Both the position numbers and the translations under genes were made by a program. The notes under the pieces were generated by a model. It had not been told where the DNA came from and ran no database searches. It saw only the letters and a program-made list of their open reading frames with translations. From a virus: a stretch of DNA of 64,000 nucleotides. Positions within the stretch are counted from its first letter, which is position 1, and each line of letters starts with the position of its first letter. Shown here one piece after another: positions 1 through 64,000 of the stretch. Location: positions 1 to 64,000 of the IMG/VR virus record IMGVR_UViG_3300043392_000054. One strand, 5' to 3'.

Positions 1-2
1 AT

Positions 3-1673
3 GAATTAGGCGAATTAATCTTTTTTTATATTGAAGATTCTACAGTTGAACAAAATATTTTAACAGCACAGCAACCTGAATCGGTTTATGGTCTATCTAG
101 ATTAGCAGGTCATGACCCATATAGAGGTGCAAGTGCATTTGGAGAAATAGCAATTAGATTAAACACCACTGCAGCAAATGAAGTAGCTGGTGATTCATTA
201 ATTATACCTTCTAATTCTATTATAGTTTCTAATACAAATGGTCTTTCGTATTTAATGAGAACAAATTCGGACCAATTTAGAATTGATAAATCTAATTCTG
301 ATTATATTTTTGTACCTATTATACAAGGTAAATTAGAAACACAAACAGTTACTGCAACGGGTTTATCATTACAATCATTTAATATTATTACGCAAGGTTC
401 AACTGACCACGATAATGTTACTGTTTCAGTTAATGGAGAAAAATGGACTAAATATGATTCTCTATATGATATGAGACCTGATACAAGGGGTTATTTATTA
501 AAAACTGCCATTTCAGGAGGTTTAGATATTTACTTTGGTAATAATTCATTTGGAATGATTCCGCAGGCTGGGGCTGCAATTGATATATCATATATTGTAA
601 CTAAAGGAACTGCTGGAAATTTAATAGATGCAAAAGACCTTACATTTAAATTCCAAGCAGTTGGTTATGATTCGCTTGGTAATTCATATAATTTAAATGA
701 TATATTAGATTTAACGTGTACAGTAGCTCCTAGAATGGGAGCAGACCCTGAAGATATTAATTTAACGAAGTTAATTGCTCCTTTAGCATCTAAGTCATTT
801 GTTTTAGCAACACCAGATAATTATGAATATTTTTTATCTAAGTATGGAATGTTTTCTTATTTAGATGCATATAATACAACGGACGATGGATACTTAGATG
901 ATGACAATATCATTTATCTTTTTATGTTGCCCGATGTTAAAAAGAAATTACAATCAAATCAAGATTATTTTAGTCTTGCATTAGATGAATTTGTTTTTTC
1001 TCAAAATCAAAAGAATGCAATACTTGGTGTTTTAGAAGCTTCAGGTCAACAAATGGTAACTACTGAAGTTAAAATAGTTGAACCAAAAATTAAAAAGTTT
1101 AGAGTTGATATTAAAGTTAGATATTTTGAAGGATATTCTAAAACGGTTTTATTTAATAATATTAGAAACAAGGTATCTGAATATTTATTAAATATCACAA
1201 GAAGAGACCGTTTACCTAAATCAGATATTATTGCAGTAATAGAAGCTATTGAAGGTATTGATTCTGTTAACTTAAGATTTGTATCTCAGAGTGAAGAAGA
1301 TGCAAGAAGATTCGGTTATTATACAGTTACTAATACTATTGTTACTCCATCTACGCCAACTTTAGAAGACATTGGTAATGGTAAACAAAAATATGTTTTC
1401 TTTAAGAAAACCGTTAGAGAAACAATTGTTAATATTAATGATGGCGACCCTTTACCAGAATCTGTAATTGGTATGGATTCATTCGGAGATATTATTTTAG
1501 ATAAAGAAGAAATTGCTTTATTTAGAGGTGGATGGATGGATAGAAATGGTGCAACTGTCGTAGATGATGCTAAAGCTAATGAAATGGCAGCATTATCTGT
1601 TTACTTTGATGAGCCAGCTGTGCCTAATACAATATATAGTAAATTACAAACTAAAAATAGAAAAGCAATCTAA
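3..1673 (+). CDS. Baseplate wedge protein, T4 gp6-like (5' truncated by the window edge)
   Basis: The frame is open from nt 3 (ELGELIFFYIEDSTVEQNILTAQQPESVYGLSRLAGH...) into the tracked ORF at 255. The segments 'GADPEDINLTKLIAP...VLATPDNYEYFL' and the C-terminal 'IEAIEGIDSVN' resemble gp6/baseplate J. Confidence 0.7.
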   Translation, partial: ELGELIFFYIEDSTVEQNILTAQQPESVYGLSRLAGHDPYRGASAFGEIAIRLNTTAANEVAGDSLIIPSNSIIVSNTNGLSYLMRTNSDQFRIDKSNSDYIFVPIIQGKLETQTVTATGLSLQSFNIITQGSTDHDNVTVSVNGEKWTKYDSLYDMRPDTRGYLLKTAISGGLDIYFGNNSFGMIPQAGAAIDISYIVTKGTAGNLIDAKDLTFKFQAVGYDSLGNSYNLNDILDLTCTVAPRMGADPEDINLTKLIAPLASKSFVLATPDNYEYFLSKYGMFSYLDAYNTTDDGYLDDDNIIYLFMLPDVKKKLQSNQDYFSLALDEFVFSQNQKNAILGVLEASGQQMVTTEVKIVEPKIKKFRVDIKVRYFEGYSKTVLFNNIRNKVSEYLLNITRRDRLPKSDIIAVIEAIEGIDSVNLRFVSQSEEDARRFGYYTVTNTIVTPSTPTLEDIGNGKQKYVFFKKTVRETIVNINDGDPLPESVIGMDSFGDIILDKEEIALFRGGWMDRNGATVVDDAKANEMAALSVYFDEPAVPNTIYSKLQTKNRKAI

Positions 1674-1951
1674 TGCCAGTTAATAACTTACAAGACGGTT
1701 TATTTAAGGCTGATAAAGAGAGCTTATATGATTTTCAGCATACTATTAAAGACAATAGAAAAAATTTAGGTCGTAATTTTACAAAAGACCTATTATTTAT
1801 GAATATTTCAAAGTCTATTTATAGAAATGCATATATGAAAGACTTTGTCTTATTGCTTCAAAATATTTTAGTTAAATATGTATATGCCGTGACATATTTA
1901 AAAATTTTTAAATCTTTTACGGTAGATAAGAACTATAAAAAAGTTAGATAA
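1673..1951 (+). CDS. Hypothetical protein, 92 aa (baseplate region)
   Basis: ORF is tightly coupled to its neighbours (TAATG overlap at 1671-1675). Confidence 0.6.
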   Translation: MPVNNLQDGLFKADKESLYDFQHTIKDNRKNLGRNFTKDLLFMNISKSIYRNAYMKDFVLLLQNILVKYVYAVTYLKIFKSFTVDKNYKKVR

Positions 1952-1953
1952 GA

Positions 1954-4737
1954 ATGCTTAAATACCAAAACCTGAGATTTTTTGATGGTAATTCAGGTGA
2001 ACTTGATTTTTATTATGATGAAGAATCACAATATTGGTCAGGTACAGTATATATGCCTAAAGTTTCAGTAGGTTTATATGAGACTACAAACTTATTTATA
2101 TTTGAAGAAGTTATAACAGAATCTGGACATATTGAATACGTTAAACCTATTTCAGAAAACTCCGGAGAAGTTACATTTAGATTTGAATTTATAGACCAAG
2201 AAAATTCTAGTGATTCTATTTTTATATATGATGCCAAAGTTAATAAAGGAGGAAATTATGAAATAGATATTAAATCTGTTTTAGAACTTGCAATTCAAGA
2301 AAGTTCAATAAGTCAATCTATTACGTCATATCAAGAGTCTAATTCCAGTGTTGGAAATATTACAAAATCTATTGAATATAAAACAATAGGTGATTCATTT
2401 GATAAAAATGCAATTCATTGTAATATCGCAATTAATTCAGAATCTGAAGGTTTACATATTAGACTATTAAATATTTATGAAATAGTAGATGGTGTACAAG
2501 CTAGTCCTATTGCTGCAATTCAATTTTATGGAGAAACAATTGCCGAAGACGAAAGACTTGCAACACTTTTATCTAATATTGGTCTTTCTATTAACGAAGA
2601 AGATGGTCTTATTTTTAAAGATACCGATGTAAATGAATTAGCAACAGATTGGCAAATAATTAATAATAAAAGAAAGGAACTTCTTTTAGAGGCACATAAT
2701 ATTGCACCATTTATAGGAACTTATAAAGCTATTTTAAATGCTATTAAATTCTATGGTTATGATAATTTAACTCTTAAAGAATATTGGTTAAATATCAATG
2801 AGCAATCTTCTAATTTTGGAAAGTTATTAGCAGTTGCTGTTCCAAATCAAACTGAAAGGGGATTTTTAATCGATAAGGCAAGTAAAATTGAATTGCCTAA
2901 TTCTAATCATAAGAAAACTTCAAGATTTTCTTTACATTATAGAATTAATGAACCAACCGGTAAATTTGACGAGCATGATATTCCATTAACGGAAGAAGTT
3001 TCAAACTTTTCTCCTGATGAAATTTTAATTAAGCTATATGGCTTAAAAAGAAAATTACAAAAAGAATATTTACCGCTACAAGCAAAAATTGTAGATATTA
3101 CAGGAGATGCTGATTACTTTACCCAATTTAAACAAAGAGTTTGGAACAATCAACAAACTATCCAGGTTCAAGATTCTGGCGTAGAAGTTGATTTTATGAT
3201 TTGGCCTGAAAGACCTCTATTTATAGAAGATTTAAGAAAGGTCGACCCTATATTTAAAGAAAATACTAGCGATTATACAACATTAACCACTCCGGTTAAT
3301 ATAACTAATTTTTATGATACTTATTATAATAATGACCTTGACACATATCCAGAGTTAGGATATACTCCAATTGGATGTCCTATTATTTTAAAGGGAACTT
3401 CTCTTAAAAATACATGGGATGATTGTGATTTTACATGGGACGATGCTCATTCAGGAAGTAATGATTATACTGGCATTTCAGCAAGTTTATTAACTTGGGA
3501 AAATTGGTGGTATAGAGGTGTTTATGAAATTGAATGGATTATTACTGGTCCAAACGACTATACTTTTATTAAAAGAGACCTTATTCAAAATATTTATGAA
3601 TATGCCCATGTTTTACCATACACTGGTGAATATAGCGTTACATTAAATATGTATGATTTATATAATGCAAGGTCATACAGAACTAAAGCTAATATTATTA
3701 ACGTTAAATCTAAAGAAGTTGACGTATATGGTATTTATGAATATAAAGAAGATACTGTAATTTGGAATAATTACGATACTACTTATGATAAAGCTGGTGC
3801 AACATTTGACTTATTACAAGAAAATAAAACAGAATTACAAGATTTAGATGCTTCTTGGTATTTAACATTAGACCGTTCTAATTATATTAGTAATGAAGCA
3901 ACTGAAATACCTAAACAGTTTTCAACTGTTAGAAGATATGTTGACCCTAATTCTCCAGATGGATACGCTGAAACAACAGGCCCATATATTTGGAACTATT
4001 TAAAGGAACATACTTGGAATGATGGAGCACATATAACATGGGATATGACAAGAGTTGGTGCTGATTTAAATGCATCGTTCTTAATAGATGTTAGAGAGGA
4101 CCAAGCATATACAAATGGTACGCCATTAGTTATTGAATATACTAATCAATTAACTAAAATTACGTATTCTGATTCATATATTATTCAGTCTCCATACCCT
4201 GTAGATAATACTGATTTAGCTGCATGGCAAGCAATTGCGAATGAATTAAACGGTTTAAATTCTAAAGATTATCCTATCTTAAAGAAATTTATCTATAATC
4301 CGGTTTATAAAGATGCTGATAAAAATCAAACAGTAGACACTTGTAATTTTATTTTAGCATCGGCAATAGAATATTCATCTTCATACGATTTTGATGATGT
4401 ATATTTTGATAATGCAAATGGTGGAAATGTTTATGGCAAAATTCACTATAAGGGATATAATCCAACATATAATGATATTAGAATAGTGAGAAGCCATGAA
4501 AATATAGATTTATTAAATCACGTTACTTTTTCTTTTGATAGAACTAAAATGCCAGGTGTAATTACACAGCAATGGAAACTTAAGAATAACAGTAGAAATG
4601 AAGATGATATATACTATAATAATCAGTGGCTTACGTACTTATTTCCACATAGAGGAGATTATACTTTAGAGCTAGAATTAACTGATTGTAACGGTAACAG
4701 AAATAATATTACTAGAAATATTTTAACTATAAAATAA
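1954..4737 (+). CDS. Large virion structural protein, 927 aa (baseplate-associated)
   Basis: Long ORF in the structural operon with recurring W-D/N-x-x-x-T-W-D motifs. Function is inferred from context only. Confidence 0.5.
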   Translation: MLKYQNLRFFDGNSGELDFYYDEESQYWSGTVYMPKVSVGLYETTNLFIFEEVITESGHIEYVKPISENSGEVTFRFEFIDQENSSDSIFIYDAKVNKGGNYEIDIKSVLELAIQESSISQSITSYQESNSSVGNITKSIEYKTIGDSFDKNAIHCNIAINSESEGLHIRLLNIYEIVDGVQASPIAAIQFYGETIAEDERLATLLSNIGLSINEEDGLIFKDTDVNELATDWQIINNKRKELLLEAHNIAPFIGTYKAILNAIKFYGYDNLTLKEYWLNINEQSSNFGKLLAVAVPNQTERGFLIDKASKIELPNSNHKKTSRFSLHYRINEPTGKFDEHDIPLTEEVSNFSPDEILIKLYGLKRKLQKEYLPLQAKIVDITGDADYFTQFKQRVWNNQQTIQVQDSGVEVDFMIWPERPLFIEDLRKVDPIFKENTSDYTTLTTPVNITNFYDTYYNNDLDTYPELGYTPIGCPIILKGTSLKNTWDDCDFTWDDAHSGSNDYTGISASLLTWENWWYRGVYEIEWIITGPNDYTFIKRDLIQNIYEYAHVLPYTGEYSVTLNMYDLYNARSYRTKANIINVKSKEVDVYGIYEYKEDTVIWNNYDTTYDKAGATFDLLQENKTELQDLDASWYLTLDRSNYISNEATEIPKQFSTVRRYVDPNSPDGYAETTGPYIWNYLKEHTWNDGAHITWDMTRVGADLNASFLIDVREDQAYTNGTPLVIEYTNQLTKITYSDSYIIQSPYPVDNTDLAAWQAIANELNGLNSKDYPILKKFIYNPVYKDADKNQTVDTCNFILASAIEYSSSYDFDDVYFDNANGGNVYGKIHYKGYNPTYNDIRIVRSHENIDLLNHVTFSFDRTKMPGVITQQWKLKNNSRNEDDIYYNNQWLTYLFPHRGDYTLELELTDCNGNRNNITRNILTIK

Positions 4738-4747
4738 TTGTTCAACA

Positions 4748-5290
4748 ATGGCAAACATTACACAAATTTTAGGTACAGATAGCGTATCTTCATCAAGAGT
4801 TATCCTAAATGATAACTTTACAGCTATCAATAGCGATTTAGCTGATATTGCTAATGTATTAAATACAACAACTGAAACTATCACTTTAACTGGTGCAGCT
4901 TCTTTTGGTTCAGCTAATATTGCCAGCGGAAAAGTTACTATCAATGCCACGGCATTTACTTCAACTGTTCCAGTTATCGTTAATGCAGCATTAACAGCTG
5001 CAGCAGCATCTCTTAAATCAGTTAAAACAATTTCAACTGGAAATTTACCAGCTGCAAATTCATTTGTACATTCAATTTATAAAATTGGAACAGTTACATC
5101 TGTTACTCTAAATGTGGGTGATGCTGGACAAGAGATTGTTTTAGTAGCTGATGGAAATGATGTTACTGTATCTGCTACTAATGTCGCTGGAGCAACTGGA
5201 ATTACTATTTCAAATAACGGAGCCTTATCTCTTAAGTTTGCGGGTTCTAAATGGTATATTACAGGTTCTCACGGTTGTACAATCGTTTAA
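4748..5290 (+). CDS. Small virion/fibre-like protein, 180 aa
   Basis: The N-terminus ITQILGTDSVSSSRVILNDNF is typical of fibre/baseplate attachment segments. The body is Ala/Thr/Gly-rich and beta-strand-like. Confidence 0.5.
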   Translation: MANITQILGTDSVSSSRVILNDNFTAINSDLADIANVLNTTTETITLTGAASFGSANIASGKVTINATAFTSTVPVIVNAALTAAAASLKSVKTISTGNLPAANSFVHSIYKIGTVTSVTLNVGDAGQEIVLVADGNDVTVSATNVAGATGITISNNGALSLKFAGSKWYITGSHGCTIV

Positions 5291-5314
5291 TTTAAAACAC
5301 AATAACACTTATAA

Positions 5315-7282
5315 ATGGCAACTCCATTAATTAGAATACCACAAGAGCAAGGCGGAACTTTTTATGCTTTCTCTAGTGCTTCAAGAGATTTAACAAGGTC
5401 TTATTATAACCCAGATTTAAACTTTCAATTTTCAAAGTTTGCTTTGGTTAAAATACCTGTTGTTACAACTCCTAGCCCTGGAGCAACTAATAATTATATT
5501 CAATTTAAAAACCTATTTGATATAGGCGGAGATGCATACGACGATACCACTGTCGACAATGCTAATGTGCATTTTGCTCAAACTTTACAAAATTACGCTC
5601 TTAACTTAGAGCAATTAATTTTAACAGATAATTCATTTGACTCTGTATTATTAAAGTCAGATGCTGAAAAGATTTTCTTTAAATATTTAAATAGAATCGG
5701 TGCGTTTAGAGTTAGAAGCGCGACAAACCAAGAAGTAAGCAACGGATTTAGTAGAGTTATTGAACAAGACGATTCTACTTTAACAGGTTCTGAATACGAA
5801 AAAGTTATTAAATATGTTGGTAATATTGACGTATCTAATGATAAAAATTATGAGGGTGATACTTACAATGAAGTCTTTATTAATGTCCCATCAGCTGTGG
5901 GTTATACTCCAGAAGTATTATTAAAACAAGACGTATATAATACAGCTTCAAATTCATACGCTCCTCAAACAACAATAGAAGGTCGTTCTGGACAATCTCA
6001 TCCTGATGCAAACTTAAATTTAATTTCAATTGTTGATGATGCGAACGGTGAAATTTCTATTGATGAAAATGAAGTAGGAAGAGTTGAAAATGCAGTAGGT
6101 ATTGATTTTGCACCAGATGCATACGCTAAAATAGTAAATTCAACTAATTTAAACAATCTATTTGATTACTCAAAATTAGGAGGTGATTTTAGCTTTAATG
6201 CTATTTTAGTTTATTATGATATTTATTCTAAGTCAACTCCAGTAAATAGAGCTACTAACTTATATGGTGTTTTATTATTAGATAATTTTAAAGATGACCC
6301 TAATGTTAGTGGATGGTATATTCCAACTCAGACAAAATATAAGCCTAATGATATTACAGGACTTAATGGTAATGCATTTGGTTTAAAGCTTAATATCAAA
6401 TTTAACACTTCTTTAGAAAACGTAGGTGTTGAAAACAATATAAATGATTTCTCTACATTTGGAATGGACATCTTCTTAGATACCGTTTCAGCTTTAGATA
6501 ATGCATCTAAATTAATGCAAGATGCAAATCAAAAATATACCGATATTGCAAATAGAGTTTCTGAAGTAGAATCTTTAATGTTAACATCTGGTCAAATTAC
6601 TGATTTACAAAATCAGGTTTCTGCTCTTCAAATTGAAGTTCAAAATGCTAAATTAAATTATGCTAGCCCAACGGAACTTCTTAAAATGATTCAAGCTACT
6701 AATGCTAGAATTAATCAAATGCTTGATGGAACGGTTCCAACAAGTGTTCAATATAATATAGATGTCTTAAGACAAGGTGATGGTATTTTATTAGATAAAG
6801 GCGCAAAAGACAAAATCAAAATTACAAATAATGTAAATGGTTATGAGATTGATGAAGTCTTTAATTATGATATTGCAAATCAATCTTTTTTAAATTGGAA
6901 TATTGTTGATAAAATTAGTTCTTCTAATTTATATAATCCAGCAACTGCATCAACTACTGGTATTTGGGCTAGATTAAGACCTTTTACAAATAGACTTTCT
7001 ATTTACTTAGACTCTTCAAATGAGACTGCAAATGATATTAATATATACATAGATGATACAACGGTTAGTTGGAAAAAAGGTCAAGTTGTTAAAATTGCAT
7101 TCAATTCAATGCTAGATTTAGGCAATAGAAACCTTAAAATTTATACTAACAAAACTAATTCAAACGGTTGGGTTCAAGTTGCAGGATTTAATGCATCTGC
7201 AATGATAACTGAAAAACCTTATTTAGAACTAGTGTGCATCGATGAACAAAACAAGACATTTGAACTTGACATTTTAAGATAA
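5315..7282 (+). CDS. Virion structural protein, 655 aa, with a central coiled coil
   Basis: ORF track; heptad-like segment around ASKLMQDANQKYTDIANRVSEVE; structural operon context. Confidence 0.5.
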   Translation: MATPLIRIPQEQGGTFYAFSSASRDLTRSYYNPDLNFQFSKFALVKIPVVTTPSPGATNNYIQFKNLFDIGGDAYDDTTVDNANVHFAQTLQNYALNLEQLILTDNSFDSVLLKSDAEKIFFKYLNRIGAFRVRSATNQEVSNGFSRVIEQDDSTLTGSEYEKVIKYVGNIDVSNDKNYEGDTYNEVFINVPSAVGYTPEVLLKQDVYNTASNSYAPQTTIEGRSGQSHPDANLNLISIVDDANGEISIDENEVGRVENAVGIDFAPDAYAKIVNSTNLNNLFDYSKLGGDFSFNAILVYYDIYSKSTPVNRATNLYGVLLLDNFKDDPNVSGWYIPTQTKYKPNDITGLNGNAFGLKLNIKFNTSLENVGVENNINDFSTFGMDIFLDTVSALDNASKLMQDANQKYTDIANRVSEVESLMLTSGQITDLQNQVSALQIEVQNAKLNYASPTELLKMIQATNARINQMLDGTVPTSVQYNIDVLRQGDGILLDKGAKDKIKITNNVNGYEIDEVFNYDIANQSFLNWNIVDKISSSNLYNPATASTTGIWARLRPFTNRLSIYLDSSNETANDINIYIDDTTVSWKKGQVVKIAFNSMLDLGNRNLKIYTNKTNSNGWVQVAGFNASAMITEKPYLELVCIDEQNKTFELDILR

Positions 7283-7283
7283 C

Positions 7284-10200
7284 ATGAGCGCAAACAATTC
7301 AATTTCACAGCTATTAGAGCAATTTATAGAACTTTATAATAACTCTTTAGCCACATTTGAAAAAACAAATGAAGCAATTACAACAGATAAAGAATCAGTT
7401 GTAATAAACTTATATGACCCTGCAAATAAAGGGGTTAAAACTGTGCAAGTACCTTCATTTGGTTATTTAAAAAGAGAGATTGAAAGATTAGGAAATAATT
7501 TAAATGCTTTATCAGCTGTTGGAAATTCAACATCTAGCGTTAAATTAAAAGATGGTACCTATAGAAGAGTTTATTCTAGTAGATTAAATGGACCTGCTCC
7601 TAAAATTACTAGCGTTTATACACCTACTCAGTTTGGAACAAAAGCTAATCAGTTCTTTGAAGATTTTTTAAATCCTCTTTTAACTATTAGTCTAAATGTT
7701 AATGGTCAAATTCCATCTAATACTGAAAAGGTTTATACTGAAAGATATATTTTTGACAGCACCGATGCTGCAAGTTCTCAAGCATTTGATACTTTATATA
7801 AAGGAGCAAATACAATTGACTACACTTTATTTCAAAATGAATTAAAGCAAAATGGTTACAGATATACGTTAGACTCATCTGTAATTGATATGCCAGCTAG
7901 AACTGTTCAATATTTTGGTACATTTGATGTATTAAGTGTTGACAATGTTCAAAAAACGCAAATTGTAGATGGTGTTACTCAAACTGATACTGTTAAATTA
8001 TTTACACTTAATAAATTTACATATTCGGATTCATCTAAATCACTTAAAGAAACTGAAGTATTAAAAGTTGGCGATTCTTTAGTTGTTAACTCTGGTAATT
8101 TAGCAACAAGATACACTGTTAAATCTTTAAACAATAGTACTTATCAAGTTGAACTAGATTTAATTGAAGGATTTGAGCCTATTTTACTAGGAACTTCTCA
8201 ATTAAGAATATACAAAGAGATGGATATTCAAACTAACATTGAAATTAATGTTGCGTTTGACGAAAGACAAGTTATCTTTATTAAGGCCATTGACCCAGCT
8301 TCTAAAATTGAAGCTGAAGAGTTTTCTCCAGGTACTGCATTCTATTCAAATGAATTATCATTAACTCAAACCGATGGAACTATAATCACATTAGCTGATT
8401 ATTATAAAACAGAGGTTGCTGACTTTGGTCAATTCATCAAGAGTTTAAAATATGATTTTATTCCACCGGCTACAGTTGGTTTAGTGCCAGATGCACCTGT
8501 ATTAGATGTAAATAATTTTAAAGTTGTTCAAGTTAATACTCACTTAACAGACAATGACGCTACTAATAAAATTACTAAATTAAAATCAGATAAAGCAACA
8601 TCTGAACAAAATTTAAAAAAGTTAGATGAATCAATTGGTCAGAAGAGAGCTTCTATGATGACTAAAAAATATACATCTACTGTTGAAAGAGATAGAGACC
8701 AAAATGAATATAAGTCTTTAGTAGACCAAAGAGCTGCTGAGGCTTCATTATATTCATCTCTAGTATCTCAAATTAAATCAATTGCAGATTCTAATAACTT
8801 ATCAACAATAGCTCCCAAATTTAAAGTAAGAGGTTTCTGGTCTATTCCATTCCCTAAGAAATTAGCTAATTCAGTGTCTCAAGAAATTGTTCAATTTAAG
8901 ATTAGATACCGTTATGTTTCAGCAAATGGTAAAACTAGTCAAATTGACCAAATTACGTTTAATGATACAACAAATGCAACTACAAAAACTGCAGCTTTTT
9001 CAAATTGGAATGAAATTACAGGACCTGTTAGAAAAAGAGTTAAAGACGCAAACGGTAAATATTATTGGCAAATAGAAAATGAAGAAGATGCGCAAGCTGT
9101 TAACTTTAATTCATTAGATATTTCTTTACAATCTGGTGAATCTGTTGAAATTATGGTTAAATCTATTTCTGAAGCAGGTTTCCCAGTTACTCCAGTAGAG
9201 TCAGATTGGTCTTCTATTATTAAAATAGATTTTCCAGAAGGACAATTTACTGGAGATGCTTTAAAAGATACTATTAGTCAAAATGAATTAGAGGTAATTA
9301 AAGTTCAAGTTGACCAAGATTTATCAGCTACTGGAGTTTATAATCACTTAGCTGATTCATTTAATACTAATTCTAAATATTTTTCACATAATGCAACTTC
9401 GATTGCATCTGGATTTTTAACGAGTGAACAAAACCCAGTTAGTTTATTTGATAAACTTGTTGAAATGCAAGCTCAAATTGAAAAATTACAAGCACAAATT
9501 GCTGGAACTATTGGTGAATTAGCTATCATTATTGAAGACCAAGCTGGAAATCAAACAGTAGTAAATAATCACTCTACTGTTAAATTATTTGCAGGTTATT
9601 ATACTGATGAAATTACAACTCAATCTGATAGAAAGGGTGCAATTGTAACTAAAAACTTTAAGCTTAAATTATCAAATACTAAAGCAACTAATTTAGAATT
9701 AGTGGCAAGATTGGTTGGAGATAGAACAAAACAGACTTACGCTTCTGGTAATTCAACTGTATTAGGTGTTTCTCCAAGTGCTACAGCAGATGCAGAGGTT
9801 TTAGCAAATACTTATTATACAACTGAAGGTAAATATGATTTAGTTCCAATTCTATATCAAAATTTAGATACTGAATCGATTCAAAATAATCAATTCTTTA
9901 ATTCTATACCATATCAATCGGGTCAATTAAGAGGACAGTTTATTAATTCAAGATTCCGTAATTTAGCAAACGATGGAGACTTATATTCAATGGCTGCTCC
10001 AGATTTAACTGTTACAACTGGTGTTGATGATTTTGAATACGGTCTTTCTTATTTATTTGATGATGTTGCAATAAACCCAACTACAAGAGTAAGAAATTAT
10101 CAACCTGCTACTGAAACTGCATTTGATTCATCGACTGACGCAAACGCATTTATTTGGACAGGTTCATATACTAGTAATACGCCAAACGCTACTATCTTAG

Positions 10201-10949
10201 AAAAGCCAGCAGCATCACATGCTGTCACATCTACGATGTATGATAACGGTATTTTCTTACATAAAGACCATCCTCTTTTAAATAATGGAGCTATATCACC
10301 ATTGACGATTCAATCGCAAGGTTTAGTTTCAATGTCTAAGAACGCACCTAGAAGAGCTAATATGGAAGATGGAGGATTACAAAATCCATATAAAAGATTC
10401 TCATTTACAAATAAAGCTGGCACAGTAGTTACTAGAACTCTTAAAATGGCATTTGATTCTAATGACCAATATCTATTAGGTGGACATTCTTGCGGAGCTT
10501 ATTTATATATGGCTCCTTTAGAAAAAACTAGTCTAACAGTTAATGCTGATAACAAATTTGGAGTTAAATCTATTAAGCAAGGTATTACAAACGCTATTTC
10601 AATTGACTTAATTTTCCAATATAGAATGACAGATTATTATGGAGTTGCAGATACAACATTTGCTTCTACAACATCAGTAAATGAAACTGGTAGAGTTGGA
10701 GGTATTGTTAGTAACACTCTATCTAATATTACTTATTCTAAAAAATTAGGTATTGATATTTTAGATTCAGAAGGTAATTCATTCTTATTTGATGTTGAAG
10801 TGTATGCTAAATATAAGCAAGAGGGCTCATCCGCTACAAATGTTACAAATAGCATGATTGATACTTATAATTTACCAAGTTCTCACGCTAAGTATTTTAT
10901 CAATAGCAATGACATGTCTACACCCGGTGCTCTTAATGAAATAGTATAG
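7284..10949 (+). CDS. Large virion structural protein, 1221 aa
   Basis: ORF track; two coiled-coil stretches; structural operon context. Confidence 0.5.
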   Translation: MSANNSISQLLEQFIELYNNSLATFEKTNEAITTDKESVVINLYDPANKGVKTVQVPSFGYLKREIERLGNNLNALSAVGNSTSSVKLKDGTYRRVYSSRLNGPAPKITSVYTPTQFGTKANQFFEDFLNPLLTISLNVNGQIPSNTEKVYTERYIFDSTDAASSQAFDTLYKGANTIDYTLFQNELKQNGYRYTLDSSVIDMPARTVQYFGTFDVLSVDNVQKTQIVDGVTQTDTVKLFTLNKFTYSDSSKSLKETEVLKVGDSLVVNSGNLATRYTVKSLNNSTYQVELDLIEGFEPILLGTSQLRIYKEMDIQTNIEINVAFDERQVIFIKAIDPASKIEAEEFSPGTAFYSNELSLTQTDGTIITLADYYKTEVADFGQFIKSLKYDFIPPATVGLVPDAPVLDVNNFKVVQVNTHLTDNDATNKITKLKSDKATSEQNLKKLDESIGQKRASMMTKKYTSTVERDRDQNEYKSLVDQRAAEASLYSSLVSQIKSIADSNNLSTIAPKFKVRGFWSIPFPKKLANSVSQEIVQFKIRYRYVSANGKTSQIDQITFNDTTNATTKTAAFSNWNEITGPVRKRVKDANGKYYWQIENEEDAQAVNFNSLDISLQSGESVEIMVKSISEAGFPVTPVESDWSSIIKIDFPEGQFTGDALKDTISQNELEVIKVQVDQDLSATGVYNHLADSFNTNSKYFSHNATSIASGFLTSEQNPVSLFDKLVEMQAQIEKLQAQIAGTIGELAIIIEDQAGNQTVVNNHSTVKLFAGYYTDEITTQSDRKGAIVTKNFKLKLSNTKATNLELVARLVGDRTKQTYASGNSTVLGVSPSATADAEVLANTYYTTEGKYDLVPILYQNLDTESIQNNQFFNSIPYQSGQLRGQFINSRFRNLANDGDLYSMAAPDLTVTTGVDDFEYGLSYLFDDVAINPTTRVRNYQPATETAFDSSTDANAFIWTGSYTSNTPNATILEKPAASHAVTSTMYDNGIFLHKDHPLLNNGAISPLTIQSQGLVSMSKNAPRRANMEDGGLQNPYKRFSFTNKAGTVVTRTLKMAFDSNDQYLLGGHSCGAYLYMAPLEKTSLTVNADNKFGVKSIKQGITNAISIDLIFQYRMTDYYGVADTTFASTTSVNETGRVGGIVSNTLSNITYSKKLGIDILDSEGNSFLFDVEVYAKYKQEGSSATNVTNSMIDTYNLPSSHAKYFINSNDMSTPGALNEIV

Positions 10950-11000
10950 TCTCTCTTACTATGATTGATATATACTTATAACAATACATAGAAAAGTTTG

Positions 11001-14000
11001 ATGAGTATATCTACTAATTTTGATGCGATTAATAACAATGTCGATGACGTTTCATTTGGTTTATTAAGAACTAATCCAAAATTAACTACTAATATTAAAT
11101 TGGTAGTTAATTCTGAGGGTTCATTATATATGGATGCAATCGCAGCCAATAAATCTTTATCTAATAATTCATTTAAAAATTATGCAATTCATTCAGATGG
11201 AAAATATTCTAATGATGTTGCATTGTTTTATGGAAATACTCCAAATGAATTAAAATATGACGTTCTTAGAGATAACTCAGACCTAAGTGTATACCGTGAA
11301 TATTCAAAACAATACGAAGATTCATATCAATATGGTGCATATTTTAATGCTTCTAAAACTACAACTGAACAATATAGATTTTTTGCTCCTATTTGGTTAG
11401 AAAAAAAGATTCCATCTCATTTTGTAATTTATAGAGTAGAAGGTGTAGATTATTCTGAACAATTAGATAATACTGTAGCTAGTCAAAATTCTAGAATCTT
11501 AGAATTATTAAAAAATGCAACAATTGTTAAAACGTTTGATTTAACTACTTCTTCTAAATTAGGAAAGTATTTAAGCAATCATGTTAATGATTCTAAATTT
11601 CCAAATGGTAGTATTACACAAAACTTTGATGTAAAGCAACCTACCTCGTTTAACGGGATAGACATTACAAATGGAGGGTTTGTTAACAAAAAGGATTACA
11701 TAAATTCTGATTTAGTTGTAGATAAAATTGAAATCTTAAATAATTATATTTTAACTTCTGGTTTTCAAAGAAATGAATTAGCTGTTGCTAACATAATTAA
11801 TCTTGAATTTTTATTCGATGATGAGAATGCTGATAATTATAGCATTTATCGTTATTTTGGATTATATGTAGATGCAATTGAAGAAGGCGAATTTACGGCA
11901 TATAGCATAGTTTCTAATAGTATACAAATTGAAAATGATTCAATTAAGACATACTACGATATTAGTAATTCTTCATTGACTCATAATGATATGTTTTTAA
12001 CTAATGAAGATTTACAACTGCCAACGTTAAATTGGGTTAAAGACGGTTTTAATAATTTTTATCATATTAAAAATAATACTAATTTTAGAAATAGTTCACC
12101 GATTAGTTTACCAGTTTCTATAAATCAAGCTTCTCTTAGCAATTTTATAAATAAAACAAATGTCGGTTCTATTCAATTAGAAAGTTTTTTAGTTGACTTA
12201 AAAGATGTTTTAAGTTTTAATATAACTGAAGCCCCTCATAATGGTGATAAATTATTTTTAACTGCTAAATCCGAATTAATAGCATCTAATTATAAATTAC
12301 ATAATTTTGAATTTGTTGCTGAATCTGAATTAGAAGCCGGTAAATATTTAAACAATACGTATTCTAGTAATGGAACGTTAGAAGAAATTGCAGCAGCCCT
12401 TGCTGGCGCAATTACAGCATCTGAAATTCCTTATACTGCTAAAAGAATTGGAGAAAAAATCATAATTGAAGATTATGGTGTAGGTAACACTAGAAAGTTA
12501 ACAGCATTTGGTATTTTAAATGGTAATATTTCTAATTTTATTGATATTGAAGCGGGTTTACAAGATAATATTGGTCTTAATTTATCCGATTGGACTATAT
12601 GGACTCCGATTGGTGGAGCCACTAAAAATAATTGCGTATTGGTTAATAACACTCATTTAGGTAATTTAAAGGTTGGAGATTATTTACAAGGTGTTAATAC
12701 TTCAAACTATTCTAAAATTATACAAATAGTAAAAGATCCTTATGAATTAGATTTATATAGAGTTATATTAGAATCAAATATTGAAGTTCCAAGAACTAAA
12801 TCTCTTAATATTTATGTTGATTATAAAACAAAATACGGTAAATTTAGTGCATATTCATTAAAGGATTTTGATTTTGATTTTCATGATACGTCTAATTCTG
12901 AATTAGGAGAACTTGCGTTTGAAGATTTATTATTAGATTTAAATTCATATAATAAATATGAAGATGCGTGTAACGCTAAATTTAAAGAAAGAAGCGAAGA
13001 TTATTATCCTACATTATATCCAGTTCTTGAACAAGAGCTTGTTAACAAACGCGATAACATTACTTCATTTTCACAAGAAGGTGATATTAATATTAAAGAT
13101 GTTAAAATAAGTTCTGAGTATGATAGACTTTTTGAAAATCAATTAAAAGAAACTGCAACTTTTTCAAGAATTAGTCCTACTGTAAATAAATTTGCATTAA
13201 AAGATTCGTTTAATGCAAGAATGAAACCATATTTATTAACGTATAGCGAAGCTTTTGGTAGTGATAATATGTCACCTGTTATTATGACAGGCAAATTTAG
13301 AGACCCTATAGATTATTCAATGGAATATTTCCATATTAATTCTATTCCTTCTCTATATGAATCAGACCCAACATATATTAAATCTCTTAAGAGCTATGTT
13401 GGTTTTAATACTTCTATTACAAATGAATTAACACCTGATAATTTAAAGAGTATTGATAATAATTACTTTGAAAAATTCTTTATATGGGATGGAGCATATT
13501 CTGATGCAGTTTCTATCGAAAGCATTCAAACTTCTGGAACTGTAACTTTAGTTAATTTTAGTGGTGATATAAATCCTGATTCTATATCTGGAAATAAACT
13601 GACTGCATATAATGGTCAAGAATATATTTTACCTTCAAATATTATTTATAGTCCAAATAATGGTTCTGTAATTTCATTTGTTGGAACACAAGACCCTAAT
13701 AATTTATTAAGCATAGGAGATACATTTGAAGCAAAAAATACTGAATTCGTAAAAGCTAAATCTCATAAATTATATACTAAATTCAATGACGGTTCACCTT
13801 ATAATTTTTCATCTACAGTATTTAGAGGTTTAAGATATACTTTTAAATCTAGAAAGGAGAATAGAAAATCTAATCCAACTGAATTTAAGCAAATTGATGT
13901 TAACGGTTATAAATTTGGTGTAGTTATAAATTTAGAAAACGATGCAAGCGTAAACGATGTATCTTACGAAGTTATAAAAAATGATGCATATAAGTTCATC

Positions 14001-15746
14001 TGTGTTTATATTAATTTAAGATTACAAACTAATGATGTTACTGAATTAACTAGAAAGGTTTTATATGAATTACGTCATGCATTTTTAGATGGAAAACTAG
14101 TAGATGTGCCTATTAGCGGTGCCTTAAATTTAAGAGCTGCGGATTGGAAATCTGCTAATAAAGTTACAATTAAAGGTATACCTGATAAATTTGGTAATTT
14201 ACCTCAATTTGAAAATCAAATTAATGTTATACAATCTTCTGATGTAAATGGATATTCATATCTTCTATTCGATTGGTATAATTATATTACTGACCAAATA
14301 GAGGTTAAAGCTCTTAAAGTTGTAAACGTATTAAACAATAATACTATTCAGGTTGCAGGTTACCCAGTAGAATGGAATACAACTACAAATACACCTGGCG
14401 TAAGATGGACTAAAGTTTCTAATATATCTAATGCATTACAAGGAACTTTAACATATAGATATTATAATGGAGGATATGATGCATTTAGAGAAATTTTAGA
14501 ATCAATTAAAGCTAAAAACTTTAGTGATAGTTTTAATAATAATTCTTCTAATATTGCTTATACCTCAATTGCAATAGATGGTTCTATCTCTACTAATGAT
14601 TTTGTATTAAACGTAGAAGACGGAACTTCATTTATTAAGCCTTCATTTATTAAAGCCTCTGTAGATGCAGATAAACCTCTTTCATATAAAATTACGCCAG
14701 ATGATGTTGGTAGAATTATAACGCAAAGAGATACTGGATATACTGTTGAATTAAGAAGAATGAATGGAACATATAATCCATTAACAAATGATGTTATTTC
14801 ATTTACTGATATTTATACAGAATATAAAGCAGTTAGTGATACTGCACCCGTTAATAGAAATAAATTAATTTATGATAAATTTAATAGATTAGGCATTTCC
14901 TTTGCAACATATTTTACAGAAATTATAAAGCCCGGTCATCCTGTTCATACACCTGAATATGGTTATGGCATTATTAAGAATTACTATTATCATAAAGTAA
15001 ATCCAGAGTCGCCTGATACAACGCTTAAATTATCAAAGGCTTCTGATAAATTACCTTTATATCCAAAGATTGGAGAAATTGCAATTGATAAAAAAGACTT
15101 AAATATTTTAGAATCTAAATATTCTCAAAATTATTTTACAAAGTCATCTCCAAATGGAGGAACTAATACTGAGTGGGGAACAATGAGTCCTATTGAAAAA
15201 AGAGCTTTTATGGCTTCAACTATTATGAAGACCGAGGCCTTTTATGATATTACTAATTTTACGACTGAAACAGTTGGTTCTTTAGAAGAATTAAATTCAA
15301 TTAAGTTAAATAATAATGCAAATGCATCAATTATATGGACTGAAACAGATGAAAGAATCTATGCTGATTTTTATGTAAAAAGGTCTGTATTAAATGAATT
15401 AGTAGAACAAGGTATTAAAGATTTTTTTGATAATTATGTTACTCCTGCAAAATCATTTGGAGATTTAACTACAACCGAAGATGATTTACAAGAATACGTT
15501 GAATGGAATATCGTACCTAGATTTAATATTGATTCTATTGAGTTTTTTGCAAAAGAGGCTAAAAATATCGATACTGATTTTTTAAGTGCTAATTCTGCAA
15601 CTGATATAGACTTAAGCATTTACAAACCGCAGACTAACTATATAATTGAATCTTTTGCAACAGATGGCCTTAGTTTTAGATTGATATATAATAAAAGATA
15701 CGGATATAGTTATCAGTTCAAAACAATGGTCAAAATACGTGCGTAA
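11001..15746 (+). CDS. Large virion structural protein, about 1581 aa
   Basis: ORF track (TTG at 10998, ATG at 11001); preceded by GATATATA at 10967. Confidence 0.5.
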   Translation: MSISTNFDAINNNVDDVSFGLLRTNPKLTTNIKLVVNSEGSLYMDAIAANKSLSNNSFKNYAIHSDGKYSNDVALFYGNTPNELKYDVLRDNSDLSVYREYSKQYEDSYQYGAYFNASKTTTEQYRFFAPIWLEKKIPSHFVIYRVEGVDYSEQLDNTVASQNSRILELLKNATIVKTFDLTTSSKLGKYLSNHVNDSKFPNGSITQNFDVKQPTSFNGIDITNGGFVNKKDYINSDLVVDKIEILNNYILTSGFQRNELAVANIINLEFLFDDENADNYSIYRYFGLYVDAIEEGEFTAYSIVSNSIQIENDSIKTYYDISNSSLTHNDMFLTNEDLQLPTLNWVKDGFNNFYHIKNNTNFRNSSPISLPVSINQASLSNFINKTNVGSIQLESFLVDLKDVLSFNITEAPHNGDKLFLTAKSELIASNYKLHNFEFVAESELEAGKYLNNTYSSNGTLEEIAAALAGAITASEIPYTAKRIGEKIIIEDYGVGNTRKLTAFGILNGNISNFIDIEAGLQDNIGLNLSDWTIWTPIGGATKNNCVLVNNTHLGNLKVGDYLQGVNTSNYSKIIQIVKDPYELDLYRVILESNIEVPRTKSLNIYVDYKTKYGKFSAYSLKDFDFDFHDTSNSELGELAFEDLLLDLNSYNKYEDACNAKFKERSEDYYPTLYPVLEQELVNKRDNITSFSQEGDINIKDVKISSEYDRLFENQLKETATFSRISPTVNKFALKDSFNARMKPYLLTYSEAFGSDNMSPVIMTGKFRDPIDYSMEYFHINSIPSLYESDPTYIKSLKSYVGFNTSITNELTPDNLKSIDNNYFEKFFIWDGAYSDAVSIESIQTSGTVTLVNFSGDINPDSISGNKLTAYNGQEYILPSNIIYSPNNGSVISFVGTQDPNNLLSIGDTFEAKNTEFVKAKSHKLYTKFNDGSPYNFSSTVFRGLRYTFKSRKENRKSNPTEFKQIDVNGYKFGVVINLENDASVNDVSYEVIKNDAYKFICVYINLRLQTNDVTELTRKVLYELRHAFLDGKLVDVPISGALNLRAADWKSANKVTIKGIPDKFGNLPQFENQINVIQSSDVNGYSYLLFDWYNYITDQIEVKALKVVNVLNNNTIQVAGYPVEWNTTTNTPGVRWTKVSNISNALQGTLTYRYYNGGYDAFREILESIKAKNFSDSFNNNSSNIAYTSIAIDGSISTNDFVLNVEDGTSFIKPSFIKASVDADKPLSYKITPDDVGRIITQRDTGYTVELRRMNGTYNPLTNDVISFTDIYTEYKAVSDTAPVNRNKLIYDKFNRLGISFATYFTEIIKPGHPVHTPEYGYGIIKNYYYHKVNPESPDTTLKLSKASDKLPLYPKIGEIAIDKKDLNILESKYSQNYFTKSSPNGGTNTEWGTMSPIEKRAFMASTIMKTEAFYDITNFTTETVGSLEELNSIKLNNNANASIIWTETDERIYADFYVKRSVLNELVEQGIKDFFDNYVTPAKSFGDLTTTEDDLQEYVEWNIVPRFNIDSIEFFAKEAKNIDTDFLSANSATDIDLSIYKPQTNYIIESFATDGLSFRLIYNKRYGYSYQFKTMVKIRA

Positions 15747-18586
15747 TGTCAATCATCATTAAAGAAATATATGAATCTGATTCCGATTCAACTGGAGCAT
15801 TCTGGTCACCTCAAAAAATCGAGAAGTTAAACTTTAATTTCGAACAAATTGATTTAGCTGGAGGCGGCCCAATGGGTCCTACAGGACCAGATGGTGAAGC
15901 TGGACCAGACGGCGCAAAGGGGCCAACTGGTCTACAAGGTCCTCAAGGTCTTATAGGTACTCAAGGTGCTAAAGGTATAACGGGCGATTCTTTATGGGAA
16001 GTTAATAGTATCGAAAATTTTACTAACAATACTATTAGACCTAATCAATTTGATAAAAGATTTCCAACTAATATGATGGTTGGAATTGATAATACACACG
16101 GAGATTACAATAATCAAAATGGTCTAGCAACTGTAATAATTAATTCAACACATAATAATATTAGGTCCCTTCGTTTTAGAACAGTCGACGTTAATAATGT
16201 ACCTTTAGATACTCAACCTTATTTTAAACTATATCAAGATGGTTCTAACGCTATTTTACAAGAGAGTTGGACTGACATAAATGATGCTGTTTTTAGAGAA
16301 GAAGCAGACATACATTTATTTACAAATGACGAATGGTTAAAAATAGATGGTACCGATAATACTGCTGATATTAATTCGTTAGGCAAATTAAATTCTGGAG
16401 CTGAAGTTATTAATGGCGCTAGTGTTAAAATAAACATAGCTAACGTTGATAAAAATAAAATATTGGCGGCTAATGATAATACAGGCGTAACTAAATGGGC
16501 TAGATTAAAGGACTTAATTAATGTTTTTCCAATTGGTTGTGTAACTGCAATATCTGCATCAGATTTTAATAGTACTAATTTTGTTTTAAGTGAACAAGTT
16601 ATTCAAACTGGAACTCCTAAATTAATTAATAGCGTTGGCGCTGGCAAATTAGAATCTCAGTATGAAGGCTGGTATTTATGTAATGGTCAGACTTGGACCA
16701 ATGGTACTGAAACTTATTATTTACCAAACTTAAATTCAGTTGATTATAATATAGCTTCTAATGGCGGTAGTCAAACTGCTGAAATTTCAGTTTCACCAGG
16801 AACTAAATTATCATTAGTTGCAAGTGCAGATATTAAAACAACATATACTTACACAGATAGAACGTATATTATAGATGAAGAGACATTTAATACTTATTTA
16901 GATGGAAGTGAACCTACGCAGACTCATTTTCCTACATCTGGTGCTACTGAATATAAAAACAGTAAACTAATATACCTTTGCTATTTAGGCTCTTCAGATT
17001 TGAAATGGCAAACTGGGGGAAATACTACAAGTTGGATTAGAACAAATTCAGGTGTAACTCATTTAGGATTTACTCCAATGACATATAGTGCATTTAGAAC
17101 TGGAACCTTTAGTAAAGATGATTGTGCATCTGGAGAATATACGACGCCTGTTACATTTAGTAAAACTTATACTAGTACAGTATCTCAAGCTGCAGCTGAC
17201 GCATTAGCAGATGCTAACTTTAATACTGAAGGTCAAGCTTATGCTAATATTTCAGGAGTTTGTTCTACTACACCAAGCTGGTCTGCAACTAGAACTGAAT
17301 CATTTGTTAGGAACGATTGTCCTGTTGATTATACGGGTTCACCTGTTCCATTTAGTAAAACATATACATCAACCATTAGTCAAGCTGACGCAGATAATCA
17401 GGCTGCAACAGACCCTAATTATGCTACATTAGGTCAAGCAAACGCAAACGCAAATGGAACATGTACATATGTAGAACCTTCATTTGATTGGTATAAATTA
17501 AATGCATGTGATTCTGGAGGAGGACAAGTTTATACTAAAGTAGTTCCTAGTATTTCTAGTCAAAGATACATTGACGCTCAAACTTTAGCATATTTTACAT
17601 GGGATAATGTATCTCCAATAAACCATACACAATCATATATGACTAATAATGGTTTTAATACGAGCGGTAGTATGCAATTAGTGTCTGGTCAGAGTGGGTG
17701 TCCAGCTGGAACTTCCGGAACATCAGGTACATCAGGAACTCCACCAACATTAACTCTTTCAGTTTCTACTGGATGTGCAGATATTAATAACAATAAAGGC
17801 TTTATTAGTATTAGTGCAAACGGTGGGTCTGGTAATTATGTATATCATATTTCTAATACACCTCCTGGTGGTACAGCTGGAACATTTAACGGTGTTAATT
17901 ATAGTAATACGTTAGATGTTATGTCAGGTGGATATGCTGTTTCGTATTACGTTGGAGCATACGATACAACTTACAATATTTCAATAGTTCAACAAACAAC
18001 TATAAATTGTGTAATAACCTTTTATGCTCCAAGGTCTGGTACATTTACTACACAGTGTGGAAGTGGAGGAGTAGGTTCTTCAGTTTCATATAGTAATACT
18101 TATACTAGTACATCTTCACAAGCAGCAGCCGATGCTTTAGCAGAAGCTAATTTTAATGCAGATGGTCAAGCTTATGCTAATGCAAATGGAACTTGTACAT
18201 ATAGTGCATATCGCAGCGGTACATTCCAAAGAAATGATTGTCCAGCTGGAGAAACGGGTTCATACCATAATTATAGTCAAACATATACAAGTGCAACATC
18301 TCAAGCAGACGCAGATTTACAGGCAAGTGTATTTAACGCAGAAGGTCAAGCTCACGTAAATGCAATTGGCACCTGTACATATATTCCACCGACAACATAT
18401 ACTGCATATAGAAGTGGAACTTTTTATAGTTCAATTTGTCATCCTGGAGAAATTAGCGATGGCGTATTGTATTCTAATACGTATACTAGCATATATGACC
18501 AAGCAACAGCTGAAGCATTAGCAGACGCTAATTTTAATGCAGATGGACAGGCTTTTGCAGATGCGAATGATATGTGTTATTTTTAA
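15746..18586 (+). CDS. Tail fibre protein: short collagen repeat, tail-collar domain, five DUF5977-like repeats and an SprB-like segment
   Basis: G-X-Y run (GPMGPTGPDGEAGPDGAKGPTGLQGPQG); GWYLCNGQTW collar motif; five ~60-aa repeats of form RSGTF...C...SQAAAD..A...GQAYAN..G.C. Confidence 0.75.
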   Translation: MSIIIKEIYESDSDSTGAFWSPQKIEKLNFNFEQIDLAGGGPMGPTGPDGEAGPDGAKGPTGLQGPQGLIGTQGAKGITGDSLWEVNSIENFTNNTIRPNQFDKRFPTNMMVGIDNTHGDYNNQNGLATVIINSTHNNIRSLRFRTVDVNNVPLDTQPYFKLYQDGSNAILQESWTDINDAVFREEADIHLFTNDEWLKIDGTDNTADINSLGKLNSGAEVINGASVKINIANVDKNKILAANDNTGVTKWARLKDLINVFPIGCVTAISASDFNSTNFVLSEQVIQTGTPKLINSVGAGKLESQYEGWYLCNGQTWTNGTETYYLPNLNSVDYNIASNGGSQTAEISVSPGTKLSLVASADIKTTYTYTDRTYIIDEETFNTYLDGSEPTQTHFPTSGATEYKNSKLIYLCYLGSSDLKWQTGGNTTSWIRTNSGVTHLGFTPMTYSAFRTGTFSKDDCASGEYTTPVTFSKTYTSTVSQAAADALADANFNTEGQAYANISGVCSTTPSWSATRTESFVRNDCPVDYTGSPVPFSKTYTSTISQADADNQAATDPNYATLGQANANANGTCTYVEPSFDWYKLNACDSGGGQVYTKVVPSISSQRYIDAQTLAYFTWDNVSPINHTQSYMTNNGFNTSGSMQLVSGQSGCPAGTSGTSGTSGTPPTLTLSVSTGCADINNNKGFISISANGGSGNYVYHISNTPPGGTAGTFNGVNYSNTLDVMSGGYAVSYYVGAYDTTYNISIVQQTTINCVITFYAPRSGTFTTQCGSGGVGSSVSYSNTYTSTSSQAAADALAEANFNADGQAYANANGTCTYSAYRSGTFQRNDCPAGETGSYHNYSQTYTSATSQADADLQASVFNAEGQAHVNAIGTCTYIPPTTYTAYRSGTFYSSICHPGEISDGVLYSNTYTSIYDQATAEALADANFNADGQAFADANDMCYF
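17081..18577 (+). repeat. Five ~60-aa Cys-bracketed DUF5977-like repeats (about 17081-17263, 17276-17464, 18017-18197, 18198-18377, 18393-18577)
   Basis: The repeats are directly visible in the translation, with two conserved Cys each. The DUF5977 assignment is from recall. Confidence 0.7.
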
Positions 18587-18632
18587 TAAATAAAAGACAG
18601 ATAAATAGTTATATAGAAAAAGAAATAGTCCA

Positions 18633-20855
18633 ATGGTCATTAATTTTAAAGAATTACTTTCATCTGATTTATCTAATATTATTTTAGATAAAATTAACTA
18701 TAATTTTGACCAAGTTATAGTTAATGGAGGTGGACCTATGGGCCATCAAGGAGCGCAAGGACCTCAAGGTTTTGATGGTTTAACAGGCGATACTGGTCCT
18801 CAAGGAGCACAGGGTCCACAAGGAGCACAAGGAGCTAAAGGAGACCCAGGTTTAGAAACTTGGAAATCTAATTCTGGAACTTATAATAATACATTAGTAC
18901 CTATTCACGAAGGCACATTAAATCCTCCTACTGTAATGGTAGGTGTTAATAAAGATGATGCAATATATGATACTGTCATAAACGATGTATCCTTTTTAAT
19001 AAATAAAAAAGACAAGGGTAATAATGAGGCCTTTTATAATGTCGCATTTTGGGATGATGATGTGGCCAATAATAATGGTAATTATGCATATATTTCATTA
19101 GATTATGATACTGCAACTGGTAAAGTTGTTAAAACTGAAGGTTTTTCAGAATTATTAGATACTGTTAGTAAAAAAATAGCATCTAAATTTATTTTTGCAA
19201 AAGGTAATACAGAATTAGTTACAATTGATGATACTGTATTTAATTCTAATGTGAATGCAAGATTTAATACTGGATTAGAAATATCGACGAGTCTTAAAAT
19301 TGGCGTTGGTACACCAGCTCTTAATAAAGTTTTAGCATCGACTGACGCTTTAGGTAATTCAACATGGAAACATGTTTCAGAAATTGGAGGTGCTGTACCC
19401 GTTGGAACTATTGTTCCTATTCTAACTAATATTTTTGATAACGCTAATAATTTTGACCAAGATGCATATTTAGCTAACGACGCTTCTCCTTTACAAATTT
19501 ATTACGGTAGAGGTAAAGGTGATTATAAAGGTTGGTATTTATGTAATGGTCAAACTTGGACTAATGCAACAAAAAGTTATACAACACAAGACCTTTGTTC
19601 ATTTAGTTATAATATTACAAACAATACTAATAGACCTACTGGGGCTGGACAAGGCCCAGCATCTGAAACTAATAGCATTTTATCTATTACCGGGGGTGGT
19701 GATGCTAGTATAAATGCAACATATAATGGTACTAGTAAAACATACACGGTTACTAGTAATTTAAATTTAGACCCAGCTTTAATATATCCATCTGTATCTG
19801 GAACAGCATATGATTTATACAAAATGGTATATGTTGTTTATTTAGGCGAAGAAGACTTATCGTGGTCTCAACCGGGTGACCAAGGAGTTATAATCGGAAG
19901 TCTTACATTCGGTGGAGTAGCGTTAGGTTATTCTACAGATAATGCTATGGCATGTAGTGCTGCAACTAATCTATATGACCTAGTTATTCCTCCAACAAAC
20001 CCTACGTTTAGTACATGGCAAACGTATACAGACTTAACTGTTAAAAATGCATGGAGAGATACAACTCTTAATACTGAAGGACCTACTGGTAGAGTTTACC
20101 TATATAATGCAGGAACTACAACCCCTGCAACTACTGGTTATTATGTAATAGATGGTTATATTAGATTTGTTAGTGCAGGTGTTGTCTTTGATAATTTAAC
20201 GCCAACACCAGCTTTAGAAAATGGAGATGCAATGACTTGTATTAATCCAACTGCTAGATTTGATTCAGCAAACGGTTCTACTTCTAAAGGAGCTCAAAAT
20301 GGTGATTCTGTTACAGCGTATGCTAGTAAAAGTTTACCTTCATGGAGAAATGGTTCTCAATTAACATATAATTATCAATGGCAAACTCAATTAGGGGGAG
20401 GTCAATGGGTTAATATTGATTTAGCGACAAATGATACTTTAACTATAACAGCTCCATTAGGCACTTCATATTATAGAGTAGGTATTACTACATTAGATGC
20501 TGCAACTTCAACACAAAGTTCAGTTCACTATTCTAATTTAATAACGCTTACAACTGGAGCTTCATATGAAATAATTGGAACTAAAACAGCTACTTTAAGT
20601 CAAACTCCAGTAACGGGTAGTATAGTTGTTTCAGGGGCTTCGGCTACAATAACTTTAATAACTAGTAAAACATATTACTTATCAGGTAATGCAACATCTA
20701 GATTGGTAATAAATAGTGGAGCTAATAATTATGAGATACTAGGAAATGTAGATACTGGAGATACCATAATGACTCAAACTATTCCAACTGGTAATTACAC
20801 ATATACATTATATGTATATGGACCTAACACAGGTGCAAACGCAAACATTCAATAA
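18633..20855 (+). CDS. Second tail fibre protein (paralog of 15746-18586): collagen repeat and tail-collar domain, unrelated C-terminus
   Basis: Shares KEL..SD...KINYNFDQ...GGGPMG, the G-X-Y run and GWYLCNGQTWTN with the upstream gene. Confidence 0.75.
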   Translation: MVINFKELLSSDLSNIILDKINYNFDQVIVNGGGPMGHQGAQGPQGFDGLTGDTGPQGAQGPQGAQGAKGDPGLETWKSNSGTYNNTLVPIHEGTLNPPTVMVGVNKDDAIYDTVINDVSFLINKKDKGNNEAFYNVAFWDDDVANNNGNYAYISLDYDTATGKVVKTEGFSELLDTVSKKIASKFIFAKGNTELVTIDDTVFNSNVNARFNTGLEISTSLKIGVGTPALNKVLASTDALGNSTWKHVSEIGGAVPVGTIVPILTNIFDNANNFDQDAYLANDASPLQIYYGRGKGDYKGWYLCNGQTWTNATKSYTTQDLCSFSYNITNNTNRPTGAGQGPASETNSILSITGGGDASINATYNGTSKTYTVTSNLNLDPALIYPSVSGTAYDLYKMVYVVYLGEEDLSWSQPGDQGVIIGSLTFGGVALGYSTDNAMACSAATNLYDLVIPPTNPTFSTWQTYTDLTVKNAWRDTTLNTEGPTGRVYLYNAGTTTPATTGYYVIDGYIRFVSAGVVFDNLTPTPALENGDAMTCINPTARFDSANGSTSKGAQNGDSVTAYASKSLPSWRNGSQLTYNYQWQTQLGGGQWVNIDLATNDTLTITAPLGTSYYRVGITTLDAATSTQSSVHYSNLITLTTGASYEIIGTKTATLSQTPVTGSIVVSGASATITLITSKTYYLSGNATSRLVINSGANNYEILGNVDTGDTIMTQTIPTGNYTYTLYVYGPNTGANANIQ

Positions 20856-20859
20856 TAAA

Positions 20860-21651
20860 ATGATTAATATAAATAGAACTCTTATTGTTTTTGCTTTACT
20901 TGCTTTATTTGCGTTATTGTTTCTTAGACAATGTAATGAAACTGATAAATTAAATAGAGAATTGGCTTCTATTAAAGCTAAGTCAATCCAAGATTATAAT
21001 AATTTACTGGCTTCTAAAGATACTATTAAACAATATAAAAACGCTAATGGAAATCTAATTGCTGAAAAAAGAGCTTTCTTATATGATATTGAAGAATACG
21101 GTAATAAATTAGATTGGGCTAATGGAGAATACGCTAAAGAATTAGGTTTAAATAAGTCTTTAAAGGAAATTAATTCTCTTTTAAAAGCAAAAATTTCAGT
21201 TAAAGATACTATTTATATTAATAATCCAAGTGGAATATTACAAAGCGATGGTACAAAATTATTTAAGTTTAATGACTTTAAAGATTTTGGAAAAGGTAAT
21301 ACTAGAAATTTTAATGGTAATATCGAAGTTGCGGTTGAGGATAACAATATTAAATTAAAAAGCTCTAAGTTTGATATAGAACAATCTATAAAGTTATATG
21401 CTGCAATCGAAGAAAAAAACGGGTATAAAGAGGTTAAAATGGGTTCTTCTTACCCTGGAATTAAATTTGATACTATTGAAAATATAAATCTGATAAATAA
21501 TAAGTTGAATGAAAAGCCAATTAAAAAAGCTAGATGGTCAATTGGATTTGGAGTTGGTTATGGTATGACCTTAATTAATGGACAAATGATACAATATGGA
21601 CCAACTATAAACGCTGGATTATATTGGAGTCCTTCATTCTTACAATTTTAA
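20860..21651 (+). CDS. Membrane-anchored coiled-coil protein, possibly spanin-like
   Basis: The likely start is ATG 20860 (the tracked 20812 start overlaps the upstream gene). N-terminal hydrophobic stretch LIVFALLALFALLFLRQC, then a coiled coil and an amphipathic beta C-terminus ending in F. Confidence 0.45.
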   Translation: MININRTLIVFALLALFALLFLRQCNETDKLNRELASIKAKSIQDYNNLLASKDTIKQYKNANGNLIAEKRAFLYDIEEYGNKLDWANGEYAKELGLNKSLKEINSLLKAKISVKDTIYINNPSGILQSDGTKLFKFNDFKDFGKGNTRNFNGNIEVAVEDNNIKLKSSKFDIEQSIKLYAAIEEKNGYKEVKMGSSYPGIKFDTIENINLINNKLNEKPIKKARWSIGFGVGYGMTLINGQMIQYGPTINAGLYWSPSFLQF

Positions 21652-21666
21652 AATTAATAATTAATA

Positions 21667-23709
21667 ATGGCTAAATCTTCTAAATTTTTAAGACTAGATG
21701 CTGATGTTCTGCTAGAATTTATCTACCATGACCAAGCAAATACTAGTGCGTCTGAAATTACAGTAGATGATAGTGGAAGTCATATTAAGTTTTTAGATAC
21801 TATTGAAAATGATAGTACTAAAACAAGATATTTAATTCATGAATTAGGAGGAGATGTTGTAAATTTTACGGTGTCTAAAACTGGAGCTTATATCGTTGTA
21901 AATGATTTTGCTTCACGTGAATTACAATTACAAAACGGAAAGACATATAAGTTTAATCTTTCTGCTCTTCCAAACCCAGCTAGCTTTTCAATTAGTGGAG
22001 GTGGAAGTTATACCTTATTAGGTAATATTGGTACATATGTACCTAATACAAATGGAACTTATAAGTATTCATATACTGACTTAAATGAAGGATTTATTCA
22101 AGTAAGAGATACTATAAATTCATATTATGCAACACCAGAACAAGAAACTGGAAATACTATCAAAGCTGGTACAGGCGAAATTGGAAGATACTATGCAATT
22201 ATAGACAATGTTGATAATACTAGATTTGCTCTTTTAGACAATACTTTAGGTTATTTAGAAACACAAGGTTGGACAGGAACTAAAGCTCTTGATTTAGCAC
22301 CTCAAACTTTAACAGGAAACATTGTCAATTATGATACTATTAGACTTCACTTAAGAAGCGGTTATTCTTTTTCAGGTAGAGGTTACCAAGGTTTTATATT
22401 CCAAACTAAGGCAAAGAGAAAATCAGGCATATACAATTTCTTTACATCATTAGCCTATTTAAATAGTTCTAATTACGAAATTCAAAACCCGAATCCATTT
22501 ATATTAAGTGGAACGCCATTTTCTAAGTTTATAGAAATTAAAGTGCCATCATTAGTTGATATGTATGACACTCAATTTAATTTAGATTTCCAAAATGCAT
22601 TCTTTGGATTAGAAAATACTGTACATTCAATTAATCCAAGCACAAACTATGAAATCACATTTAAGTTAATTAATAAAATTACAGAAGTAGCCGGTGTTAA
22701 ATATGCTGATGTAGCGGAACAAGTAGAAGTTACTCTTCCGCAAGAAGACGAATACCAAGATATAGCTGCTGTAGTTGAAGAAGCAGCAGATGGAGATTAT
22801 TTTAATTTATATGGATTAAAAGATGGTTCAATTGCTAACTTTTCGCAATACGTTTTAGATAGAATTCAAAAATCGCAAGATGACATTACAGTCTTTTATG
22901 ATGTTGAAGTAATGGAACAAATTGGTTTAGCATTTGCAACTACTTTTTCAAGTTCATACGTGCAAACTAATAACTTCGATACTCCTATTTCATTTAGACC
23001 TATTATTAAAAATGCTAATGTTGCGGTTTCATTTGTAATTAATCTTAATTTAAGAATTTATAATTCAACTGATAATACTCAAATATTAAAACAAGCTAGT
23101 TTAGTTTATAATAAACCATCTAGATATGGTAAGAAAATGATGCAATTGGCTTTAGGAAATAACGTGGTTAATAAAGTTTATAATACTATTGCTAGTACAC
23201 AAACTGGAGTAGCAATTGAAGCTTTTGTAAATTCTATTAGGCCATCAGTTGGAGAAACTAGATATGTCCCGGTTGCAGTAGATACTGTAAATATTTTAGC
23301 AGGCAATTCTCAAGTTGTATTAGAAGGTACTAACATCAATACAGTTACACCTCTATTATACAAACCAGAGGGAGAAGGAATCATGAGACTTTCTAAAGTA
23401 GCTGATAGCTTTATTAAATTTAAAATTGTTCAATCTAATGGAAGCTCAATGAAAGAAGTTTCTTTAGTTAATGCAGATTCAGTTGACCTTTTAATTAAGA
23501 GTGGTAATATTGAACAAAAAATTTCAGCAGATTATACATTCCCAGATGTTGATATGGGTCACGGTGAAGTTTTATTTAAAATACCTAAGGCAGTTGCTTC
23601 TAGATTTGACCAACCTGATACTAATGTTGCAACTGATAAATTTTATATTAATATAACTAATGGAGCTACTAGTTCTACATTATATTATGGAATAGTAAAT
23701 ATTGTCTAA
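21667..23709 (+). CDS. Structural protein, 680 aa
   Basis: ORF track; beta-rich; structural context. Confidence 0.45.
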   Translation: MAKSSKFLRLDADVLLEFIYHDQANTSASEITVDDSGSHIKFLDTIENDSTKTRYLIHELGGDVVNFTVSKTGAYIVVNDFASRELQLQNGKTYKFNLSALPNPASFSISGGGSYTLLGNIGTYVPNTNGTYKYSYTDLNEGFIQVRDTINSYYATPEQETGNTIKAGTGEIGRYYAIIDNVDNTRFALLDNTLGYLETQGWTGTKALDLAPQTLTGNIVNYDTIRLHLRSGYSFSGRGYQGFIFQTKAKRKSGIYNFFTSLAYLNSSNYEIQNPNPFILSGTPFSKFIEIKVPSLVDMYDTQFNLDFQNAFFGLENTVHSINPSTNYEITFKLINKITEVAGVKYADVAEQVEVTLPQEDEYQDIAAVVEEAADGDYFNLYGLKDGSIANFSQYVLDRIQKSQDDITVFYDVEVMEQIGLAFATTFSSSYVQTNNFDTPISFRPIIKNANVAVSFVINLNLRIYNSTDNTQILKQASLVYNKPSRYGKKMMQLALGNNVVNKVYNTIASTQTGVAIEAFVNSIRPSVGETRYVPVAVDTVNILAGNSQVVLEGTNINTVTPLLYKPEGEGIMRLSKVADSFIKFKIVQSNGSSMKEVSLVNADSVDLLIKSGNIEQKISADYTFPDVDMGHGEVLFKIPKAVASRFDQPDTNVATDKFYINITNGATSSTLYYGIVNIV

Positions 23710-24260
23710 TGATTTTAAATAGTAGAAATAATCTTTTTAATTTTCAATTCCCTAGAAATTTTATTCCAGCGGAGGTAGCTGACAAGTATAAAAAATACTT
23801 GAATAGAATGCCAGGCAATATTATAACCGAACCTATAGATTTTATTAATTATTCTATTCAAGGTATTAATTTACCAGGTTTAAATTTCGACCCTATTAGC
23901 CAAGTAAATAATGACGGTACTACTAGATATTTTAGAGGTGCTCAGCCTATTCAAAACTTAGTTGATAGACAGTTTACAATAACAATGCAATTATTAGATG
24001 GTATGATTAACTACTGGATAATGCAGGATACTTTATTGTATTATTATTCAAAGGGGGTTAAAGAGCCATTTACAGAGGACATTAAATTACAGCTACTAGA
24101 TGCAGAAGGAATTCATGTTTCTTCGGTTGTATTTGAAAAACCAATTATGAACAGTATTTCTGAGTTAGACCTTAATATGAGTTCGAACATTGCAGAGTTT
24201 AATACCTTTACTATTAACTTCTATTATAACAAATTTAATATTGCATTAGAAATAGATTAA
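23709..24260 (+). CDS. Tail-tube-fold protein (T4 gp3/gp19/gp54-like)
   Basis: The pattern NLFNFQFP...YSIQGINLPGLNF...FTITMQL resembles T4-like tube and tube-terminator proteins. Confidence 0.5.
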   Translation: MILNSRNNLFNFQFPRNFIPAEVADKYKKYLNRMPGNIITEPIDFINYSIQGINLPGLNFDPISQVNNDGTTRYFRGAQPIQNLVDRQFTITMQLLDGMINYWIMQDTLLYYYSKGVKEPFTEDIKLQLLDAEGIHVSSVVFEKPIMNSISELDLNMSSNIAEFNTFTINFYYNKFNIALEID

Positions 24261-24270
24261 TATATAGAAT

Positions 24271-24639
24271 ATGAAAACATTTTTAGAATATCTTTCAGAG
24301 CAAAATGTAACTAACCAAGAGTGGGATATGTTACAAGAATCTTTAACTTCTGAATTAACTCCAGAACTAGAAGAAAAGATAGATATGGCTATTGATGAAT
24401 TTATGTTTAACTATGAAGACCACAATGGCCTAATCGATATTGAAAGATTTAACGAAGAATTAACTAACGAAGGTCTTCTTGGTTCTATTATTGGCGGTTT
24501 AACTGGTTTTGCTCTTGGAACTACAGTTGGTAAAATTGTAGCTAGAGCATTAGGAGTTCAATCTGGACTTCTTTATGATTTATTAACTTCAAGATTAGTT
24601 GGTGCCTCTATAGGTGCTGCTCTTGGTAACCGCATCTAA
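24271..24639 (+). CDS. Small protein with a capsid-targeting-like N-terminus and a glycine-zipper C-terminus
   Basis: N-terminus MKTFLEYLSEQ; LTNE|G followed by GxxxG repeats (GSIIGGLTGFALG...VGASIGAALG). Confidence 0.6.
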   Translation: MKTFLEYLSEQNVTNQEWDMLQESLTSELTPELEEKIDMAIDEFMFNYEDHNGLIDIERFNEELTNEGLLGSIIGGLTGFALGTTVGKIVARALGVQSGLLYDLLTSRLVGASIGAALGNRI

Positions 24640-24640
24640 T

Positions 24641-25318
24641 ATGCAAATTATTGCAGTTGACTTTTCTTTAAATTCCCCCGGTATCGTAGTCCTTACTCAA
24701 AAAGGCTTAAAGTTTATTTCATATCTAAAACCTGGTATGGGAACTAAAGCTGAAACTAAAATGCAAGAAGAACTTGCAATGCTTAAAGATATTACACTTA
24801 AATTTCAACCCATTTTTGAAACCTCAAAAGACTTTTCTGAAAAAGAAATCTCAAAGTTATATAGATTTATTACAATGTCTAATGATATTATTAGTTTAAT
24901 TGATGATTTAGACCTAATAGACCCTAAATTACCTATAACTATTGCTTTTGAAGGTGTTTCTTATGGTTCTTCTGGTGGAGGCACTAATAATCTAATTGAC
25001 TTAGCAGCTGGAGCAGCCATATTTAAGTTTCATCTATTTACTAAATATAACACAAAAGAAAGAGACCTAAAGTTTAACATTGTAACCGTTGCTCCGACCT
25101 CTATAAAGAAATTTGCAGGTGGAGGCAGAATGAATAAATTAGAACTTTGGAATTCTTTTATTGAAAATAATCTTAAAGACCAAGCATTAGCAAAAAGTGA
25201 TGTGTGGGGCCTAGCTAGTAAACTAGAAATTGGTAAAAAGGTTCCAAAGCCCTTTGATGACTTAGTAGATGCTTATTATTTAGCTATGTACATTAAGGAC
25301 CTTAATCTCCTCCCTTAA
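24641..25318 (+). CDS. RuvC-like Holliday junction resolvase
   Basis: RNase H-fold catalytic motifs IAVDFSLNSPG, IAFEGVSYG and DDLVDAYYLA; ATG at 24641. Confidence 0.75.
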   Translation: MQIIAVDFSLNSPGIVVLTQKGLKFISYLKPGMGTKAETKMQEELAMLKDITLKFQPIFETSKDFSEKEISKLYRFITMSNDIISLIDDLDLIDPKLPITIAFEGVSYGSSGGGTNNLIDLAAGAAIFKFHLFTKYNTKERDLKFNIVTVAPTSIKKFAGGGRMNKLELWNSFIENNLKDQALAKSDVWGLASKLEIGKKVPKPFDDLVDAYYLAMYIKDLNLLP

Positions 25319-25419
25319 ATATACCTTGTAAACCGGAAACCCTAAACTTATATTCTAGGGTCTCATTTTTGTTTCAAGATTTTTAGATTATTTTTAAATT
25401 ATTTTTAAATATATACTAT

Positions 25420-25617
25420 ATGAGAAATTTAAAAGGACAAGACTCATCTTTATTGACTCCAGGAGAGTATTTAACACTTTATAGTCTACTGCATAAAATG
25501 CTTTTGATAGGTAATATTCAAGAAGAAGAATTAGAAAGCCTATTGCAAAAGTGTGGCTTAACTAAAATAGAAGCTGACTTATATAAAGACTCTGCTGGAA
25601 ATAATTATAAGATGTAA
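25420..25617 (+). CDS. Hypothetical protein, 65 aa
   Basis: ORF track; AATATATA at 25408 lies just upstream. Confidence 0.5.
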   Translation: MRNLKGQDSSLLTPGEYLTLYSLLHKMLLIGNIQEEELESLLQKCGLTKIEADLYKDSAGNNYKM

Positions 25618-25619
25618 TT

Positions 25620-25646
25620 GAAACTATTTTAAATAGCTCTATATAA
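25620..25646 (+). promoter_or_regulatory. Candidate phage promoter GAAAC-N15-TATATAA upstream of gp32
   Basis: The same spaced motif recurs at 40194, 44796, 50709 and 60560. Confidence 0.55.
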
Positions 25647-25734
25647 TTACAGTTAACGTTTAAGAAAGGTACCTAAAAGAATTAACGCATTAACGGAATT
25701 TAAACAATTTAAAGAAAATTAAAGTTTTAAAGAC

Positions 25735-26673
25735 ATGGCAGATTTTGACATTTTTAATCTAGGGGTCAACGATGTTGACACACACGAAGTACAAACATCA
25801 TCATCAGGTGATAATATGTACAAACCAACAGCCGACCAAGGCAAAGACGGAACTTACAAAGCAATGATTCGTTTTGTTCCAAATCCAGCAAATCCACGCA
25901 ATTCATTAATCAAAAAATACGTACACTGGCTAAAAGATGCAGGTGGCGAAGGTAAATTAATTGATTCACCATCTTCTATTGGTGATAAGTGTCCAATTGC
26001 AGATGCATTCTTCAAATTACGTAAGTCTGATTCAGCAGTAGACCGTAAGATGTCAGAGCAATTAAAGCGTCGTGAACAATATTATGCATTAGTTAAGGTC
26101 ATTAAAGACCCTCAGTTTCCTGAATTCGAAGGAACATATAAGATTTTTAAATTTGGTTATAAAATCAAAGAGAAAATCGACGAAGAATTAAAACCAACAT
26201 TTGGCGACCCAACTCAAGTATTTGACCTTTTTGAAGGTAAGAACTTTGAATTAATCATTACTCGTCAAGGTGAATATAACAATTACGATAAATCTAAATT
26301 CTCAGCTAGTCGTTCAGCTATCTTAATTGATAATAAGCCTGCTGAAAAAACAAAAGAGAATATGGAAGTAATTAAAGCTGAATTAGAAAAAGCTCCGTCA
26401 TTAGAACCGTATGAGTTTAAAGCTTGGGACGATGAAACACGTGATTTTGTTAATTCAATCTTACGTCAATACTTAAATCCAGGTTCATCTATGGATTCTA
26501 TTGCAAACTCAACTCCTAAACCAGCAGCTAAACCAGCTCCTGCTAAAGTTGCAGAATCAGTTTCGGCGCCAAGCGGCAATCCTGATATTGATGCATTTGA
26601 AGCGGGCTCTTCATCAGTTGCAGTTGATTCAGGCGATGATTTAGATTCATTCTTAAATGATTTAGATTTATAA
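25735..26673 (+). CDS. gp32: Single-stranded DNA-binding protein, T4 gp32-like
   Basis: IRFVP...KKYVHW...CPI, YYALVKVIKDP, FKFGYKI, FDLFEGKNF, NYDKSKF, and an acidic tail ending DDLDSFLNDLDL. Confidence 0.9.
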   Translation: MADFDIFNLGVNDVDTHEVQTSSSGDNMYKPTADQGKDGTYKAMIRFVPNPANPRNSLIKKYVHWLKDAGGEGKLIDSPSSIGDKCPIADAFFKLRKSDSAVDRKMSEQLKRREQYYALVKVIKDPQFPEFEGTYKIFKFGYKIKEKIDEELKPTFGDPTQVFDLFEGKNFELIITRQGEYNNYDKSKFSASRSAILIDNKPAEKTKENMEVIKAELEKAPSLEPYEFKAWDDETRDFVNSILRQYLNPGSSMDSIANSTPKPAAKPAPAKVAESVSAPSGNPDIDAFEAGSSSVAVDSGDDLDSFLNDLDL

Positions 26674-26694
26674 AATAAACTTTTTTAAGTTTAC

Positions 26695-26728
26695 AATTAA
26701 GACCTATTAGTAATAGTAGGTCTTAATT
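26695..26728 (+). terminator. Intrinsic terminator hairpin after gp32
   Basis: AATTAAGACCTATTA-GTAA-TAGTAGGTCTTAATT followed by T residues. Confidence 0.75.
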
Positions 26729-26736
26729 TTGTTAAA

Positions 26737-27816
26737 TTGGGTTATATGTCATCTAAAATATCAGAAGAACTTAAGTTTAAAATAAAGACTTTATTTAAGC
26801 AAGTTGTCCTTAAAGAACATAAGGCTGGTGGCAAAACCATGTTAAAAGATATGCCAGGTCGTATTAGCTTAGCATGTCCTTATTGTGGTGACTCTACCAG
26901 AGATGATAAAATGAAACGCGGTAATTTATACTGGGATACATTACAATATCACTGTTTTAACTGCGGTCAACACTCAGATGCGTATCAGTTTCTTAAGGAC
27001 CATGGTGTTAGACTTAATTCAGATGAAACAATAGAACTTATTGATTATGTTAAAGAACATAGAATTGAAACAAATCATGCCGATGTACTTCAACATGGAG
27101 TTTATTCTAAAGTAATTGAAATCGCCCCAACAAAACAAGACCTAAGAGATGGTTTAGGATTTAAAGATATTATTGTTGGAGATTCAGCTTGGTTATATCT
27201 AAGAAATAGAATGCTTCATAATAAGTTAGATTATTTCATGTTTTCCCCCAAAGATAAGCGCTTATATATTTTAAATTTAGGGCCTAATGATAAAGTAATA
27301 GGTATGCAATCAAGAGCTCTTATTAAAACAAAAAGTTCTAGATATTTAACGTATGACGTATTAAAAATAAAAGAATGGCTTGGACAACCATTTGAAATAG
27401 ATGAAGAATCAACATCGAACATTGGTAAAATATCAACGCTATTCGGTATTTTACAAGTTGATATGAATAGACCTGTAACTATTTTTGAGGGACCGATGGA
27501 CCGATTATTTATGAACAATTCATTGGCATTAGCATCAGCTCAAAGAGATACAACAGAATTAGATGAGATACCAACCGTTAGATATATGTTTGATAATGAT
27601 AAAGTGGGTAAAGAAAAGATGATGCAAAAAATGAAACGAGGTAAAAGTGTATTTACTTGGGATAGATTTTTAAGCGAAACTAAGATGGATAAATATCCTA
27701 GTACAATTAAAGATTTAAACGATTTAGTAATGGCATCATTTGCGATTAAAAGCGAATGTTTAAAAAAGATAGAAGAATATTTTAGTACTTCACCTTTAGA
27801 TGCTTATTACTTATGA
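26737..27816 (+). CDS. gp61: DNA primase, T4 gp61-like
   Basis: Zinc finger CPYCGD...HCFNC; TOPRIM motifs IFEGPMD and MFDND. An alternative ATG lies at 26746. Confidence 0.85.
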   Translation: MGYMSSKISEELKFKIKTLFKQVVLKEHKAGGKTMLKDMPGRISLACPYCGDSTRDDKMKRGNLYWDTLQYHCFNCGQHSDAYQFLKDHGVRLNSDETIELIDYVKEHRIETNHADVLQHGVYSKVIEIAPTKQDLRDGLGFKDIIVGDSAWLYLRNRMLHNKLDYFMFSPKDKRLYILNLGPNDKVIGMQSRALIKTKSSRYLTYDVLKIKEWLGQPFEIDEESTSNIGKISTLFGILQVDMNRPVTIFEGPMDRLFMNNSLALASAQRDTTELDEIPTVRYMFDNDKVGKEKMMQKMKRGKSVFTWDRFLSETKMDKYPSTIKDLNDLVMASFAIKSECLKKIEEYFSTSPLDAYYL

Positions 27817-28028
27817 TGTCATTAATAATGATGGTTGAGAAAGAATTAGAAGATTTTGAAAACGAAAGAGATAAACACAAAGGTTTAAAATCGTTAGTTG
27901 ATTTTAATACCGGTTTAACCGAATATACAGGTTCAAATTCATCTATAGAAATTAAACCAGTATTTAAAAAGAAACTAAAGGTTTCTATTTATAGAAAAGA
28001 AGATAAGAATAAAGGTCAATTGTTTTAA
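27813..28028 (+). CDS. Hypothetical protein, 71 aa
   Basis: ORF overlaps the primase stop (ATGA). Confidence 0.5.
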   Translation: MMSLIMMVEKELEDFENERDKHKGLKSLVDFNTGLTEYTGSNSSIEIKPVFKKKLKVSIYRKEDKNKGQLF

Positions 28029-28038
28029 TAACAAATAT

Positions 28039-28485
28039 ATGTCAGAAACGCCTGAACAACCAGTAAAAGTAAATAAATTAGTTAAGTTAGATGAGCTTTT
28101 AGGTAGAGAGCGTTCTGATTGGACTAAAAAAATCCAAGACCTTGCAAATGATTTAAAAACGGGTAATAATTTACACGAAGTAGCATCATACACTTTAAGC
28201 TATCGTCAAATACTGATAGAGGGTTTAGCATCAATCTCTTCTAAAATTAGAACACAAAAAGCCAAATTTGATAAATTATATCAAGAGGCTTGGATTAGAT
28301 ATTACACATACGATTACAAATTAACTGATTCTCAAAGAGAAAAGTTTATTAAGTCTGATTTATCAGACGAGTTGCAACTTCAAGAAATGTTAGAATCGCA
28401 TAAAGATTTTTTAACAGGAACGGTTAAGACACTTGATAATATGGGATTTGCAATAAAGCAACGCATAGACATGAAGCAACTATAA
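28039..28485 (+). CDS. uvsY: Recombination mediator, UvsY-like
   Basis: All-helical 148 aa with K..Y.EAW.RYY...and EKFIKSD...TVKTLDNMGFAIK patterns; adjacent to uvsW. Confidence 0.6.
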   Translation: MSETPEQPVKVNKLVKLDELLGRERSDWTKKIQDLANDLKTGNNLHEVASYTLSYRQILIEGLASISSKIRTQKAKFDKLYQEAWIRYYTYDYKLTDSQREKFIKSDLSDELQLQEMLESHKDFLTGTVKTLDNMGFAIKQRIDMKQL

Positions 28486-28501
28486 AAAATAGTAGCATGT
28501 T

Positions 28502-30007
28502 TTGGTATTAAGCCTAACACAAGATAATAGATTCTTAAGCATAGACGAAGCTAGTGAATTAGAATTAGAACAACTTAATATTAGTTTAACTAAACGAATA
28601 GAAGGTTGGAGATTTAATCCACTTGTTAAAAGAGGAATATGGGATGGTTATGTGTCTTACATTAAAGATAACAGATGGATTCCTGTAGGACTTTGGAGAC
28701 ACGTAATGGTCTTATGTAAAGAATATAGATTTGAACTTAAAATCAATGGAGTAACTAGACTCTTTGATTCAAATATAACGGCCGAATCATTTGAAGAATG
28801 GGCCTTAGATTTTTTCGATGGTGCTAAAATAACACCAAGAGATTATCAAATAGAAGCATCGTTTAATATACTTAAATTTAGAAGATGTTTAGCAGAATTA
28901 GCTACTTCAGCTGGAAAGACAATGATTTCCTTTATGACAGTGGCATATATGCTAGAAAAACAAAAAGCTAATAAAATTCTTTTTATTGTGCCAAACGTTT
29001 CATTAGTAGTTCAAGCTAGTGAAGATTTTCAAGATTATAATTGGAGAAATAGAGTTAGAATAAAAATTCAACAGATATTTTCAGGGCAAACTATTAAACC
29101 TAATTCAAATGTTGTAATAGGAACCTATCAGTCTTTAGTTAAAAAAGATAAAGAATATTTTGATGAGTTTGATGCAGTCATTGTCGATGAGTGTCATAAA
29201 ATGAAATCAGCTTCTATCAAAGATATTTTAGCTAAATGTAGAAATGCAGTCTATAAGTTTGGTTTATCTGGTACTATTCCCAAAGATGGAACACTAGATA
29301 AATTAACTTTAATGTCACAAACTGGGCCTGTAATTACAGAAATTAAAGCAGCTTTTTTACAAAAAGAGGGACACATTGCAGGTTGTAGGGTTAAGGTGAT
29401 AGAAATGAATTACGCTTCAGAAAAAACAAGACAAGCATTTCAAGAATTAGCTCAAAACAGATATGAAAGCAAAGATGTATTTCAACTTGAACAAAATTAT
29501 GTTGTAAATAACGAAGCAAGATTAGATTTTATTGTAAATGTAATTGGTAAAGTTCCTAAAAATAGTCTAGTTCTCTTTCATCGAATTGAACATGGTAAAA
29601 AAATATATGAGGCACTAAGAGCTAAAAGTAATAAAAAGGTTTATTATGTTGATGGCGGTACCAATTCAGATATTAGAGAAGAACATAAAAAGAAAATGGA
29701 AGCCGGTGATGATATAGTTATTGTTGCATCTTATGGAACATTCTCAACAGGTATCTCAATTAAAAAAATCCACAGTATCTTTTTTACTGAATCCTTTAAG
29801 TCTGAAGTTATTATTAGGCAATCAATCGGTAGAGGTTTAAGACAACATGAATCAAAAACCGATGTATTAATAGTAGATTTTGTAGATAATATTTGTACAC
29901 CAGAATGGGAAAATTATCTATATAAGCACGGAAATGAAAGACAAAGAATTTATAAACAAGAACAATTTGTCTATGAAATAAAGAAGGTTTCATTTGATAG
30001 TGAATAA
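28502..30007 (+). CDS. uvsW: SF2 DNA helicase UvsW
   Basis: PRDYQ, ATSAGKT (Walker A), VDECH, GLSGT, STGISI and QSIGRGLR motifs; TTG start. Confidence 0.92.
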   Translation: MVLSLTQDNRFLSIDEASELELEQLNISLTKRIEGWRFNPLVKRGIWDGYVSYIKDNRWIPVGLWRHVMVLCKEYRFELKINGVTRLFDSNITAESFEEWALDFFDGAKITPRDYQIEASFNILKFRRCLAELATSAGKTMISFMTVAYMLEKQKANKILFIVPNVSLVVQASEDFQDYNWRNRVRIKIQQIFSGQTIKPNSNVVIGTYQSLVKKDKEYFDEFDAVIVDECHKMKSASIKDILAKCRNAVYKFGLSGTIPKDGTLDKLTLMSQTGPVITEIKAAFLQKEGHIAGCRVKVIEMNYASEKTRQAFQELAQNRYESKDVFQLEQNYVVNNEARLDFIVNVIGKVPKNSLVLFHRIEHGKKIYEALRAKSNKKVYYVDGGTNSDIREEHKKKMEAGDDIVIVASYGTFSTGISIKKIHSIFFTESFKSEVIIRQSIGRGLRQHESKTDVLIVDFVDNICTPEWENYLYKHGNERQRIYKQEQFVYEIKKVSFDSE

Positions 30008-30048
30008 GTTAGATATATAAATAAATTGTAATAAAAAAATAAAATATT

Positions 30049-31791
30049 ATGTCAGTACAAAGAATTAGTTCATTCAAAACTTTCACTGAAGTTAAGAATC
30101 AACAAGCATCCATTAAGATGCATGAAGAGAATAAAGCAAAAAGAGAACAACTTTTAGCTAAGATTGGTCAAACTCTTGAAGAAGAAGGCGTTACATCATT
30201 TGATGAATTAGATGAAGAGAAAAGAGGTGCTCTAGTCGCTAAAATTTTTAACGAAGATAGAGCTGAAGATATTGAAGCTGCTAAAGTTAAAATGGGTCAA
30301 CCTAAGAAACATGAAGATGAAGAGGGTAAAGCTTTACAAGCTACATCTGAAGGGAATGCATTTATTTATGCTGCAGCAAAAGCTAAAGCTGAAGGTAAAG
30401 ATGAATTTGAACATGACGGTAAAAGATATAAAGTAACTATAAAATCAGATACAGGTCTTAAAGAATCATCGTTAAGTGAATCAAAGGAATCACAAGAAGC
30501 CGAAGACATTCTAGATGACATTTTAGGTGAAAGAGATATGGAGGAAATTCACGGTATGTCAATGGAAGATGCATTAGATACAGTTGAAGCATACGGTCAT
30601 TCTGGCTCGAAAGCAAAAAAGATTGCTAAAGAACTTTGGTCATTATGTAATGAATCCAATGTTAATGAAGCTCGTTCAATTAATAAAATCCAAGGAGATT
30701 GGTCTAAAGTAACAGCTGAAATGGCAGCAAAAGCACAAGAGTGGAAAGCTACTGAAGGTGATGCTAAAGCTAAAATTTTAGATGAATTAAAAGCTTTAAC
30801 AGCAAAAAAGAAAGCTTTAGAAGCTGAATTAGATGCAGCGGTTGCTGGTAAAGATAAAGATTTAGAATTAGCAGTTAGCGAATCTTTAGAAGTAAACGAG
30901 TCAAAAATAGATGCATACGAAAATGAAGCATATAAACTTTCATTAAAATTAAAAGAAGTAGTCGATAAGTTTAGATTTGCTGCTCAAGATAAAATAAAAG
31001 ATGTAGAAGACAAGAAAAAAGCAGACCAAATAGTTAAAGCTTTAGATAGACTACACCCTATTTTACCTGAATTAGACGGCGCTCTTATTAATTTAAAAGC
31101 AGTTTTAAAAAGTGCAGGTGTAACTTTAGAATCTTTAGAAGTAAACGAAGATATTGATATTTTTGATAAAACTGCTGACCTTATGAATAAATTACAAGTT
31201 CAAATTGGTAATTTATTACATGCAGCAAAAGGAAATAAAGATTGGACTAAAGAATTAGAAGCTATTAAAGCTGCTTTTGAAAAATTAGAAGATAGAATGT
31301 CGATTGCTAGTAAGAAACTAGGTATGATTCCAGAATCAACTGAGGTTAACGAAACTGAAGAAGTTAACGAAGCAGACATTAATTCAGATGAAGAATTTAA
31401 AGAATATGCATTTACTGTTTTAAAGAAAGCATTTGGTGAAGATTTTGATGAAGCTAAAGCTCAAGAAGTTGTAGATGGTATTTTATCTAAATCAGATGGA
31501 GACTATGGTTCTGCTGTTGGTATGTTAACGAGCTCTTTGGGAGAATCAGTTACAAATGAAGCTACTGTTGAAGTAGATGCAGTTGACCCTAAAGATAAAG
31601 GTCTTGCTAAATTATTAAAGAAACATAAAGTTACTTTAGAAGTAATTAATAAAGAAGGACCATCTGGTTTTCCAGAAGTTAGATTAACAGGAAGTGCTAA
31701 AGACCTTAAAGCTGTTTTAGCCGATGGCGAATATGGTTGGGATGATGAAGACCTTGCTGATTATATCGAAGAGTCAAATACTGAAAACTAA
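30049..31791 (+). CDS. Modular acidic head-associated protein with repeated E-S-x-x-x-N-E linkers (probable protease-processed internal protein)
   Basis: Linkers LKESSLSES, CNESNVNEA, ESLEVNES, ESLEVNED, ESTEVNETEEVNEA and GESVTNEA separate helical modules. Confidence 0.55.
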   Translation: MSVQRISSFKTFTEVKNQQASIKMHEENKAKREQLLAKIGQTLEEEGVTSFDELDEEKRGALVAKIFNEDRAEDIEAAKVKMGQPKKHEDEEGKALQATSEGNAFIYAAAKAKAEGKDEFEHDGKRYKVTIKSDTGLKESSLSESKESQEAEDILDDILGERDMEEIHGMSMEDALDTVEAYGHSGSKAKKIAKELWSLCNESNVNEARSINKIQGDWSKVTAEMAAKAQEWKATEGDAKAKILDELKALTAKKKALEAELDAAVAGKDKDLELAVSESLEVNESKIDAYENEAYKLSLKLKEVVDKFRFAAQDKIKDVEDKKKADQIVKALDRLHPILPELDGALINLKAVLKSAGVTLESLEVNEDIDIFDKTADLMNKLQVQIGNLLHAAKGNKDWTKELEAIKAAFEKLEDRMSIASKKLGMIPESTEVNETEEVNEADINSDEEFKEYAFTVLKKAFGEDFDEAKAQEVVDGILSKSDGDYGSAVGMLTSSLGESVTNEATVEVDAVDPKDKGLAKLLKKHKVTLEVINKEGPSGFPEVRLTGSAKDLKAVLADGEYGWDDEDLADYIEESNTEN

Positions 31792-31807
31792 AATATCTAT
31801 AAAATTA

Positions 31808-31835
31808 AAAAGACCCAATTAATCTTGGGTCTTTT
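31808..31835 (+). terminator. Intrinsic terminator (likely bidirectional)
   Basis: AAAAGACCCAA-TTAATC-TTGGGTCTTTT. Confidence 0.8.
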
Positions 31836-31849
31836 ATGTTTCTCTTAAT

Positions 31850-33130
31850 ATGAAAGCACTTTTAAATTATACAGAATTCCTTATTGAAAAATGGAATCAA
31901 AAGTATCCAACTTTAATTATGGAAGGTGGTGCAGCTGGCCACATGATGCATCCCTTTGATGATGACACTTTAACCTTTGGAGAAATCAAACACATCATAG
32001 ATGCTGCTTTACAGGGTAAATTAAACTTCGAAGAGGCACCAACTGAAAAAACAGATGGTCAAAATCTATTTGTTACGGTTAAAGGTGGAAAGGTTTTATT
32101 TGCTAGAAATAAAGGACAAATGAAAAGTCCAATAGACATTACACAAATTACGCAAATGTTCTTAGACCATCCATCTCCTGCAGTTAGAGATACTTTTACA
32201 TTTGCTGCAAATGATTTAGCTGGTGCATTATCTCACTTATCTGCTAAAGACCAAGCTGACTTTAATGATGGTAAATCATTTATGAATATGGAGTTAATTT
32301 ATTCAGGTAATGCAAACGTTATTTCTTATGAAAAGGATGTAATTCAATTTCATGGTATGATTCATACTGATGGAGAAGGTAACCAAACTGGTTCTGATTC
32401 TAAATTAGCTGGTAAAATTGCTGGAGCTTTAAAGGATGTTAATATGCATATTCAAAAAACTTTTGAAATTATACCTCCACAAGAACTTCAAATAGGTAAA
32501 GCAATTAATTTTGATGAAAAGAAATCTTATTTCTTAAATAAGATACAAACTTTACAAAATAGGTATAAGTTACAGGATACTGACCCAGTTTCAAAATATC
32601 ATGCAATGTGGTGGAAAGAACTGATTGACAAGGACTTTAAGAACCTAGACGAAATCGATAAAGCGGGTTTAGTTCAGAGATGGGCTTTTGATGATAAGAA
32701 AACTCTTAATGTTAGAGACTTAGCAAAGAAGATGTCTGCTGATGAATATAAAGAATTTCAACGTTTTGATAAAGAAGACGCTAAAAAGAAATTTAAGGAG
32801 AACATTGAACCATTTGAAAATTTATTCTTAGAATTAGGTTCTGTTGTTTTAAAAAATGTTTCGAATTTATTAGTTGCAAACCCTGATAAAGAAATGCAGC
32901 GTTTACACAATCAAATTAAAACCGAAGCAGATAAAATTAAACAAAACGGTGATTTAAGCCAAATGGCTAAAGTTGAAAAAGAATTAAATAGATTAAATTC
33001 AATTGGAGGTATTGAATCAATTGTACCTTCAGAGGGTTTAGTATTTCAATATAAAGGAAAGCTGTTTAAGCTGACTGGAACATTTGCTGCGATAAATCAG
33101 TTAATGGGTATAATAAAATATGGCAGATAA
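31850..33130 (+). CDS. Ligase-fold (ATP-grasp, RNA-ligase-like) nucleotidyltransferase with a capsid-targeting-like N-terminus
   Basis: Motif I PTEKTDGQN, motif III NMELI, motif IV SEGLVF and motif V FKLTG; N-terminus MKALLNYTEFLIE; EGGAAGHMMHPFD. Confidence 0.6.
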   Translation: MKALLNYTEFLIEKWNQKYPTLIMEGGAAGHMMHPFDDDTLTFGEIKHIIDAALQGKLNFEEAPTEKTDGQNLFVTVKGGKVLFARNKGQMKSPIDITQITQMFLDHPSPAVRDTFTFAANDLAGALSHLSAKDQADFNDGKSFMNMELIYSGNANVISYEKDVIQFHGMIHTDGEGNQTGSDSKLAGKIAGALKDVNMHIQKTFEIIPPQELQIGKAINFDEKKSYFLNKIQTLQNRYKLQDTDPVSKYHAMWWKELIDKDFKNLDEIDKAGLVQRWAFDDKKTLNVRDLAKKMSADEYKEFQRFDKEDAKKKFKENIEPFENLFLELGSVVLKNVSNLLVANPDKEMQRLHNQIKTEADKIKQNGDLSQMAKVEKELNRLNSIGGIESIVPSEGLVFQYKGKLFKLTGTFAAINQLMGIIKYGR

Positions 33131-33180
33131 TTTTTTTATATCAAATAAATTTATTATATTTACAATATTAAATTAAAAAG

Positions 33181-35043
33181 ATGGCATTACAAAGACTAAG
33201 AGATTTTTATCAAGCAACAAATAGCAATACATTTAATGAAATGTTAAAGCAAAAAGTTATTGTAACTGAGAAAATTGCTTCAACATCATTTCATGTTAGA
33301 AGAGGTTTAGAAGGATTTGAATATTTTAAATCTGGAAATACTGAACCAATGACAATGGTTGATAGAACTTTAACTTCATTATATGAAGTAGGAATTAAGC
33401 ATTTTCAAAGTCTTGTAAAAGATGTTAAAGAGGATATGCCAACTGATTGGAAATTCGGCTTTGATTATTTACCAGAGACTAATATTTCTTCTAGAATACA
33501 ATATGACCAAACACCATTTAATTTTATGATACTGTCACATATTCAAGTGATGACAAGTACTGGTAAAGTTAAAAAGGTTTTAACAGACCCTGTTGTTCTT
33601 AAAGAATGGGCTAATAAATTACAAGTACAAGCACCTACAATTATTTTTGAAGGTAATTTAGACCAATTACAAAAACAAGCATTGGTTAATTTATTATCGA
33701 CTTCAAATGAATCTTATCAAAAAAGATTTGCCAATGAGTCATTTACAAAACACGTATATAAATTATTTAATCCATCTGCATATAAATCAGTTCTTAATGA
33801 AGACTTAGAAAAACCAATTGATGGCTTAGTAATTAGCTTTATTGATTCTACGCAAATTAAGTCATTTAAATTAGATGAAGCATTAGAGCAACCTGAAGAG
33901 GTAAGAGAAAGCAGCCACATGTACCAATTAACAATGGTAGATATGCTAGAATATTTTTCTAATTACAATTTAGATTCAATCGAACTAGTAGAAACAGCTG
34001 CAGATAAAAGATATATTGAATTAGTTTCAACTATGTTTAATTCATACGTTAAAGAAAATGCAACCAAATATATCGGGGTTAATTTTAATTCTGCAGATTT
34101 TTCAAAATCCGAAATGTTTCAGCTAAATACAAAGTGGATTCAAAATGAAACAACACTAAGATACATTGAAAATCCTATTTTAGGAGAATTGTATAAAATA
34201 GTTTTAGGTTCATTTAATAAAAAGAAGATTAAAGAATCAACAATAATGAATCAAACTATGATTGAACAATTAAATGAAATTATTGACCAAATTGATGCAA
34301 AAATATACGCAGAACAAACTGATGAAAATGCAATTTATCAATTTAATCATTTCTTGTTAAAGAATAAAATTGCTGGAGCAAAGACAGACTTAAACGAAGC
34401 GCTTAAGATTGACTACCCAGAACAAGGAAAAGAAAAAGTTAATATATTTGTTGGTAGATTTCAACCATTCACCACAGGTCACGTAAAGGTCTTAGAAACA
34501 CTATACAAACAAAATGGGTATCCTGTAATTGTATTTTTAGTTAAAGCTAAAACTGCAAAAAAAGAGGATGCTATTAAAAGACCATACGATGTTGATACTC
34601 AAATAGAAATGTTTAATGCGGTTCAAAGAGAATACAAATTCTTAAAAGAAGTTATAGTTGTTCCATCTGCTGCGATTGACGTAATGTTTAATGAGTTAAG
34701 ACCTAAATATGAACCAGTTTTATGGGGCACAGGTACAGACCGAATGAAGGCATACGGTTATATGGTTAATAATGACAAATATAGAGATGAATTAGGAGTT
34801 CTTCCAGAATTTGGTCTTTATGAAATTCAAAGAGGCGACGATGATGTATCTGCTACTAAAGTTAGAAAGGCTTTAGAAGATGGAGATGCTAAAGAGTTTA
34901 ATAAAATGACACCTAATTCTTTACACTTTATGTTTGATGAACTAAAATCTAAATTAGAAGCTTCATTAGCTACATTAGAATCAATTGAAACAAATTTAGA
35001 TAATGATATACTAACATTTGAACAATTCATAACTAAACAATAA
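33181..35043 (+). CDS. Fusion of a degenerate ligase-like domain and a HIGH-motif cytidyltransferase/NMNAT-like domain
   Basis: N-terminal VTEKIAS...IDGLVI; C-terminal FVGRFQPFTTGH, GTGTDR and VSATKVRKAL. Confidence 0.65.
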   Translation: MALQRLRDFYQATNSNTFNEMLKQKVIVTEKIASTSFHVRRGLEGFEYFKSGNTEPMTMVDRTLTSLYEVGIKHFQSLVKDVKEDMPTDWKFGFDYLPETNISSRIQYDQTPFNFMILSHIQVMTSTGKVKKVLTDPVVLKEWANKLQVQAPTIIFEGNLDQLQKQALVNLLSTSNESYQKRFANESFTKHVYKLFNPSAYKSVLNEDLEKPIDGLVISFIDSTQIKSFKLDEALEQPEEVRESSHMYQLTMVDMLEYFSNYNLDSIELVETAADKRYIELVSTMFNSYVKENATKYIGVNFNSADFSKSEMFQLNTKWIQNETTLRYIENPILGELYKIVLGSFNKKKIKESTIMNQTMIEQLNEIIDQIDAKIYAEQTDENAIYQFNHFLLKNKIAGAKTDLNEALKIDYPEQGKEKVNIFVGRFQPFTTGHVKVLETLYKQNGYPVIVFLVKAKTAKKEDAIKRPYDVDTQIEMFNAVQREYKFLKEVIVVPSAAIDVMFNELRPKYEPVLWGTGTDRMKAYGYMVNNDKYRDELGVLPEFGLYEIQRGDDDVSATKVRKALEDGDAKEFNKMTPNSLHFMFDELKSKLEASLATLESIETNLDNDILTFEQFITKQ

Positions 35044-35044
35044 A

Positions 35045-36490
35045 ATGTCAGGAACTTACGGAGATATTAGAGCTCGTTTTGCTACTGCTTTAAATAAAGC
35101 TGTCAACGAATCCAAATCGGGTGGAGAAAGTGAACTTTTAAATGCATTAAGACCCGCATTTGATAAAGCCGGATATGATGGTAAAATAGAATCAGGTAGA
35201 AGACCTAAGCATTTAAGATATATGTTAGGTAAAAATGTTAATGATACTTTAGCCAGTATTAATGCTGTTTTAAAAAGAGAATTAAGCAATTATACAATTG
35301 ATACAATTTCACCAGGAGATTATAAATCAGGTTCCTTTTCAGGTAAATATTATACCTTTAATATTATTTTACAAGATAGTACAGTAGTTAGGGGTGTTGA
35401 ATTTCCAGCAGGTATTGAATTTAAAATAGTAAATGATGATGTTCCAGCTGGTTCAATTTCAGCAAAAGCATTGACACCCGTAGGATTAGGTTTACCTTCT
35501 ACTTATATGAATCAGCAGCAAATAATCAATGTGACTAAAAATGCTGTATCTTCTAAATATAAAGATGATGATTTAATTATAGAACTATTACATTCATTAG
35601 TAAATGATGTTGCTGGCTTCTCTTCCAAACACAGATATGAATCTGCAGGAAACGTTGATACCTTTGAAGAAACTATTACATATTCGCCAAATACATCGCA
35701 CTTAATTTCACATTTTGACCCATCAGATTTAAATACAATAGGTAAAGATTTTGGTGAAATATTAGGAGCCATTTACATGTTAAATATATGCGGATATAAT
35801 AAAGGTATTGAATTTCCTAGTGGAAATAATCCATTAGTTGATTTTTATATTGATGGATTTGGCGTATCTTCTAAATATAAATCAGGAGCAGCACCAACTC
35901 TTTCGGGAATTATAAAGAATGTTAATCAAGACCAATTAACAACTGATGCAGAAAAAGATTTATTAGAAGTATTTAAAATCGTTGAAAGTAGTAAAGTATC
36001 CGAAGGTTATTTAAAAATAGCGAAGCACTTCAATATGCCAGGCTATCAAGCATTAGTTGAAATTACAAGACAAACAGATATAACAATACAATCTCTTAAT
36101 ACGTTTATTCAACAAATTTTATCTGAAAAACCAGAGGAGTTTATGAATATTTTTGATAAATTTTATACAACTATCGGTAGATTTCCACAAGGTAAAAAAA
36201 TAGAATGGAATAGAATTAAAGCAGAAAAAGTATATGGCGCAGTAATTGGACCTATCAGTTACCATGTAACTGATTTTTTAAATGCAAACGAACAAATTAA
36301 AGATGCACTTACAAATCTTTTATCTAAACTTGAAGTAAAACAATTGTATTTGGATTTTATTCCAAAAAGAAATGAGATACATCTTCATATGAAATCGTTC
36401 TCTACTGAAGGAGTTAAATTTACCTTCGAAGCGCCTAATCAATCAGTATATGTTCCAGATAATGGTAAGCTAGGATTTAAAATGAAATAA
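35045..36490 (+). CDS. Hypothetical protein, 481 aa, possibly with a PD-(D/E)xK nuclease-like core
   Basis: DFGEILGA...FPSGNNPLVDFYIDGFGVSSKYKSG resembles an E...PD...(S)xK restriction-like active site. Confidence 0.4.
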   Translation: MSGTYGDIRARFATALNKAVNESKSGGESELLNALRPAFDKAGYDGKIESGRRPKHLRYMLGKNVNDTLASINAVLKRELSNYTIDTISPGDYKSGSFSGKYYTFNIILQDSTVVRGVEFPAGIEFKIVNDDVPAGSISAKALTPVGLGLPSTYMNQQQIINVTKNAVSSKYKDDDLIIELLHSLVNDVAGFSSKHRYESAGNVDTFEETITYSPNTSHLISHFDPSDLNTIGKDFGEILGAIYMLNICGYNKGIEFPSGNNPLVDFYIDGFGVSSKYKSGAAPTLSGIIKNVNQDQLTTDAEKDLLEVFKIVESSKVSEGYLKIAKHFNMPGYQALVEITRQTDITIQSLNTFIQQILSEKPEEFMNIFDKFYTTIGRFPQGKKIEWNRIKAEKVYGAVIGPISYHVTDFLNANEQIKDALTNLLSKLEVKQLYLDFIPKRNEIHLHMKSFSTEGVKFTFEAPNQSVYVPDNGKLGFKMK

Positions 36491-36527
36491 TGATATATAA
36501 TAATATATTAAAAAATAAAATAAAATT

Positions 36528-38414
36528 ATGAACTTTGAACAGTTTTTAAATGAAGCTAAAAATTTTAAAGTAGGAGACACTTGGGAGTGGCATGGTAAAG
36601 ATTGGTCTGCTGACCAAAAGAAAGATGTTGATACTATCAAGAAAGTTAAAATTACTAAAGTTGAAGGCTCTAATATTACAGGTCAATTTGATGGCGAATC
36701 TAAAGAGTATATCATTAGAGATGCTAACAAATACTTAAAGAAAAAAGTAAATGAGTCTGAAGAAATTACAGAATCTAACATCAAAGTTGGAGATACGGTT
36801 TCTAGAAAATTTATGGGAGAAGACCCAACTCAAACTTTCAAAGTTATTAGCATTTCAGGTGGTAAAGCTAAATTAAAAGATACTAAAACTGGAGAAGAAA
36901 ACGGAATGTATCTTTCTGACCTAATTAAAGAGTCTGAAGAATTAGAAGAAGCTACAAAGGAAAATCCAAGCGTTTGGGTTCCTGGCGGATTTGATAAAGA
37001 AATGTCAAAATATCCAAATAATAAAATAACTAAAGAAATAGTTCTTAAAGCTGCTAAGAAATATAACGTTGATGCAGAAGATGCTATTCAATATGTTGAA
37101 TTTGGATGGGATATAGATTTAAATGAAAGCGTAAATGAAGCTGAAGCGTCATACGGTTTATCTAAAGCCGAAACTAAAAAGGTTGCAGAAACTTTAGCTA
37201 AAGCAATCTCTAAAAATGACGGTGTTAAATGCACTGTTAATTTAAAATCATTAGAAGAAGATTCATTTGATTTAGATATCGATGGCGAGGAATATGAAGG
37301 TGGTTCTTATTATATCAATGATAAAGGCGAAGTAGTTAATGCTGCAATAACACCACATGAAATATATGGTAAAGCTGAATCTTCAGTTGAAGATTTTATT
37401 AAAGGTTTAAAGAAGCCAGTTAAAGAATCAGCAGAAGTTAATGAATCAAAAATCACAATTAAAAGACAATATACTGAAAATTACCCAGCATCAACTGTAG
37501 GTAAGCACGCTGGAGTTAGAAATAAAATTATCGAAGCTCTAAAAGATGGTCAATTAACTAAAGAAGAATTTGAACAATTAGTTTCAGGTTTAACAGAAGA
37601 TTCTAAAAGATGGTTAAAAAGAAATGCAGCATTCTTTAATATTCAAGAAGACCAAGTTTCATTATCTGCAACAGGTAAAAAGATTTTAAAATCTATTGAC
37701 GAATCGGGTTATAGACCAATGACAGATGCAGAAAGACAAAAAGCCCAATATAAGAAAAATCAATTAGCAAGATTAAGAGCCGTTGATAAGAAAGAAGAAG
37801 AAGGCAAAAGATTAAGAGCTTTACAGCAAAAGTTACATCAGCAAAAAATGAGAAAGGCAAATGAAAGCTTTATTTATGAATCATTCTCTGAGTTTGTTGA
37901 AAATGAATTAAATGAAAAGGCCTATAGATTAACAGGTCATTATACTACTAAAGGAATTATTGGTAAAGTGATGCAGACCTTTAAGAAACATATAGAGCAT
38001 ATTAAATATGAAGAAGATGTTGAAAAAACTTTAAAAGAAGTCAATAAGGCATGGGAGCATTTTCACAATGAAGGTTCTAAAATAATCTTAGATGAAGTTC
38101 ATAAGGCAGTTAAAGATATGGAACAAGTCCTTTATGTTCAAGTTGATGGATTAAGCCAACGTTGGGAAGCAGATACTATTAATAAATTAAATAAAGAAGG
38201 CGGACCTTTGTATATTGTAATTCCTGGCGATTTTGTAATTAACATTGGATTCATGGATGATGTAGACGGTTCTAAATTTAAAAACAAATTAGGCGGTATG
38301 ATGAATAGTGCTATTTCTGGAGGTGAAGATTTATATGGAGAATTTGACCCTGAAATAGATGAAAATAACGTAGAGATTAGAGGAAACGAAGTTATACAAA
38401 TAGATTCAAAATAA
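36528..38414 (+). CDS. Modular head-associated polyprotein-like protein with a capsid-targeting-like N-terminus
   Basis: MNFEQFLNE|A; linkers VNESEEITES, IKESEELEEA, LNESVNEA, VKESAEVNES and NELNEK; two tandem (F/I)KVGD SH3/KOW-like modules. Confidence 0.55.
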   Translation: MNFEQFLNEAKNFKVGDTWEWHGKDWSADQKKDVDTIKKVKITKVEGSNITGQFDGESKEYIIRDANKYLKKKVNESEEITESNIKVGDTVSRKFMGEDPTQTFKVISISGGKAKLKDTKTGEENGMYLSDLIKESEELEEATKENPSVWVPGGFDKEMSKYPNNKITKEIVLKAAKKYNVDAEDAIQYVEFGWDIDLNESVNEAEASYGLSKAETKKVAETLAKAISKNDGVKCTVNLKSLEEDSFDLDIDGEEYEGGSYYINDKGEVVNAAITPHEIYGKAESSVEDFIKGLKKPVKESAEVNESKITIKRQYTENYPASTVGKHAGVRNKIIEALKDGQLTKEEFEQLVSGLTEDSKRWLKRNAAFFNIQEDQVSLSATGKKILKSIDESGYRPMTDAERQKAQYKKNQLARLRAVDKKEEEGKRLRALQQKLHQQKMRKANESFIYESFSEFVENELNEKAYRLTGHYTTKGIIGKVMQTFKKHIEHIKYEEDVEKTLKEVNKAWEHFHNEGSKIILDEVHKAVKDMEQVLYVQVDGLSQRWEADTINKLNKEGGPLYIVIPGDFVINIGFMDDVDGSKFKNKLGGMMNSAISGGEDLYGEFDPEIDENNVEIRGNEVIQIDSK

Positions 38415-38421
38415 TAAAATT

Positions 38422-39132
38422 ATGCCAGCACAATCAAAAGCTCAACAAAGATTATTTGGAATTGCATACGCAGTTAAGAAGGGTAATATGTCTATTGAAG
38501 ATGTTACGCCTGAATATAAAAAGAAGATTAAGGACTTAATCGCAAATATGTCTATTGAGCAATTAAAGGATTATGCTGAAACTGATGCAAAAACTTTACC
38601 AGATACTGTTGAAGGAGATGATACATCAGAAGGTTTAGCTTTTGCTGCTAGTTATAATGCACCGCAAGGAGCTGCAATGCCCGGCTCAGGAATGGGTAAA
38701 ATACAGTTACCAGATATGTCAACTGGCGCAACTGGTTCTGGTGATAAAATTTCAGGACAGGGTAACGCTGAAGATGAATATAAAAAGGAGAAAAAGAAAA
38801 GAAAGAAGCTTTTACAAATGATTAAAACATATGAAAGCTTTTCACTAAATGAATCAGTTTCATTTAAAGCTAAATATAAATTAGAAGGTATTAAAGGCGA
38901 AGTTTCTTTTTTAGTCTCTTATTCAGATAGCATAGTTCAATTTATACCAGCTACTTCTAAAGATTTAGAATTGATTGATAAGATTGATGCTTCTTCTGGT
39001 TTACAAAAATGGTTAGACCATAAATTTGGTAAAGGCGGATTTATTAAAAATCAAGAAGGTAGAGCTGGGTATAGTTTTACAATTACAGATGATTTAATAG
39101 AGGATTCAATCCTTAAATTTTTAAAAGTTTAA
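38422..39132 (+). CDS. Hypothetical protein of the MPAxSKAQQR-type phage family, with an internal capsid-targeting-like motif
   Basis: N-terminus MPAQSKAQQRLFG; internal MIKTYESFSLNE|S at 38818. Confidence 0.55.
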   Translation: MPAQSKAQQRLFGIAYAVKKGNMSIEDVTPEYKKKIKDLIANMSIEQLKDYAETDAKTLPDTVEGDDTSEGLAFAASYNAPQGAAMPGSGMGKIQLPDMSTGATGSGDKISGQGNAEDEYKKEKKKRKKLLQMIKTYESFSLNESVSFKAKYKLEGIKGEVSFLVSYSDSIVQFIPATSKDLELIDKIDASSGLQKWLDHKFGKGGFIKNQEGRAGYSFTITDDLIEDSILKFLKV

Positions 39133-39155
39133 CGCGTATCATTGCTTAAACAAAT

Positions 39156-39177
39156 AAAAGGGCCGTAAGGCCCTTTT
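39156..39177. terminator. Bidirectional intrinsic terminator between convergent genes
   Basis: AAAAGGGCC-GTAA-GGCCCTTTT, with A and T tracts on either side. Confidence 0.88.
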
Positions 39178-39182
39178 TCTTT

Positions 39183-39317
39183 TTAACGACCTTGACCTCT
39201 ATATTTCTTTTTATAATTTTTAGAAGTCTTGTTGTTTGATGTTTTTGTCTTGGCTTGTAAACCTTTTCCTGTAACTTTTTTTACTTTACCAATTGTGGAT
39301 GCAATAGCTTTTGCCAT
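39183..39317 (-). CDS. Small basic 44-aa protein ending KKYRGQGR (missed by the ORF track)
   Basis: Translated by hand: MAKAIASTIGKVKKVTGKGLQAKTKTSNNKTSKNYKKKYRGQGR*. It ends at the bidirectional terminator. The YRGQGR tail is recalled from other T4-like phages. Confidence 0.8.
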   Translation of the reverse strand: MAKAIASTIGKVKKVTGKGLQAKTKTSNNKTSKNYKKKYRGQGR

Positions 39318-39407
39318 TTCTTATTAGTTATTTTTTAATCGGTAATTCGACATGCTATTTATTAAAAAATACTTTAAAAAAAGCTTTTATTTGTCGTAAA
39401 AATATAT

Positions 39408-39415
39408 TATATTTA
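39408..39415 (+). promoter_or_regulatory. Candidate Bacteroidota-type -7 promoter element TATATTTA (similar at 33155; TATATTTG at 49588)
   Basis: Matches or nearly matches the TAnnTTTG consensus; all three copies are intergenic, 20-30 nt before ATGs. Confidence 0.5.
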
Positions 39416-39435
39416 CATAGATAAAAAATAAAGCA

Positions 39436-39942
39436 ATGATAATACCTCAAGAATTTAAACCTATATCTAAAGCTATTTATGAATCTATCGTAATTTATAG
39501 AAATATGATAGCAGAATATGGTTTAAATCATAAAGCAACAAAGGCCTATTCAGGAGCATTAAATCATGTAATTAGACAATACGATGGTTTCATTGGGGCT
39601 AGATTAATCACAAAAGAAGCTGTTAAACAAATAAAGGTTGAAAATCCATTTGGTTTAGGTTGGACTTTTCGTGAAAAGGTAAACGCTTATTATGAACATT
39701 GCAATCCTATTAAAGAAATTAAAGAAGGTCTTTTAAAATGTAATTCTTTAGAAGAAGCTGAAGAATATCTTTTTAAAAATATAATAGTTTGTTGGATGAC
39801 AGAGGAAGAAAATAATCGACTAAATAAAGCAGGTTATAGGTCAAAAAGACCAAACGGATTTATAGAATGTTATAATAGCTTAAATATTGAAATCTTAAAT
39901 GAAACCGAATTTAAAAAATTAAAGCAATGCAACCTTATATAG
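39436..39942 (+). CDS. Hypothetical protein, possibly HNH-like (EHxxP motif)
   Basis: YYEHCNPIKE...CWMTEEENNRLNK. Confidence 0.4.
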   Translation: MIIPQEFKPISKAIYESIVIYRNMIAEYGLNHKATKAYSGALNHVIRQYDGFIGARLITKEAVKQIKVENPFGLGWTFREKVNAYYEHCNPIKEIKEGLLKCNSLEEAEEYLFKNIIVCWMTEEENNRLNKAGYRSKRPNGFIECYNSLNIEILNETEFKKLKQCNLI

Positions 39943-40205
39943 TATACTACCTACATTATGAAGATTTTCGTTTTATGAAACCTACATGGAATCTTCGGTC
40001 TGATTATAGTTGTTGCGTTATGGCTGATTCACAAGAGCATGCCATGGAAAAAACAAAGAAACTTTTAGAAAAAATATATGGACAAGTCTATATTAGTTTT
40101 AAAGGTATAGCAACTGGTAAAGTTGAATGGGTCGATGAAGAGAATTCACTTGGTAAAAATGATATTATGCCATTGGGCGGTTGGCCTAAATCTGAAACAA
40201 ATTAA
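39927..40205 (+). CDS. Hypothetical protein, 92 aa
   Basis: ORF track. Confidence 0.5.
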   Translation: MQPYIVYYLHYEDFRFMKPTWNLRSDYSCCVMADSQEHAMEKTKKLLEKIYGQVYISFKGIATGKVEWVDEENSLGKNDIMPLGGWPKSETN

Positions 40206-40239
40206 TAAAACTTATATATAATATTTAAACTAACAATAT

Positions 40240-40539
40240 ATGAATATATTAGAACAAGCTAATAAAATTATTAATGAGCGTTCTGAAGAAAAAGAACGTC
40301 AATATGGTCCATTCGAAGAAGGTATGCGTAGAGCTGCCCAAATCGCCAGCGGTATGACTGGTAAAGATTTCACAGGAAGTGATATGTATGCTGCGCTAGT
40401 TGCATTAAAATTAAGCCGTCACTCTTACAACTACAAACAAGATAACTTATTAGATGCAGTAGCTTATTTAGGTGCTCTTGATAATTACGTTGAAAAATTT
40501 GGTTATAAAGAAACCGAAAAACCTGTTACTAATGAATAA
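40240..40539 (+). CDS. DUF6378-like all-alpha (d)NTP pyrophosphohydrolase-type protein
   Basis: ILEQANKIINERSEEKERQYG...ALKLSR...DNLLDAVAYL. Confidence 0.65.
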   Translation: MNILEQANKIINERSEEKERQYGPFEEGMRRAAQIASGMTGKDFTGSDMYAALVALKLSRHSYNYKQDNLLDAVAYLGALDNYVEKFGYKETEKPVTNE

Positions 40540-41611
40540 TCAAGAGTTTAAGTATTTTACAGACTATGTTACTGATAAAGATGCTAAAATCGGTATTTCA
40601 GCTCTTGTTGGTAAATTAAGCCCTAAAATCAGTTCACACAAATCAGCATGGTGTTTTATGCTTGCAAATCAATTAAGAAATGCAGGTTTTAAATACGTTG
40701 ATGTTATTACTACAACTGAAATCGAATGGAATAATTATGATGTTATTCTAATTGACCATGGTATGGAATTTAAAGGTAACTTCAATATTTTTGGAGGAGC
40801 TAACGATGATTTGTACCATCAACTAATTCGTATTAAAAGCAATGTTAAGATGTATAGTTTACATCATGATATGCCATGTATTGGTGCTTTAATCGAACAG
40901 CGTTTAAAAACAGGCACTGACTTATTTAAAACTTTAGAGCAAGATATTGATTTAATTAAAGATATTTGTGCAAATAATATTCCTAGAATAGACCACATTG
41001 AAAAGACAGATAAACTTTGTTTTGGTGATTCTCACTCATTTGGCATGTACCAAGCAGGTTATATGTGTCAGCGTCATGATGGTTTAACAATGCATGGAGC
41101 TCTTAAAAGAGGTTTAGATTCTTATGTATATCCATGGATTAAAACATTAACGTGTTATATGGGTAATATTGATGTTAGACATCATCTTATGAGACAACCT
41201 AATCCTAAAAATGCAGTTGAAATCATGATGAAAAATTATGAACAACAACTTAAAGCGTTACAAGAAAATGGTGTTACTAATATCGAACTAGTTCATGTTT
41301 TACCTATAGAAAATGAATCAAGAGTTTTACCAAAAACAGGGTACTATAAAGATACACCTTTTTATGGAACTTGGTTAGAGCGTACACAACTATCAAAGGA
41401 AATTAATAATGCAATTGACCTAATGTGTGAAAAAAATAAATGGAAAGTGTATAAGCACCCAGACGTTTATTTTAATGATAAAGGTGAATTGACATTTGAT
41501 GTAATGGAACAGCCTAAATCAGTACACATTTCAAGAGAATTTTACAGATGGGATATGGAAGCTAATTGTCCTAATAAGAAATTAGAAAAGAAAGTTACAT
41601 CTTTGTTTTAA
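40532..41611 (+). CDS. Protein with a C-terminal SGNH/GDSL-like domain
   Basis: CFGDSHS (block I), YMGNIDVRHH (block III) and a late SVH; the likely start is ATG 40532. Confidence 0.5.
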   Translation: MNNQEFKYFTDYVTDKDAKIGISALVGKLSPKISSHKSAWCFMLANQLRNAGFKYVDVITTTEIEWNNYDVILIDHGMEFKGNFNIFGGANDDLYHQLIRIKSNVKMYSLHHDMPCIGALIEQRLKTGTDLFKTLEQDIDLIKDICANNIPRIDHIEKTDKLCFGDSHSFGMYQAGYMCQRHDGLTMHGALKRGLDSYVYPWIKTLTCYMGNIDVRHHLMRQPNPKNAVEIMMKNYEQQLKALQENGVTNIELVHVLPIENESRVLPKTGYYKDTPFYGTWLERTQLSKEINNAIDLMCEKNKWKVYKHPDVYFNDKGELTFDVMEQPKSVHISREFYRWDMEANCPNKKLEKKVTSLF

Positions 41612-41616
41612 GATAA

Positions 41617-42840
41617 ATGAAAATACAAACTACAAAGTATTACGAAGAATTTTTACATTATTTTGACCTTGCAACAAGACAACAAGCTCTTTGTAATTTA
41701 GGGACTGTTGGATATATGGAAAGCAATATGGGAGATGCTCTAATGGAGAACATTGAGTTATACGATGTTGTTGAACGTAAATTTGCAGGCTTTTCTCAAA
41801 TCGTAAATGACATTTTTTATGGTTGGACTCCAGAACATCCATATTGGGAAAAAATGAATGCAGGAATTCATACCTCTCAAAGAGAAGAAGTTGCAAAAAA
41901 TTGGACTGGAAAACAACAGATTTTTGGTTTAGAAGAATGGCTTTATCTTTTTATCTTACATAGAGTAACGGGTTCGGGTATTAATTATGCAACAAAACCT
42001 TCTGGTTACCATAACACTCTCTTGTTTCATTTGCATGAATGTGATACAATAGAACAAATGTGTGAAGTTGTTAAATCTCATCAATATCCTTTTTATACTT
42101 CAGTTGGTTATCAGTTTCCAGCTTTTCCTAAACCACCAGAAAATCAAACCAATACAGAAGATTTATTTGTTGGTATGACTGGTTTTTCTAATGAAGTAAC
42201 ATACACTTATAAAAGAGGTGGAGATTATTACTTATGTGAATTTGCACCAAGATTAGCTAGAGACTTAGCAACTTATTTAAGAACTGGTGAAAAGAAACAA
42301 CTTAGAGAATTAGGTGAATGGTTATTTCAATGGAACTATGATAACGGTTTAAGAGCTTATAGGTTTCAATATGCAGCAGTTATTGCAGATATTGCAGATT
42401 GGTACCCAGAATATGTTGTTAGAGAATCTATGTTTTATTATGGTACAAATGCAGTAGAATGTATTGGTTATCTAGCAGACCCAGAAGGTGGTAAAGGTAA
42501 TAAAAAAGGTGAAGAATTTTTAGATGCAGTAATGACTAAAATCTATAATGATACGGGTTCTTTGCCATATAATGCAGAAGATGTTGCATGCGACTATATT
42601 CGTTGGATTGAAAACTACTTAAGACCAGGAAAAGATTATGACCATGTAGATATGGATAATGTTTGGAATAGTAGCTCAATAAAAGACCACCCATTTGGTA
42701 GACAAAAGGCAATGTTAGACTTAGGTATAGTTAAAACATTTAACGGTTTGACTGCTCATCCATCAGATGATAAAATTTTAGTAGAAGCTGGGTTAACAGT
42801 TGAAAAATATAAAGAGATGGTTAAAACACTATACAAATAA
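41617..42840 (+). CDS. aGPT-PPlase / 5-hmdU DNA kinase helical-domain-like protein (base-modification enzyme)
   Basis: DALMENIELYDVVERKFAGFS...WLYLFILHRVTGSG pattern, a helical glycosylase-like body, and cluster context. Confidence 0.5.
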   Translation: MKIQTTKYYEEFLHYFDLATRQQALCNLGTVGYMESNMGDALMENIELYDVVERKFAGFSQIVNDIFYGWTPEHPYWEKMNAGIHTSQREEVAKNWTGKQQIFGLEEWLYLFILHRVTGSGINYATKPSGYHNTLLFHLHECDTIEQMCEVVKSHQYPFYTSVGYQFPAFPKPPENQTNTEDLFVGMTGFSNEVTYTYKRGGDYYLCEFAPRLARDLATYLRTGEKKQLRELGEWLFQWNYDNGLRAYRFQYAAVIADIADWYPEYVVRESMFYYGTNAVECIGYLADPEGGKGNKKGEEFLDAVMTKIYNDTGSLPYNAEDVACDYIRWIENYLRPGKDYDHVDMDNVWNSSSIKDHPFGRQKAMLDLGIVKTFNGLTAHPSDDKILVEAGLTVEKYKEMVKTLYK

Positions 42841-43892
42841 TGAATACATTGTTAGAAGATAATTTTATAAGACCAGATGCTTGCGAATTACCAAAGGCAA
42901 AAAAGAAGTATCAACAAGTCGAATCTTTATTTGAAGATGAAGGAGTTCATTATACCAATATTGAATATCCAAATACTTCTGAGGTTAAAATGAAAAATGG
43001 TAAACCCATTGAATCTTGGATGAAAGATTGGACTCAAGAAGAACGCTTTGATAAATTCTTTGAGTTTTGCGAAGCTTTTGATAAAAGACAAGACAAATTA
43101 TTAGCTGAAGATTATCAAATATTTTCACATAGATTACATTGGCATGAACATCCTTTTTGTGATTTAATGCAAAATGTGACAGACCCAATGAAACGACTTT
43201 GGTATACTCTAGTATTTTCATTTACTAATGAGCATTGGGGAACTTTAACAATGTTAATTAATGAAGGTGAAGAAGCTCTCAGAAAGCATTTTAAAGATAA
43301 CCGTCACGCTCGCAATGACTTGTTTCAGATATACTATCCTAAAGGCACAGATGTTAAGGAGTGGCTTTTATGGGGTCCCAAGAAAGCAGCTGAAAAAATG
43401 CATCATGTTTTAGAGAATTTAGACCGTCCATATACAATGATGGAATTTGCTAAAATCATGGAGAAGTATTTTAAAGAAGACCAAGATTTTAGAAGTCCTT
43501 TATACCCATGTAAAAATGCAGCTAGATATTTAGCTATGGCATACCCACATTTAATAAATCCAGAAACACCTTTATATGGTGGAACAGGACACTTTGACGG
43601 TATGCAACAAATTTTTAGTGGCTCTAATGTTAATGGTAAAGTTAAATACACTATTGGTAAAAATGGTGAATTTATCGCTGAGAATAAATATGCTGAGTTA
43701 TGGTTAGAACAAATGGAAACTTTAGTTAATCATCCTAAGAATCCAATGACTAGTCAAAAATGGTTAAATGTAGAAGATAAAACATGTTTCTTTTATAAGC
43801 ATATAGCTATTTCACATGGTGTTAAATCACCAACCAAAAGAATACCATATACCTGGATATTTCCAGAATCGTTTTCACTTAAAAAAGATTAA
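42840..43892 (+). CDS. Second aGPT-PPlase/HMUDK-helical-like protein
   Basis: DKLLAEDYQIFSHRLHWHEHPF...RLWYTLVFSFTNEHWGT parallels the same N-terminal pattern; coupled by TAATG. Confidence 0.45.
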   Translation: MNTLLEDNFIRPDACELPKAKKKYQQVESLFEDEGVHYTNIEYPNTSEVKMKNGKPIESWMKDWTQEERFDKFFEFCEAFDKRQDKLLAEDYQIFSHRLHWHEHPFCDLMQNVTDPMKRLWYTLVFSFTNEHWGTLTMLINEGEEALRKHFKDNRHARNDLFQIYYPKGTDVKEWLLWGPKKAAEKMHHVLENLDRPYTMMEFAKIMEKYFKEDQDFRSPLYPCKNAARYLAMAYPHLINPETPLYGGTGHFDGMQQIFSGSNVNGKVKYTIGKNGEFIAENKYAELWLEQMETLVNHPKNPMTSQKWLNVEDKTCFFYKHIAISHGVKSPTKRIPYTWIFPESFSLKKD

Positions 43893-44777
43893 ATGTCACA
43901 TAATAATCACACAAAAAGCAGTTATAATCAAGACCTTAATTTAGCTTATCCTAATAGAGATTCTTGGTTAGAATTAGCTGGAGATTGGAAAGACCCATTT
44001 CCTGCACCTATTATTAAAGAACATGATGGATTTAATGTAGTTAGAGAAGATTTAATGGGCTTTGGTTCTAAATGTCGTTTTGGCGATATTTTAGTTTCAA
44101 CTTGTCAATCAGATACATTAGTCTATGTGCAACCTAGATATGGTTTTGCTGGAATTTCATTGGCTTATTTAGCTAAAAAATACAATAAGAAATTAGTTCT
44201 TTTTAGTCCAAGCCAAAAAGAAATTTCAGACCATCAAGCTATTTGTATTGAAAGAGGAGCAGATATGAGATTTCGTAGAATTGCTGCTATGCCAAATCTT
44301 AATAAGATTGCTGCAGATTGGGCAAGAGAAAATAATGCGTTCTTTATTCCATTAGGGTTAAGACACGAATTAGTTACAGCAGCTGCAGTAAAAGTTGCGT
44401 ATGACTTAGCACAAGAACATGGAGAACCTAAAGAAGTTTGGCATGCTATTTCAACAGGAGTTTTAGGTAGAGCTTTACAAATTGCATGGCCTAATGCAGA
44501 ATTTAATGGAGTAGCAGTCGCTAGAAACATTAAAGATGGTGAAAGAGGTAGAGCAACTATTTGGTCACATCCAAAAGAATTTAGTCAAAACGTATCAGAT
44601 GAGTTTATACCTCCATTTCCAAGTGCATTAAATTATGACGCTAAAGCTTGGGAATTTATGGTCAAGCATGGTAGAGAAGGAGCTTGGTTTTGGAATGTAG
44701 GAGGAAATCCTAAACCAGAAAGTGAAGAGACTAAACTACTTACAAATTCTCAAAGAGAATGGGGCGAAATAAGATAA
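43893..44777 (+). CDS. PLP-dependent enzyme, fold type II (PALP; ACC deaminase/cysteine desulfhydrase-like)
   Basis: VREDLMGFGSKCR (Schiff-base Lys), GFAGISLAYLAK, AISTGVLGRAL, NYDAKAW and FWNVG. Confidence 0.8.
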   Translation: MSHNNHTKSSYNQDLNLAYPNRDSWLELAGDWKDPFPAPIIKEHDGFNVVREDLMGFGSKCRFGDILVSTCQSDTLVYVQPRYGFAGISLAYLAKKYNKKLVLFSPSQKEISDHQAICIERGADMRFRRIAAMPNLNKIAADWARENNAFFIPLGLRHELVTAAAVKVAYDLAQEHGEPKEVWHAISTGVLGRALQIAWPNAEFNGVAVARNIKDGERGRATIWSHPKEFSQNVSDEFIPPFPSALNYDAKAWEFMVKHGREGAWFWNVGGNPKPESEETKLLTNSQREWGEIR

Positions 44778-44838
44778 TTCTTTTCTTAATATACAGAAAC
44801 AATCAATCAAATTAGCATATAACTTTTAAAATAAAATT

Positions 44839-45306
44839 ATGGCAAATATAGACAATGAATGCAAAGACTTAGAAGTTAATGACTTCTATGACCAGTCGGC
44901 AACACACTTAGCAGATATTATGGAGCATCAAAAAGAGATGCAAGAGAAAACTTATGGTATTAAGTTTGAAGATATGACTATTCGCGAAGTAATGAATTTT
45001 TGGCATGTAAATACACATGCTGTAATTGATGAGATTCATGAAATGACAGATGCTTTAGGCGGTATTAAAGATGGTGATGGTAATGCTGTTTGGAAATATT
45101 GGAAAAAAGCTCATACTAAATATGAGACTATGAAAATTTCAGACCTTTCAGAAGGAGATAAGAAAGAACTCTATATGGAATGGGTTGACATCTTACATTT
45201 CTTTATTAATTATGCAGCTTCAATTGGCTTAGACGCCAAAACAGCTTATAATTATTATTTTACAAAAGCAGCAGAGAATAAAGCGCGTCAGGCCAGAGGT
45301 TATTAA
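44839..45306 (+). CDS. Dimeric dUTPase / MazG-like all-alpha NTP pyrophosphatase
   Basis: IDEIHEMTDAL...WKYWK...EWVDILHF...K..EN..RQ. Confidence 0.75.
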   Translation: MANIDNECKDLEVNDFYDQSATHLADIMEHQKEMQEKTYGIKFEDMTIREVMNFWHVNTHAVIDEIHEMTDALGGIKDGDGNAVWKYWKKAHTKYETMKISDLSEGDKKELYMEWVDILHFFINYAASIGLDAKTAYNYYFTKAAENKARQARGY

Positions 45307-45323
45307 TATTAAATAAATACAAA

Positions 45324-46745
45324 ATGCTATTAGACATTGAACAGAAAGAAAAAGAAGTTATCGTATCATATTATAATAAAGAGGGAGAAGTAGCATTTAA
45401 GCGTTATCCAATTGCGCAATTTAAAAATTGGCATGTATGCAATGCATCTGATAAAGATGCAAATCAAAAATTCAAAAACTGGGATGGTAGAGGAGTTAAG
45501 CTATTACCTGGCAAACAATTTAATAAGTTTTCATTAGTGTATTTCATGGATAATTTACCTGAAAAGGATAAAGAAGAAATCTATGAGTTTAATATGCCGA
45601 AAACTTATTTTATAGATATTGAAACCGAAATCGTAGACGGTTTCCCTAAAGCTGAAGATGCTAAGTCTAGAATTTTAGCATTTTCAATTATTACCCCTAA
45701 TAAAAAAGCAATCGTACTAGGATTAGAAGACTTAGCGTCTGATAAGATTAAAAAAATTGAAGACGATACCAATGAGTACTTTAAGCAATTTGGGGATGAA
45801 TGGACTTTTCAATATATGAAGTTTAAAACAGAATATGATATGTTATATACATTTCTGTTTAAATTAATGCCTAAGTTTCCAATGATGACAGGTTGGAACT
45901 TTATTAATTATGACTGGAAATATATCGTAAATCGTTGCAAGCGTTTACAGATTGATTTAACTGATGCAGCAGTTACAAAATCTCTAGATAAAGAGGATTC
46001 AAGACCACTTCACATGGGTATTCTTGACTACATGCAATTATATGATAAATATGACCGTTCGGTTAAAGTTAAAGAATCTAACACCTTAGATTTTGTTTCT
46101 AGTCAAATCTTAAATATGAACAAAATCAAATATACTGGTTCATTACAAGATTTATATCGAGATAATTTTACAAAATATATTTACTATAACGTTGTCGATT
46201 CAGTTTTGGTTTATTATATTGACCAAAAAATTAAATCAATGGAGGTATTAATTACCTTAGCTACTATAGCAAAAATGCCTTTATATAAAGCAGCATCTCC
46301 AGTAGCTTCAACAGAAGCCCTAATCGCTAGAAAATTAGTAGATGACGGTAAACGTATTGGTACTGAAGCTAGAGAAGATAATAAAAAAGATTCTAAATAT
46401 GCTGGAGCATTTGTTAAGGAACCTATTGTTGGTTTCTATGAAGGAGTTTCAGCGTTTGACTTTGCATCCCTATACCCATCGATTATGCGACAATTTAATA
46501 TTTCGCCAGATGCATTTATAGAAAAAGTTCAACCTTCTCAAATTGAAGAAAAAAGAAAAGATAAAAATATTATTGTTTGTGAAAATGGAGTAGTTTATAA
46601 TAAAGAAGACTCAATCTTAAAAAAAATATTATCAGATTTATATGGTCAAAGAAAGCATTATAAGAAGCTCTCGTATGAATTTTATACTAAAGCCGAAGAT
46701 TTAAAAAAGAAAATTTTATTAGCTGAAAAACAGATTAATAATTAA
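45324..46745 (+). CDS. gp43: DNA polymerase family B, N-terminal subunit (gp43A-like: 3'-5' exonuclease and palm motif A)
   Basis: ExoI DIETE, ExoII GWNFINYD, ExoIII YNVVD and motif A DFASLYPS. It ends after the first fingers helix (LYGQRKHYKK). Confidence 0.9.
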   Translation: MLLDIEQKEKEVIVSYYNKEGEVAFKRYPIAQFKNWHVCNASDKDANQKFKNWDGRGVKLLPGKQFNKFSLVYFMDNLPEKDKEEIYEFNMPKTYFIDIETEIVDGFPKAEDAKSRILAFSIITPNKKAIVLGLEDLASDKIKKIEDDTNEYFKQFGDEWTFQYMKFKTEYDMLYTFLFKLMPKFPMMTGWNFINYDWKYIVNRCKRLQIDLTDAAVTKSLDKEDSRPLHMGILDYMQLYDKYDRSVKVKESNTLDFVSSQILNMNKIKYTGSLQDLYRDNFTKYIYYNVVDSVLVYYIDQKIKSMEVLITLATIAKMPLYKAASPVASTEALIARKLVDDGKRIGTEAREDNKKDSKYAGAFVKEPIVGFYEGVSAFDFASLYPSIMRQFNISPDAFIEKVQPSQIEEKRKDKNIIVCENGVVYNKEDSILKKILSDLYGQRKHYKKLSYEFYTKAEDLKKKILLAEKQINN

Positions 46746-46801
46746 GAGTAAAATATATAAAAAACAAATAGCAAAGACTTTCAAATCATAAAAATCAAAA
46801 C

Positions 46802-47782
46802 ATGAATAACAATATTTTTTTAAAACGAGTAAATATTTTACCTTATGAATATCCATCTCTTTTAGATTACAAGGACGCGATTAGACATTCTTACTGGATT
46901 CACACGGAGTTTAACTTTACAACTGATATTGATGATTTTAAGACAAAGGTATCTGATACAGAACGCGAAGTAATTAAGCGTGCAATGCTTGCAATTGCTC
47001 AAATTGAGGTTAACGTTAAGACTTTCTGGGCAGACCTTTACAAAAGAATGCCAATTACTGAAATTGGTGATGTAGGTATGACATTTGCTGAGTCTGAGGT
47101 AAGACATAAAGATGCTTATGCTCAACTATTAAGAATTTTAGGTTTAGAAGAAGAGTTTCAAGGTGTTGTAGAAATTCCAGCCATTAAAGATAGAATTGCA
47201 TATTTGTCAAAATACTTAGATGGTTCTCGCAGCAAAGATAATAAGATGTATACTAAATCAGTTCTCCTATTCTCTTTATTCATTGAGCACGTAAGTTTAT
47301 TCAGTCAATTTTTAATCATGATGAGCTTTAATAAAGAGAAGAATCTTTTTAAGGGTATTTCTAATGTTGTTGAAGCTACATCAAAAGAGGAAGAGATTCA
47401 TGGTAATTTTGGCTCAGAGCTTATTAATATTATTAAAAGAGAAAATCCAGAGTGGTTTGATGCAGAATTTGAGGCACTAATTGATTCAGCTTGTAAAAAA
47501 GCTTATGCTGCTGAAGTTAAAATTTTAGATTGGATTTTTGAAAAAGGAGAACTTTCATTCTTATCAAAAGATACAATCAAACAATTTATTCAAAACAGAT
47601 TTAATAATTCATTACAAAGAATCGGTATGAATCCTGTATTTGAAGTAGATTTCCAAGAACTTGAAAAAACATTATGGTTCGATGTTGAAATTCTTTCAAC
47701 AAAAGAAGGTGATTTCTTTTATAAAAAATCAGTAGATTATAATAAGAAGAGCAAAAGTATTACCGAAGACGATTTATTTTAA
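46802..47782 (+). CDS. nrdB: Ribonucleotide reductase class I beta subunit (Flavobacteria class Id-like)
   Basis: LAIAQIEVNVK, ESEVRHKDAY, IEHVSLFSQF, EEEIH, and C-terminal DFF.K..VDY.K..KSIT..DLF. Confidence 0.92.
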   Translation: MNNNIFLKRVNILPYEYPSLLDYKDAIRHSYWIHTEFNFTTDIDDFKTKVSDTEREVIKRAMLAIAQIEVNVKTFWADLYKRMPITEIGDVGMTFAESEVRHKDAYAQLLRILGLEEEFQGVVEIPAIKDRIAYLSKYLDGSRSKDNKMYTKSVLLFSLFIEHVSLFSQFLIMMSFNKEKNLFKGISNVVEATSKEEEIHGNFGSELINIIKRENPEWFDAEFEALIDSACKKAYAAEVKILDWIFEKGELSFLSKDTIKQFIQNRFNNSLQRIGMNPVFEVDFQELEKTLWFDVEILSTKEGDFFYKKSVDYNKKSKSITEDDLF

Positions 47783-47803
47783 TTTAAAAACAAAACACAC
47801 TAA

Positions 47804-49429
47804 ATGGAATACAAGAAGTATTATTGGTTGAATGAGGATAGCAGAACATTCCTATCTAGAGGGTATATTAGCGAAACGCCCGAACAAAGAATTAAAGATA
47901 TTGCTAATCGAGCAGAGAAATATCTAAAGGTCGAAGGTTTTGCAAAAAAGTTTGAAGATTATATGGCTAGAGGATTTTACAGTCTTTCAACGCCAGTTTG
48001 GATTAATTTTGGTAAAGATAAAGGTCTTCCAATTAGTTGTTATGGTTCTAATGTTGATGATACATTAGATAGTATCTTAAACGGTTCTAGAGAAATTGGA
48101 ATGATGTCAAAGTATGGCGGTGGAACTTCAATTTTCTTAGGAAACATTAGAGCAAGAGGTTCTAAAATTTCAACAGGTGGAACAGCGGATGGTCCTGTTC
48201 ACTACGCAAGAATGTATGACACAACGGTTGACGTTTGTAAACAATCAGAAGCAAGAAGAGGTGCATGTGCAGCATGGTTACCAGTAGAACACAGCGACAT
48301 CTTAGAATTTTTAGATATTGGTTCAGATGGAAACCCTATTCAAAACTTACAATATGGTGTTACAGTGACTGACCAATGGTTAGAAGAAATGAAAGCTGGC
48401 GATGCAGATAAGCGTAAGATTTGGGCTAAGATTATTCAAAGACGTAATGAGTTTGGTTTTCCATACATTATGTTTAAAGACAACTCAAATAATAATTCTC
48501 CTTATAAAGAATTAGGTCTTGAAATTACAGCATCTAACCTGTGCTCAGAGATTCAATTACCAACAGATTCATTCAATTCATTTGTTTGCTGCTTAGGTTC
48601 TATCAATCTTTTACACTGGGACGAATTAAAAGATACTGACGCTATTGAAATCTATACAATGTTCCTTAATGCAGTAATGGACGAGTTCGTTAAGAAATCA
48701 TACAATATGCCAGGCATGTCAAGAGCTCATAGATTTGCAGAGCAACATAGAGCATTAGGAGTTGGAGTTTTAGGATACCATTCATTATTCCAATCTAAAT
48801 TAATTGAATTCGATTCATTAGAGGCAAAACAATTAAATTATCAAATCTTTAAAATGCTTAAAGAAAAAACTGAAGCTGCTTCTAAATATTTACACGATGA
48901 GAAGGGTTATCGTTCTTTAAGAGAAGGATTTGCAAATACAACTTTAGTTGCTATTGCTCCAACAAAATCAAGTTCATTTATTCATGGTCAAGTTTCAATG
49001 GGAATTGAACCAATTAAGTCTAATTATTTCGTAAAAGACTTAGCAAAATCTAAGACTATTTATAAGAATCCTTTCTTAATTCAAGAGTTAGAGAAATACG
49101 GTTTAAATACGCCTGAAACATGGGAAAGTATTTTAAAAAGAGATGGTTCAGTTCAACACTTAGATTTTCCAACTAAAGGAGTATTTAAATCATTTATTGA
49201 AATCTCACCAAGTGAAATCGTTTTACAAGCTGGTCAAAGACAACAATTTATTGACCAATCACAATCTTTAAATTTAATGATTCACCCAAGTGTACCAGCT
49301 AAAGATATTAATCAACTATATCTAAAAGCACATGAATTAGGAGTTAAAACTTTATATTATCAATTTAGCCAAAGTTCAGCACAATCATTCGCAAGAGATA
49401 TTCTTGAATGTGCAAGCTGCGAGGCATAA
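47804..49429 (+). CDS. nrdA: Ribonucleotide reductase class I alpha subunit, compact, without an ATP cone
   Basis: PISCY, SNLCSEI (radical Cys), IAPTKSSS, TLYYQ and C-terminal CASCEA. Confidence 0.93.
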   Translation: MEYKKYYWLNEDSRTFLSRGYISETPEQRIKDIANRAEKYLKVEGFAKKFEDYMARGFYSLSTPVWINFGKDKGLPISCYGSNVDDTLDSILNGSREIGMMSKYGGGTSIFLGNIRARGSKISTGGTADGPVHYARMYDTTVDVCKQSEARRGACAAWLPVEHSDILEFLDIGSDGNPIQNLQYGVTVTDQWLEEMKAGDADKRKIWAKIIQRRNEFGFPYIMFKDNSNNNSPYKELGLEITASNLCSEIQLPTDSFNSFVCCLGSINLLHWDELKDTDAIEIYTMFLNAVMDEFVKKSYNMPGMSRAHRFAEQHRALGVGVLGYHSLFQSKLIEFDSLEAKQLNYQIFKMLKEKTEAASKYLHDEKGYRSLREGFANTTLVAIAPTKSSSFIHGQVSMGIEPIKSNYFVKDLAKSKTIYKNPFLIQELEKYGLNTPETWESILKRDGSVQHLDFPTKGVFKSFIEISPSEIVLQAGQRQQFIDQSQSLNLMIHPSVPAKDINQLYLKAHELGVKTLYYQFSQSSAQSFARDILECASCEA

Positions 49430-49437
49430 AAGATCCG

Positions 49438-49523
49438 GTGGCTTGAAACATAGCCACATTTTAGGACCGTTTTAGTTAACGGGTTGGGCAGGAAACAAGT
49501 TCGCTACTATTCCTGCCCTTTTT
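49438..49523 (+). ncRNA. Three-hairpin structured element ending in a terminator, immediately 3' of nrdA
   Basis: GTGGCT/AGCCAC, CCGTT/AACGG and GGGCAGGAA/TTCCTGCCC stems plus a T tract; GC-rich against an AT-rich background. Confidence 0.5.
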
Positions 49524-49617
49524 ATGTTTTAAGGAGATATATAATAAAATAATCTTAAACATATTTTTTTATTTCACGTAAATTAATTATATTTGTATAT
49601 CAAAAAACAACAAAATT

Positions 49618-49950
49618 ATGAAACACATTAAATTATTCGAACAGTTCGTAAACGAAGCTGTTAAATTTATCGATTTTAAATTTAACTCGCATAAAGACCA
49701 TAATCCATCATGTGATATTTTACAAGGTCACTTAGATGCAGATACTTTTATTACATACGGAATTTATATTAAAGATTATGGCGCAAGAAAAACCGGAGAT
49801 GAATTTATGGAATACTACACAGGTGAAAACTATAATGTAGGTTCATCTAAAAAATCAAATTCTAGAGTGTATACTGTGGATAAAATTCCAGCAAAATATA
49901 AGGCTGCTTGGGAAGAGTTAAAGTCAAAATACGAAGCTGAATATAAATAA
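49618..49950 (+). CDS. Small protein with a capsid-targeting-like N-terminus (MKHIKLFEQFVNE|A)
   Basis: ORF track; motif shared with other genes in the window. Confidence 0.65.
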   Translation: MKHIKLFEQFVNEAVKFIDFKFNSHKDHNPSCDILQGHLDADTFITYGIYIKDYGARKTGDEFMEYYTGENYNVGSSKKSNSRVYTVDKIPAKYKAAWEELKSKYEAEYK

Positions 49951-50020
49951 CCTCTCCTCAGGATAGAATCGGAGGACCACTCTTAATGAGTTCAGCCCGT
50001 CAGCAATGTCGGGCTTTTTT
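49951..50020 (+). terminator. Structured 3' element and intrinsic terminator
   Basis: TCCTC/GAGGA, ACTC/GAGT and AGCCCG-T-CA-GCAA-TG-T-CGGGCT followed by T5. Confidence 0.65.
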
Positions 50021-50038
50021 AATATAAACATTTCATAT

Positions 50039-50710
50039 ATGATTATAGATGTAAATCAATTTAAAAACTCCGGTTACATTAGATTAGAAAACGTAATATC
50101 TATAAATGATGTAGATATTGTAAGACAAATTGCTTTAGATTTTAAAAATGAAATAATAGACAATAATTTATTAGGTACACCCAAAAAAATAGGCGTAGAA
50201 AGATATTGGAGAGGTCTAGATATGGCAAGTACAATGTCACCTAAATTATATGAATATTATACATCTAATATAATGTATCAAATTGCAACATCTTTATTAG
50301 AAACAAACGAGATATATCTTTTTAATGACCAGGTGGTAGTCAAACTACCAAATGAAGAATTTGAATTTGTTGAACATACTGATAATTCTTTTGGCCCAAA
50401 TAATCAAATGGCACTTAATAATGAATTTAAAACAATTACATGCTGTTGGGTCCTTGATGATTTTAATTTAGAGAATGGTCCTATTAGTATTTTAGATAAA
50501 ACTAGTAGGGAGTGGAAATTACCTTTACCTAAAAGAGGCGACATTATAATATGGGATGGAAACACAATTCATAAATCTAGTAAAAATATTACTAATCTAG
50601 AAAGATGCGTTTGGCTATGTGTTTATTCGACTACAAATCTAAAACAAATAAAGAATTTATCTACTGCAAGTTTCGACACTTTTTATGGAGATAGATTTTA
50701 TCCTTCTTGA
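50039..50710 (+). CDS. 2OG-Fe(II) dioxygenase, phytanoyl-CoA dioxygenase (PhyH) family
   Basis: DQVVVKLP, EHTDN (HxD), GPI and GDIIIWDGNTIHKSSKN...R (distal His, Arg). The true start is probably 50039 because the tracked 50006 ATG lies in the terminator stem. Confidence 0.8.
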   Translation: MIIDVNQFKNSGYIRLENVISINDVDIVRQIALDFKNEIIDNNLLGTPKKIGVERYWRGLDMASTMSPKLYEYYTSNIMYQIATSLLETNEIYLFNDQVVVKLPNEEFEFVEHTDNSFGPNNQMALNNEFKTITCCWVLDDFNLENGPISILDKTSREWKLPLPKRGDIIIWDGNTIHKSSKNITNLERCVWLCVYSTTNLKQIKNLSTASFDTFYGDRFYPS

Positions 50711-50761
50711 AACAAAATTTAACTTTCATATAGAATATCTAAACATAATAAAAAAATAAAT

Positions 50762-51508
50762 ATGAAAGTAACAATCTCGAAAGTTGACCAGAACTCGTTT
50801 ATCACGTTCGTCAATCGCCTCAAAGTTATCGACTCATTCATTTACTTTAAGATTAAAGATGGAAGAGTTATCTCGTCTGCTTATTTGCCACAGCGCGATG
50901 CAGTAAAGCACCACATTGTTCCAGTTGATGAAATTTTTGTATTAGACTCAAAAATTGAAACGACTAAAGAGCTTAAGGTTGCCTTTTTTGATGCTGCTAA
51001 GTTAATCGAAGCATTTAAACAATTTGAATATGATGCTATTCAAGCTGAAATCGAATTCGTTGAAAATGAAGATGATTTCGTTGCATCGTCATTCAAGATT
51101 TTTAATGATGAATTAGAAATTACATTAGCTTGTTCAGAACCATCTTTAGGTTTCAAAGACTTAACAGAGTCTCAATTACAAACTATCTTTAATACAGATG
51201 GAGCTGATGTTACATTTGATATGTCGCATATCGAAATTTCTAAAATCAAGTCATTATTTGGTTTAGATAAAGATGAAACCTTTACAATTTCATCATCTAA
51301 AGAAGGTGTACGCATTAAAGGTAAATCTTATAATAAATTAATCAATACTACTAGCGCTGCTAAATCAAATGCAGTTATTTACAAGAAGTATTTAAACCTT
51401 TTTGACAAAGAAGATTATGCAGCAAATGTATTCTCAAATCGCGTAGTGTTACGCTCTAAAGATTCAAATACATTGTTAACAATCGCAACTTGTCAATCAG
51501 CTGATTAA
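50762..51508 (+). CDS. gp45: DNA polymerase sliding clamp, gp45-like
   Basis: 248 aa, clamp-sized, alternating beta/alpha; lies directly upstream of the polymerase C-terminal subunit. Confidence 0.6.
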   Translation: MKVTISKVDQNSFITFVNRLKVIDSFIYFKIKDGRVISSAYLPQRDAVKHHIVPVDEIFVLDSKIETTKELKVAFFDAAKLIEAFKQFEYDAIQAEIEFVENEDDFVASSFKIFNDELEITLACSEPSLGFKDLTESQLQTIFNTDGADVTFDMSHIEISKIKSLFGLDKDETFTISSSKEGVRIKGKSYNKLINTTSAAKSNAVIYKKYLNLFDKEDYAANVFSNRVVLRSKDSNTLLTIATCQSAD

Positions 51509-52707
51509 TGATAGAAGAATTATTAAATAAACCAGAATCAGATTTAACACTTGATGAAATGAAAACCTTGGCAGAATTCTACTCGCGAGAATCTGCCAAG
51601 TTTACAGCTTATGAACAAGCAGTTAAATTAATGCTTAACTCTATTTATGGTGCATTTGGTAACCAGTGGTTTCACTTCTTTAATATCGATATTGCTGAAT
51701 CTATCACATTACAAGGTAAAAATGCTATCTTATATGCTGAAAAGATTTTAAACAAATATATTCAAGAATTCTTTTATAAGGATACTGAATTACATAAGAA
51801 ATTAAATATTAAGGTTAAAGGTCCAACACATAAACCTGCAGTTATCTACATCGATACTGATTCAAACTATGTTCAGTTTCAGGACATGTATGAATCAATT
51901 CAATGGTTAGATGAAACACAGAAGATGGACATCGTAACCTTTATTTTAACAGTTTATGATATTCGTTTAAAGGATTATATTGTTAAAGCATTAGACAAAT
52001 ATGCAGATGGCACAAATACAGATTCATTCTTAGTGTTTGAACTAGAATCAGTAGCATACTCTGGCATTTGGATGGCTAAGAAAAAGTATTTACAAAATTT
52101 AGCATGGGACGATAAGATTTCAACAGCTGAAAGACATAAAATGCTTAAGAAGGTTAAAACAGTTGGATTCGATACTATTCAATCTTCAACACCAACCTTT
52201 GCTAGAAAAAAATTAGCAGAAGCATTACAAATTCTTTTTGAAAAGAAGCCAACACCTGAAACATTAATGGTAATAATTTCATTCTTAAAAAAGGCTAAGA
52301 AAGAATTTAAGATGGCAAGCGTTGATGATATTACATTCAATAAGAGAACTAATAATATTGAAAAATATATTGTTGATGACCACGGTACATTTGAGTTTGG
52401 CTTAAAATGTCCGCCTAATGTTAAAGCTGCTGGATTTTATAATTACCTAATGAATAATAATTCAAAATACAAATCTAAGTATAGAATGATTAATAACGGT
52501 GAAAAGCTAAAAATATACCACACAACACACAATATTTGTGAAGTTTTTGGCTATCTTCCAGGAGACCATCCTTATGAATTTGCACCTGAAATAGATTATG
52601 AAACTCAATTTGAAAAATGTATTATTGACCCGTTAAATAGAGTTTTAGATTGCGTAGGTTTACAAACATTAAATAGAAATTTAATTTATTCATCAACATT
52701 ATTTTAA
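51508..52707 (+). CDS. gp43: DNA polymerase family B, C-terminal subunit (gp43B-like)
   Basis: Motif B KLMLNSIYGAFGN, motif C IYIDTDS, KKKY and the thumb region. Confidence 0.9.
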   Translation: MIEELLNKPESDLTLDEMKTLAEFYSRESAKFTAYEQAVKLMLNSIYGAFGNQWFHFFNIDIAESITLQGKNAILYAEKILNKYIQEFFYKDTELHKKLNIKVKGPTHKPAVIYIDTDSNYVQFQDMYESIQWLDETQKMDIVTFILTVYDIRLKDYIVKALDKYADGTNTDSFLVFELESVAYSGIWMAKKKYLQNLAWDDKISTAERHKMLKKVKTVGFDTIQSSTPTFARKKLAEALQILFEKKPTPETLMVIISFLKKAKKEFKMASVDDITFNKRTNNIEKYIVDDHGTFEFGLKCPPNVKAAGFYNYLMNNNSKYKSKYRMINNGEKLKIYHTTHNICEVFGYLPGDHPYEFAPEIDYETQFEKCIIDPLNRVLDCVGLQTLNRNLIYSSTLF

Positions 52708-52913
52708 TGCAAACAAATTCAGACCATTTATTAGATAATTTAGACGAAATTCAAATAGAATTCGTTGAGAAATATCAAGAGATTTTAAGTAGAGTTAAAG
52801 TTTTACAAACTAGAATGGCTCTTTTAGAATCTGAAATTAATCTTGCAACGAAAGAGTTACAGGATTTAAGAGAATTAGAACAAAAAACAATACAAGAAAA
52901 TGGCAAAAAGTAG
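52707..52913 (+). CDS. Small coiled-coil hypothetical protein, 68 aa
   Basis: ORF coupled by TAATG; heptad pattern. Confidence 0.55.
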   Translation: MQTNSDHLLDNLDEIQIEFVEKYQEILSRVKVLQTRMALLESEINLATKELQDLRELEQKTIQENGKK

Positions 52914-54018
52914 TAAAACATTTACATTTGACGACCTAAATGCAGAATTAGCTGGAATTAATCCACTTGGTTCAGTGATGGAAATGTCAGATTTTAGTGA
53001 AATTACAGAGTACTTAGATACTGGTAACTATCACTTAAACGCATGTGTATCAGGTTCTCTTTTTAAAGGATGGCCTAATAATAGAGCTTGCTCAGTTGCA
53101 GGTCCATCTGGAACAGGTAAAACTTTCTTAATGCTAAACACAGTAAGAGAAGCTATTAATAAAGGTTATTCTGTTATTTACTATGATTCAGAAGCTGCAA
53201 TTGATAAAGAACTTATGAAAAAGTTTGGTATTGATGTATCAAAGGTTAATTATCAACCAGTGAATACTGTTCAAGAGTTTAGAACATCTGTGACTACAAT
53301 CACTAAAAAGATGCAAGAGGCTAAAAGAAATGGAGCAGAATTACCAAAGGTAATGATTCTTTTAGATTCAGCTGGTAACTTAGCAACTCAAAAGGAAATT
53401 GATGATGCAGTTTCAGGTTCAGAGAAAGCAGACATGACACGTTCTAAAGTTCTTAAATCAATCTTTAGAATTATTATGACTCCATTAGCAGACTTAAAGA
53501 TTCCATTCTTATTTACTAACCACACATATATGTCTCAAGACTTTATGCCAGTTAATGTGGCTGGTGGTGGAACTGGACCAGAGTATGCTGCTTCTATTGT
53601 TTTAATTTTGACAAAGGCACAATTAAAAGATAAATCTGGTAAAGAAAGAGTAGGAATTATTGTAACTGCTAAACCAGCTAAAAATAGATTTGCAAAACCA
53701 GTACCTGTTAAATTCCATTTAGATTTTAGTAAAGGTATGAATAAATTTGTTGGTCTAGAAAAATATGCAACTTGGGATATTTGCGGAATTGCTAGAGGAA
53801 CTATTGACCCAAAAACTAAGGAAAAAGTTCTTAAAGATACGGCTAGAACTTGGGTTTGCAAGCATTTAGATGTTGCAATTCCAGATTCAGAGTTTTTTAC
53901 AGAAACTGTCTTTACTCAAGATGTTTTAGAACAAATTGATGCTTATATCCAACCAATCTTCAATTATAATTCTGAAACAGCAGACTTTATTGATGATATA
54001 ATTAATGATGAAGACTAA
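52900..54018 (+). CDS. uvsX: RecA-like recombinase UvsX
   Basis: DTGNYHLNACVSGS, GPSGTGKT, YDSEAA, LDSAGNL, TNHTY and GGGTGPEY. Confidence 0.92.
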   Translation: MAKSSKTFTFDDLNAELAGINPLGSVMEMSDFSEITEYLDTGNYHLNACVSGSLFKGWPNNRACSVAGPSGTGKTFLMLNTVREAINKGYSVIYYDSEAAIDKELMKKFGIDVSKVNYQPVNTVQEFRTSVTTITKKMQEAKRNGAELPKVMILLDSAGNLATQKEIDDAVSGSEKADMTRSKVLKSIFRIIMTPLADLKIPFLFTNHTYMSQDFMPVNVAGGGTGPEYAASIVLILTKAQLKDKSGKERVGIIVTAKPAKNRFAKPVPVKFHLDFSKGMNKFVGLEKYATWDICGIARGTIDPKTKEKVLKDTARTWVCKHLDVAIPDSEFFTETVFTQDVLEQIDAYIQPIFNYNSETADFIDDIINDED

Positions 54019-54019
54019 T

Positions 54020-54331
54020 ATGACTAATTTAGGTAGCATAGCTGAAGATAAATTACCAATTAAATATATTTTGGGTATAGAAAGTGAATTCGAAACATAC
54101 CCAGATGCATTCGACATAGTGTATGCATATATTTTAAAGGTTAAAAAGAATCCAGAAAGATATAAAGGTACATTTACTAAACATGGTTTAATCACATGGG
54201 AATTTCCAGGTTGTTCCATTGATAATATTAATAATGGACTTCAGCGTGCTATCGAATTAGGTTTATTAGAATGCACCAATAAAACAGAAGATAAAGAAGC
54301 CTACAAGATAATTTTAAACCCATTTGCATGA
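54020..54331 (+). CDS. Hypothetical protein, about 103 aa
   Basis: ORF track (54005); the ATG at 54020 just after the uvsX stop is the more likely start. Confidence 0.55.
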   Translation: MTNLGSIAEDKLPIKYILGIESEFETYPDAFDIVYAYILKVKKNPERYKGTFTKHGLITWEFPGCSIDNINNGLQRAIELGLLECTNKTEDKEAYKIILNPFA

Positions 54332-55641
54332 AATTCGGTCAAGACTTTGAAAAAGTATTTTTCAAACTATCATTACAAAAACCAAAATATTTAGAGGCTA
54401 TTAAGAGAGGCTTTTACACCAGTGAAGACATTGATGTAATGCATTATTTAGCAACTAAATTTCATAATAAATTTCATGAAGCTCCTTCAATGGAACAAAT
54501 GAAACTATTAATTCAACGTTCTGCTGCTAAAGATAAAGTAGACGAAGATATGATTGAAATTGTGTATAGCGCAGATTTAAATCAATATGACGAAGAATGG
54601 TTAACATCAACAGCTGAATCTTGGATTAAATGGAGAAACTTCGATACAACTTTAATCGATACAATTGAGTATATTAAAACAACTCAAGTGGACCCAGATA
54701 ACGTTGATGGAATCATTTCTAAAGTTAAAAATCTAATCAATGATAGAAATTCATTGACATTTAATTCAGACTTAGGCTTAGACTTTTTTAATCCAAATGA
54801 CCACGTTCAAGAAGGCATTACAAAAATGTCAACCGGTTATAATTTCTTAGACCGAGCATTGGGTGGAGGGTATGATAAAGATGGAACCTTAGTTGTTTAT
54901 GTAGGTGAGCAAAATATTGGTAAATCAATTTATCTTGCAAATGAAGCTGCTAATTCAATTAAAATGGGAACAAATACTGCGGTAATTACAGCAGAGATGT
55001 CAGCTCATAAGTTTATGAAACGTATTGGCTCTAATGCTTTATCAATTCCGATGACAGAATACGATGAAAAGGCTAAGAACGTAGATTATCTTAAAAGAAA
55101 ATTAGAAACTATAGGTGATGGTTTAACTCCTCCGGGTCAATTATTTGTTAAGCAATTTCCAACTTCACAAGCAACTGTCCCAGATATTGAAGCTTATTTA
55201 AAACAGATTGAAGAAGAGCGTAAAATTAAATTAGGAGTAATTGTAATTGACTATATTAATATTCTTTCTAATTATAGAAACCCAAACTCTGAAAATACTT
55301 ATTTAAAAATCAAGCAAATTGCTGAAGATTTAAGAGCAATGGGAGTTAGAAACAAATGGTTAATCGTTACAGCAACCCAAATTACAAGAAGCGGTTATAA
55401 CTCAAGTGATATTTCAATGAGTGATGTTGCTGAATCAGCAGGTCTTTCACATACGGCTGACGTAATGTTAGGTATTATTCAAGACGATATTATGAGAGCT
55501 AGTTACGAGTACTGGTTAAAAATTCTAAAGATTAGAGATGGCGAAGGCCGAGGTGTTAAGTGTAAGCTAAACATTAATTATCAATATATGAGATTAACTG
55601 AAACAGATGAAATCAGTAACTCAAATATTCACGAATTATAA
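54328..55641 (+). CDS. gp41: Replicative DNA helicase, gp41/DnaB-like
   Basis: GEQNIGKS, TAEMS, IDYINIL, TATQITR, SMSDVAESAGL and KIRDG. Confidence 0.92.
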   Translation: MKFGQDFEKVFFKLSLQKPKYLEAIKRGFYTSEDIDVMHYLATKFHNKFHEAPSMEQMKLLIQRSAAKDKVDEDMIEIVYSADLNQYDEEWLTSTAESWIKWRNFDTTLIDTIEYIKTTQVDPDNVDGIISKVKNLINDRNSLTFNSDLGLDFFNPNDHVQEGITKMSTGYNFLDRALGGGYDKDGTLVVYVGEQNIGKSIYLANEAANSIKMGTNTAVITAEMSAHKFMKRIGSNALSIPMTEYDEKAKNVDYLKRKLETIGDGLTPPGQLFVKQFPTSQATVPDIEAYLKQIEEERKIKLGVIVIDYINILSNYRNPNSENTYLKIKQIAEDLRAMGVRNKWLIVTATQITRSGYNSSDISMSDVAESAGLSHTADVMLGIIQDDIMRASYEYWLKILKIRDGEGRGVKCKLNINYQYMRLTETDEISNSNIHEL

Positions 55642-55652
55642 AATAAAAAAAT

Positions 55653-56096
55653 ATGTTTGATAAGAAAGATAAAATATTTGACAATACATTTCAAGACCAA
55701 GATTTTGATTTAGATTCTAGCATTTCATTCCAAGTGTCTCCACAATATATGGATAGTACTGATGAAGAAGATAAGATTAATCTTGAAATGATTAGAAGAG
55801 ATATTCACGCCTTAATCGTAGTATCACGATTTAAATCCTTTAATGATTTAGATGATTTAGCTGAAGCTAAAAAACTTAAGAAGGTTGATATTAATGAGGT
55901 TTATGAATTTGTGGCAGGAGAGTTAGTTGAAAAATATTCACTAATTGAAATTTTTGCAGAAACAGCAGATTATTTTAATGTTAATCCAACTAAATTTTAT
56001 GCCTCTTTAAGTAATAAATTTAAAGAAGATTTAATTCAAGCTTTAGATAATAGAACTGAAATTTTAAAGCGTAAAAAAATTAATAGTTTATTCTAA
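55653..56096 (+). CDS. Hypothetical acidic protein, 147 aa
   Basis: ORF track. Confidence 0.55.
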   Translation: MFDKKDKIFDNTFQDQDFDLDSSISFQVSPQYMDSTDEEDKINLEMIRRDIHALIVVSRFKSFNDLDDLAEAKKLKKVDINEVYEFVAGELVEKYSLIEIFAETADYFNVNPTKFYASLSNKFKEDLIQALDNRTEILKRKKINSLF

Positions 56097-57211
56097 TGAT
56101 TGAAGACAAAATTTTAAAACAACCAGTTAAAAGAATTTGGGTTTTAGGAGATGTTCACTTTGGAGTTAGAGCTAATTCAATAGAATGGCTTGAAATTCAA
56201 CAAGAATTCTTTGAAAAGGTATTTATACCTACATTAAAAGAACATGTAAAGCCTGGTGATGTTTTAGTTCAAGTTGGTGATGTATTTGATAATAGACAGA
56301 GTGTTAACTTAAGAGTATTACACTATTCTATTGACCTATTTGAAAGATTAGGTAAAATTTTACCAGTTCACATTATTTGTGGCAACCATGATATTTGGGC
56401 TAAAAAATCAAATGAAGTAACTTCTATTGATGCTTTAAAATGGATTCCTAATATAGCTATCTATAAAAAGCCTAAGCAATTTACATGGAGTAATAAAAAT
56501 ATTTTACTAATGCCATGGCGCAGAGATGCTGAACATGAAGTTGAAACTCTTTCAAAGTATTCTACATCTAATATTGTATTTTGTCACTCAGAAGTAAGCG
56601 GAGTAGCCTTAAATGCAAAGGTAAAGAATCATCACGGAACAGATACTGAAAATTATAAAGGATTTGATGCTGTTTATTCTGGCCATATTCATTATCGCCA
56701 ACGTAAAGGCAAGCTAAGATTAGTTGGTACTCCATACGAATTAACACGCTCTGATTCTGGAAATAAAAAGGGATTTGACCTAGTTGATTTAGAGACGATG
56801 GAGGAAACTTTCTTCGAGAATACAGTATCACCTAAGTTTTTAAAGTTTAATCTAAAGAGCCTATATATGGTGCAATTAGGTGAGTTTAAAAAACAAATCG
56901 AAAACAATTTTGTAGATATTTACGTACCTTCTAAAATTGCAACTAGTTCAGCTCTTTCTAAATTAATTAATAAGGTTCAAAAAATATCTAGAAAGATAGA
57001 GCCTAACATATATGAAGATGAGTCCATGGTCGACAAAGACTTATATGACATGGAACAAATTGAAGATATGTATAAGAATTATAACATTATGCATTTGTGT
57101 AACTTGTATATCGATGGAGCTAATTATGATTCAGAAATGAAACAAAAGCTAAAATCTAGATTAAAACAGATACACGACCAATGTGCGTACAATTACGACT
57201 TAGACCAATAA
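56096..57211 (+). CDS. gp47: Mre11/SbcD-like recombination nuclease, gp47-like
   Basis: GDVHFG, GDVFDNR, GNHD, CHSE and SGHIH. Confidence 0.9.
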   Translation: MIEDKILKQPVKRIWVLGDVHFGVRANSIEWLEIQQEFFEKVFIPTLKEHVKPGDVLVQVGDVFDNRQSVNLRVLHYSIDLFERLGKILPVHIICGNHDIWAKKSNEVTSIDALKWIPNIAIYKKPKQFTWSNKNILLMPWRRDAEHEVETLSKYSTSNIVFCHSEVSGVALNAKVKNHHGTDTENYKGFDAVYSGHIHYRQRKGKLRLVGTPYELTRSDSGNKKGFDLVDLETMEETFFENTVSPKFLKFNLKSLYMVQLGEFKKQIENNFVDIYVPSKIATSSALSKLINKVQKISRKIEPNIYEDESMVDKDLYDMEQIEDMYKNYNIMHLCNLYIDGANYDSEMKQKLKSRLKQIHDQCAYNYDLDQ

Positions 57212-57212
57212 T

Positions 57213-58886
57213 ATGCGTATTAAATCAATAGAATTTAAAAACTTTGCTTCCTATGGCAATAAAGTTCAGACTTTGTCTTTTGAAGAGGACAAAGCTGAAT
57301 TATTTTTAACATTAGGTAAAAATGGTGATGGTAAAACTACAATCGCAAACGCAATCGTATTTGCTTTATATGGAAAGCTAGATGGCGTTAAAATGCAAGA
57401 GCTGCCAAATAGAATCAATAAGAATCTAATGGTTAGAGTAAAGTTACAATGTAAAGATATTGATGTTGAAATAGAAAGAGGACTAGCTCCTAATCATTTT
57501 AAGGTTCTTCTCAATGGAGTTGAATTTGATAAAGCAGGTAAAAAGTCCGTTCAAGATTATTTAGAAGAAGAGGTATATGGTATTCCATATCATGTATTTA
57601 AAAATATTATTATCTTATCAGTAAATGACTTTAAGTCTTTCTTAACGATGTCAGGCAATGATAAAAAACAAATTATCGATAAGATGTTTGGTTTTTCAAT
57701 CTTAAATGATATGCAAAAGGCAGTTAAAGAAGAAAGACGTAGTATTAAAATGGATTTAGATTCATTTGAAAGAGACCTAAAGCAAATTAACGAAAGCATG
57801 GTATCCGTGCAAATGAAATTAAATCAATTGCTTTCAGAATCAGACCAAGTTAATAAAGATAAAATACAAGAACTTAAAGATAAGTTAATTCATTTTGATG
57901 AAAATAAAAAGAAATTAGAAGAAGCTAAAGAAAAGATAAAGCTATCTATAGGAAAAGAAACTAAATCTTATGAAATAGCAAATAATAAGCACAATATTCT
58001 TAAATATGAATTAGCTGAACTTAAAAAGAAATTAGCTTTATATGAACAAGGAACTTGTCCAACATGTGAAGCACCTTTAACTGGAGATTTTCATCAACAT
58101 CGTAAAGATGAACTAACACAGAGTGTAGAATCAATGCCAGATAAAATTAAAGAGGCTGAAGAACAAGTTAATACAATTAGACAATTAACTATTGATTTAA
58201 AGGCAAAAGAATCACAGATTTTAGATAAAGCTTCAATGTTAAATTCTAGCATTAGAACGCTTAAAGCAGAATTGTTAAAGATTAAAGAAGGATTAGAAAA
58301 TAACGGTCAATTTGACCATTTAAAACAAATTATAAATGATTTCGAGCAGAAAGAGAACCAGACCGGTCAACAAAAAGACAAATCGTCCGAGGAATACCTA
58401 TTCCTCGAAGCAGTAGAAGAGATTCTAGGAGAAGACGGAGTTAAGAATTTAGCAGTTAAAACTATTTTACCAGGATTAAATGCTAATATTGCAGCAATGA
58501 GTCAAACAATGCATATTCCATTTCAAATTAAATTTAATGATAAGTTTGATTGTATTATTACGCATTTAGGACAAGAGATTAATGCAATGACTCTTTCAAC
58601 AGGTGAACGTAAAAAAGCAGATTTTATTATTATTATTGCCATCATTAAGATTTTAAAATTAAGATTTCCACAATTAAACTTATTGTTCTTAGATGAATTA
58701 TTAAGTTCAGTCGACCAAGATGGTATCTATAATATCTTAAAGATTTTAAGTCAAGTTATTAAAGAGAGCAAAATTAATACATTTGTAATTAATCATACAC
58801 CTCTACCACATGAAATCTTTGATAAAAAGTTACAAATATATAGAGATAATGGTTTCTCTAAATTTGAAATAGAAGTCATTGAATAA
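57213..58886 (+). CDS. gp46: Rad50/SbcC-like ATPase, gp46-like
   Basis: GKNGDGKTT, zinc hook CPTC, signature LSTGE and Walker B LFLDE. Confidence 0.92.
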   Translation: MRIKSIEFKNFASYGNKVQTLSFEEDKAELFLTLGKNGDGKTTIANAIVFALYGKLDGVKMQELPNRINKNLMVRVKLQCKDIDVEIERGLAPNHFKVLLNGVEFDKAGKKSVQDYLEEEVYGIPYHVFKNIIILSVNDFKSFLTMSGNDKKQIIDKMFGFSILNDMQKAVKEERRSIKMDLDSFERDLKQINESMVSVQMKLNQLLSESDQVNKDKIQELKDKLIHFDENKKKLEEAKEKIKLSIGKETKSYEIANNKHNILKYELAELKKKLALYEQGTCPTCEAPLTGDFHQHRKDELTQSVESMPDKIKEAEEQVNTIRQLTIDLKAKESQILDKASMLNSSIRTLKAELLKIKEGLENNGQFDHLKQIINDFEQKENQTGQQKDKSSEEYLFLEAVEEILGEDGVKNLAVKTILPGLNANIAAMSQTMHIPFQIKFNDKFDCIITHLGQEINAMTLSTGERKKADFIIIIAIIKILKLRFPQLNLLFLDELLSSVDQDGIYNILKILSQVIKESKINTFVINHTPLPHEIFDKKLQIYRDNGFSKFEIEVIE

Positions 58887-58898
58887 TAATTAGATATA

Positions 58899-59702
58899 AT
58901 GGCATCATATAATGTAAAATATAACTTTGATGACAGTGTGGTTCGCCACATTGTGATAGGTCTTTTGGCTGATTTAAATAATAAAGTTTATTTTTATCGT
59001 CAATTAGATAATAATACAAGAGTTGCAATTGATGTTCCATTTTATTATGCAATTACAGGAGACGACCAATTTTTAAGAGATACCTTTTTATTCTCAACTC
59101 CAGATGGTGTAGATTGTTTACCAGACCCAAAATTTGCTGATGGAAATTATGATAAAATTCCAAGAGGTGTTGCAAATTTAAGCTCTATGTCAATTGATTC
59201 TGCAAAATTAGTTAATCGTAGAATTAGAGGTAATTATACTAAAATGAATGACCAAGGAGCTATGCTTGGGTATAATGCTGAATTTATGATGATTCCTATT
59301 GTATTATCATTTGATATAGAAATTTTAGTTTCTTCTCAATTAGATTCATTAAAGATATCGGAAATGATTATTAAAAAGCTTTATAAATCTAATTATTTTA
59401 ATGTTGAAGTTGGTCATTTAAATGAAGGAACCTATAGAATTGCATCTTATTATGCATTACCAGATGAATTTACAAATGAAAAACCAATAGAGTTTACATA
59501 CGATGATAAAGGTAAATATAAAATTACTTTTCCGATAGAAGTTAATTCATTTATGCCTGTTTTTGAATTTGAAACAGAAATGCATGCTGGAAAGAGAATG
59601 TTTGAAATTATTTCTACTGTCACTGAGCAAAATCCAGCACAATTTATTAGAGGAAAAGAGTCAACTGATGATGTAAATATAATAGATAAAAATACAATAT
59701 AA
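58899..59702 (+). CDS. gp15: Tail sheath stabilizer/terminator, gp15-like
   Basis: DSVVRHIVIGLL...IDVPFYY...PRG...PIVLSFDIEI...QLDSLKISEMI. Confidence 0.65.
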   Translation: MASYNVKYNFDDSVVRHIVIGLLADLNNKVYFYRQLDNNTRVAIDVPFYYAITGDDQFLRDTFLFSTPDGVDCLPDPKFADGNYDKIPRGVANLSSMSIDSAKLVNRRIRGNYTKMNDQGAMLGYNAEFMMIPIVLSFDIEILVSSQLDSLKISEMIIKKLYKSNYFNVEVGHLNEGTYRIASYYALPDEFTNEKPIEFTYDDKGKYKITFPIEVNSFMPVFEFETEMHAGKRMFEIISTVTEQNPAQFIRGKESTDDVNIIDKNTI

Positions 59703-59743
59703 TATCAGGATATATAGTTAAAGCATAAAAAAATAAGCACATA

Positions 59744-60505
59744 ATGAAAACAAACATTCTTGCGCCAGTAAATGTATCTGAAAATTCAATCCAATTTTAT
59801 TTAAATGGTAGAGTTTTTGAATTAACGGGCAACCAAATCACTGAAGCTGAAACAATTGAATCAGCTCAATTTTCACAAGCAATTAAAGCATTCGAATCAT
59901 TTGAATTTACAACTGAAAATGTTAAATGGTATCACGGAGTTTCTAGATTTAACTATAATTTAGCAGAAAACAAATTTACTTGGGGTAATACTGAATTATT
60001 AGATGAAAACTTCGCTAATCAAATTATGGCAGGTGGAGCTATCAGATATGAAAATTTAGAAACTGCTCAATTATTCGCTAGCATTCCATCAATGTTAGAA
60101 AGCTATACAGTTTTAGATTTCGTAGCAACATTTGAAGGTAACGGTACAACAGTTGATTTAATGAAAGCTGAAGATAAATTATTCGTAGCTAGATTTAATT
60201 CAAATAATAAAATCTCTAAATTCTTTGAAGCTAAGAACGCAAATGAGGCATTAGAGTACGTTACAAGAGAAACAGGTGAATCTGCTCTTTCATTCTTATC
60301 AGATTTATTAGAGGGTGAAGCTGCTTCTTTAGCACAAACTGAAGCTCAAATTTCTGAAGCTAGAGATATTATCTCATTCTTAAAAGACCAAAGAGAAGTT
60401 ATTTCTAATTATGATAAAACAGTTGCTGAAATTAAAGCGGCAGATGATTTAATCACTTCTGAAATTAAAGTTTGGGAATCTAAAATTGCTGAATTAAAAG
60501 CATAA
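59744..60505 (+). CDS. Hypothetical protein, 253 aa, with a C-terminal coiled coil
   Basis: ORF track; GATATATA at 59709 upstream. Confidence 0.55.
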   Translation: MKTNILAPVNVSENSIQFYLNGRVFELTGNQITEAETIESAQFSQAIKAFESFEFTTENVKWYHGVSRFNYNLAENKFTWGNTELLDENFANQIMAGGAIRYENLETAQLFASIPSMLESYTVLDFVATFEGNGTTVDLMKAEDKLFVARFNSNNKISKFFEAKNANEALEYVTRETGESALSFLSDLLEGEAASLAQTEAQISEARDIISFLKDQREVISNYDKTVAEIKAADDLITSEIKVWESKIAELKA

Positions 60506-60527
60506 TTTTTTTACATTTCATATTTAT

Positions 60528-60551
60528 AAAAGGGACCTAGCGTCCCTTTTT
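60528..60551 (+). terminator. Intrinsic terminator
   Basis: AAAAGGGAC-CTAGC-GTCCCTTTTT. Confidence 0.82.
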
Positions 60552-60609
60552 GTCTTTAATAAACAAAACAAAGATTCTGTGTATAATTAATTAAAAAATA
60601 AGATAAACC

Positions 60610-61017
60610 GTGAATCAAGAAAAGTCAGAAAAACCAAAAGCTCTCAGAAAGAAGAACTATTTAAACAATGCAGATTTTTACGCTGCAATAGTTGCTTCTA
60701 AAGAACAAGATAAGTTAACTAGAGATGCTGAGAAAATGTTAATTTTATTGGCTCAAAAAGCTATCAATAAAATGAAATACGTTGATGAAAAGGACAAAGA
60801 AGATTGCTTACAATTTGCAATTCTTGACCTTTTAAAATATTGGCGTAATTTTAATCCTCAGTATACAAATGCTTTTGCTTATTTTACAGAAATTGCAAAG
60901 AAAGGTTATGCTAAAGGTTGGAACGCAATTCATCCCTTAAAATATAAAGGAACCTTATCCATCGATAGAGCTGGTAGAAAGGATGGAGAAGATGGAAGTG
61001 GTATTTATACAATCTAA
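60610..61017 (+). CDS. gp55: Late-transcription sigma factor, gp55-like (region 2 only)
   Basis: NYLNNADF...DKEDCLQFAILDLLKYWRNFNP...NAFAYFTEI; GTG start. Confidence 0.8.
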   Translation: MNQEKSEKPKALRKKNYLNNADFYAAIVASKEQDKLTRDAEKMLILLAQKAINKMKYVDEKDKEDCLQFAILDLLKYWRNFNPQYTNAFAYFTEIAKKGYAKGWNAIHPLKYKGTLSIDRAGRKDGEDGSGIYTI

Positions 61018-61502
61018 TGTCAATTAAAAACGTTAAACCTACTAAAAACTCTGGTTTTAATCAGGGTTATTTTAATCCACATAATCCACAAAAATATGTT
61101 GGTCCATCTCCTATTATTTATAGGTCATCATGGGAACGTAAATTTATGATATGGTGTGATTCTAATGAAAAGGTTTTAATGTGGTCTAGTGAACCTATTC
61201 AAATAGAATATCATTCTAGACAAGATAATAAGAAGCATAATTACTTTCCAGATTTTTATATGAAAGTATTACAAGCTGATGGTAAAATAAAAGAATTTTT
61301 AGTTGAAATTAAACCAAGTGCTCAAATACAAAAACCAGAACCTCCTAAAACAAAATCTAAAAAAGCAGTAGATTCATATAGATTTTTAGCAGAACAGTAT
61401 GTTAAAAATATGGATAAATATACAGCTGCTAAAGCATATTGTCTTAATAGAAATTGGAATTTCATAGTTCTAACTGAAAAATCAATCAATGGCTTACATT
61501 AA
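61017..61502 (+). CDS. gp4: Head completion protein, gp4-like (TnsA-type endonuclease fold)
   Basis: QGYFNPHNPQKY, YRSSWERKFM..CD, WSSEP, YFPDF and LVEIKP. Confidence 0.88.
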   Translation: MSIKNVKPTKNSGFNQGYFNPHNPQKYVGPSPIIYRSSWERKFMIWCDSNEKVLMWSSEPIQIEYHSRQDNKKHNYFPDFYMKVLQADGKIKEFLVEIKPSAQIQKPEPPKTKSKKAVDSYRFLAEQYVKNMDKYTAAKAYCLNRNWNFIVLTEKSINGLH

Positions 61503-62103
61503 AAAAGAAATTAATAAAATTGTTAAAGATTCAGGCGGGAAAAAGAAAGCCCGCATGTTATCTGAACAATGGTTTAATGATAGTCTTAAATCTAAAAAGA
61601 TTAAAGACGTGGAATTAACGCCAAAACCATTTAAACCGGGTATGATTTACGTTTTTAATTATGTACATCCATTAGGTCAAGACCATCTAGATTGGTGGGA
61701 TAAACATCCAGTTGTATTAGCCTTAATGCCAATTGATAAGTACACGGATTGTGGTATTAATTTAAATTTATTACCATCAAAATTTAGAGAAGAACTATTA
61801 GATAAATTCTATGATGCATTTCATGCTCCAATTAATTCAAACACAAAGGGAGTTAAGAAAAATAATGCAATCTTACAAAAAGCCTTAATAGTTCGATATG
61901 ACAAAATTAAAAAGTATCTAGATAAATTTGGCTTTGGTTTTGCAATTAGAAGGTATAAACCAAACTTAAAAAGAGGTCAAGCTGTTGTTAGTTACGAGAG
62001 TTGGGCTAGAATGGCTCTTTGTGATTTCATTAAATTAAATGGTTCAACAGTTGCAGCAGTGAGACGTATGTTTGTGGAGTATAACGCTAATAGAAATTTT
62101 TAA
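61489..62103 (+). CDS. gp2: DNA end protector, gp2-like
   Basis: PGMIYVFNY...WDKHPVVL...GINLNLLP...AIRRY; adjacent to gp4 and the portal. Confidence 0.7.
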   Translation: MAYIKKEINKIVKDSGGKKKARMLSEQWFNDSLKSKKIKDVELTPKPFKPGMIYVFNYVHPLGQDHLDWWDKHPVVLALMPIDKYTDCGINLNLLPSKFREELLDKFYDAFHAPINSNTKGVKKNNAILQKALIVRYDKIKKYLDKFGFGFAIRRYKPNLKRGQAVVSYESWARMALCDFIKLNGSTVAAVRRMFVEYNANRNF

Positions 62104-62145
62104 GAGAATATATAATAAAATAATATAAAACTTTAATCCATAATT

Positions 62146-63765
62146 ATGGCAGGATTCGTAGATAGAAACGGCCCATTTAGTACAGGTAAACGACAATTTA
62201 ATTTAAGTGATACACTTAAGAAATTATCGTCGTTTGGTATGTATTACGATGACATGGTATTGAGACAATCTCAAGCCATTGGACCAGCTGAGGACCAATT
62301 TGGTTACGGCCAAATGAACTTAATGGGCGTTGATTCAGATGACATTTATGGTGCATTCGCAGCACTTTCGATGGCAGATACAAACATGAGAAAGAACATT
62401 CCGTTCTTTGACATGAATTATAAATCTAAAAGAGAAGAATTAAGACAATTCTCTTTATATGATGAAATCGAGGACATTCTAGACATTTTATGTGATGAAT
62501 CAATTGTATTTGATGAAAAGAATTTCGTAGCAACACCTTCTTTAATTGGTTTAGAAGTTTCTTCAGATGTTACAGAATATTTAAATAAAGCATATAGAAA
62601 CATTTATCAATATTTTGGCTTCGCAGCTGACCAATCTATTTGGTTTTATTTTAGAAAATGGTTAATTGACGGTTATTTATCTTTTGAGATTATTTATAAC
62701 CCAGAAATGACAGAGATTATTGGTTTTAAAGAGATTGACCCAGTTACTTTGGTACCAGCTTATAATAAAGATGATGGTAAAAAAGTTTGGATTCAGTTTA
62801 AAGACGACCCGATTAAAGAGAGAAAGTTATATGATGCACAAATCATCTATATTTCTTATTCTTCTATTACAACAGCTTCTCGTATTTCTTACGTAGAAAG
62901 ATTAATTAGAGCATTCAACTTAATGAGAGTTATGGAACATACTAGAGTTATCTGGGCTGTTACTAATGCCTCATATAGAATGAAGTTTATTATTCCAGTT
63001 GGTGGTAAATCTAAGACTAGAGCAAAGCAATCGCTTGCGCAGTTAATGAATAACTATAAAGAAGTAGTTGACTTTGATTGGGATTCAGGCGTTCTTAAGA
63101 CTAATGGTAAACCAATGCTTCAATTCAATAAGGAATATTGGTTACCTTCTAAGGATGGTGAGCAACCTGAAATTGAAACTTTAGGTGGAGAAGGTCCAGA
63201 GATTAATGATGTTGATGCATTAAAGTATTTTGCCGATAAATTAAAGCACGTATCTAAGATTCCATATAGTAGATTTATGTATGAAGATGGCGGTGGAGAA
63301 AACAATCTAGCTGCAGATGGTATGATTAGAGATGAAATTAAATTCTCTAAGTTTGTAAATCGTTTACGTTCTTCATTCCAAGAAATTTTAGTGAAGCCAT
63401 TATGGTTACAAATGTGTATTAAATTCCCTGAATTTAAAGAAGACCCAGCATTCAAAACGCAAATCTCATTAAGATATAATGAAGAGAACATGTTCGCTGA
63501 AATGAAAATGATGGAGATTATGGAAAAACGTTTAGACTTTATCTCTAAAATGAAGAGCGATTTAATGATTCAAAATCCAATGACAATGGAAGAAGAATAT
63601 TACTTCGATATGGACTTCTTAGTTGATAAGTACCTTAAACTTTCACCAGACGATAAAGCTGCAAACGAAGCTGCTAAAGCTAGAAAGGATGCAGAAAAGG
63701 CTAAAGAACCACCAGCTGACCCAATGGGAATGGGCGGAATGGGAGGAGGCCTAGGAGGATTCTAA
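62146..63765 (+). CDS. gp20: Portal protein, gp20-like
   Basis: EIEDILDILCDESIV, WLIDG, IDP, SYVERLIRAFN...ME...IWAVT, EYWLP..DG...IETL.G and IRDEIKFSKFV.RL. Confidence 0.92.
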   Translation: MAGFVDRNGPFSTGKRQFNLSDTLKKLSSFGMYYDDMVLRQSQAIGPAEDQFGYGQMNLMGVDSDDIYGAFAALSMADTNMRKNIPFFDMNYKSKREELRQFSLYDEIEDILDILCDESIVFDEKNFVATPSLIGLEVSSDVTEYLNKAYRNIYQYFGFAADQSIWFYFRKWLIDGYLSFEIIYNPEMTEIIGFKEIDPVTLVPAYNKDDGKKVWIQFKDDPIKERKLYDAQIIYISYSSITTASRISYVERLIRAFNLMRVMEHTRVIWAVTNASYRMKFIIPVGGKSKTRAKQSLAQLMNNYKEVVDFDWDSGVLKTNGKPMLQFNKEYWLPSKDGEQPEIETLGGEGPEINDVDALKYFADKLKHVSKIPYSRFMYEDGGGENNLAADGMIRDEIKFSKFVNRLRSSFQEILVKPLWLQMCIKFPEFKEDPAFKTQISLRYNEENMFAEMKMMEIMEKRLDFISKMKSDLMIQNPMTMEEEYYFDMDFLVDKYLKLSPDDKAANEAAKARKDAEKAKEPPADPMGMGGMGGGLGGF

Positions 63766-63782
63766 TAAACAATAATAAAAAT

Positions 63783-64000
63783 ATGAAAACTTACATTAAA
63801 ACATTTGAGCAATTCATTTTTGAAAATGATAACTCTGTAAAGGCACCAGATTCTAAAGTATTTATAGATGATGTAACTATTGAATCAGGAGAAACAATTA
63901 AAGCTGCTGAAATTTTAGGTGCTATCACTTCATCTGAAACTGAAGAAGAATTTAAATCTTATTTCTTCGAAACATACGGGCAAAACGCATTTACAGTAGA
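63783..64000 (+). CDS. Partial ORF (3' truncated) with a capsid-targeting-like N-terminus, probably a prohead core/internal protein
   Basis: Translated by hand: MKTYIKTFEQFIFENDNSVKAPDSKVFIDDVTIESGETIKAAEILG...; directly follows the portal gene. Confidence 0.7.
   Translation, partial: MKTYIKTFEQFIFENDNSVKAPDSKVFIDDVTIESGETIKAAEILGAITSSETEEEFKSYFFETYGQNAFTV

Follow-up and report, generated by a model that had tools for sequence, protein, structure and literature searches.

The window analysed here covers the initial 64 kb of a 183-kb phage contig from IMG/VR. It carries several genes whose predicted products share a short N-terminal leader, and it ends within a head module (Table 1). The source phage is an uncultured and very distant relative of T4. 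Its major capsid protein is 22% identical to T4 gp23 and starts with MAQLINE, in which the aliphatic-x-Glu part of the leader is present and the aromatic core is absent. The portal gene (gp20-like) is the first of a head module arranged in T4 order. Searches of the candidate cargo against 50,697 phage records by tblastn gave either no match or distant uncultured ones only.

An earlier note on this DNA had described near-identical leaders on unrelated ORFs. All N-termini that it quoted, at 24271, 31850, 36528, 49618 and 63783, were found at their coordinates, as were the weaker leader at 30049, two internal copies of the motif and one C-terminal copy. The usual leader is 13 residues long and has the form MK-x-[IV]-K-L-F-E-Q-F-[IVL]-N-E, which AlphaFold models as a short free helix.

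Table 1. Genes, motif copies and promoter-like boxes in the window and directly beyond it
Feature	Position	Strand	Remarks
Candidate cargo ORF, 122 aa	24271-24639	+	10-residue leader MKTFLEYLSE, 24271-24300
Glycine-zipper hydrophobic segment	24472-24555	+	C-terminal in the 24271 ORF
Late-promoter-like box ATATATAA	30013-30020	+	36 nt 5' of the 30049 start codon
Acidic multi-module protein, 580 aa	30049-31791	+	variant leader MSVQRISSFKTFTE
RNA-ligase-like protein, 426 aa	31850-33130	+	leader MKALLNYTEFLIE
620-aa protein	33181-35043	+	RNA-ligase-like N-domain, then NMNAT-like cytidylyltransferase module
Predicted joint KTDLNE	34381-34398	+	in the 33181 protein, between N-domain and NMNAT-like module
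Predicted C-terminal joint stub LTFEQFITKQ	35011-35040	+	in the 33181 protein
481-aa ORF, function unassigned	35045-36490	+	22-residue start stretch ending AVNE
Late-promoter-like box ATATATAA	36493-36500	+	35 nt 5' of 36528
Candidate beads-on-a-string cargo polyprotein, 628 aa	36528-38414	+	leader MNFEQFLNE
Predicted internal leader-like joint FIYESFSEFVENELNE	37869-37916	+	in the 36528 protein
236-aa protein	38422-39132	+	DUF3008 domain, Gly/Lys-rich linker, predicted joint, 92-residue second module
Predicted leader-like joint MIKTYESFSLNE	38818-38853	+	in the 38422 protein
Candidate cargo ORF, 110 aa	49618-49950	+	canonical leader MKHIKLFEQFVNE
Late-like box of the portal gene	62108-62115	+
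Portal protein (gp20-like)	62146-63765	+	phrog_213, E 1e-67
Acidic ORF, 123 aa	63783-64000	+	leader MKTYIKTFEQFIFE; continues to 64154, past the window
Protease-scaffold fusion	64213-66063		outside the window, 3' of the 63783 ORF
Major capsid protein	66213-67676		outside the window, after the protease-scaffold fusion

Distribution and conservation of the leader

A regular-expression scan of the proteome (234 ORFs, 56,596 residues) with the strict core [FY][EQ][EQD][FY][LIVM].E gave 13 matches, all inside the first 15 residues and none internal, compared with an average of 0.18 and a maximum of 3 in 500 shuffled proteomes. Six-frame translation of the entire contig gave 14 strict-core matches. 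With a looser pattern, 16 leaders were found across the genome. Five of them are in the window; the others, except for that at 155292, form a cluster at 174868-182703. The looser core matched 34 times in the proteome, comprising these 16 leaders, eight copies in the protease-scaffold protein and ten elsewhere. This signal exceeds what the earlier note had stated. In IMG/VR, the leader pattern is present at more than 120 loci, and 596 Gb of cellular genomes yielded three chance-like matches.

The leader-bearing ORFs are unrelated, as had been claimed, since BLAST of the cargo without its first 16 residues found no pair below E = 0.007. Individual genomes hold 16-24 tagged genes, and a sample of 140 tagged ORFs fell into at least 66 BLAST-unrelated families; about 90% of the tagged families are without known function. 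Turnover is fast: in comparison with a relative that has 89% identity in the capsid protein, 8 of 20 cargo proteins had no homolog. According to work cited in PMC9026906, the internal-protein loci of T-even phages are hypervariable and carry CTS-like sequences on differing basic proteins in T2, T4 and T6. A conserved tag on a rapidly changing cargo set is common to both; the present lineage differs in its number of families, in its predicted polyprotein organisation and in the distance of its capsid protein from that of T4.

The conservation of the leader sits at the peptide level. It might instead belong to the nucleic acid, where the sequence would serve translation initiation, regulation or recombination and the peptide would be a by-product, and the genes indeed have no Shine-Dalgarno sequence, the leader DNA is A/T-rich and recombination does happen at these sites. 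Synonymous third positions, however, vary as codon usage predicts: the third base is shared in 67% of leader pairs with a common amino acid, compared with 62-77% expected from codon usage alone. Moreover, I, L and V alternate at the aliphatic position and are encoded by different codons, and the peptide also occurs in frame between modules and at C-termini, distant from start codons. Such an origin is considered very improbable.

In T4, the capsid-targeting sequence (CTS) is carried by IPII and IPIII, and also by IPI and Alt, and is removed by gp21, according to the accounts of Mullaney & Black 1996 reviewed in PMC9026906 and PMC3012670. Its residues 4 and 7 act in targeting and residues 8 and 10 in processing (PMC9026906). 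Among 42 leaders from two genomes, the equivalents of these positions were F/Y (position 4, 42/42), F/Y/H/W (position 7, 42/42, with F or Y in 39), I/L/V (position 8, 42/42) and E (position 10, 42/42), where the search expression itself demanded these residue classes and the observed residues were much narrower than allowed. The four near-invariant positions of the leader are the four that were functionally mapped in T4. Of the 42 leaders, 24 had A, S or G at P1'. Likenesses to the T4 CTS comprise a 10-14-residue N-terminal peptide on unrelated, fast-evolving proteins, the aromatic-x-x-aromatic-aliphatic-x-Glu core (Y4, F7, I8 and E10 in T4) and a small residue after the Glu. The usual leader of this phage differs from it in being 13 residues long; MKTFLEYLSE at 24271 equals T4 MKTYQEFIAE in length and register. 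When the T4 genome was searched with a DNA pattern of the core, three matches were obtained, of which two were codons 4-10 of ipII and ipIII (MKTYQEFIAE) and the third lay antisense in gene 32. Residues 59-65 of T4 gp23 read FGSFLTE and end at Glu65, after which gp23 is cleaved during maturation.

Candidate cargo

The 24271 ORF has an ortholog with 74% identity in the complete relative G005, starting with MKTFVQHLEE. Two orthologs of the 49618 ORF (L052 and L095, 84% identity) keep the leader, and no homolog is present in G005.

For the 31850 protein, sequence searches of Pfam and PDB gave no match. Its best fold matches (Z 7.2-5.0) were all RNA ligases, and the top 22 structural matches were RNA or DNA ligases throughout, weak in score (Z 7.2-5.7, Foldseek E at best 0.07). 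K67-x-D69-G70, a possible counterpart of motif I (K-x-D-G) of covalent nucleotidyltransferases, did not vary among 17 diverse homologs. Another conserved hydrophobic-x-E site precedes EGGAAGHM. In total, 1,763 homologs were found; the leader is retained in nearly all of the 120 matches listed, with two clusters that start only at the internal MEGGAAGHM and one whose end is altered. A highly conserved RNA-ligase-like enzyme would be an unusual capsid cargo.

The earlier note had also proposed a diverse cargo including enzymes, which agrees with the fast turnover and with the predicted functions: enzymes of the RNA-repair type (two ligase-like proteins, a P-loop kinase and a 2H/Acb1-like phosphoesterase), an NMNAT-like enzyme and a Tad3 domain (E 9e-22). 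The predicted anti-defence protein among the candidate cargo is comparable to the injected IPI* of T4. Unlike T4 with its handful of tagged genes, this lineage tags many, and large enzymes and multi-module chains are among its candidate cargo.

The proteins at 33181, 35045 and 38422 are without a canonical leader at the N-terminus. Packaging of these three would require targeting through internal or C-terminal copies or by another route.

Internal copies and modular polyproteins

The internal and C-terminal copies of the motif appear to be joints, or stubs of joints, in modular polyproteins, because they coincide with homology breakpoints, with changes between free-standing and fused forms in relatives and with AlphaFold linkers of low confidence. 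The occurrence of the unit between modules and as C-terminal stubs sets this phage apart from T4. Leader-bearing proteins show an enrichment of about 20-fold in the pattern VNE[SAEG].

In the 36528 protein, predicted joints end at E76, E141, E204, E306 and E463. Breakpoints among 119 homologs cluster at residues 200-209, 300-309 and 460-479 and thus fall at E204, E306 and E463. The AlphaFold model (pTM 0.30) has pLDDT below 50 at residues 1-10, 66-83, 137-151, 200-207, 301-328 and 432-474, which places a linker at every joint. Residues 464-628 are a free-standing gene with a full leader of its own in other phages, such as L006 (MKHIKLFEQFINE followed by KAYRLTG, 51% identity over 167 aa), and G005 177148 is 46% identical to the same module. 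When a module directly follows the leader in relatives, it begins at the residue that follows the joint here.

Other chains are built in a similar way. Predicted joints of the E-x-V-N-E type in the 30049 protein end at residues 207, 284, 367, 435, 441 and 504, and its 758-aa ortholog in G005 shares both ends with it, while the modules in between differ and have similar joints at their borders. In relatives, 33181 and 35045 form one polyprotein of about 1120 aa with 35045 as the C-terminal module, and their junction is the internal joint LTFNQFINE, the counterpart of the stub LTFEQFITKQ; here, 35045 is detached (stop-A-ATG). The NMNAT-like module is free-standing with its own leader in L118, L013, L069 and L093. 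The G005 ortholog of 38422 terminates five residues past its joint copy, its end reading SYESFIFEKYGKL. Module exchange is located exactly at the joints.

Multiple cuts after Glu are known from the head and ejection proteins of phiKZ, 201phi2-1 and SPN3US, made by S80 prohead proteases (PMC5694885, PMC7411985). Common to these phages and the present one are a jumbo-phage head with numerous internal proteins, here read from the genes, several sites per precursor, here predicted from sequence and model, and cuts after the Glu of a short x-x-E motif together with processing of the protease's own C-terminus, both predicted here. Their sites are of the A/S/G-x-E type with propeptides of about 80-130 residues and without a short portable aromatic tag, however, their gene order is not T4-like, and no joint-based cassette exchange is described for them in PMC5694885 and PMC7411985.

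Head module and proposed loading

The protease domain of the protease-scaffold fusion matches PF03420 (Peptidase S77, E 1.4e-12 and 1.1e-10) and phrog_207 (E 6e-41) and is 30% identical to T4 gp21. Of 18 long contigs with leaders, 15 encode the fusion. The C-terminal boundary of the domain is AELKRVNE in this phage and in 14 of 15 relatives, and its V-N-E recurs in leaders and joints. The scaffold contains seven to eight copies of the aromatic core here and five to eight in each of 15 relatives, the repeat unit being Y-x-x-[YH]-[LIV]-A-E, and the fusion is the sole protein of the proteome that repeats the motif. The joining of scaffold and protease in one protein is a difference from T4. Aromatic repeats are absent from T4 gp22, and scaffold mimicry would therefore be without T4 precedent. 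Both the joint role and the scaffold repetition go beyond the earlier note.

The 63783 ORF, between portal and protease, occupies the slot of gp67/gp68 in T4; in relatives it is free-standing or placed behind one or two extra modules via hydrophobic-x-E joints. The S77 protease and the head-gene order are shared with T4. The box ATATATAA lies 24-49 nt upstream of the head-region genes for the portal, the protease-scaffold fusion and 67799 and also precedes the cargo genes 30049, 36528, 176127 and 180340; some cargo operons and head genes have this late-promoter-like box in common. At -30 from the 49618 gene lies a TATATTTG box of Bacteroidota type; a late-like box lies at 49537. Some leader genes (49618, 181497) follow a TAnnTTTG box of host type instead of the late-like one and might therefore be made early.

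The reading as a T4-type CTS held for all its sequence-level predictions, namely the mapped positions, the S77 protease, the V-N-E at the protease's C-terminal boundary, the gene in the gp67/gp68 slot, the shared boxes and the unrelated, quickly changing cargo; packaging, cleavage after Glu and injection stay at the level of prediction. The shared leader is likely to be this lineage's version of the T4 CTS. Because the tag sits on at least 16 unrelated proteins and joins the modules of chains, the phage probably ships enzymes and anti-defence proteins along with its DNA.

Alternatively, the unit might be a processing and shuffling joint only, with the prohead protease or a different enzyme cutting precursors whose products work in the cytoplasm of the infected cell and are neither packaged nor injected. 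The interchangeability of leaders and joints, modules starting exactly after Glu, the early-type promoter boxes on some leader genes and the usefulness of RNA-ligase-like, kinase-like and NMNAT-like enzymes all through infection would fit. However, T4 gp21 works within the assembled prohead (PMC5694885), the best-conserved positions are the aromatics that T4 genetics assigns to targeting and not to cleavage, the core is repeated in the scaffold and the head module itself contains one leader gene, which makes this explanation unlikely. Even less probable is that the leader, modelled as a short free helix, docks to a non-capsid hub such as a replication or repair factory, a chaperone or a tag-recognising modifying enzyme: no radical-SAM gene was found in the contig or in G005, the protease-scaffold fusion alone repeats the motif, and the motif ends in the Glu that T4-type proteases need and finds T4 IPII and IPIII.

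With the leader as a capsid-targeting sequence, the two aromatics, three residues apart, would dock a protein on the scaffolding core during prohead building. The S77 prohead protease would then cut the aliphatic-x-Glu end and free the cargo within the head for ejection with the DNA. Units between modules would act as cut sites, and a single leader could therefore load a whole string of unrelated modules, which would come apart during maturation. Modules would be swapped, added or detached through recombination at the joints. More tentatively, the leader may be a single copy of the scaffold repeat, so that its bearer co-assembles with the core and is freed by the cuts that dismantle the scaffold, in a plug-and-play delivery of effectors. 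Dozens of exchangeable modules would then be chained behind one tag and cut apart at maturation, and RNA-repair-type enzymes, the NMNAT-like enzyme and anti-defence proteins such as Tad3 would be injected ready-made before gene expression.

If this is true, the T4 capsid-targeting rule would be ancient and general, kept where the capsid protein is only 22% identical, and scaled up to a modular delivery of pre-made enzymes and immunity blockers. It would also provide a simple sequence rule for spotting injected phage effectors in metagenomes. Mimicry of the scaffold repeat suggests a testable loading mechanism, and the natural arrangement of tag, joint and module may offer design rules for engineering phage capsid cargo.

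Shared N-terminal leaders and their probable role in T4-like capsid targeting

In the earlier note, near-identical leaders were described at the start of proteins called unrelated, and every quoted N-terminus was found where it had been placed. The motif scan of the whole genome that it had proposed was run as a pattern search. The strict core [FY]-[EQ]-[EQD]-[FY]-[LIVM]-x-E gave 13 matches in 234 ORFs (56,596 residues), all of them inside the first 15 residues and none internal, as compared with a mean of 0.18 in shuffled proteomes; six-frame translation of the entire contig yielded only 14. A looser form, [FYW]-x-x-[FYHW]-[LIVM]-x-E, is found in 16 leaders, five in the window (24271, 31850, 36528, 49618 and 63783; ORFs are named by start coordinate) and the others at 155292 and clustered between 174868 and 182703.

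The description of these proteins as unrelated was borne out, and paralogy was thus ruled out: after removal of the leader, BLAST related no pair below E = 0.007. Conservation at the DNA level or gene conversion was ruled out as well. Among leader pairs with a common amino acid, the third codon base is identical in 67%, and genome codon usage predicts 62-77%; synonymous sites therefore vary as codon usage would have them, and it is the peptide rather than the DNA that is under selection. A radical-SAM or other tag-modifying enzyme was rejected, as neither this contig nor G005, a complete relative, had a PF04055 match. An Rnl-type RNA ligase (122995) with an EKIDGS motif has a leader-like start, MYMKINLQILEQYVSE, with the stretch MKINLQILEQYVSE; it was excluded from the leader set because Leu occupies the first core position and the stretch may belong to the ligase fold. 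Likewise, the N-terminus of 33181 (MALQRLRDFYQ...TFNE) was not counted as a second leader type, because homologs conserve it as part of a domain. A literature search for leader motif strings (KLFEQF and similar) found no paper.

Judged from sequence, capsid targeting is the best explanation of the shared leader, and a likely one. Loading of varied proteins by a capsid targeting sequence (CTS) has already been published for T4-like phages (PMC9026906, PMC3012670). In T4, ipII and ipIII both begin with MKTYQEFIAE, and the DNA pattern of the core has three matches in the T4 genome, of which two are codons 4-10 of these genes and the third lies antisense within gene 32. Mutational mapping of the IPIII CTS assigned residues 4 and 7 mainly to targeting and residues 8 and 10 to processing, and Asp at position 10 stopped processing and left targeting unaffected (PMC9026906). 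The same four positions (aromatic, aromatic, I/L/V and Glu) are fixed in 42 leaders of this phage and G005; 24 of these leaders have A, S or G directly after the Glu. The leader of 24271, MKTFLEYLSE, agrees with the T4 CTS in length and register. A 142-aa ORF on the minus strand of G005 (L142, 855-1283) begins with MTYAEFIAE, almost the T4 core YQEFIAE, and coexists with some 23 leaders that have the 13-residue form. T4 gp23 reads FGSFLTE at residues 59-65, and its maturation involves a cut after Glu65.

The head module and predicted promoters

The contig, an IMG/VR virus record from a freshwater sample, has 182,829 bp and a G+C content of 30%, is 64% complete by CheckV estimate, has the window as its first 64 kb and carries nearly all genes on the + strand. 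Its head genes follow a T4-like order, from a gp2-like DNA end protector through portal, small acidic ORF and protease-scaffold to the major capsid protein. T4 is only a distant relative by sequence, with identities of 22% between the capsid protein and gp23 and 30% between the protease domain and gp21; the nearest capsid proteins are those of an uncultured 462-kb phage (52%), Lak phages and Tenacibaculum jumbo phages.

Coordinates of head genes, promoter boxes and neighbouring features on the contig
Feature	Position	Match or remark
Portal	62146-63765	phrog_213
Small acidic leader-bearing ORF	63783-64154	in the slot of T4 core proteins gp67/gp68
Prohead protease fused to coiled-coil scaffold	64213-66063 (beyond window)	PF03420, phrog_207
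Major capsid protein	66213-67676 (beyond window)	PF07068
Charged coiled-coil protein	67799-68872	next gene after capsid protein; late-like box
Putative gp55-like late sigma gene	60610-61017	recognised by eye from sequence
Rnl-type RNA ligase	122995-124098	
(G)ATATATAA boxes	window 30013, 36493, 46753, 49537, 62108; beyond 64183, 67761, 72923, 75332, others	
Upstream regions of 49618 and 181497	49548-49617; 181427-181496	~55 nt in common

Protease and scaffold form a single protein of 616 aa, a fusion kept in 15 relatives. Its protease domain covers about residues 1-165. In the scaffold part, repeats of ~14 residues are arrayed, each with Y-x-x-[YH]-[LIV]-A-E; the repeat region spans residues ~205-350. 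Proteome-wide, the looser core has 34 matches: the 16 leaders, eight in the protease-scaffold (YSKYLAE, YASYLAE, YSEHVAE, YSEHIAE, YTNYLAE, YMEYLKE, YAEYVAE and FFKFISE) and ten elsewhere. In 15 related phages there are 5-8 copies per scaffold. In T4 gp22, [LIV]-A-E endings recur without the aromatic part, unlike in the scaffold of this phage. The protease domain ends in an invariant AELKRVNE followed by [AST][YF]GF in this phage and 14 of 15 relatives, and V-N-E, which stands at this boundary, is the commonest ending of leaders and of internal joints. T4-like and phiKZ-like proteases cleave themselves at the C-terminal side (PMC5694885).

The 67799 protein has a conserved N-terminus (M..NFENWYSK[IM][VL].E), with 357 aa here versus 561 aa in G005, and could be a further head protein, either internal or decorating. 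Three related jumbo contigs (G010, G012 and G014; L139-L141) have a second, short S77-like protease fragment (a 132-aa open frame) well away from their head module.

Similar to TATAAATA, the late promoter of T4, the box (G)ATATATAA is probably the late promoter of this phage. The portal, protease-scaffold and 67799 genes each have it 24-49 nt upstream, and it also precedes the cargo genes 30049, 36528, 176127 and 180340; 15 of its 26 + strand copies occupy this upstream position. Genes 49618 and 181497 are preceded by a Bacteroidota-type TAnnTTTG box, and their common upstream region contains the Bacteroidota-type TATATTTG (-7) box, which points to an early class of promoter read by the host polymerase and to a host among the Bacteroidota. 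With a late-like box on some cargo genes and a Bacteroidota-type box on these two, timing of expression is therefore probably mixed. The Glu/Lys/Asn-rich cargo block coincides with a strong purine excess on the coding strand (window 28000-40000; GC skew reaching 0.21, AT skew 0.16).

Predicted cargo and its distribution

The 31850 protein looks RNA-ligase-like, with an invariant K-x-D-G and with RNA ligases as all of its best fold matches, each at modest Z. Its homologs number 1,763, and nearly all among the 120 listed carry the leader. In 33181, an NMNAT-like cytidylyltransferase follows an N-domain for which Atlas features give an RNA-ligase-like lead only. Neither Pfam nor PHROG matched the 35045 protein, for which the Atlas returned only weak restriction-endonuclease-like leads (0.87-0.88). 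The 24271 product is small with a glycine-zipper tail, 63783 is a probable core protein, and 30049 and 36528 are multi-module proteins without an assigned function. Beyond the window, the cargo includes a kinase of the zeta/AAA_33 type, a protein with a Tad3 domain (E 9e-22) and a 2H/Acb1-like phosphoesterase that narrowly passed the Pfam cut-offs. Pfam matched only about six of 66 tagged-ORF cluster representatives.

IMG/VR was scanned with a degenerate DNA version of the 13-residue leader, which matched at least 120 loci. The 140 complete tagged ORFs form 66 BLAST-unrelated clusters, or 77 with 20 proteins of this genome added. Bacterial and archaeal genomes totalling 596 Gb gave three matches to this pattern (two unrelated archaeal proteins and one Bacillales ORF), which look like chance. 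The protease-scaffold fusion is present in 15 of 18 long leader-bearing contigs, the remaining three being 33-42% complete. The relative G005 (256 kb, complete, with terminal repeats) has a capsid protein 89% identical to that of this phage and about 24 leader genes. It lacks homologs of 8 of the 20 cargo proteins that were compared, and cargo turnover is therefore fast.

A search for a cultured relative with virion proteomics found none. Among 50,697 phage records, megablast and tblastn gave no match for the 36528 and 63783 ORFs, and the matches of 31850 were limited to Microcystis phage Mel-JY01 and two huge phages, both uncultured. Mel-JY01 is the only cultured phage with a 31850 homolog (L123, 8299-10218), which is fused there behind a cytidylyltransferase via ...IIAE+GGLGGHM, in the reverse of the module order of 33181; the N-terminus of this fusion protein differs (MGKLINILLSELRLHIFSE).

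Leader-like joints in modular proteins

Judged by the sequences around them, the internal and C-terminal copies of the leader are joints between modules of polyproteins. The 36528 protein (628 aa) has a leader, whose core is kept in 113 of 119 homologs, and joints ending at E76, E141, E204, E306 and E463. Local alignments with these 119 homologs begin or end mostly at 190-210, 300-309 and 460-479. In the AlphaFold model (pTM 0.30), the low-confidence segments (1-10, 66-83, 137-151, 200-207, 301-328 and 432-474) cover the leader and every joint. Four homologs (P0155-P0158) have SKITLKR... directly after their leader, the same module with the same first residue as after ...AEVNE in 36528, and in L006 (51% identity) and G005 the module that follows FIYESFSEFVENELNE stands as a gene of its own, with a full leader.

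In the 38422 protein, DUF3008 is followed by the joint MIKTYESFSLNE and a second module, and the G005 ortholog terminates five residues past its own joint copy. The module of 63783 is free-standing in relatives or comes after one or two extra modules via ...VNE, ...LSE or ...IQE. The C-terminal copy LTFEQFITKQ was confirmed as the end of the 33181 protein, and 35045 begins two bases after it (TAAAATG, window 35041-35047). In P0137, P0143, P0144 and P0148 (about 1120 aa), 33181 and 35045 form a single protein via ...LTFNQFINE+AYEP..., so that in this phage a polyprotein is split exactly at a joint. In diverse homologs, the joint-like unit after the NMNAT-like module leads to more modules or ends as a terminal stub. 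Stubs retain the aromatic pair and have often lost the Glu; they may still be functional, because in T4 the aromatic pair without the Glu allows targeting in the absence of cleavage (PMC9026906).

What is new is a probable CTS conserved in a lineage so distant from T4, the size of the tagged cargo set, the presence of enzymes and anti-defence proteins in the predicted cargo, a leader unit that doubles as a polyprotein joint, and a scaffold that repeats the core of the leader.

Follow-up and report, generated by a model that had tools for sequence, protein, structure and literature searches.

A ligase-fold gene and a pseudo-ligase/NMNAT-like fusion gene as the possible core of a capsid-targeted enzyme module in an uncultured T4-like phage

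The window analysed here, i.e. positions 1 to 64,000 of IMG/VR record IMGVR_UViG_3300043392_000054, comes from an uncultured T4-like phage whose record is 182.8 kb long and judged only 64% complete; a cultured close relative was searched for and none was found. Positions 31850-35043 carry two genes, A and B.

31850..33130, + strand: gene A, predicted ligase-fold covalent nucleotidyltransferase (426-aa ORF; AF2 model of mean pLDDT 86)
33181..35043, + strand: gene B, ligase-fold domain, helical domain, linker, NMNAT-like HIGH nucleotidyltransferase and C-terminal tail (620-aa ORF; AF2 model)

Gene A is predicted to encode an intact covalent (lysine-nucleotidylating) ligase-fold enzyme belonging to a large, phage-only and uncurated family. 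This family includes 1875 cluster representatives (E<=0.001), and gene A found no match in Pfam, PHROG or the PDB sequences. Its main features are the following.

32042..32059, + strand, residues 65-70: motif I, TEKTDG, with K67 as the predicted nucleotidyl-accepting lysine (E66, K67, D69 and G70 invariant in alignment A1)
32477..33004, + strand: helical insertion of about 175 residues between the NTase core and the motif IV/V hairpin (model helices at residues 221-384)
33026..33079, + strand, residues 393-410: motifs IV and V, PSEGLVFQYKGKLFKLTG, on the last beta-hairpin (P393, E395, G396, F399, K407 and G410 invariant)

K67, D69, G70, R86, E148, E395, G396 and K407 are invariant in alignment A1, which gathers 30 sequences down to 36% identity. 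The residues of motifs I and V are also invariant in an alignment (A3) of 46 long relatives of the A domain, the long fusions, at least 90% of which retain the counterpart of E395. The motif match therefore cannot be attributed to chance. Furthermore, motifs III, IIIa, IV and V follow each other in canonical order, with E148, F167-H168, E395-G396 and K407 conserved. The 13 best VIA structural matches of the AF2 model are all RNA or DNA ligases, with Z scores of 6.8-8.9 that are middling by the tool's own scale, yet all belong to one family; the ten best are RNA ligases, and the leading Foldseek matches are almost all RNA or DNA ligases. The ligase structures align over about 190 residues scattered along residues 24-426 of A and flanking the helical insertion. 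HMM comparison of gene A with PF09414, PF09511 and PF19782 (E<=0.1) gave nothing above the curated cut-offs, and a single one of the 30 relatives matches PF09414 (E 0.02, under the cut-off). DUF6267 (PF19782) is absent among the families listed for the 30 relatives (E<=0.1) and for the 46 long fusions (E<=0.001), and is found on only 23-24% of members in the Atlas clusters nearest A.

The A family is nevertheless very divergent. It carries a conserved GGAxGHMxHPFD segment, N-terminal to motif I and unique to the family, a large helical insert and a single conserved motif V lysine (K407), whereas Rnl1 and Rnl2 have two. These peculiarities could suit an enzyme that is no polynucleotide ligase and that nucleotidylates a protein or a small molecule, for example by AMPylating a target in the host or attaching a group that resembles a cap. 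This is very improbable, as all nucleotidyltransferase motifs of A stand in canonical order, its strong fold matches are all polynucleotide ligases and its fusion partners in other phages (see below) work on RNA ends. Protein AMPylation, which the sequence-only reading had offered as one possible role, received no support.

Gene B begins with a second ligase-type fold, followed by a helical domain.

33181..33891, + strand, residues 1-237: N-terminal ligase-type NTase fold (AF2 model and fold matches)
33265..33282, + strand, residues 29-34: decayed motif I, TEKIAS (E30 and K31 invariant in close relatives)
33913..34380, + strand, approximately residues 245-400: helical domain (AF2 helices of mixed confidence)

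Residues 1-237 match the fold of T4 Rnl2 (Z 12.1, 193 of 233 residues aligned, rmsd 3.7), NgrRnl (Z 12.0) and REL1 (Z 11.6). PF09414 is present in 18-69% of members of the Atlas clusters nearest this domain, and no PF09414 HMM match was found in gene B, where the only Pfam match covers residues 422-563 (PF01467, 33 bits for a cut-off of 21). In close relatives, the glycine position of KxxG is occupied by S, A or G. The clade of B itself keeps K31, D/E95, D214 and K230; distant relatives (25-33% identity) have ENLDG, ENIQG or EDIQG, from which the lysine has gone, and do not keep K230 or D95. Since the catalytic lysine is lost in these distant relatives, the domain is probably a pseudo-ligase, i.e. 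a non-catalytic binding or scaffold module. The sequence-only reading had called this copy degenerate because it lacks the DG of motif I; decay is indeed supported, by the lysine loss, but the original ground was the missing DG only, and the clade itself retains the four residues mentioned above.

The best structural matches of both proteins are RNA ligases of the Rnl2/REL1/Rnl5 and Rnl1/Trl1 types (T4 Rnl2 1s68/2hvq, NgrRnl 5cot, TbREL1 1xdn, Trl1 9qw7/6n0t), with Z scores of 7.8-8.9 for A and 10.7-12.1 for residues 1-237 of B. Like these enzymes, they display the NTase fold and motifs I, III, IIIa, IV and V in order. Unlike them, neither A nor the N-terminal domain of B has a Pfam ligase match above threshold, A carries the insert of about 175 residues before motif IV, the GGAxGHMxHPFD segment and a single motif V lysine, and distant members of the B N-terminal family have no catalytic lysine.

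The C-terminal half of B is of a different kind.

34387..34401, + strand, residues 403-407: DLNE|A, a predicted target of the prohead protease, within the disordered linker that joins the two halves of B (E406 invariant in 18 relatives)
34429..34968, + strand, residues 417-596: NMNAT-like HIGH-superfamily nucleotidyltransferase domain (AF2 fold, profile and Pfam)
34453..34482, + strand, residues 425-434: HIGH motif region GRFQPFTTGH, of the (T/H)xGH form (TLGH or TMGH in relatives, HxGH in fused relatives)
34849..34866, + strand, residues 557-562: second HIGH-superfamily signature, SATKVR (SxTxxR), aligned with the equivalent NadM stretch
35011..35040, + strand: C-terminal tail LTFEQFITKQ (TFEQFI), a capsid-targeting-type motif placed at the C-terminus (T612, F613 and Q615 invariant, F616 nearly so)

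The domain at residues 417-596 is predicted to be an NMNAT-like transferase of the archaeal/NadM type. Its model matches M. jannaschii NMNAT (MJ0541, 1f9a) with a Z score of 14.5 (155 of 164 residues aligned, rmsd 2.6) and NadM with Z scores of 14.1 and 12.9, and the profile of alignment A2 retrieves only NMNAT (MJ0541, 3.6e-5) and NadM (3.1e-4) under E 0.01 among PDB sequences. The fold scores of PPAT and NaMNAT nearly equal that of NMNAT. PF01467 has a single match in the 182.8-kb record, in gene B. Like the archaeal NMNAT, NadM (2qjo/2qjt) and phage NAD+ salvage enzymes (PMC7824862), this domain combines GRFQPF(T/H)xGH with SxTxxR; unlike them, it is fused to a ligase fold and not to a Nudix domain or a NadR-type kinase, and part of the archaeal conserved segment differs, the stretch aligned with NPF..ER being RPY..TQ.

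The linker of B holds a candidate processing site. Residues 378-407 have a pLDDT below 50, all 18 relatives show L, I, M or V three residues ahead of the putative cut, and naturally split forms of B terminate just past DLNE|A. The tail is retained in relatives of 419-422 aa devoid of the HIGH domain, as well as in related viral loci.

Globally, the sequence-only reading is borne out on the architecture of the locus: of the two neighbouring genes with a ligase fold, the first has kept its motifs, and the second combines a decayed copy with an NMNAT-like HIGH transferase. Structure prediction gave the ligase nucleotidyltransferase fold for A and for residues 1-237 of B. Each sequence feature that the sequence-only reading had named in the two genes was found where it had been placed, including the intact motifs of A, invariant in 30 relatives, GRFQPFTTGH, accompanied by SATKVR and by the NMNAT fold at residues 417-596, and the DLNE|A site between the domains of B, with its invariant E406.

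The two genes are tightly linked: A lies upstream of B in all 71 related viral loci and is immediately adjacent to it in 60. In other phages, the A domain is often part of fused multidomain proteins of 600-1900 aa. A GRFQP-type HIGH motif is present in 106 of 130 long A-domain representatives, and Pfam CTP_transf_like in 25 of the 46 long relatives, some of which also carry a Zeta_toxin/AAA_33 kinase, a PolyA_pol (CCA-adding) domain with HD, or a 2H phosphoesterase. Microcystis phage Mel-JY01, for instance, encodes a HIGH-A fusion. Both fused relatives whose context was examined adjoin virion genes, and one of them is encoded 1.5 kb 5' of genes for terminase, portal and protease. The genome studied here also encodes, at 174868-175584, a leader-tagged P-loop kinase that shares 46% identity with the kinase part of a kinase-HIGH-A fusion and would be the third part of a module whose activities most other phages fuse in one protein. 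The folds and the gene linkage are solid. As to the two-gene module that had been proposed from the sequence, the functional link between the ligase-like and HIGH parts stands, A preceding B at every locus and the domains being fused in most relatives; its limits do not, since the tagged kinase resembles the kinase found within fused relatives and polyprotein genes flank A and B, so that the module is wider than two genes.

The nature of the partners bears on what the module may do. Fusions with CCA-adding, HD, 2H and P-loop kinase domains favour nucleic-acid (RNA) end repair. Like T4 Pnkp (PseT)/Rnl1 and the fungal Trl1 ligase-kinase-CPD, the module associates a ligase with a P-loop kinase, and some relatives add 2H/HD end-healing or CCA-adding domains, which recalls the heal-and-seal logic applied to cleaved RNA. 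Unlike in these systems, the dominant partner is a HIGH (NMNAT-like) transferase, the proteins are capsid-tagged, and ordinary Rnl1 and Rnl2 are also encoded by the genome. We know of no RNA-repair system that includes a HIGH-type transferase. The presence of canonical Rnl1 and Rnl2 makes the need for a further RNA-repair ligase not obvious.

The module might instead act on DNA, A sealing nicks or breaks in an injected hypermodified genome or taking part in fill-and-seal repair. Such a role would agree with the position of the pair within a replication region, with the DNA ligases found among the fold matches of A and B, and with the failure to find a PF01068 or PF01653 DNA ligase in the 182.8-kb record. 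However, this record is judged only 64% complete, three of five related records carrying A and B encode a canonical ATP-dependent DNA ligase of 436-445 aa, RNA ligases outrank DNA ligases for both A and the N-terminal domain of B, and the CCA-adding enzyme, HD and 2H partners are RNA-end enzymes. Action on DNA is thus quite unlikely.

Another explanation is that two independent counter-defence tools are merely carried together, as is seen in polyvalent proteins, with the HIGH domain serving as a phage NMNAT that rebuilds NAD+ after NADase defences and A as a separate RNA-repair ligase, chemically uncoupled from it. The C-terminal domain of B is closest to NMNAT and NadM and is the sole HIGH transferase of the record, jumbo phages are reported to encode NMNATs of the HIGH-Nudix and HIGH-kinase types (PMC7824862), and polyvalent proteins do unite unrelated activities (PMC5512222). 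Against this, the frequency of HIGH among long A relatives is far above that of any other partner, which argues for a direct functional tie and not for loose co-travel. Furthermore, the kinase of the module is of the Zeta/AAA_33 type, a Pfam family different from that of the NadR nicotinamide riboside kinase. Mere co-travel is therefore considered unlikely.

Delivery with the virion is suggested by the N-terminus of A.

31850..31888, + strand: capsid-targeting-like leader of 13 residues, MKALLNYTEFLIE, with a predicted cut after E13 (aromatic-x-x-F-[IL]-x-E register)

The capsid targeting sequence of T4 is MKTYQEFIAE (10.1101/2021.01.19.427310; PMC9026906), in which residues 4 and 7 are involved in targeting and residues 8 and 10 direct processing (PMC9026906). 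YTEFLIE in the leader of A shares the register of YQEFIAE in T4. The leader is retained in relatives, including that of a 462-kb phage at 33% identity (MKFLKSYEEFLNE), and forms a helix of its own in the AF2 model (residues 7-18), after which comes a linker of low confidence (19-30). The leader noticed in the sequence-only reading is real and recurrent: its pattern ([FYW]xxF[ILVMT]x[EKQ] inside the first 20 residues) occurs in 13 of the 228 predicted proteins of the genome, for 0.93 expected from the background rate. The genome encodes a portal, a capsid protein and a head maturation protease (phrog_207, 64213-66063). The N-terminus of the capsid protein reads MAQLINE|A and the leaders end with [VIL]NE|[AS], so that the [LVI]-N-E|[AS] motif of the B linker is also found after the leaders and after the first residues of the major capsid protein.

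This organization resembles that of T4 IPI-III and Alt, with an N-terminal leader in the CTS register, a Glu cleavage point and a gp21-type protease in the genome; T4 Alt, processed at both ends (PMC9026906), provides a precedent for a packaged enzyme trimmed in this way. It differs in that the predicted cargo comprises an enzyme of the ligase fold, the pseudo-ligase-NMNAT fusion and a kinase, and that the motif of B is C-terminal. As in polyvalent proteins (Iyer et al. 2017, PMC5512222), the fused relatives are multidomain, the two examined for context lie beside virion genes, and early action after injection is the apparent aim. In contrast to polyvalent proteins, the present genome distributes the domains over several tagged genes, and the Pfam searches run on the fusions revealed none of the described hub domains zincin-like peptidase, ArdC-N and MuF. 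The survey of polyvalent proteins reported no RNA ligase (PMC5512222).

The surroundings of the pair give a more mixed picture. It is flanked by two conserved "internal polyprotein" genes, each containing 5 [VLI]NE sites for about 0.24 expected and present in 68 and 57 of 80 loci, respectively. The wider region is the replication region (gp32, primase, UvsW, split polymerase, RNR, UvsX) and not the head module, which counts against packaging. Three upstream elements were recognized.

30011..30021, + strand: late-promoter-like box, AGATATATAAA, 38 nt 5' of the polyprotein gene starting at 30049
31808..31835, + strand: terminator-like hairpin in the gap between the 30049 gene and gene A, 14 nt 5' of the A start codon (11-pair stem with 4 G-C pairs, T-rich tail)
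33149..33164, + strand: 16-nt upstream box, 32 nt 5' of the gene B start, with an equally spaced second copy 5' of the tagged gene at 181497

The box [AGT][AG]ATATATA[AG][ATG] occurs 28 times in the genome, 23 of them within 110 nt upstream of a start, and the genes so preceded include portal, prohead protease, tail and five leader-tagged genes; its position suggests that it may act as a late promoter. The box at 30011..30021 is the only promoter-like element 5' of gene A, which has no promoter of its own and, given the intervening hairpin, would be made by read-through. The late-type box speaks for a late-made, packaged module, the hairpin and the missing promoter of A against it. The pattern A[AT]TTATTATATTT[GA] occurs twice genome-wide, each time 32 nt 5' of a start. 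A similar stretch lies upstream of the tagged gene at 49618.

A and B could accordingly be ordinary cytoplasmic enzymes acting in replication and never packaged, their terminal motif serving to dock on a phage partner that they share, or being a conserved cassette for recombination or the start of translation. The location among replication genes and the upstream box of B, which is not of the late type, speak for this, and the repair ligases of T4 itself are not virion proteins. However, the leaders precede a cleavage motif identical to that of the capsid protein N-terminus, that of A survives at 33% identity in a huge phage, and the flanking genes are packed with protease-type sites, while fused relatives adjoin terminase and portal genes. 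The leader of A also fits the targeting and processing positions defined experimentally in T4 (PMC9026906). Unpackaged enzymes thus appear rather unlikely.

The reading that we prefer, to which we give an even chance, is that A and B form the core of an enzyme module that is split over several genes and targeted to the capsid, made late, packaged in the head and injected, and that combines end joining of the RNA-repair type with nucleotide supply. The folds, motif conservation, gene linkage, fusions, leader recurrence and cleavage-motif conservation are results of the analysis, whereas packaging, cleavage, timing, substrates and every activity, including NMNAT activity, are inferred. The A and B proteins would be made late, and the N-terminal leader of A and the C-terminal tail of B would bring them into the prohead core. 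There, the gp21-type head protease would cut A after E13 and B after E406, freeing the NMNAT-like half. The products of both genes would then be ejected with the DNA, and are probably injected as a repair or cofactor kit. In the cell, A would seal the broken ends of nucleic acids, most likely of RNA or tRNA that nucleases of the host have cleaved, the kinase would heal 5' ends, and the HIGH domain would make or recycle an adenylylated nucleotide, most likely NAD+ from NMN and ATP.

A bolder and quite improbable version would have A arrive with the virion as a ligase and obtain its adenylate donor on the spot from its NMNAT-like partner, by synthesis or recycling. A might, for instance, depend on NAD+ to ligate RNA or DNA and release NMN, which would be converted with ATP into NAD+, with the kinase feeding in nicotinamide riboside. 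To our knowledge, no ligase has been described with direct substrate channelling; if this version were true, the near-obligate ligase/HIGH fusion found over hundreds of phage lineages would be a case of it, and the module would be an injected repair machine able to work on in cells in which abortive-infection NADases have destroyed the NAD+.

The record comes from a T4-like phage (182.8 kb, 30% G+C, nearly all genes on the + strand) encoding replication genes (gp32-like SSB, primase, UvsW-like helicase, split family-B polymerase, NrdAB and UvsX) and virion genes (portal, head maturation protease and major head protein). The window corresponds to its first 64 kb. The two genes studied here, A and B, are located between the helicase and polymerase genes. 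Both open reading frames, and every motif that the sequence-only reading had quoted for them, are indeed present in the sequence:

31850-33130, + strand: gene A, ORF of 426 aa
33181-35043, + strand: gene B, ORF of 620 aa
35045-36490: ORF of 481 aa beginning 2 nt past the B stop codon, with an AVNE/S site (slash, putative cut) near its N-terminus

The last ORF has no family match in Pfam or PHROG and is found in just 11 of the 80 related loci. It is therefore an accessory insertion, outside the conserved module.

Gene A matches no entry of Pfam or PHROGs, and its sequence searches against the PDB returned nothing relevant. Its relatives are nevertheless numerous (1763 by a word-indexed search; 1875 representatives of 50%-identity clusters at E<=0.001 by an exhaustive search) and are viral throughout, both in the Atlas taxa and in every locus retrieved. 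This is an uncurated phage family, devoid of any curated model or solved structure. The Atlas suggested the label DUF6267, but Pfam scans of A and of 76 relatives yielded no match to it and the label was rejected; none of the papers searched mentions this family.

In an alignment of 30 relatives (36-87% identity), residues of A that never vary include E66, K67, D69, G70, R86, E148, P393, E395, G396, F399, K407 and G410, among them those of motif I (TEKTDG; E66, K67, D69 and G70), motif III (E148) and motifs IV/V (P393-G410) of ligases. In 46 long fusion proteins, the residues of motifs I and V show no variation either, and at least 90% of these proteins carry a counterpart of E395. The AlphaFold2 model (mean pLDDT 86, pTM 0.81) displays a leader helix (7-18), a low-confidence linker (19-30) and a mixed alpha/beta core, followed by a stretch of helices (221-384) and, at the end of the chain, a beta-hairpin bearing motifs IV and V. 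The leading Foldseek matches in the PDB are nearly all RNA or DNA ligases, with weak scores (E ~0.01, TM ~0.2), as the helical insert prevents a good overall superposition. With VIA-align (48,161 chains), the top 13 matches are ligases, with Z values that are middling by the program's own scale (NgrRnl 8.9, TbREL1 8.2, Trl1 8.1, T4 Rnl2 8.1, T4 Rnl1 7.5), and each aligns ~190 residues located on both sides of the insert. The uniform ligase family of these matches and the ordered invariant motifs make the fold assignment secure, and we have little doubt that A has a ligase fold with intact catalytic motifs. The scores of RNA ligases exceed those of DNA ligases and capping enzymes by just 1-3 Z units. 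A is unusual in its ~175-residue helical insert, in having just one conserved lysine in motif V and in a conserved GGAxGHMxHPFD segment preceding motif I.

As the record already carries a canonical Rnl2 (~117.1-118.2 kb) and a canonical Rnl1 (~123.0-124.1 kb), A is an additional, specialised enzyme. No canonical DNA ligase was found in the record, which IMG/VR judges 64% complete. A role of A or B as the replicative DNA ligase was rejected, since three of the five related records having the A-B pair encode a canonical one.

In B, the only Pfam match is PF01467 (CTP_transf_like, residues 422-563), and the AlphaFold2 model (mean pLDDT 74) combines two recognizable folds. Residues 1-237 match T4 Rnl2 (Z 12.1, rmsd 3.7, 193 residues aligned), NgrRnl (Z 12.0), REL1 (11.6) and Trl1 (11.0). 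Residues 417-596, or HIGH domain, match the NMNAT of M. jannaschii (Z 14.5, rmsd 2.6, 155/164 residues), then NadM (Z 14.1 and 12.9), then PPAT and NaMNAT. Likewise, a profile of 18 B relatives has only two matches at E<0.01 among PDB sequences, the NMNAT MJ0541 (3.6e-5) and NadM (3.1e-4). The HIGH motif reads GRFQPFTTGH, a TxGH variant, and SATKVR represents the SxTxxR signature. As to the ligase-like domain, members of the close clade (48-79% identity) retain E30, K31, D/E95, D214 and K230. In huge-phage homologues at 25-33% identity, motif I becomes ENLDG, ENIQG or EDIQG, and D95 and K230 are also lost, which indicates that selection does not maintain covalent catalysis across the family. 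The description of this domain as a degenerate copy of the ligase fold, made from the sequence at the outset, is thus the better reading, and the domain is probably a pseudo-ligase, as judged from these substitutions.

Neither BLASTP nor profile-profile comparison of the two families detects any similarity between A and B, so their ligase-fold domains are not recognisable paralogues. Weak repeated HMM matches link the helical domain of B to the helical insert of A, all with E >0.01. The N-terminal domain of B was detected in none of the 150 A-domain representatives searched. As to the other half of B, it is the only HIGH transferase of the record and may double as the NMNAT of the phage; NMN as its acceptor is a tentative and rather doubtful proposal.

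In 80 related viral loci, whose B copies are 51-78% identical to B, A precedes B wherever the flanking sequence is long enough (71 loci) and is its immediate neighbour in 60; the 462-kb phage LR756500 likewise has the two genes side by side. Furthermore, the exhaustive search reveals that the A domain (~20-426) is nearly always the C-terminal end of longer proteins (500-1900 aa). A GRFQP-type HIGH motif, mostly near the N-terminus, occurs in 106 of the 130 A-domain representatives of at least 560 aa, and Pfam detects CTP_transf_like in 25 of 46 long A relatives. The other Pfam partners in these 46 proteins are Zeta_toxin/AAA_33 kinase (four), ROS_MUCR (four) and DUF5661 (three), together with enzymes acting on RNA ends, i.e. 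PolyA_pol with an RNA-binding domain (three, E 1.6e-64, one with HD) and a 2H phosphoesterase (one). The dominance of HIGH suggests a direct tie of this domain to the ligase, and A and the HIGH domain very likely constitute a functional unit. The RNA-end enzymes point to RNA, which is a serious, if slightly doubtful, candidate for the substrate of A. Complex prediction for A (20-426) and the C-terminal domain of B (407-620) gave a score of 0.00, which is no answer and speaks neither for nor against binding.

Several of these fusions deserve a description of their own. In the protein P0311 (1312 aa), ~400 unassigned residues separate a C-terminal A-type ligase domain from an entire CCA-adding enzyme, which comprises PolyA_pol (E 1.6e-64), its RNA-binding domain and HD. 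The Microcystis phage Mel-JY01, the only cultured carrier encountered, encodes a 639-aa HIGH-A fusion 2.6 kb upstream of the terminase gene; in another phage (locus L095), 1.5 kb separate a kinase-HIGH-A fusion from the terminase, portal and prohead protease genes downstream of it. In L095 (L095:1-6765), a giant ORF of >2250 aa, whose last 921 residues have no PHROG match, is located two genes upstream of this fusion, and in a second locus (L104:1-7008) such an ORF directly precedes the kinase-HIGH-ligase fusion; in both phages the fusion is beside the terminase gene.

A kinase is also encoded by the phage studied here, as a separate gene:

genome 174868-175584 (L083:868-1584), outside the window: P-loop kinase of 238 aa whose N-terminus, MKKYVKLYEEFIEE, is a leader of the capsid-targeting type

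Along its entire length, this kinase shares 46% identity with the kinase domain that opens P0282, a 1258-aa kinase-HIGH-A fusion. This phage therefore has, as separate genes, the three predicted activities that are fused elsewhere. The PHROG matches of the kinase include a weak one to polynucleotide kinase, and among PDB sequences nothing scores better than a weak match to seryl-tRNA(Sec) kinase (E 0.016). It is seen in one of five related records, all partial, at a contig end.

The internal proteins of T4 are loaded into the prohead via a 10-residue capsid targeting sequence (CTS), MKTYQEFIAE, and undergo a single cut after it (10.1101/2021.01.19.427310). Within the CTS, targeting depends on residues 4 and 7 and processing on residues 8 and 10; Alt, an enzyme packaged by T4, is processed at its two ends; and the CTS is regarded as a general route by which T4-like phages load diverse proteins (PMC9026906, PMC3012670). 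In the genome studied here, 13 proteins carry a leader [FYW]xxF[ILVMT]x[EKQ] in their first 20 residues versus 0.93 expected (~14x chance). Most leaders read MK-x-[VI]-K-L-F-E-[QED]-F-[IV]-x-E, the tagged proteins (at least 13) are otherwise unrelated, and most of their genes cluster at 174.8-182.7 kb, at the end of the record. The leader of A, MKALLNYTEFLIE, has the same 13-residue register and is kept in relatives; in LR756500 it is MKFLKSYEEFLNE, directly followed by the conserved domain. B carries a leader-type motif at its C-terminus, LTFEQFITKQ (T612, F613 and Q615 invariant), also kept in natural 419-422-aa split forms lacking the HIGH domain. A motif [VLI]NE[SATGD] terminates many leaders and also occurs in the capsid protein, right after its initial residues. 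The site of B is located in a disordered linker and its E406 is invariant; a second [VLI]NE site (204-207) is not conserved among relatives. The genes concerned in the window are as follows:

24271, 36528, 49618 and 63783: starts of tagged genes
30049-31791: flanking gene, acidic protein with 5 [VLI]NE[SATGD] sites (~0.24 expected)
36528-38414: flanking gene, acidic protein with 5 [VLI]NE[SATGD] sites (~0.24 expected)

The flanking genes keep their position in related loci (30049-type in 68 of 80, 36528-type in 57 of 80) and, from their composition and sites, look like protease-cut internal polyproteins. Globally, this support for capsid packaging of A and B is circumstantial and tips the balance somewhat in its favour.

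Two other N-termini were observed. The major head protein (genome 66213-67676, L082:4213-5676) begins MAQLINE/AEI; if cut there, its propeptide would be just 7 residues, whereas T4 gp23 loses 65 (PMC9026906). Many HIGH-ligase fusions of other phages (P0285, P0305, P0325, P0336, P0340 and others) start with the conserved sequence M-N-x-L-[ST]-x-[FY]-L-[VI]-E-x-I-L-x-E, right before the HIGH motif; this leader may be the targeting signal of another lineage or merely helix 1 of the domain.

The genome contains fewer copies of the T4 late promoter TATAAATA than expected (16 versus 41). Genome-wide, 23 genes, among them portal, protease, tail and tagged genes, are preceded at 13-83 nt by a box [AGT][AG]ATATATA[AG][ATG]. 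At distances of 26-65 nt, a GATATATAA-type box precedes portal, protease and tail genes as well as several of the tagged genes; for the 30049 gene, the distance is 38 nt. The [AGT][AG]ATATATA[AG][ATG] box is probably the late promoter of this phage, in place of TATAAATA. The elements cited here are:

window 30011, 36491 and 62106; genome 64181: examples of the box
window 31808-31835: terminator-like hairpin between the 30049 gene and A
window 33131-33180 and 49560-49617; genome 181440-181496: longer AT-rich upstream elements

The position of A downstream of the 30049 gene and of the hairpin suggests that A is a read-through, lower-level product of the late transcript. The box upstream of B differs, being a 16-nt element common to B and the tagged gene at 181497. 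The longer AT-rich element, ending in TTATATTT[GA], is common to B and two leader-tagged genes, and resembles the Bacteroidota -7 promoter element TAnnTTTG.

These data lead us to propose a late-made, packaged, trimmed and injected module for repair and nucleotide supply, a mechanism that we consider, as a whole, evenly balanced between right and wrong. A and B would be produced late in infection, loaded into the prohead core via the A leader or the B tail, trimmed after E13 in A and E406 in B, and ejected together with the DNA. A would then seal broken RNA or other nucleic-acid ends via lysine 67, the tagged kinase healing 5' ends for it. The NMNAT-like domain of B would supply or recycle adenylylated nucleotide, and its N-terminal pseudo-ligase could be a binding or scaffold module.

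In the passages retrieved by term searches, surveys of jumbo phages and viral NAD+ metabolism report Rnl1, Rnl2 and RtcB ligases as well as HIGH-Nudix and HIGH-kinase NMNATs (PMC7824862, PMC9503650), and a survey of polyvalent proteins names RNA ligases only as never associating with its 2H domains (PMC5512222). The same term searches inside these three surveys found no description of a ligase-HIGH pairing or of a capsid-tagged ligase. The new ligases would be useful reagents, and the short leader with its [LVI]-N-E cleavage code is a possible tool for packaging proteins in phages of hosts other than E. coli. The near-constant pairing of A with an NMNAT-like domain suggests a chemistry that, to our knowledge, no known ligase system uses. 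If the proposed mechanism is true, abundant aquatic T4-like phages would carry a kit of ligase, NMNAT-like transferase and kinase into the cell within the capsid, and the idea drawn from T4 Alt and IPI would cover not just host-modifying and anti-restriction proteins but also the repair of nucleic acids and the supply of cofactors at the onset of infection.
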